Of a stretch of DNA of 64,000 nt, positions 1-64,000 are shown in pieces (position 1 is the stretch's first letter; the number at the start of each line of letters is the position of its first letter). The stretch lies in contig OZ024742.1 in the NCBI GenBank assembly GCA_964016885.1, forward strand, positions 8,618,001-8,682,000. Reading direction: 5' to 3'. Made by a program: the position numbers and the translations under genes. The notes under the pieces are model-generated. The model had not been told where the DNA came from. It saw only the letters and a list, made by a program, of their open reading frames with translations, and did no database searches. This stretch comes from Eledone cirrhosa. Lineage: Eukaryota.

Positions 1-64
1 CCGAGAAACATTTGTAATATGTCCAATAAATTCCTTTCGTCGCAACACTGATTCTCTTTTTTCT

Positions 65-189
<125 letters not shown>

Positions 190-214
190 ATTGAATATAG
201 ATATAGTAAGGAAG

Positions 215-418
<204 letters not shown>

Positions 419-778
419 ATATATCTAGTTGATCAACAGAGGTGACAGTGTTGGTCAACTAGCAGATAACGTAAGATAGCCTAGGACAGAAACATCTAGG
501 ACAGAAACATATCTAAATATGTATGTAAAATCTAATAATTTTTCTTCTCCATTTTATTATTATTCGTATAAATATTCAATTTAACTGCACTTTTCAATTC
601 CCTCATTGAAAAAGCATATACTGCTGAAACCGGTACACGATTAAATGCGGAAATCCTTACTTTATAGATAAATATTTTGATATTATACTGGAAAAAATCC
701 TCCAGCATTTTCTACTGTATTTATTTCCTTTTTAATATTTGTTTATATATATCAACTCGTGTGTCACTTTTCTACATT

Positions 779-823
<45 letters not shown>

Positions 824-884
824 TGAATATGTATGTATGTATGTTTATATATGTATATATGTATGTTATACACCACACAAATAT

Positions 885-900
885 ATCTATCTATCTTTCC

Positions 901-994
<94 letters not shown>

Positions 995-1008
995 ATATCT
1001 CCCTATCT
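885..1008. repeat. (ATCT)n microsatellite, 5' flank of the Tx1 array
   Basis: Tetranucleotide run ending immediately before the first element. Confidence 0.95.
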
Positions 1009-1571
1009 GCCTGACGCGTGAAACATCGCTGGTAAGCTTTTTTGTAAATTTCAATACAAAAAACTGAACAAATTGTTTGAAAAAACATATCATTTTGTCG
1101 ATTAACCCCCAAGCTGAATTGTCAGCTGAGTGGTAATCCAATTTTTTGCCCCTGTAGGGGCGAAAATTTAATTAAAAGTTGTTTTAAAAAATCAAATTTT
1201 GCCAACTATAAAACATCAATAGCTCGGAAAGAACGCTAGAGAACGTCGATAGAGAGAAGAGAGGTAGAGAGTCATATATTAATCTCCTTCTACTATGGAC
1301 GTCGCCATGGATACGACTGTCAACAAAGAGACAAAAATAATATTACCATTTGAAGATTTTAAATTTCTACCATTGAAGCGGAGAAAAATAACACACAAGA
1401 AAACACAGGAATTAAACATATTAACATACATACGCATGAAAAAGACAACAACAACAACTCCATAGATACATCTACACATAAAGTTTCACCTCTCAAGAAA
1501 TTGCGATTTCCAACACCAAGGCTAACAACGATAACAACAACAACAACAACAATAACACCACAAAAAAAAAC

Positions 1572-3080
1572 ATGTCTTTCGCTGAAACAGTGAACAAAAA
1601 ACAAGATTTTATAAATCTTGACATGTCCAATGCAAGAGATATGCTCCAGCAAGTGAGAACATTTGTAACCTTCGAAGACAAGGGTGGGTTTAGAATTAAA
1701 TCACCTCTCGAAATAAAAGAAGAGACAGTTCGAAGGACTGTGACCTTCAGGAATGTCTCCATCACATCGAGAAAGCCAATATGTGTTAGTCAAGGAGACA
1801 TAGAAGCCACCTTGAAGGAGACTATAACAAATATTGACTTCCTTCAACGAGGAAAACAGTACGGAAGTGTTTCCGTACTGTTTAAAAGCGAGGCACTCTC
1901 CCCAAAACATTCTGTGACACCAATGGTGTCAAAAGCATTCACCTTTTTCCCTACGTACATGGGGAAAAGGACACAAAAAAAAATATATATATACCACCAA
2001 ACATTAACATCTGGTGGATCTTGGCTGGCTTCGTGGAACCAGAGACTAATACTATTCTTTCAATACAAAAGTCTATTAGACAAAGGTGGGCGGGTACTGA
2101 TTTGGAGATTCTGATGCAAATGAGGCCGGAGAGAATCTCCAAAATACCCGAAAAAGTCGTCATCAACGACAACAACGAAATAAACATTTCGGTAGAGGGG
2201 TGTAAACTTCATTGCTTTCTCTGTGGTAGCACAGCTCACCTAAAAGCCTCCTGTCCTTCACAAACACACCACAACAACATCATTAAAAAAACACTATTAC
2301 CAACACCAACATCAAAACAACCACCACCACAAGTAAAGCAACAGACGAAACGAGCAAACACACCAACACAAACAGCCACTCAACCAACAACAACAGACAA
2401 CACCCCTGAAGAACACAGCCCCACCCCATCCCACTCCATCAAACACTACCACAAACACACACACCGAAACACCACACATCATACTCCTACCCCACACTCC
2501 TGACGATGATTATTCATTAACAGATGAGGCTGCTTCTTTTCTTTAATTGAAGAAGGAGAGCCTCGGAAATCTAGAGACACCACAAAACCCCCAAAACTCC
2601 AATCACCAACACCAACATACCACCACAGACTCAAACAACAACACAAACAACAACACAAACAACACCACAGTCAAACATCCCCCTACCAACAAAACCAACA
2701 CCAACACCACCCCAAACACAAGCACCCACCATAAAAAGAAAACTCCCGGACGAACAACAAACTAAAACAACACAATAAAATCGCAAACAACAATACGCAT
2801 ACATCAACACAAACAACAAGAGTTTCATGGAGGTCATCTCCCAAAACCCCAAGGTGGAGACTGAGGACAAAACTTTCGTGAAAGCAGAATAGTCTCCACA
2901 CCTAAAACTAATAAGGGTTTCGATAGAAACCTATCAGAAATTGATAGAACAATTTTCGCAGAATGTTGGCAAAAACCTATTAACCGCGTCTTATTAAAAT
3001 GTTTCCCCACCCCACCCAACACCCCTACCAGAACTGAAATGGAGATTGAGCAACCCGATCTCCAAAAAACGAAAAGGTAA
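1572..3080 (+). pseudogene. Tx1 copy A ORF1 (zinc-knuckle nucleic-acid-binding protein), frameshifted
   Basis: ORF pieces 1572-2114 and 2021-2503 are homologous to ORF1 of copy C (SFA...TFFPTYMGK, RPERI, knuckle). Ends ...PDLQKTKR* at TAA 3078-3080. True start is upstream and not resolved. Confidence 0.8.
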
Positions 3081-3121
3081 GTGAACCTTTTCGTCCTTTT
3101 CGCCAACTCTTCACCACCAAC

Positions 3122-4032
3122 ATGGCTAGTTTACGAGTTGGAAGCGTGAATGTGCGTGGCCTAGGGATGCCCTGGAAACAGAGCCAACTTTTAAACGACC
3201 TTCTGTCACACGGTATGGATGTGAAAGCCATCAACGAGTCCAGGATCCACAACAGGCAGCAACTAACCCCCATCTTCGTCTCGCTGACGGAGCTGCAGTC
3301 CTGGGTCAAGAAAAGACCGAAAACGATGGACGCCTGGCACATTAAATGCTCTCAGGCGCTCACAGTCCTCTGGCATGCAGGCGCAATCAGTGGAGACTCC
3401 ACTTCGACATTCTATAGAGGGATTGTACGCTACAAGAGCGACGACGTGCTCGGAGAGACTCTGGGCGTCGAAGACGATGAGATTACCAGTCTGTTTGGTA
3501 GGACTTTCCGCCCGAGACCTATGGACAACTTCCAGAGGTCCCTGGGATAGCCGTGCTACCGAGGAGCTCTACCAGTTCGTGATAAGATCTACAGGCACGG
3601 ACACCCCGGCAGGGATCCTTCAAAGAGGACGTGTCCAAGATGCGCGCAGGACATTGAAACCGTCCTGCACGCAATTGTACACTTCTGTGGAACTATGCAG
3701 AACAACTGTTGTTGCGTATGGGTCAAATCGAGTTGACTGCCGAGTCCATAGTAAGGATCAAACCGCCAGCCTCTTTCAAAAACGAAAGAGAGGCGGTTTT
3801 CCTCTGTACAGTGGCTATGGTGAAAGAAGGTATATGGTGGACGAGATTGAGATGACTGAAGACAGATGCCTTTCTCTCCGGACAACAATTGATTCCCTTC
3901 TTTAAGTATCACTTTAGAAGGAGAATCAGAGTGGAGAGAGAGGCACTGCACCCCAGTAAATTTACTGAAAGGTGGGTAAATGAAGAGAAAATGACCCGAG
4001 TGATTGGGCCTTCTCTGTTTATAAGCCTGTAG
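3122..4032 (+). pseudogene. Tx1 copy A ORF2 remnant (APE N-terminus fused to C-terminal region)
   Basis: ...RQQLTPIF joins directly to VSLTELQSWVKKRP; the whole RT is missing; stops and frameshifts follow. Confidence 0.85.
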
Positions 4033-4265
4033 GTTAAAGAACAGAGCAAAAGGAAGAAAGGAGGACTTGCAGAACACGCTCCTGGAGTTGAGGGTTGTTC
4101 TATCGACGGGGTATTAAACAACCAATTTATAGCGCTTCCTCCCTATTCGGGATTTCGATTGTTGTAATTGTTTGTTTTATATTTTTTTACACGACTGTAT
4201 GTAAAATCCCCGGCATGTCTTTGTATTGTCCACTTTTCTTGTGCGCCCTTGTGGCAAATAAAGAA

Positions 4266-4314
<49 letters not shown>
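4266..4314. repeat. (ATCT)n spacer/tail
   Basis: Lies between copies A and B. Confidence 0.95.
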
Positions 4315-4315
<1 letters not shown>

Positions 4316-5303
4316 GGCGCCTGGCACACCGAGTGTGCCCAGGCGCTCACGGCTCTCTGGCAGGCGGAACCGGCTGTCAGTGGAGAATCCACCTCGTCAT
4401 TCTATAGAGGGCTGGTGGTTAGCAGGTGCGACGACGCCCTCGGAGAAGCCCTAGGCATGGAGGAAGACGAACTGGCCAACCTTTTCGGTAGGACATTCAG
4501 CCCGGGACCCATGGATAACTTCCAGAGGTCTCTGGCCTGGCAATGCTACAGAAGGGCTCTGCCCGTTCGAGAAAGGCTCTACAGACACGGGCGCCCGGGT
4601 AGGGACCCCTCGAAAAAGATCTGTCCCAGATGCGTGTGCGACGAGGAAACCGTTGCACACGCATTGGTACACTACTCGGGCATTGCCGATCTGTGGGGCT
4701 ATGTCGAACAACTGCTGTCAAGGGTGGGACCGATCCGGTTGACCACCCAGTCTATCGTAACGATCAAGCCGCCTCCCCTCTTCAAAAACGAAGAAGAGGC
4801 GGTGTTTCTGTGCGTAATAGCCATGGCGAAAGATTTTGTATGGTGGACGCGTCTGAAAGGACTGAGGTCAGACACCTTTCTCTCTGGCCAACAACTGGTC
4901 CGTTTCTTCCGATATCATTTCGGAAGAAGGATCAGGATGGAGAGAGAGGTGCTGCACCCCAGCCGTTTTTATGAAAGATGGGTGAAAGTGGCGAGAATCG
5001 CCCGTGTGAATGGGCCTTCACTCTACATCAGACTATAGGTGAGGAAGATGAAAGACCAAGGGAGCACCCCTTCTCTGTGCTCCCGAGGAAAAAGGTTGCA
5101 CACTTTTTTTCGGGTGTGTGTGCGATCCCCCAAGGCGCCTCCTTTCTATTGAGGACTTTGTTATAAATTTTTTTTTTGTTACATTTTATTTCCTTTTTAT
5201 ATATTGTTATTGCCTCCTCCTTATTGAGGACGCCTTGTTTTGTAAACTCCCCCCATTGTACTTGTCCCACTTTTGATGCCCTGGTGGCAAATAAAAGAAA
5301 CAT
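4315..5303 (+). mobile_element. Tx1 copy B, 5'-truncated (~1 kb)
   Basis: ORF2 C-terminus (CPRCVCDEETVAHAL) and 3' UTR closely match 10120-11105; AATAAA then (ATCT)n at 5304-5328. Confidence 0.93.
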
Positions 5304-5545
5304 ATCTATCTATCTATCTATCTATCTACGATGGACACATGTGCTGAGCTCGCTCGGTAAGTTTTGTTTAAATTCATCCGGAAATTGTAAACTGTTAACT
5401 TTCATTTTTGTACCATTTTGTAGAGGGACTGCCAGGTCAAATTTTGATCTGGTCGGTCTCTCAAAATATTCTGCGCCTTTGGGCGAAATAGTATTGTAAA
5501 CATTTTATCTTTCGAAAAACTTCGAAAAACCCTATTTTGAGAAAA

Positions 5546-7385
5546 ATGGCTGAAGCATCTTCACCATCAATCAAAGAAGGAAAGGGGAAGTCATACTCAC
5601 AGCTTTCCCTGCCACTGTCACAGCAGCAGATGCCAAAGGCAGAGGTCAGAGAGAGGAAGAATTGTCTTCACCTGTTGACCGACCACTAGATGTAGCCACA
5701 ACTATACAAGAAATTGAAAACAACAACAACAACAACGACAACAACAGCAACAATAAAGACAACAAAAACAACAACAACACAAACGTCACAAGTACCCACA
5801 CACCAAACGAGAAAGACAACAACAACAACAAAGATGAAAACAACTCAAACGACGAGAAACAAAACAATACAAACACCAACAACGAAAACAAAATATCTTT
5901 TGCACAAACGACTAAATTATCAGTCGCGTATGTGCTGGAAGATATTTCAAAAGCAAAAGAAATGCTGGAAAAAGCCAAGAAATATGTATCTTTTGGCGAA
6001 AACGGTTCGTTTTCTATACATTCACCTCCAGAACTAAAATAACAGACGGAATTACGAACTGTCGTATTCCGTACAATTTTAAATAAAACAAAAAAACCAG
6101 CACAACCATCTCAAGCTGAAATTCAATTAGTACTGAAAGAAGCGATGAGAGACATCACATTTATACAAAAGGATAAACTCTATGGGAGTTTATCCATATT
6201 GATGAAAGACGAATTGGCGGCGAAGAAATACTCTGTGTCGCCAATTCGTTCCAAACACTACACCTTCTTCCCCACCTACATGGGTAAAAAAACCCAGAGA
6301 ATATGGATAACCACCATCACCCCAAACATAAACTACTGGTGGTTACTAACCGGTTTCCTCAATCTAGACGAGGACAACCTCATTTCAATAGGAAAGGCAT
6401 CCGGCGACGCGTTCAGTGGAACGAGCATCGAAGTTCTGACCCAAATAAGGCCAGAACGTATCGCCCAAATCCCTGAGCGCGTCATGCTGGATGACCGTAC
6501 CCACCTCAACATTATTGTGGAGGGTAGGCGTCTCTCCTGTTACCTCTGTGGCAATAGAGGTCACCTGAGGGCTGCCTGTCCCCAGCTCACACAGAAAAAA
6601 AAACACTGCTACCAACACCAATACCACCCCAACAACAACAACAAAAACCAACGACACCACCACCACCACCACCACCACCACAACAACAACAACAACAAAC
6701 ACGTGAAAAAAATAACACAGAATACTGTCCCACCCAATCCCTCCCCACCCAAAACAAATACAAAAACACACACACCGCAAACACTACCAGAAAACATACC
6801 CCTCCCACCCAACAAGGAAGACGAACCCCTTTCGTCGCAAGACGAAAAAGATCCCTTCCAACAAGTAAAAAGAAAGAAGAGGAGACGCACCACAGACACA
6901 CATGTAATCTTTACCCCCCCCCCCAAGAGAACACAAACTACACACAACAAACCACCCCTCCCTGTCACACGACACTAACTGCTACACAAAAAAAGACCTT
7001 ACAATATACATACATGAACACAGACAACAAAGAATTACGGAAAACAATTTCAGCAAACCCTTCGGTCCAAACTGAAGGGCCTAACTTTATAACTGCTGTG
7101 GGACTACCTCATTTAAAAATGATAAAAGTCCCAATGAACTTGTACAAAACACTGAAAATAAATTTCACGGAGGACGTGGGACCGCCCTGCGCCAAACCAA
7201 TCAACCGCGTCCTCCTAAAAAATGTCAGCCCCCCACCCCACCCAGACACCCACTCAACCACAAACACCCCAACCCCACAACACACCGATGCCCCTTCATT
7301 TCCACAAACCACCACCCCACCCAACAACCCATCCCCAACCAGCATGGAAATTGAGCGGCCCGTTTCCCGGGACGCAGAGAGGTAA
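5546..7385 (+). pseudogene. Tx1 copy C ORF1 (CCHC zinc knuckle), disrupted
   Basis: Pieces 5662-6042 and 6145-6978 are in the same frame separated by a stop, then 7014-7385. Knuckle CYLCGNRGHLRAAC. ATG at 5546 is an inferred start. Confidence 0.85.
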
Positions 7386-7409
7386 GTGCCTTTTCTCCTT
7401 ACCACCAAC

Positions 7410-10400
7410 ATGGCTGTGAGTAGGGTGTCTAAATGCGCGTGGCCTGGGCTCATCTTGGAAGCAAGCAATGCTTCTAAATGACCTCAGCTCACAATCTATA
7501 AATGTGATGGTCATCTGCGAGGCACGGATCAGCAACATGCGGCAGCTAGCCCCCACCTTTGACGACTTTGAGATGCACGCATCTCTCTGTCAGCCCGGAG
7601 GTGGGGGTGGGGTTGTCGTACTGCTGCAAAAGCATCTGGGCCTTGCAACACAGATAGTTCACTTGGACCCAGGGGGTCGACTGGTGGTGCTGGACCTTGG
7701 CAGTGGTGAAGGTGGAGCCTTTAGGCTGGTAGCCGCATATGCCCCTTTTGGGACAGAGCGGCCCGACTTTTTCCAGCGTCTGGAGTCTTTTCTAGGGACG
7801 TCCCGTTCCCTGCTTTTAGTGGGGGATTGGAATGGTATCCTGGATGCACGTTGGGACTATGCAGGGGCATGTCCCGATAGAGAGGGATGCAACAGCCTCA
7901 AGGGGTTACTCGGCCGATTTGATCTGGCCGATAGATTTCGACTAGATTTTCCGACGGTGCCAACCTGGTCTTGGTCAAATCGCAGCGGATCATCTAGGTC
8001 GTACCTAGATAGGTTTTTAGTTAGAAATAAGGACAGGGACATTTTAAGTTGTCCAGTAATGCTCATGGTTGGCTATTCAGACCACAAGTTGGTGACCTGC
8101 ATGGTCAACCTTGATAGAACGCATAGACAGGGCCCCGGTTACTGGAAGCTCAACTTGTCCTTGCCGGCAAGTGGAGCTTACAGGGATCGGATTAACACGT
8201 TAGTTAAGGAACGGTTGACTGGAGCGATCGTCAACAGCAGGTGGTGGGTATCTCTAAAGAGAGAGATTAGAGTAGTCTCGATAGAATTTAGTAAGGTTCT
8301 AGCTGCGGATAGGAATAGGAAGGAAAGGGAGCTAATAGATAGAGTAGAAGAGGCAATTAAAAGCGGCGACGTGGCCAGAGTGCTAGCGTCGAGAACGGCT
8401 TTGAGCCAGTTTTTCGAGGCGAAGCACGAAGGCTGCGTTGTCCGAAGTAAAATACGTGCTCTAGGGAACGAGGGGACCAAAGCTGTTAGCTGGGCCCGCG
8501 TGACAGAGGCCAACAGTGGAACTAAATCCACCATCCGGTCTTTGCGAGACCTGGATGGACGGGCGATTCTTGAGCCTAGGCAGATGTGTGAGGCCTTTCA
8601 AAGGCACTTTGCCCGATTGCTCGGGAGGGGCGGGGAGACGGTTGGGAACGTGGACTCCGGTCCATACCTCGACGGCCTGCCGCGTCTCTCGGAGAGGGAG
8701 GCGAAGTCCTGCGTGGAGTCGATTTCGGCCGCTGAGATAGAGGACGTGCTGAGCCAATGCGGCAAACGCAACTCCCCGGGTCTCGATGGTCTTCCTTACG
8801 AATTATATCTAGCTAGGCCGGACTTGTTCCCCGATCTCCTCGAGGCGGTCTACTGCAACTGGCAACAGAACGGGAGAATTCCCTGTACTGTGAGCAAGGG
8901 CGTAGTCACGCTAGTGAGGAAGGACGAGAACAAGGGGGACGAAATAAGTAACTTCAGGCCCATAACTCTGCTAAATACAGAGTTACAGATTTTGGCCAAG
9001 GTGCTAGCAAAGAGGTTGGCGCTTGTCGTGGGCAAGCTGGTGGGAGATGCGCAGACATGCGCTATCCCGTCCAGGTCCATCCATGACAACCTCCACCTCA
9101 TGCGATACATCATAGAGAGGGTTGGGAACGAACCCGGCTTTGGTGGGGCTCTGATCAACTTGGATCAATCTAAGGCGTTCGATAGGGTCGACCATGGTTA
9201 CCTGGATGCGGCTCTAGTGGCGGCAGGCTTCGGACCCGTTTTCAGGGGCTGGATCAATGCTATGCACAGCAGCCGCATCTGCGCTAGGGTCAAGGTGAAC
9301 GGCTACCTCTCGGAGCCGTTCAAAATCGCGCGGTCCATCCGACAAGGGTGCCCTCTCTCCTCCCTTCTGTATGTGTTGACTCTCGAGCCACTACTGCGGA
9401 AGTTGGAGTTGTTGCAGGGCATCCCTTTGGAACCGGGATTGCGGAAAGCGGTGTCGGTCTACGCCGATGACGTGACAGTAATGGTGTCGACGGCCTCCGA
9501 AATCGAGGTGGTCGGCACCTTACAGGAGGAGTACGAAAGGTTCACAGGGGCTAAGCTGAACCGGGACAAGTCTATCGGTTTGCAACGCGGCACGTGGAGG
9601 GGCAGACCGATGCCCTCCGATGGCGTCGTCGGACGCTGGACGGAGGGCCCGGTGAAGTTGCTCGGGGTCTGGTTCGGACCGGACCTCCAGGTGGACAAAA
9701 ACTGGGCGGAGGTTACGAACAGGGTGTTTGCACTGACCCAGAAGTGAGCCAGTTGCAAACTATCCCTGAAAGGTCGGGCGGAGGTGACGAACACCTATAT
9801 ACCGTCCGTCATCTACTACCGCCTGACCGTAGTGCCCTGCCCAAGGGAAACCCTCACCAAGATGGTGCGCGCTCTCTTCCAATTCCTTTGGAAGAGGCGG
9901 GCTCCTATGGTGAGGAGATCCATCTGCTGTCAACACCCTTCGAAAGGAGGGCTGGGGATGCCGTGGCTAATGATGCGTAAACACGCATTAAGGCTACGGC
10001 ACCTCTACGTATTCCTCACCGGACAACCGGTGTGGGCCTCGTTTGTGAGACGAACCTTTCCCAGACTCGTCTCACTCACCGAGCTGCAATCCTGGGTCAA
10101 GCAAAGACCGAGAAAACTGGGCGCCTGGCACACTGAGTGTGCCCAGGCGCTCACCGCCCTCTGGCAGGCGGATCCGGTCATCAGTGGAGAATCCACCGTA
10201 ACATTCTATAGAGGCTGGTACGCAGCAGGTGCGACGACGCCCTCAGAGAAGCCCTAGACATGGAGGAGGACGAACTGGCCGGCCTGTTCGGTAGGACATT
10301 CAGCCCGGGACCTATGGACAACTTCCAGAAGTCCCTGGCCTGGCAGTGCTACCGAGGGGCTCTACCCGTTCGAGAAAAGCTCTACAGACACGGGCGCCCG

Positions 10401-10841
10401 GGTAGGGACCCCGCCAAAAAGATCTGTCCCAGATGCGTGTGCGACGAGGAAACCGTTGCACACGCATTGGTACACTGCTCGGGCGTAGCCGATCTGTGGG
10501 GCTATGTCGAACAACTGCTGTCAAGGGTGGGACCGATCCGGTTGACCACCGAGTCTATTGTAATGATCAAGCCGCCTCCCCCCTTCAAAGATGAAGGAGA
10601 GGCGGTGTTTCTGTGCGTAATAGCCATGGGAAAAGAAGTTGTATGGTGGACGCGTCTGAAAGGACTGAGGTCAGACACCTTTCTCTCTGGCCAACAACTG
10701 GTCCGTTTCTTCCGATATCATTTCGGAAGAAGGATCAGGATGGAGAGAGAGGTGCTCCACCCCAGTCGTTTTTATGAAAGGTGGGTGAAAGTGGCGAGAA
10801 TGGCCCGTGTGAATGGGCCTTCTCTTTACATAAGCCTGTAG
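7410..10841 (+). pseudogene. Tx1 copy C ORF2: APE endonuclease + reverse transcriptase + Cys-rich C-terminus, disrupted
   Basis: APE motifs GDWNG, SYLDRF, SDHK; RT motifs NFRPITLLN, DQSKAFDRV, RQGCPLS, YADD. Stop at 9745-9747; frameshifts near 7416 and ~10218. Confidence 0.95.
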
Positions 10842-11593
10842 GTGGAAAAGAGGAAGGAACGAGGGAGCACCCCCTCTCTGTGCTCCTGAGGAAAAGGGTT
10901 GCACACTTTTTTCGGGGGTGTGTGCGACCCCCCAAGGCGCCTCCTCTCTATGGAGGATTTTGTTATGAATTTTATTTTTTGTTATATTTTATTTTATTTT
11001 TATACATTGTTATTGCCTCCTCCTTATTGAGGACGCCTTTTTGTGTAAACTCCCCCCTTTGTACTTGTCCCACTTTTGATGCCCTGGTGGCAAATAAAAG
11101 AAACATATCTATCTATCTATCTATCTATGTATCTATCTATATATATATATCTGAAATGGCCATCAGTGATAATAGTCATTTCTTAAGTAAAAATGAAATA
11201 TCGAAAAGTAGAAATTGTATGAAAAGTTTCAGCTTGCTAAGACATGGAAATCAAACTTTTTACGTCTCACCGAATTAATTTTCTTAACATTTCGTTCAGT
11301 TTAATATTTATGTTGTCTGTTACAAATGTGATCTGTAAACTAGAAACAAGCACAAAACTACCCAGACAATTTATTCTTGTCGTTTCAGCCACAAAAGTGT
11401 TTACTAACGCGAAAAGAATAATTACGAACATAAGCTAAGGCCTCTGTATTTTTACATTTCAATTTGACCTTTAAACACTATAAAGATATGTTGATGAAGA
11501 AAAGATACGGAAGCCACAGTATGTAGATAACAGGCAAGAAAAATAATCGGTATGGGAACAATAACGCCCACCCCCCACGCATATATATATGTG

Positions 11594-11644
<51 letters not shown>

Positions 11645-11713
11645 ATAAATTCAGAACGCGCCATATATAATGAAAGCAGAAATCATTTGCTTAAATTCAA
11701 ATCTGTACTGCTA

Positions 11714-11771
<58 letters not shown>

Positions 11772-11893
11772 CTAAAGAATGAAACAGTTCTAATCCTGTA
11801 GAATCTCTTCTATATTAAAACTGTTATACTCTGCTATGTATTGATTACCTTACTTACTGTAGTTACCTCCGATTCAACCTGGAATAACGTATA

Positions 11894-11940
<47 letters not shown>

Positions 11941-12225
11941 TGGTATCTCAAATTAGTACCATGGAACAACCACTATTATAGACACCATATATATTTCCGT
12001 GGGTACTTAGTACCTACTGGAATATCTATATCATTTATCTGAAAGCTCCTTAATGTTGAGAAAAAATTGTTGTATCATGCTGCTATTTCTAGTAACAAGT
12101 CTATAATTCCCGCTTTTTCTAACGGCCCATTTGTGAGGTGGTCATTTTAACGGCTTGATTCATTCACCGGGCAGAAGGCGATACATCCACATCTACGTGG
12201 ATTTATATCTAGTAGGTTTGGAAAA

Positions 12226-12305
12226 GCTATCTGAAGAGCTATATCTTTCCATTGGAAATTCTCTGAATTTCCAAACTTTTGATTAGTGAAACGGTCGGTC
12301 ATGGC
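12226..12305 (+). ncRNA. Type I hammerhead ribozyme motif with extended stem II
   Basis: Stem I GCUAU/AUGGC; CUGAAGA at 12231; stem II GCUA...UAGU enclosing hairpin UUGGAAAUUC/GAAUUUCCAA; GAAAC-GGUCG-GUC; predicted cleavage after 12300. Confidence 0.75.
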
Positions 12306-12477
12306 ACTAGAAGAGGTACATATTTAAATTGTATTTTAATTTATTTAAAAGATTGTTTAATGTTTACTTTTCCGCTCATATATATATATATAGAAGGCAA
12401 ACAGAAAGAACAACACAATCGGTACAGTATAAGGAAGGCCTATATTAGGTTAACGCTTGATATAGCAGGAAGAGAGT

Positions 12478-12511
12478 CTTAACGTTTCGGACGCTAGTCC
12501 TTCACCAGAAG
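12478..12511 (-). ncRNA. Minimal hammerhead-like motif (core variant CUGGUGA)
   Basis: Minus strand reads CUU-CUGGUGA-A-GGAC-UAGC-GUCC-GAAA-CG-UUA-AG. Confidence 0.55.
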
Positions 12512-12917
12512 AAATAATGAGAAATAAGACAGATTGAGGGGACGGGTGGGTTGGAATGGGAAAAGATGTCTTTAGATAAAAATAACAGGTCCATTCATGT
12601 TGACATCTCTATAATAAATAACTGGCAACCTTTACTTTTGAAATTAATATATTTTATCCTATTAATTTCTTTCTGTGTACTCGTGCATAACACAACATAT
12701 ATTTTTGCCTTCAATTTTAGATCACATTTTCTCCTTATACACCATACACTAGAAAATATGGTCTCTATAGGTATTTGTAAATGTATGTATACCTATACGT
12801 ATATATTCATATATATATTTCTACATATTTACACACGTTAGTGCAGTCTCGGTTACACTCTTTGTATTTATACAGATATAACTTTATATATATATATACA
12901 TACATACATATATATAT

Positions 12918-13725
12918 AGAATTCACAAGAATCAAAGCAAGGTGTTACATGTAATGCAAGCACTTTAAGCGGAATTTAGTTAACGCATTAACTCCCCTTA
13001 ATTACACACCTACTTCCGGGTAATAAACCACTGTGGATTCTCACAGCAGAAAGAATCTATTCTATAAATGTGGATTAAATAACACTGAGCCTCAATACGC
13101 TACAATAATTTAATTTAATGCATCAAACATTCAATACGGAATCATCGTATCTTATGAGAGGGATGTAATAACTATAGCTTCCTTTTTCTGAACGTGAAAA
13201 TGGTGGTGGATACGAAAACTATAACTTTCTTTTTCTTTTTCTTCGTCTTTTTCTTTCTCTGCACACATACTTTTTTGATCTATACAAAAAATACCCTACC
13301 ACTACAACCACCATAATACTCTTGCTTACCCGCTTAAGGTGTTGCATTACATGTAACACCCTGCCACACAATAATCGTATATAAATGAGACACACTTGCA
13401 TGCTCCATGTATAACTAACGCATACACTACCTACTAGATCTGTCTATCAAACTATCCTCCTGCATTATCTGTGTTATCTGCCGAATGTATTTTTATTTTA
13501 ATTTTGATTTTGATTTTGAATGTGAATTGCTGTATAGTATAATATATGTCACTCCACTCTACATCAATGTATATATATGTATCTGTATGCCTCTTGCGTT
13601 GGATAGGAGGCCAACTATATATACAAACATTGAAAAATCCTCCGAAGACCCCAAGCCTAGGTTTGGTTGAAACAATTGTAAGTGAATAAATGCTTTGAAC
13701 ATAGCTTTGACTCTTGTGAATTCTA
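12918..13725. mobile_element. Penelope-like relic with inverted ends and a degenerate hammerhead
   Basis: agaattcacaagaatcaaagc (12918) is inverted as gctttgactcttgtgaattct (13704). CCGAAGA-stem-GAAAC-AAUU-GUA at 13642-13680 is followed by AATAAA. Confidence 0.5.
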
Positions 13726-25658: not shown

Positions 25659-28600
25659 TTACAGATATATGCTCAGAGTAGGCCCATTCACTCGGGCCAT
25701 TCTTGCTTCTCTCACCCATCTTTCAACAAAATGCTGGGAAGAGAGCATTTCCCTCTCTACTCTGATTTTCCTTTTCAAATGAAATTTGAAAAAGTCAATC
25801 AGAGCATCACCGAAGAGGTAAGTGCTCGTCTTCAGCCCTTTCAAACGTGTCCACCATACTATCTCTTTCGCCATGGCCACCAGACAGATAAAAACTGCCT
25901 GCCCTTCCCGGCTAAAGGAGGAGGGCGGGGCAATCCTCACGATGGACTCAGATGATAGCCGGATCCGTCCTAAACGCGACAGCAGGTGTTCGACATAAAC
26001 CCACAAGTCACCAATTTTCGGACACTGGACGAGTGCGTGCAGGACGGTTTCGTCGCCCTGCGCGCATCTCGGACATGCCCGGCTGACGGCACCTCCATGC
26101 CTGTAGAGTTTATCCCGAACTGGCAAGGCTCCTGGGTAGCACTGCCAGGCCAGAGATTTCTGGAAGTTGTCCATAGGCCCTGGCCCGAAAGTTCTTCCGA
26201 AGAGATTGGCTAGTTGATTTTCGTCGACGCCTAGAGTTTCCCCAAGTACGTCGTCGCTCTTCCCCTCCACTAATCCTCTATAGAACGCCGAGGTGGAGTT
26301 TCCACCGATCACATTGCCCGATTGGTCGAGGGCTGTGAGCGCCTGAAGACATTCCAGTCTCCAGGCGCTCCCTCTCGGTCTTCGCTTGACCCAGGACTGC
26401 AGCTCCGTCAAGGAAACGAGCTGGGGAAATACGTGTCTAGCAAACGGCGACCACATCTGATCACCGTCGAGGAAGAGGTGGAGATGTCGTAGCCTGAGCG
26501 CGTGCCTGCGCATCATCAGCCACGGCATGCCCAGCCCTCCACGTAGCGGGTGTTGACAACAGATGGACCGCCTGACCATCGGAGCACGTCCCTTCCACAA
26601 AAAGCGAAAGAGCAAACGCTCCAGCGCAGTCAGGCGAGGCTTAGGACAAGGTACGACGGTCAGGCGGTAGCAGATGACAGACGCGATGTACGCGTTAGTC
26701 ACCTCCGCTCGACCTTTCAGGGATAGCTTCCTCTCCGCCCATTTCTGGGTGAGAGAAGCCACCCTGCTCGTCACCTCGTCCCAGTTTTTGTCCGTCTGGA
26801 GGTCCGGACCGAACCAGACCCCTAGCAATTTAACCGGTCCGTCCGTCCAGCGTCCGACGACGCTGTTGGACGGCATGGACCTGCCTCTCCAGGTGCCGAG
26901 CTGCAGGCCCACTGACTTTTCCTGGTTGATCATTGCTCCTGTCACCGCTTCGTATTCTCTTAGTGTAGTGCCGATCGCCTCGATGTGTTTGGCGTTCGAC
27001 ACCACTACGGTGACATCGTCCGCATATGCTGACACGGATCTTCCGCATCCTAGTTCGCGCGGGACTCCCCTCAACGTCTCCAGTTTGTGCAGTAATGGCT
27101 CGAGAGTCAATACGTACAAGAGGGACGAGAGGGGACATCCTTGGCGGACCGAGCGCATGATGTTGAACGGTTTCGACAGGTGACCGTTCACTCTCACCAC
27201 AGAGCAGATGTCGCTGTGCACGGCCGCGATCCAGCCTCTGAAGACGGGCCCAAAGCCAGCCGCCCTCAGGACTGCCTCTAGGTAACGATGGTCGACCCTA
27301 TCGAAAGCTTTCGACTGATCTAAATTGATCAAGGACCCACCCGTGCCAGGTTCCTTAGCTACCCTCTCTATGATGTATCGCATGAGGTGGAGGTTGTCGT
27401 GGATGGATCTGTCGGGAATGGCTCATGTCTGCGCCTCTCCCACCAGACCACCAACGACAAGCGCCAACCTCTTTGCTAGCACCTTGGCCAAAATCTTGAA
27501 CTCTGTGTTTAGCAGAGTTATGGGCCGGAAATTATCTATGTTATCCCCCTTGTTCGGATCCTTTCTCAGCAGTGCCACCGCTCCTCGGCTCACAGAACTG
27601 GGAATTCTCCCGTTCTGTTGCCAGTTGCAGTAGACGTCCGCCAAGAGGCCTCCGAACAAGTCTGGCATCTGTACGTAAAGTTCATAGGGCAGACGATCCA
27701 AACCAGGCGATTTACCCCTTGTGCAGCCAGTCATTGCCTCCCTTACTTCAGCGGCTGTTATCGGCTTTTCGCAACACTTCGCCTCAGTGGCCGAGAGCCG
27801 CGGCAGTCCGTCGAGGTAGACACTAAAGTCCATCCCTCTACCCGGCCCACCGCTGCCCCCGAACAGCTGAGCGAAGTGTCGCTTAAAAGCTTCACACATT
27901 TGCCCGGGATCGAGTAGCATGCGCCCGCCGTGGTCCACCAAAGACCGGATCGTGGGTTTGTTGCCACGACGCGCCTCCGCCACTCGGGCCCATTGAACGG
28001 CTTTCGTCCCCTCGTGTCTGAGAGCACGCACCCTTGCTCTGACAACGCAGCCTTCGTGCTTTGCATTGAAGAATTGGTCAAGGGCCAATTTCGCCGCAAG
28101 CACGTCGGTCGCAATGCCTTTGCTAAGCGCCTCGTCTAATTTTCTAACTAGTTCTCCCTCTGCTCTATTTTTCTCTATTGCTAAAGTCTTACTAAACCTA
28201 ATCGATTCTATTCTAATCGCTCTTTTCAGAGCAAACCACCACTTGTTGTTGACGATGGCCCCTGTCAACGCCCGCTTAACTAGTTCGCTAATCCGGTCTC
28301 TGTAGGCCTTGCGCGCTGGTAAGGACGCGTTTAGCTTCCAGTAGCCGGGTCCTCGTCTATGAAGCCTATCTAAGTCAAGCACACAGATCACGAATTTGTG
28401 GTCCGTGTAGCTGACTATCTTGAATTGTGGACAGCCTATGCTAGACCTATCTATTTCCCTACAAAATACTCTATCTAGATATGATCTGGATGACCCTATG
28501 CGATTTGTCCAAGTCCACATTGGCACATTCGGGAAATCCAATCGGTACCTGTCAGACAGTTCAAAAGGCCTGAGCAGGTTGGTGAGGCTCTTGCACCCTC

Positions 28601-29078
28601 CACCCCTATCCGCTAATCCCACACAGTCCCAGCGTGCATCTAAGATCCCGTTCCAGTCGCCCACTAACACTAAAAAGCGGGACGTTCCAAGAAAGGTCTC
28701 CAGACGCCGGAAGAAATCAGGCCGCCCTGCTCCTGTCGGGGCATAGGCGGCCACTAGCCTGAAAGCTTGCCCATCTCCGCTGGTCACGTCCAGCACCACC
28801 AGCTTACCCTCTGGGTCCAGGAAGATGGCCCGTAAGGCGAGATCCAAACCTCTCCGAAAAAGCACAGCAACTCCTCCACCCGATCCAGGACGGCTGGGAG
28901 ATGCGTACACATCGTAGCCGCCGAAGATCGGTGCGAAGGCCCGTGCTTTGGAGATTCTGGTCTCGCTGATGGCCACTACATCTATGTTTAGTGACCTGAG
29001 GTCGTTGAGCAGGTGACCCTGCTTCCATGACGACCCCAAGCCACGCGCATTTATGCTGCCTATTCTGAGTGAGGTCAT
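25659..29078 (-). pseudogene. Tx1 copy D ORF2 (APE + RT + Cys-rich), single premature TGA
   Basis: 27423-29078 and 25659-27383 are in the same frame; TGA at 27423-27425 replaces the Cys of AQTCAIP. GDWNG, TDHK, YADD and CPRC..H...C are intact. Confidence 0.95.
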
Positions 29079-29113
29079 GTTTAAAATAGAGTGGAAAAGA
29101 TGGGAAAGACCAC

Positions 29114-31201
29114 TTACCGTACTTTTCGTAGAGGAGGGATGGTTTTTACATCCCTTTTCACTTGATCGTCTGGTGAAGGGACCGTTGAATCGTCCCTTCG
29201 GCTGGTCGTCGGCTCTTCTAAGAGAATGTCTGAATATACTCTTCGATTGATGGTTCCTCCTAGGTCCCTGAAATCACCAACTGCGTTGGGGAATTTCGTT
29301 TTAATGTTTGTGTATTGTTTCTGTGCTATTTTTAGCAGTCTTATGTTAGTTGGCGTTTTGATTGGTGCTGGTATTATGTAGTCCTGTTGTGAAATGTCTG
29401 TGTGCTCAATTATGTAAGTCATTAGTTTCTTGTTGTGTGTATTTATTGCCGTGCATTTGTTTTTCTGGGGGTGGGGTGTGGTTCTGCTATTTTCTTGTCG
29501 TTGTTGCTGGGTGTGTGTGTTTTGTTGTTGTGTTTGCGATGTTGGTGCTTGTGGTGGTGGTGTTGAAGGTGTTGTTGGCGGTGGGGTTGTCGCCGGTGGT
29601 GATGGTGGTGCTAGTGTGGGTGGTGATGGTGTTGGTGGTGTTGCTGCTGTGGGTCTCTTTGCAGTAGACTTTACCCTTTTCTCATTTCTTTCCTCCCTTT
29701 TCAAAGGCGACGATGCGCTGCTTCTGCGTTTGTGCCTTCTTACGGCCTTTTGCCATCCCTCTCCCACCTCACACTCCATGTCTGATTCTGTGAGGTCGGG
29801 GAGGGGTACCAGCTCCACTCTTTCACTTGTTGTTGTTGGTGATGTTTGCACTGGAGTCTCTGTTGCAGCTGCATTTGGTATTGCTGTTGTTGTTGTTAAT
29901 ATTTCCACTGCTGCTGCTGTTTTTGATTTCCGTGGCGTGGGTATGGGTGCCACGGACCTATCGTTCCTGGTTGCCGCTTGTCCTGTTGCTGGTAGCCGTG
30001 GAGCCGGATTCGGAAGGAGGGGGGTTTTCTCCTTTCTCAGGGTCTTCTCGTTGCAGAAGGCCCTGAGGTGAGTCTTCGATCCACAGCGAAAGCATTTCGG
30101 GCGTTTGCCCTCAACACTTATGGGCAGTTGAGTGCCGTTATCGAAGTCTATCACATCCGGGATAGCTTCGATGCACTCCTGGTTGGTTTGGATTAGCATC
30201 TCAATGGAGGTGCCGACCCAATCTTCTCTTACTTTTTTCTGTACTTGCAGTACAGTTCTTTTGTCCTCGATTCCGACGAGGACAGACGCGGCCAGCCAAG
30301 AAGGGGCCATTCCGGGGGGGACGTGGGTCAGTTTGACCCTCACAATTTTTTGCCCGCAGTAGGAGGGCACAAACACCATTTCCTCGCGCCTTAGGGTCAC
30401 TACAGATCGGGCCTTTGCCTCCTGGGGTGTGGCAAAAAGTACGTCTACGGTGGCATATTTTTTGCCTCGGGTGATGTGCGTTTTCCGCTGCCACACAGAC
30501 CCCAAGGCTTTTTGTATTTGGGCCTCTGTGGCTCTTTCCACCCTACGGGATTTTGTACTTACTGTACGGTACGTGACCGTACAGTGCTGTTGGGTTTCGA
30601 AAAATGTTTCCGCTGCCTTGCAGATTGCTCGGTGTCCATTCTTTGTCACCATCTTCTTCGCTTCCTCTAATTCCTCATTTGTTATGAGGATTGTTTCCAA
30701 GTTTTTCGCAATACCTGCAAATGAGATTGGTTTTTCTTTGCTGCTGTTGTTGTCGTCAGAGCTTTTGTTGTTGCTGCAGGTACTACGACTACTGCCTTCG
30801 CCGCTGTTGCTGTGGTTGTTGTTGGTGTTGCTGCTGCTAATGCTGTTGTTGTTTATGCTGCTGGTGATGCTGTTGCGGCTGCTACTGTTGTTTTCATTGT
30901 CACTGTTGCTGTTGTTATTACGGCTGCTACTGCTATTATTCCTGACGTCAGACGAATGAACTGGGTTTTCGTATTTCCCGCACACCTGTTTCGTCGCTGT
31001 CGTCGTCGTCGTGGAGAAACCTTGCACGCTTTGCACGAGACTTTTCTTTTCTTTCGTCGCTTGCGAAAGAGAAGGGAGGGAGAGAGACACATTTAAAGAA
31101 GGGAGGGAGAGAGACAATCTTCTCTCTGCTGTAGTGATGATTGAGGAAGTAGAAGACGGAATGAGTGGGAGTGACCTATGCAAATTCTTTTTCGCAGCCA
31201 T
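29114..31201 (-). CDS. Tx1 copy D ORF1, CCHC zinc-knuckle protein
   Basis: Uninterrupted frame; first ATG (MAAKKN) at 31201; knuckle CFRCGSKTHLRAFC. Confidence 0.9.
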   Translation of the reverse strand: MAAKKNLHRSLPLIPSSTSSIITTAERRLSLSLPSLNVSLSLPSLSQATKEKKSLVQSVQGFSTTTTTATKQVCGKYENPVHSSDVRNNSSSSRNNNSNSDNENNSSSRNSITSSINNNSISSSNTNNNHSNSGEGSSRSTCSNNKSSDDNNSSKEKPISFAGIAKNLETILITNEELEEAKKMVTKNGHRAICKAAETFFETQQHCTVTYRTVSTKSRRVERATEAQIQKALGSVWQRKTHITRGKKYATVDVLFATPQEAKARSVVTLRREEMVFVPSYCGQKIVRVKLTHVPPGMAPSWLAASVLVGIEDKRTVLQVQKKVREDWVGTSIEMLIQTNQECIEAIPDVIDFDNGTQLPISVEGKRPKCFRCGSKTHLRAFCNEKTLRKEKTPLLPNPAPRLPATGQAATRNDRSVAPIPTPRKSKTAAAVEILTTTTAIPNAAATETPVQTSPTTTSERVELVPLPDLTESDMECEVGEGWQKAVRRHKRRSSASSPLKREERNEKRVKSTAKRPTAATPPTPSPPTLAPPSPPATTPPPTTPSTPPPQAPTSQTQQQNTHTQQQRQENSRTTPHPQKNKCTAINTHNKKLMTYIIEHTDISQQDYIIPAPIKTPTNIRLLKIAQKQYTNIKTKFPNAVGDFRDLGGTINRRVYSDILLEEPTTSRRDDSTVPSPDDQVKRDVKTIPPLRKVR

Positions 31202-31417
31202 GTTGACTTTTTTGTTTAAAATAAATATTGGGTACAAAACCCCAATAAGCAGTTATTTAACCCCGAAGGGCCAAATAACGGGCAGAAAGACCCCTCTCAC
31301 GAGGAGGAGGGTGTTTTTGTCTACAAGTTGGTCTAAGTTTTAAACAATTTACAATTGTTAAAGCGTTCAAAATTTACAGTACCTTACAGAGTCGAGCCTC
31401 CGTCAACCATAGCATTC

Positions 31418-31452
<35 letters not shown>

Positions 31453-31727
31453 TTTCATTTATTAGCCACAAGGGCCGACATGTAGGGGACAATACAAAGA
31501 CAGGGACAGTGGGGGTTTACAATAAGGTCGAGTAAAAGTGCACAATGGCAAGACTAATTTAACAATGAAAATACAAAATATAAAATAAACTATGCAAAAT
31601 ATAACAAAATAAATTCCCCGATAGGGGGTGGACGACCCTGGGGTGATTCGGGTACCCCACCAATCCTGAACCACCCTGCGCTTCTAGGGCACCCAGGAGA
31701 GCACCCCTCTCCTCAATTTAGCTAGCC

Positions 31728-34700
31728 TATAGGCGCATGGTCAGAGTAGGCCCATTCACACGAGCCATTCTTGCCACATTCACCCACCTTTTAGCAAATG
31801 TACTGGGGGGGCAGCACTTCTCTCTCCACCCTCTCCCTCCTTTCCAGGTGAAACTTGAAGAAGTTGATGAGGGATTGGCCGAAGAGAAAAGTGTCTGTCT
31901 TTAGTCCTTTCAACCTGGTCCACCATATAATCTCTTTCGCAACTGCCACCAGACAGAGGAAAATGTCCTGCTCTTCCTGACCTAAGTAAGGTGGCGGCTC
32001 GATCTTCACTATGGACGCGGCCGATAACTGGATTCGTTCCACACGCGACAGTAGCTGTTCGACATAACTCCACAAGTCAGTAATGCACGGACATTGGACA
32101 AGTGCGTGCAGAACGGTTTCGTCGTTCTGTGCGCATCTTGGGCAGGTCCGTCTGACAGCACTTCCGTTCCTGTAGAGTTTATCCCGAACCGGCAATGCCC
32201 CCCGGTAGCACTGCCAAGCGAGGGATTTCTGGAAATTGTCCATCGTCCCCGGCTCAAAAGTCCTCCGGTACAGACTGGTCAGTTCGACTTCGTCGAGGCC
32301 CAAAGCTTCTCCGAGTGCGTCATCGCACTTGCCCACCACTAATCCTCTATAAAACTCGAGAGTGGAAGTTCCACTGATCGCATTGCCCGCTTGGTAGAGG
32401 GCAGTGAGTGCCTGGCAACATTCCAGGTGCCAGTCACCCAGTCTCGGTCTCTTCTTGACCCAGGACTGCAGCTCAGTCAAAGAAATGAGCTGCGGAAAGG
32501 CCCGTCTGATAAACGGCGACCACACCTGTTCACCATTGAGGCAGAATATCTGGAGATGTCGCAGCCTCAACGCATGTCTTCGCATCATTAGCCACGGCAT
32601 GCCCAGCCCTCCGTGTAGAGGGTGCTGGCAGCAGATGGACCGCCTCACCAACGGAACTTGTCCCCTCCACAAGAATTTGAAGAGGAGCCGTTCCAACTTG
32701 ACGAGGCGCGGACGGGGGCAAGGCACGACGGTTAGGCGGTAATAGATGACGGACGCGATATACGCATTCGCCACCTCCGCGCGACCTTTCAGTGATAGCT
32801 TCCTCCCAGCCCATTTTTGGGTGAGACTGGCTACTCTGCTCGTTACCTCGTCCCAATTCTTTTCTACCTGGAGGTCTGGTCCAAACCAAACCCCGAGCAA
32901 CTTTACTGGTCCGTCCGTCCAGCGCCCCACGACGCTGTTGGACGGCATGGGCTTGCCTCTCCAGGTTCCGAGCTGCAAGCCCACCGACTTTTCCGGGTTA
33001 AGTTTGGCTCCTGTCAACCTTTCATATTCTTTCAATAAGGTGCCGACCACCTCGATTTCTGAGGTGTTCGATACCATCACGGTGATGTCGTCCGCATAAG
33101 CCGACACCGCCTTTCCACGTCCCGGTTCGAGCGGGATGCCCTGAAACAGCTCCAGCTTCCGCAGTAAAGGCTCGAGAATCAATACGTACAGAAGGGAAGA
33201 GAGAGGGCACCCTTGACGGACCGATCGGGAGAGCCGAAATGGTTCCGAGAGGTGGCCATTAACTTTGACCACCGAGCGTGTGCCGCTGTGCATTGCAGTG
33301 ATCCAGCTTCTAAAGACAGGGCTGAAGCCAGCTGCTTTGAGGACAAACTCCAGATACCGATGGTCGACCCTATCGAATGCTTTCGATTGATCTAAATTGA
33401 TCAGTGCCCCACCGAAGCCAGGTTTACACCCTACCCTCTCTATGATGTATCGCATGAGGTGGAGATTGTCGTGTATGGACCTGGCTGGGATTGCGCAAGT
33501 TTGCGCCTCCCCAACCAAATCCTCGACGACAAGCGCCAATCTCTTTGCTAACACCTTGGCCAAAATCTTAAACTGTGTGTTGAGCAGAGTTATGGGCCTG
33601 AAGTTGTCTAATGTATCCCTCTTGTTCTCGTCTTTCCTTATCAGCGTCACCACTCCCCTGCTCACAGAACTGGGAATACTCCCATTCTACTTCCAGTTGC
33701 AGTAGAGTGCTTCGAGGAGTTCGGAGAACAAGTCTGGCATATTTACGTAAAGCTCGTAGGGCAGGCCATCCAAGCCTGGTGACTTGCGCCTCATGCAGCC
33801 GACAAGGGCGTCCTGAATTTCGGCTGAAGTAATCGGCCTTTCGCAGCGCTCAGCGTCGACCGTCGAGATGCGCGGCAAGCCGTCAAGATAGGGACTGAAA
33901 TCCGCTACTCTCTCTGACCCGCCACTCTCCCCGAACAACCGAGCAAAGTGCTGGCGAAAGGCCTCACACATCCGCTTGGAATCGCTTATCTCGTGTCCGT
34001 CTCGGTCCGTCAAAGACCGAATTGTGGTTTTATTACCACGCTGCGCCTCCGCCACGCGGGCCCATCGAACAGCTTTAGTTCCCTCGTTTCTCAGCGCACG
34101 CGCCTTAGCTCTAACAATGCAACCTTCGTGTTTGGCATTGAAGAAATGGTCTAATGCCATTCTCGCCGCTAGCACGTCAGTTGCGATGCCACTACAAATA
34201 GCCTCGTCTAACTTATCTACCAGCTCCCCCTCCTTTCTATTTTTCTCTAACGCTAGTTCTTTGCTGAACTCTATCGAAGTTACTCTAATCTCTCTTTTGA
34301 GAGCCCCCCACCATCTGTTGTTGATGATCCCCCCTATCAACTTTTGCTTAACTAACTTATTGACTCGGTCCCTGTAAGCCTTACGTGCCGGAAATGACAT
34401 GTTCAGCTTCCAGTAACCCGGTCCTAACCTACGCGTTTTATTTAGGTCGACCGTACAGATCACAAATTTGTGATCTGAATAGGCGACCGTTTTAAAAAGT
34501 GGACAGCCCACACTATTTCTATCTATTTTCCTAATGAAGATTCTGTCTATATACGATCTAGATGACCCCATTCGGTTGGTCCATGTCCATACTGGCACAA
34601 TTGGGGAAATCTAGTCGATACCTGTCTGACAGTTGGAACTGGCTGAGTAGGTGCTTGAGGCTTTTGCACCCCCCCCCCCGCTCCTATCGGCTACTCCCAC

Positions 34701-35155
34701 ACAATCGCAGCGTGCGTCTAAGATGCCATTCCAGTCCCCGGCTAACAGTAAAGGGCGAGACGTACCCAGAAAGGTCTCCAGGCGCCTAAAGAAGTCAGGT
34801 CGTCCGGCCCCTGTAGGGGCGTAGGCGGCCAGCAGTCTAAAGGCACCACCTTCGCTACTGCTCACATCCAAGACCACCAACTTACCGTCCGGGTCCCGGA
34901 AGATCGACCTTACCTCGAGATCCAGTCCTTTCCTAAACAGCATTGCCACCCTACCCCCATTCCCGGCCTGCTAACAGATGCGAAGATCTGATAGTCGTCG
35001 AAAATGGGGGCTAGTGCACGCGTGTCAGAAATTCTGGTCTCGCTTACGGCAATCACATCCATTTCCAGCGACCGGAGGTCGTTGAGCAGGCGACACTGCT
35101 TCCAGGGTGACCCCAGGCCGCGAACATTTAAACTTCCTACTCTTAATATGGCCAT
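31728..35155 (-). pseudogene. Tx1 copy E ORF2, disrupted
   Basis: MAILRVGSLNVRGLG start; GDWNG, SDHK, YADD. Frameshifts at ~34950, ~34670, ~34600 and ~31805; TAG at 33687. Confidence 0.93.
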
Positions 35156-35164
35156 ATTGGTAAG

Positions 35165-36421
35165 CTAAGAGAGAGAGAGGGAAGGTTTACTTACCTCCCG
35201 GGTCTTGTGAAGGTCGGGTGGTTCGACCTCCATGGTTGGTGGGGTTTCTTTTGGGAACCCCTTTAAAAGTCTTGATGTGGGTTTCACATTCTGGTTTCCC
35301 ACGTCTTGAGGAAAGCTCTCTCGAATTTCTTTGAAAGAATTGAGTGACATTCGGACCAGAAGCAAATCTTCTGGCACGCAAAATGTGCTCATTTCAAAAA
35401 TCTCCCCCTCTGTTTGAATGTCCTCGCTTCGCGCTAAGAGGGCCATCAGTTTATCGTTGGCCCTTCTGACAAGCACGAAGTTTTTAACATTTTGTTGGTG
35501 TGGTTTTATTTGTTTTCGTTTTGGTGAAGGTGGTGGCGATGGTTTTGGTGGTGTTGTTTCGGGTATGTCTATGTTTGTTGTAGGTGTGGTGTCTGCAATT
35601 TCAGGTATTTGTGTGTTTATTTGTACTTGTGTTTGTTTAGGTTGTTTGCGTTTCGGGGATTGTGGAGGTGGTGTCGATGTTGCTGATGGTGCTGATGTTA
35701 TTGGGGAAGTGTCTGCGTTAGTGGTGTCTGTATTTTTTGTTGTGTGCGTTTTTGTGTTTTGTAGGGGCTTTTTTTTTTTGTGTGAGTTTTCTCTCTTTTT
35801 TTGCACTTTTAGGTTTTCCTTCATCTTCGCTGCTGGAAGACAAAGGGTCTGTGTCTGTGAGTGTCTCTGTGTCTGTGTGTGCGTTTATTTTTTTTTGTCT
35901 ATGTATATAGTTGGGGGGGGGGGGGGGGGGTAGGGGGAGTAGGAGAGCTTTCCTCGTGTTCTCCTTCGATTGGTTTTGGTGTTGGTGGTGATCCGGCTGC
36001 TTTTGATGTTGGTGTCCGTGTTTTTGTTGATGTTGTTTTTGGTGGTGGTGGTGGTGCAGCTTTCCGTGCTGACACTGGCGTTGGCAACAAAGGAGGTTTG
36101 CGACCCCCTGCATTTTTGCGCTGAGGGCAGAAGGCTTGAAGATGCGTGGCTTCCCCGCAAACGAAGCAGCGTGGCCTTCTTCCGTCAATCATTAGTTGGA
36201 TTGTTGTCCCGTCCTGTAGGCGGGCAAAATCTGGGATGTTATTTATATCCTCCGGTTTCATTTGGAGAAGAATCTCCAAATCCATTCCGGACCAGTCTTC
36301 TCTCTCTGTCCTTTTGATGTCCAGGAGGGTGGTGTCTGTCCCCTCCTCGATTACGCATCCCAGCAGCCACCATATGTTCATTCCTGGTGGGATGCTGGGA
36401 ATGCGTACCTTCACTGTCCTT
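35165..36421 (-). pseudogene. Tx1 copy E ORF1 3' part
   Basis: IPPGMNIWWLL...GRRPRCFVCG is homologous to the other ORF1s; frameshift in the G-run at ~35913-35930. Confidence 0.85.
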
Positions 36422-36459
<38 letters not shown>

Positions 36460-36470
36460 TATTATTATTA

Positions 36471-36968
36471 TTCTGAGAAATGGTATGAGCATAGGCCAGA
36501 GGCGGTGATGGAGAACAATCAGGTGAAGGTGCTGTGGGATTTTAGGATACAGACGGACAAAAAACTGGAACACAATAGACCTGACCTGGTGGTTGTGGAC
36601 AAAGAAAAAAGATCGTGTCTGATTGTGGATGTGGCCTGCCCGTTCGACACGAGAGTGCAAGAGAAGGAGAGGGAGAAAATTAACCGATACCAGGACCTAA
36701 AGTGGGAGGTGAAAAGGATTTGGAACTGCCATGAAGTCAAAGTGATCCCGATTGTCATAGGCGCACTGGGGACTATCTCCAAAAGTTTCCAGGGATGGTT
36801 AAAGAAGATCGGCCACTCCACGCTTTTTGGAACGCTTCAAAAGGCATGCTTGCTTGGAACAGCAAGAACCCTCCGATACGTCCTGAATATCTGAGGCTGC
36901 AGGTAGTGGCTTGATATTCAATCCAACGGACTTTCCAGTTAACCAACATCAATGACTGAGATTCAAGG
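36471..36968 (+). mobile_element. Dong/R4 3' fragment (~500 bp)
   Basis: Nearly identical to 24890-25387; (AAT)n tail. Confidence 0.95.
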
Positions 36969-36977
36969 AATAACAAC

Positions 36978-37027
<50 letters not shown>

Positions 37028-37159
37028 GAAGAAGATGGAGAAGAAGAAGTAGAAAAAGAAGATAAGTTACTACTGTTGGTGATAGTGATGGTGATGTTGA
37101 TGGACATGAAAACGTTTTGGGGTTTGAAAGAAACATTTAAAGCAATAGGGAGGAGGTTT

Positions 37160-64000: not shown

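Follow-up and report, generated by a model that had tools for sequence, protein, structure and literature searches.

Family-specific target sites in a radiation of Tx1-type LINEs from Eledone cirrhosa

The window, which is the entire 64,000-nucleotide stretch of Eledone cirrhosa DNA analyzed here, holds five copies (A to E) of Tx1-type LINEs belonging to four families (f1, f5, f13, and f10). Copies A, B, and C are arranged head to tail on the forward strand. Copy A (1009..4268), from family f1, which is basal among the ATCT families, follows an (ATCT)n tract at 884..1008 and matches the f1 reference L100 at 86-91%. It has a full 5′ end and a broken ORF1 with a CCHC knuckle, and its ORF2 lacks about 2.5 kb owing to an internal deletion with the break near position 3276. 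Its 3′ end is AATAAAGAAA plus TC. The last bases of the preceding tract, CTCYYTATCT, recur before f1 copies and may represent an element leader. After (TATC)n at 4269..4315 comes copy B (4316..5302), a 5′-truncated f5 member of about 1 kb that ends with AATAAAAGAAA plus CA. A second (TATC)n tract (5303..5328) leads to copy C (5329..11105), a full-length f5 member with APE and RT present, whose ORF1 (~5547-7385) and ORF2 (~7410-10841) are both broken, and which is followed by (TATC)n/(TA)n at 11106..11148.

Copies D and E lie on the reverse strand, in the (AAT)n tail of an element with an unrelated RT (22201..25396, forward strand; 26% to Tx1 RT). We take this element to be Dong/R4-like, and its C-terminal PD..D-type segment carries no Pfam name. 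Copy D (25412..31417), a full-length member of f13 that is 98% identical to many genomic copies, has (ATT)5 on its 3′ side (25397..25411), a 695-aa ORF1 (31201-29114) with a CCHC knuckle, and an ORF2 (29078-25659) interrupted by a single premature stop near 27423. On the same strand, (ATT)11 at 31418..31450 separates it from copy E (31451..36422), an f10 member that is 5′-truncated within ORF1, has a broken ORF2, and ends with AATAAATGAAA plus TC. The (ATT)12 tract 5′ of E (36423..36469) abuts four units in the opposite sense, and beyond it on the forward strand lies a second, 5′-truncated Dong-like copy (36470..37025) with an (AAT)n tail and 99% identity to 24889-25414. The proposal in the initial annotation that A through C reside only in (ATCT)n and D and E only in (ATT)n, read in element sense, is confirmed on both sides of the copies, with close variants counted as ATCT.

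Dong/R4 elements use a restriction-like endonuclease. A review places Dong among APE-type elements and describes (TAA)n as its target (PMC3812793). This is the same double-stranded microsatellite as that used by the ATT clade, and the two kinds of element are found side by side in 7 of 30 D-family loci, although the RTs are unrelated (26%) and the orientations opposite.

The ORF2 protein comprises an N-terminal APE endonuclease, an RT, and a C-terminal zinc-binding domain (PF03372, PF00078, and PF13966 in Pfam, found on the intact copies L093, of f13, and L073, of f8, and on copy D). This layout is that of the Tx1 clade of the L1/Tx1 group, as is the separate ORF1 with its CX2CX4HX4C knuckle in A, C, D, and E. 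The lineage is also nearer to Tx1L than to mammalian L1, with phmmer scores, from different databases, of 325 bits for Xenopus YTX2 versus 181 for human L1 ORF2p. Its ORF2 shares 29% identity with Tx1L, and named relatives from fish and frog reach ~30% at best. A set at 40% identity, with cuttlefish proteins among its members, forms the nearest sister group. Tx1L is the one named reference in the RT tree, where the remaining outside proteins are unnamed or generically named. All LINEs found in a metagenome scan were distant, mostly at 21-33% identity, and had no informative tails.

The five copies had been described as two subfamilies, but their ORF2 protein identities (C-D 66%, C-E 67%, D-E 74%, B-C 90%, and A-C 66% over 289 aa) resolve four families. 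Long ORF2 blocks reported as shared among the copies do occur in C, D, and E; they are absent from A because of its deletion and from B because of its truncation. The quoted block type (QxKAFDRVDH) is old, given that Xenopus Tx1L carries QEKAFDRVDH, and both DQSKAFDR and [VI]WFGPDLQ stand out as conserved words when the 40%-identical outgroups are aligned as well. The ATCT copies (A, B/C) share 61-67% of ORF2 residues with the ATT copies (D, E). The ATCT and ATT clades as a whole, each with many families, differ at 29-38% of ORF2 protein positions (62-71% identical).

The repeats might be nothing but element-encoded tails and leaders, with copies accumulating passively in repeat-rich DNA. The genome is indeed rich in microsatellites, and a short target-like 5′ leader is present in some full-length families (f1, f5b). 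We tabulated flanks, mostly at loci within the initial 23 Mb of contig C1, with 30 ATT loci picked by their tail; as background, 4,343 control positions within these loci gave 4.1% for the ATCT class and 2.4% for the ATT class. The family repeat is present at the 5′ flank of 34 of 35 full-length copies (ATCT 23/24, ATT 11/11). Truncated copies cannot carry a 5′ leader. Their 5′ flank is the family repeat in 41 of 73 (ATCT 28/45, ATT 13/28), far above background, and the repeat of the other class was never found at the 5′ flank of any full-length or truncated copy tabulated. The other 32 truncated copies show neither repeat at the mapped 5′ boundary, which is what passive accumulation would allow, and many of them resemble internal deletions or later insertions. 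Five further ATCT-clade truncations (L075, L111, L045, L051, and L059), whose flanks are unclassified, have a duplication starting with TATCT.

The 3′ flanks agree. They lie in the family target for 60/76 ATCT-clade ends, 69/74 ATT-clade ends, and 16/16 ends of a family, f8, that occupies a 72-bp array; the tail-less ends L274 and L275, which are probably deletions, were excluded. Cross-class 3′ ends number 0/76 for ATCT-clade ends in ATT and 0/74 for the converse. Both these fractions and those for full-length 5′ flanks exceed the level of >20% of flanks of one sequence type by which Kojima describes a target-specific family (PMC4494074). Genome-wide, there are 14,045 ATT junctions, no D-type ends with TRTCT, and 9,871 ATCT-type ends at ATCT versus 2 at ATT, both of which are short degraded ends adjoining a SINE. 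Targeting in this lineage is family-specific: one lineage uses different microsatellites, as first suggested from the window, and this claim withstood the refuting check proposed along with it.

Target-site duplications have TATCT or ATTATT at their start, and this holds at non-repetitive sites too. In ATCT and ATT families they span 7-22 bp and start two bases past the terminal GAAA. Some carry unique tails (TATCTTAC, TATCTGT, ATTATTAC), which shows that the target existed before insertion. Together with the class-matched truncated copies and with f8 arrays that occur without the element, these duplications largely refute the idea of passive accumulation, and we consider it the least probable of the alternatives discussed here. 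A fourth major target class was also sought among ends with an atypical third base and was rejected: a set of 100 of 312 ends bearing G or C there consisted mostly of ATT/ATCT variants, plus a few in (AC)n.

In family f8, with 351 junctions, insertions fall on a single nucleotide of a 72-bp array carried by a piggyBac-like element. The array host has TTAA-ended inverted termini, the left one reading TTAACCCTTTAGCATT (L080) and the right one its complement (L061, L102, and L228), and it may be a non-autonomous piggyBac-type element. The 72-bp unit has 23,713 matches, and arrays without any Tx1 copy exist, so the target is also found empty. The 5′ nucleotide is identical in 27 of 27 full-length f8 copies and in one truncated copy (L263), and insertion deletes 5-7 bp of target at a constant site. 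One fragment, L112, lies without the array and lacks its own 3′ end. Family f8 is nested among ATCT families (AU p <0.01) and is 76-88% identical to clade members. Its TCTAT core has kept the register found in those families, and its hairpin loop is the same as that of its relatives f7 and f9.

The initial annotation had proposed a recent target switch. In its strictest form, an ATCT family would have moved to ATT lately and kept the ATC of a shared AATAAA(T)GAAATC end as a relic of ATCT phase. Copies A, D, and E do share this end, and B and C instead end with AATAAAAGAAACA. However, the two bases that follow GAAA form a linker specific to each subfamily: TC, AC, GC, or CC in ATT families, and CA, CT, TA, TT, TC, TG, or GT in ATCT families. 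Its first base in ATT families is T in 50, A in 28, G in 17, and C in 5 of 100 ends. TC is thus the commonest ATT-family linker (50/100), as a relic would be, but variation of the first base by subfamily argues otherwise. The linker is inherited: the targets of L111 and L036 lack CA, and family f4 also inherits the two bases that come next (TTTGTCT).

A recent switch also fits poorly with clades that are only 62-71% identical and contain many families each. Moreover, the Argonauta hians protein P0138 groups on the ATCT side (support 97/100), although it sits on a long branch. Because of this placement, the ATT/ATCT split is likely old. The best trees put ATT at the base, implying ATT to ATCT, but without statistical force. 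A root on the ATCT stem, which a recent switch to ATT would favor, is not rejected in AU tests, and the C-terminal tree does not fix the root. ATT monophyly is likewise not rejected in fair AU tests (p-AU 0.23, 0.148, and 0.471). Two AU rejections of it (p 0.00025 and 0.003) were disregarded, since both had made relatives with no known target lie outside the ATT group. On balance, we regard a recent switch within one family as highly improbable. It seems somewhat more probable than the reverse that the ATT target came first; the ATCT target was likely derived early, before the Argonauta split, and f8 very probably arose later from inside the ATCT clade. Judged from these sequence comparisons, the younger switch is that of f8 and not the ATT/ATCT split.

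The suggestion that the ATT/ATCT contrast could indicate candidate specificity determinants in the APE domain is supported by where the fixed changes fall. Clade-diagnostic positions number 11/240 in APE versus 6/350 in RT, and the ATCT stem has a length of 0.29 in APE versus 0.08 in RT. The fixed differences cluster in endonuclease loops. ATCT families carry an NRSG-type hairpin tip and ATT families NR[IM]G; the tip aligns with the betaB6-betaB5 loop of L1, and a fold model of the APE domain (pLDDT 92.5) matches L1 EN at a TM of ~0.8. Candidate determinants are segments 55-63 and 152-158 and hairpin position 193 for ATT versus ATCT, and segments 116-122 and 157-164 for f8.

Given these patterns, our main reading, to which we assign a probability of roughly 0.7, is that a large radiation of Tx1-type LINEs has branches that insert in ATT runs, in ATCT-type runs, or at a fixed site of the 72-bp array, likely by means of APE differences together with target-like bases at the 3′ end. 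The likely reason for the different targets is that the APE endonucleases of the branches differ in the sequence they nick. Presumably, APE makes a bottom-strand nick inside TATCT or ATTATT. Transcripts that read past AATAAA into the flanking repeat could pair with the freed 3′ end, and target-like bases at the end of the RNA would likely assist priming. The second nick would set whether a duplication or a deletion results. Head-to-tail stacks such as A through C might form since each new copy still has target sequence on either side of it.

This model is drawn from SART1/TRAS1 and R1Bm. Endonuclease swaps between SART1 and TRAS1 are described as shifting specificity, and RNA-target annealing helps priming in SART1/R1Bm (PMC7265360). 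These elements resemble the present lineage in APE-determined repeat targeting and RNA-target annealing, but they belong to the R1 clade and have telomeric or rDNA targets, and SART1 ends in poly(A). Grafts of L1 EN loops are reported not to be modular, and loops of distant endonucleases did not transfer specificity (PMC1950540).

It is also conceivable, though unlikely, that the RNA makes the choice. A loose AT-rich nicker would cut broadly, and only nicks pairing with the read-through repeat would be extended. Read-through RNA would copy the repeat around its source element and select the primer, and a stray insertion in a new repeat could thereby reprogram its descendants and found a family with a new target, the protein adapting later. 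There is no poly(A) at the tabulated junctions, the linker bases are inherited by family (in f4 along with the next two), a SINE with a Tx1-like 3′ end likewise lies in ATT, and f8 keeps its TCTAT register with an unchanged hairpin. If self-programming did operate, f8 would be a switch caught early, retaining register and hairpin on a new 72-bp target and passing from duplication to deletion with only ~10 APE substitutions. However, the greater density of fixed differences in APE and its longer ATCT stem point to the protein, as does the constant second-strand site of f8, seen even in a truncated copy. In addition, ATCT-clade landings in (AT)n, (CT)n, and (ACCT)n founded no visible family among 80 sampled loci, and the 100 ends with an atypical third base yielded no further target class. 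Overall, we find such self-programming doubtful and favor choice by APE with assistance from the RNA end. Among the copies examined, we found no chimeras between the ATT and ATCT clades, and the effects of endonuclease and RNA tail are therefore confounded. One candidate, C2:40485815 (L276), is actually an ATCT-family copy with a variant end.

Microsatellite and transposon targeting by Tx1 elements are already known. The teleost elements Kibi and Koshi are described on (TC)n and (TTC)n, and crocodilian Tx1 families on (TTCC)n/(TTTC)n (PMC4494074, PMC3812793). As here, these are Tx1-type APE LINEs with related families on different microsatellite units, a likeness judged by the described targets. 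However, the targets in this mollusc, with tens of thousands of junctions, are AT-rich (ATT, and ATCT with a GTCT-leaning family), and not pyrimidine runs such as TC, TTC, TTCC, or TTTC. Xenopus Tx1L resides in the non-autonomous piggyBac element Tx1D, and crocodilian Tx1-Mar in Mariner-N4 (PMC4494074). Family f8 similarly uses one site of a TTAA-ended, seemingly non-autonomous piggyBac-like transposon, but here the target is one unit within an internal array of 72-bp tandem repeats, the family is nested in a microsatellite-targeting clade, and it deletes 5-7 bp. One tree joins two Tx1 habits known separately. The literature searched did not name ATT, ATCT-type repeats, or the 72-bp array as Tx1 targets, and the flank supplements of PMC4494074 might do so.

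Microsatellite recognition by APE-type LINEs has been described as not well understood (PMC3812793). This genome offers graded close relatives (62-88% identical), three targets, several intact ORF2 copies, and thousands of natural sites. The series amounts to a natural test of landing-site choice, with ~12 diagnostic residues for ATT versus ATCT and ~10 for ATCT versus the array. As a caution for marker work in these animals, their ATT and GATA microsatellites are hotspots of insertion.

Among the sequencing runs, none of RNA was confidently listed as containing these elements, which says nothing about expression. A comparison of runs X4, X1, and X9 hints weakly at a more restricted distribution of f8. 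Contigs from X4 (organism B) contain abundant D-like and C-like sequence, with f8 only as patches of its 5′ part. In runs X1 (organism A) and X9 (organism F, at low depth), f8 is present at ~99%.

Five LINE copies of the Tx1 type lie in the window, with an ORF2 that carries endonuclease (APE), reverse transcriptase (RT) and zinc-binding domains and an ORF1 of the CCHC kind. Copies A, B and C are stacked within (ATCT)n on the plus strand, and copies E and D within (ATT)n on the minus strand. Copy A is missing 2.5 kb of ORF2, and copies B and E are truncated at their 5′ ends. Copies C and D are both full length, C with broken reading frames and D with a single premature stop. ORF2 identity is 90% for B-C, 74% for D-E, 67% for C-E and 66% for C-D, and the nearest named relatives are Argonauta hians proteins (69% and 64%), followed by cuttlefish proteins (38-54%), from which the host is probably an octopod. 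The ORF2 blocks that the initial annotation had noted as shared are present in C, D and E but absent from A and B, and blocks of this type are old, given that QxKAFDRVDH also occurs in Xenopus Tx1L.

Across the 3.0-Gb genome, the shared 3′ end has 34,684 matches (15 for the reversed control) and the RT motif 14,922. The loci retrieved, 80 of the first 100 sites with the RT motif, come from the initial 23 Mb of contig C1 and form 17 clusters at ~93% identity (9 ATCT-type and 8 ATT), a count that includes a few single broken copies. Because identity within families f3, f8 and f13 reaches 97-99% and ORF2 is intact in members of f3, f4, f5, f8 and f13, several families are young, although the lineage itself is not.

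The 5′ flank, rather than the 3′ flank, is the real test of targeting. A class-matched repeat lies 5′ of 23 of 24 full-length ATCT copies and all 11 full-length ATT copies. The same is true of 28 of 45 truncated ATCT copies and 13 of 28 truncated ATT copies, none of these 73 has the other class's repeat on that side, and the 32 lacking their own include what look like internal deletions and later insertions. Among 4,343 control positions, the background is 4.1% for ATCT and 2.4% for ATT, and thus the proposal that these repeats are targets, not tails encoded by the elements, is well supported. The 166 3′ junctions, which include 30 ATT-clade loci picked by their ATT tail, divide as follows: for the ATCT clade (76), 60 ATCT-type, 5 AT/CT, 11 other and no ATT; for the ATT clade (74), 69 ATT, 5 other and no ATCT; and for family f8, 16 of 16 within a 72-bp array. 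When loci of the D family were picked by protein, 29 of 30 had ATT, the remaining one being an internal deletion. In the whole-genome count, ends followed by ATT number 14,045, ends of the f1/f7/f8 type run into TRTCT in 9,871 cases and into ATTATT in two, and no D-type end is followed by TRTCT.

Furthermore, six target duplications with unique tails indicate that the target existed before insertion: TATCTTAC (L111), TATCTGT (L036), TATCTACCT (L051), a 16-mer (L125), ATTATTAC (L206) and ATTATTGT (L203). All six start two bases past the terminal GAAA. The intervening dinucleotide is a linker that tracks subfamily, not target phase. ATT families have NC (TC 50, AC 28, GC 17 and CC 5 in 100 rows, from a search pattern that itself required the C), and ATCT families have CA, CT, TA, TT, TC, TG, GT or AT. 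The linker CA of L111 and L036 is absent from their targets and was therefore copied from the RNA. Since the linker follows subfamily, the terminal ATC that had been viewed as a relic of ATCT retained before ATT is no evidence of an ATCT past.

Nor does the split between the two groups appear recent, as had been proposed, because ORF2 identity between them is 62-71% and an Argonauta protein (P0138) falls on the ATCT side. This protein, flagged as a long branch, is placed in the ATCT clade with 97/100 support and has the motif YVGACPD in common with it; if the placement holds, the split would predate the argonaut lineage. In both APE and RT trees, the ATT families nearest copy E are sister to the ATCT clade with bootstrap 100, which makes ATT paraphyletic, and this placement persists when closer relatives are added (87/99 and 88/99). 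However, a root on the ATCT stem survives AU tests (p-AU 0.23, 0.148 and 0.471) and the C-terminal tree does not settle the root, and so an ancestral ATT target is only likely.

Family f8, whose target is a 72-bp tandem unit, is nested among ATCT families, since AU tests reject a clade of ATCT families that excludes it (p-AU 0.006 and 0.004). It shares 88% identity with f9 and, judged from these comparisons, is a younger target switch than the ATT/ATCT split. A 35-mer of the unit has 23,713 exact genome matches; the arrays are located between TTAA-ended inverted termini, and some arrays lack Tx1. At least 351 f8 junctions are spread over many contigs. The 5′ junction nucleotide is identical in all of the full-length copies examined (27 of 27), as well as in one truncated copy, although some of these loci were picked by 3′ junction, such that only their 5′ side tests the site; fragment L112 is an exception. 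The junctions imply a loss of 5-7 target bases with no duplication. Past GAAA, the target retains a TCTAT core whose register matches that of ATCT families, and it therefore looks like a narrowed version of the older ATCT specificity. The f8 copies form tandem runs, are nearly all full length, unlike other ATCT families, and are concentrated towards the termini of the largest contigs (C1, 0.5-31 and 431-434 Mb; C2, 3-21 and 396-414 Mb).

In three copies of family f4 (L065, L084 and L128), the 5′ flanks are rich in GTCT and the 3′ end is invariably TTTGTCT; this family leans to (GTCT)n and is possibly a (GACA)n-leaning variant. One chimeric copy, L119 (G000:C1:18927600-18934600), joins parts of two ATT families: residues 1-700 are like the E group (72-95% to f11), and residues 701 to the end plus the 3′ UTR are like D (94-99% to f13). 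Thus, exchange between families does occur. Two D-family subfamilies (L093 and L136) have ORF2s ~95% identical but different 5′ ends, and the 5′ ends of f5a and f5b are likewise unlike, which suggests 5′ UTR/ORF1 replacement. Two metagenome loci (L146 and L148) are distant Tx1-like elements with near-identical ends, which to us resemble the 3′ part of U2 snRNA, as expected of Keno-type elements.

Comparison of the two groups points to candidate specificity determinants in APE, in line with what the initial annotation had proposed. Diagnostic positions, fixed in every ATCT-group family and different in ATT families, number 11 of 240 in APE, 6 of 200 in the ORF2 linker, 6 of 350 in RT and 9 of 349 in the C-terminus, with concentrations at 55-63 (ASLCQPG in ATCT versus AS[PV]SRPG in ATT) and 152. 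Residue 193, S in ATCT and I/M in ATT, is at a hairpin tip that by alignment and a confident model is the L1 βB6-βB5 loop. The f8 hairpin is that of f7 and f9. Ten APE changes are private to f8, including W116, E121 and Y122 just past the YAP motif, in what is presumably the βB4-αB2 loop. This loop is a predicted major-groove probe in R1Bm, according to PMC1950540. Among the loci examined, no chimera crosses the ATT and ATCT clades, and therefore the effects of protein and RNA tail are inseparable here. Most likely is TPRT with an APE that prefers its family's own repeat, where priming would be aided by read-through repeat on the RNA pairing with the nicked strand; the nick position, the RNA end and the pairing are ones that we infer. 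As precedents, endonuclease swaps between SART1 and TRAS1 transfer specificity, and AGG or read-through bases help priming in SART1 and R1Bm (PMC7265360). Target choice guided by the RNA in place of APE seems unlikely.

Tx1 elements specific for microsatellites (Kibi, Koshi and crocodilian TTCC/TTTC elements) or transposons (Tx1L in the piggyBac Tx1D; Tx1-Mar) are described in PMC4494074 and PMC3812793. Octopus repeat surveys name L1-Tx1 families and, in the parts available, give no targets (PMC13282606 and PMC8967140), and the corresponding part of PMC8869645 adds nothing specific. Our literature search returned no ATT- or GATA-specific Tx1 and no octopod targets, although such targets may be on record in Repbase or Dfam, in Kojima and Fujiwara 2004 or in the PMC4494074 supplements. 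The phenomenon is real and ordinary in kind, and its targets and scale appear new. Tx1 families with differing targets in one genome offer a good natural experiment.

The ATT tract that houses D and E belongs, as its (AAT)n tail, to an RT element unrelated to them (26% identity to Tx1 RT), which we take to be Dong/R4-like. Its three copies (22201-25396, 36470-37025 and 47063-47365), two of them 5′-truncated, are all edged by AAT/ATT runs. This element and the ATT clade use the same microsatellite but are oriented oppositely, and the tail of such an element houses 7 of 30 D-family loci. A SINE at 21974-22152 (minus strand) with (ATT)n at either side ends in GGCCTTGTGCCTAAA..TAGAAAC followed by AATTATT, similar to the Tx1 3′ end. 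Among 28 distinct SINE ends in fetched loci, 22 continue with AATTAT, and 5 of 30 D-family 3′ tracts run into a SINE head. The SINE is likely mobilised by the ATT clade. A presumably Penelope-like element within (TA)n at 17261-19830 (minus strand) has a 512-bp inverted repeat (94%) and no Pfam hit, and a short element at 20218-20311, flanked by (TA)n runs, holds a long near-perfect inverted repeat. Two very long satellites of 21-bp period (37161-46197 and 48159-63995), related in sequence and on opposite strands, contain open frames that extend for thousands of codons but do not represent genes.

Follow-up and report, generated by a model that had tools for sequence, protein, structure and literature searches.

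A 5′ splice-site consensus is kept at the boundary between ORF1 and ORF2 throughout a lineage of L1-clade LINEs in Eledone cirrhosa. The motif is lineage-wide and beyond chance, and the site is very probably real, selected, and recognized by the spliceosome. Judging from sequence, its main job would be that of a U1 docking site, an orphan 5′ splice site on unspliced RNA (a reading to which we give a probability of about 0.5), and the donor probably lacks any fixed acceptor to pair with within the element. We also consider it rather probable that new LINE families are born via the spliceosome in read-through RNA from tandem arrays, and that one abundant family, D1, arose in this way.

The analysis started from a 64,000-nt stretch of contig OZ024742.1 (positions 8,618,001 to 8,682,000; here called the window) and its four LINE copies, A, C, D, and E, and was extended by genome-wide sampling of the 3.0-Gb genome. 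A domain search placed APE, RT, and zf-RVT domains in ORF2 of these copies, and the best PDB match of ORF2 was human L1 ORF2p (E 3.5e-52). They are L1-clade LINEs, with an ORF2 that has an N-terminal APE, an RT, and a C-terminal zinc domain, and a separate ORF1 upstream (688 open codons in stretches L197 and L200, with a CCHC motif in translation). They share with L1/Tx1 elements the order of ORF1, short spacer, and ORF2 with APE/RT/zf-RVT, and may also share insertion into microsatellites; the insertion sites of the element copies read were (ATT)n or (TATC)n, and the genome is rich in microsatellites. The closest named protein match for the D endonuclease was an Octopus sinensis gene model containing a piece of this endonuclease, and no further matches were found in one metagenome scan or in a viral scan. 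Near-identical D contigs occur at low depth in two runs (X4 and X6) labeled as two other organisms, reflecting either contamination or a close relative.

An earlier note on this DNA had reported GGTAAGT at the ORF1 end of all four copies, with a pyrimidine tract and the ATG of ORF2 behind it, and both observations were borne out. The motif lies at 3076 to 3082 (+) in copy A (family A1; GT at 3077, ORF2 ATG at 3122), at 7381 to 7387 (+) in copy C (GT at 7382, ORF2 ATG at 7410), at 29112 to 29118 (−) in copy D (family D1; GT at 29117), and at 35189 to 35195 (−) in copy E (family E0; GT at 35194, ORF2 ATG at 35155). In A, C, and D, the TAA of the motif ends ORF1, as had been claimed; in E it does not, since ORF1 runs through the donor to a stop at 35167 to 35165 (−). 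This had been put down to a 1-nt slip, but it is the normal state of the family, as 24 of 30 E relatives read TRE/VSKPSLSLS followed by a stop (here and below, the slash marks the donor boundary). Copy C is indeed damaged at its junction and does not give a 53-nt interval, as 5 nt of the ORF2 start present in intact relatives are missing. In D, ORF1 (29114 to 31201, −) has low-complexity ends and a CCHC knuckle in translation, and a pyrimidine-rich spacer without an internal AG (29079 to 29113, −) leads from its stop to the ATG of ORF2 (25659 to 29078, −), which encodes the APE endonuclease, RT, and zf-RVT and in this copy has a single internal stop codon near 27423.

For genome-wide sampling of junctions, we searched with a pattern that was anchored at the start of ORF2 and took no account of the donor, which gave 11,087 matches against 2,093 for a reversed control. 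The first 100 of these matches were read by eye; 95 were LINE and 5 were not, and G/GT[AG][AG]GT was present in 87 of the 95 L1-clade junctions, so that the donor proved to be conserved across genomic families. Forty genomic stretches were retrieved and sorted by hand into about 14 families, among which the distance from donor to ORF2 ATG is 28 to 47 nt. In 14 family representatives, donor positions −1, +1, +2, +5, and +6 are invariant and +3 and +4 vary between A and G only; just behind, at +8 to +11, pairwise identity is 0.29 to 0.47, and the spacer varies in both length and sequence. To look further afield, 80 L1-clade loci were collected from metagenomes and the 40 with an ORF2 start were checked; a donor of the G/GT type was found in 1 and missing in 39, which sets the present elements apart from their distant L1-clade relatives.

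The reading frame in which the motif stands is not constant. The donor is in phase 2 in D1, D2, A, C, F7, F8, and F9, where ORF1 ends in R-stop; in phase 1 in F6, F10 (643 to 644 open codons in ORF1 of two copies), E1, and E2, where ORF1 ends in GK-stop or GE-stop; and in phase 0 in E0, where ORF1 continues nine codons beyond it. Frames of decayed copies were assigned from a common MEI/VExP motif. Because the motif is kept across all three ORF1 phases, it does not simply result from the stop codon.

Neutral descent from a shared ancestor, with the stop codon keeping part of the sequence in place, is very unlikely to account for the motif. The families are only moderately diverged, which would suit such an account (pairwise identity at four-fold sites between families is 56%), but just 7 of 61 four-fold sites in ORF2 are invariant across 13 representatives, and over a third-position tree length of 2.8 the rough probability that the three protein-free donor positions were fixed by chance is 0.0002 to 0.002; moreover, the adjoining spacer changes in length and sequence, and the frame shifts. 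A second alternative is that the motif, the pyrimidine tract, and a good ATG context together form a translation signal for ORF2, driving termination-reinitiation or internal entry, and that the likeness to a donor is incidental. L1 ORF2 is translated by reinitiation. A UAAUG coupling at the ORF1/ORF2 boundary of SART1 likewise acts in translation, as described in part of PMC3894237, and the constant nearness of the ATG (28 to 47 nt), with the ORF1 stop always inside or just behind the motif, fits this idea. Whereas the boundary signals of SART1 and L1 act in translation, however, the motif here fits U1 independently of frame: its variants (GTAAGT, GTGAGT, GTAGGT, and AG at −2/−1) are those that U1 pairing tolerates, it is kept where its TAA is not a stop, and the chimeric joints described below are located at the GT. 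We therefore regard a translation signal as distinctly unlikely.

The fit to U1 was scored against the 5′ end of the host's own U1. Of 266 to 375 GT sites, the donor ranks first, alone or tied, in 9 families out of 12 and second in the other 3, it has the complementarity to the host U1 5′ end expected of a U2-type 5′ splice site, and the spacer behind it is 78 to 85% pyrimidine. The match to U1 supports the 5′ splice-site reading of the earlier note and plain U1 binding, which it had named as an alternative. Donor-like sites were also seen 28 to 37 nt from the 5′ end in six families (L166, L173, L184, L188, L198, and L200), whose 5′ UTRs look dissimilar; such a site lies further in for two families and is absent in F6. 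In D, this second, weaker donor-like site is at 31382 to 31387 (−), about 30 nt from the 5′ end, and no spliced products of the D1 5′-end donor were found among 22 variants. These 5′-end sites may suggest a broader use of U1 by the elements.

The earlier note had proposed that an intron of 53 nt is removed at this donor, fusing ORF1 to ORF2. L1 proteins act on their own mRNA (cis preference; described in part of PMC5860796), and with a cis preference of the L1 type, a spliced fusion mRNA should be copied back into the genome. Unspliced junctions numbered at least 1,801 for D1 and at least 2,288 for D2. No intron-less forms were found among 11 + 44 D1/D2 copies with an altered +1 base, and no spliced form among 7 D1 copies altered at +2, 18 D copies with a pyrimidine at +3, or 30 copies altered at the acceptor. 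Among 19 A and 6 A/F variants there was no clear spliced form and one ambiguous deletion; the variant searches needed exact flanks and missed old copies. The ambiguous deletion, in A copy L328, ends one base off a donor-to-+83 splice. A search for a longer fused protein close to D ORF2 found none, although this is a weak test. When contigs from runs of unrecorded kind were compared with D, one ran unbroken across the donor, and the rows listed, which covered 15 of 26 joints, included neither a joint nor a loose end there, contigs being prone to drop rare forms.

Removal of such an intron is highly improbable. An AG ending at 53 nt is present in A, D, and E, as claimed, but it is not conserved across families, and while D1, D2, and A1 have an in-frame YAG at 53, 52, and 53 nt, and F8 and F9, whose donor is in phase 2, an in-frame CAG 7 nt ahead of the ATG (at 31 to 38 nt), the Arg/Ser and R-V/I-G codons that open ORF2 readily supply in-frame AGs. 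Candidate lengths run from 30 to 61 nt; the interval is 42 nt in intact C relatives and the codon-5 AG falls 42 to 61 nt from the donor across families, so neither the length nor the phase that had been proposed is conserved. Splicing would be out of frame in F6 at 54 nt, at the F10 CAG, and in E0 at 53 nt, where it had been thought to join the frames, since E0 ORF1 stops at 35165; A2 has no in-frame AG within 90 nt, a lack that the earlier note had itself named as telling against its proposal. Furthermore, the pyrimidine tract stands directly behind the donor rather than ahead of the AG, and there is no intron-less form among about 4,100 D junctions, though cis-copying would be expected to leave some. 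No minimum intron size for the host was found, the available part of PMC10700109 giving the median only. A branch-point-like motif and a CAG 7 nt before the ORF2 ATG were seen in the spacers of F5, F8, F9, and F10 (L171 to L173, L180 to L187), 28 to 38 nt from the donor, and this CAG could accept a more distant donor. The donor might instead be used with a distant acceptor (inside ORF2, at the ORF2 stop, in the 3′ UTR, or beyond), in which case regulated splicing would remove ORF2 and leave a short ORF1-only mRNA in the style of the Copia short GAG. The chimeras suggest that the donor is able to splice, 12 of 13 representatives retain a pyrimidine-TTAG at ORF2 +415, and D has a U-tract-CAG in its 3′ UTR. 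Use of the +415 site, however, would yield a stop with phase-2 and phase-0 donors and an in-frame fusion lacking 138 endonuclease residues with phase-1 donors, and among 102 conserved Leu codons there are 32 at least as fixed as the one at this site; the 3′ UTR AG is absent from the A2, F7, and F9/F10 tails read, and no retrocopy joined to an in-element acceptor was seen among the copies searched. We consider an ORF1-only mRNA unlikely. Acceptors at ORF2 +83, at +415, and near the ORF2 stop were each dropped for want of a consistent product and of any retrocopy; the products at +83 and +415 vary with donor phase, and many other codons are as fixed as theirs. The family comparison yielded no conserved acceptor inside the element beyond the donor, and no conserved canonical poly(A) signals downstream of it, ORF2 included, which also counts against a protective role for U1; D1, C, F8, F9, and F10 have a terminal poly(A) signal only. 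At the level of sequence, the fixed acceptor and premature poly(A) site of the Copia short-GAG type were thus not found.

Two families proved to be out of register with related ones when their ORF1 ends were compared. Upstream of 29161, D1, the family of copy D, is 89 to 92% identical to F6c (6 copies), and ORF1 of copy D is F6c-derived down to this point; downstream of the joint, D1 is 96% identical to D2, whereas D1 and D2 share 66% upstream of it and D1 and F6c share 82 to 84% in ORF2. The D2-derived segment of copy D spans 43 nt (29118 to 29160, −), its 5′ edge (29161/29160) being the chimeric joint. Exactly there, F6c has GTAAGT and D2 has a CAG just before, and we infer that this joint is a fossil splice junction between an F6c donor and a D2 CAG. 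In the second family, C2 (19 of 33 rows), an F5-type exon end is joined to a C4 segment that is preceded by CAG in 18 of 21 rows of the acceptor parent, with 93 to 97% identity downstream; no donor-bearing ORF1 parent was found for its main subtype, C2a, the best candidate reaching 79%. A third case, C2′ (3 copies), turned up in a search that specifically targeted exon ends; its ORF1 is 95 to 97% identical to F5 and is joined at the C-rich tract-CAG site of C2, but its first unit is as close to the donor-less C2b as to F5, making it the weakest of the three. Of 157 distinct junctions, only D1, C2, and C2′ represent out-of-register gains present in more than one copy; the others are single-copy deletions. 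At every chimeric joint the microhomology is limited to 2 nt, AG. Template switching could therefore have made the joints, but only by striking the donor on every occasion.

A substrate for splicing between elements is available, as mixed-family head-to-tail arrays exist: in the window, the (ATT)n tail of E (31418 to 31450, −) lies directly upstream of D, placing the two families in tandem; L197 is another such array; and F6 and D2 matches were found 5.6 to 6.2 kb apart. The chimeric joints look like fossil splice junctions between tandem elements. In human L1 SpIREs (described in part of PMC5860796), spliced LINE RNA was likewise retrotransposed and left exact donor-acceptor joints in the genome; those splices lie within the 5′ UTR/ORF1 of one element and lose needed sequence, whereas the joints here link two families, and D1 became abundant.

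We propose that U1 snRNP docks at the donor of the unspliced bicistronic RNA, aided by the U/C tract behind it. Docked U1 would most likely suppress premature cleavage and help the polymerase through the ORF2 half, and it may also limit export and hence ORF2 output. Where elements stand head to tail, a read-through transcript would sometimes be spliced between one element's donor and a cryptic CAG that lies shortly before the donor of the next, giving an RNA with a new ORF1, an intact spacer, and ORF2, which could retrotranspose in cis and found a new family, as D1 may have done. To survive, a joint would have to leave ORF1 whole and the ORF2 start undamaged, and this may be why the acceptors lie just upstream of the next donor. 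On our best reading, ORF1 swapping would be a by-product of the orphan U1 site.

A parallel is offered by Arabidopsis EVD, a Ty1/Copia element with a conserved U1 site near the end of its structural ORF and an unspliced genomic RNA, in which U1 at the GAG-end donor blocks premature termination (described in part of PMC5580714). EVD differs in having a fixed acceptor and in needing splicing to create its GAG stop; the present elements are non-LTR, their stop exists without splicing, and neither a conserved acceptor nor a nearby poly(A) site turned up. RNA that keeps an unspliced 5′ splice site can also be retained in the nucleus and destabilized, according to part of PMC4380460. An orphan donor therefore looks costly, which counts against U1 docking, although nuclear hold by the unspliced donor could also limit ORF2. 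Escape from HUSH silencing was considered and dropped, protection without a 5′ splice site being reported in part of PMC8770142. An internal promoter ahead of the donor was dropped as well: 5′ truncation nearby was seen in 8 of 21 rows, but the search pattern had excluded C-rich full-length copies.

Our literature search found no description of the motif or of splice-made LINE families, most subscription papers and Repbase reports being outside its scope. Active L1-Tx1 families are described in the O. vulgaris repeat annotation (PMC13282606), the available portion of whose main text makes no mention of splicing, introns, or ORF1. The findings bear on how LINEs balance ORF1 against ORF2 output and how ORF1 and 5′ modules are swapped. 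A U1 site maintained by selection between the two ORFs would represent a kind of control that the literature search did not find for non-LTR elements, and exact donor-to-CAG chimeras offer a testable route for module swapping without DNA recombination or template switching. Host transcripts, too, could be influenced by the thousands of strong orphan donors in this long-intron genome.

The window contains several other repeats. An element at 17261 to 19830 (−), which we take to be Penelope-like, has 512-nt direct terminal repeats and, by eye, RT-like and GIY-YIG-like frames, with no Pfam hit. A further non-LTR element at 22762 to 25414 (+), possibly Dong/R4, has an RT nearer R2 than L1; its 3′ fragments lie at 36470 to 36995 and near 47100 to 47350, and it shares its (ATT)n tails with D and E. 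Palindromic MITE-like long repeats were seen in an AT-rich stretch (15178 to 15700, 16067 to 16362, and 20206 to 20321). Two long arrays of a similar 21-nt unit, at 37161 to 46197 (about 430 copies) and 48159 to 63995 (about 755 copies), lie on opposite strands and face each other across about 2 kb.
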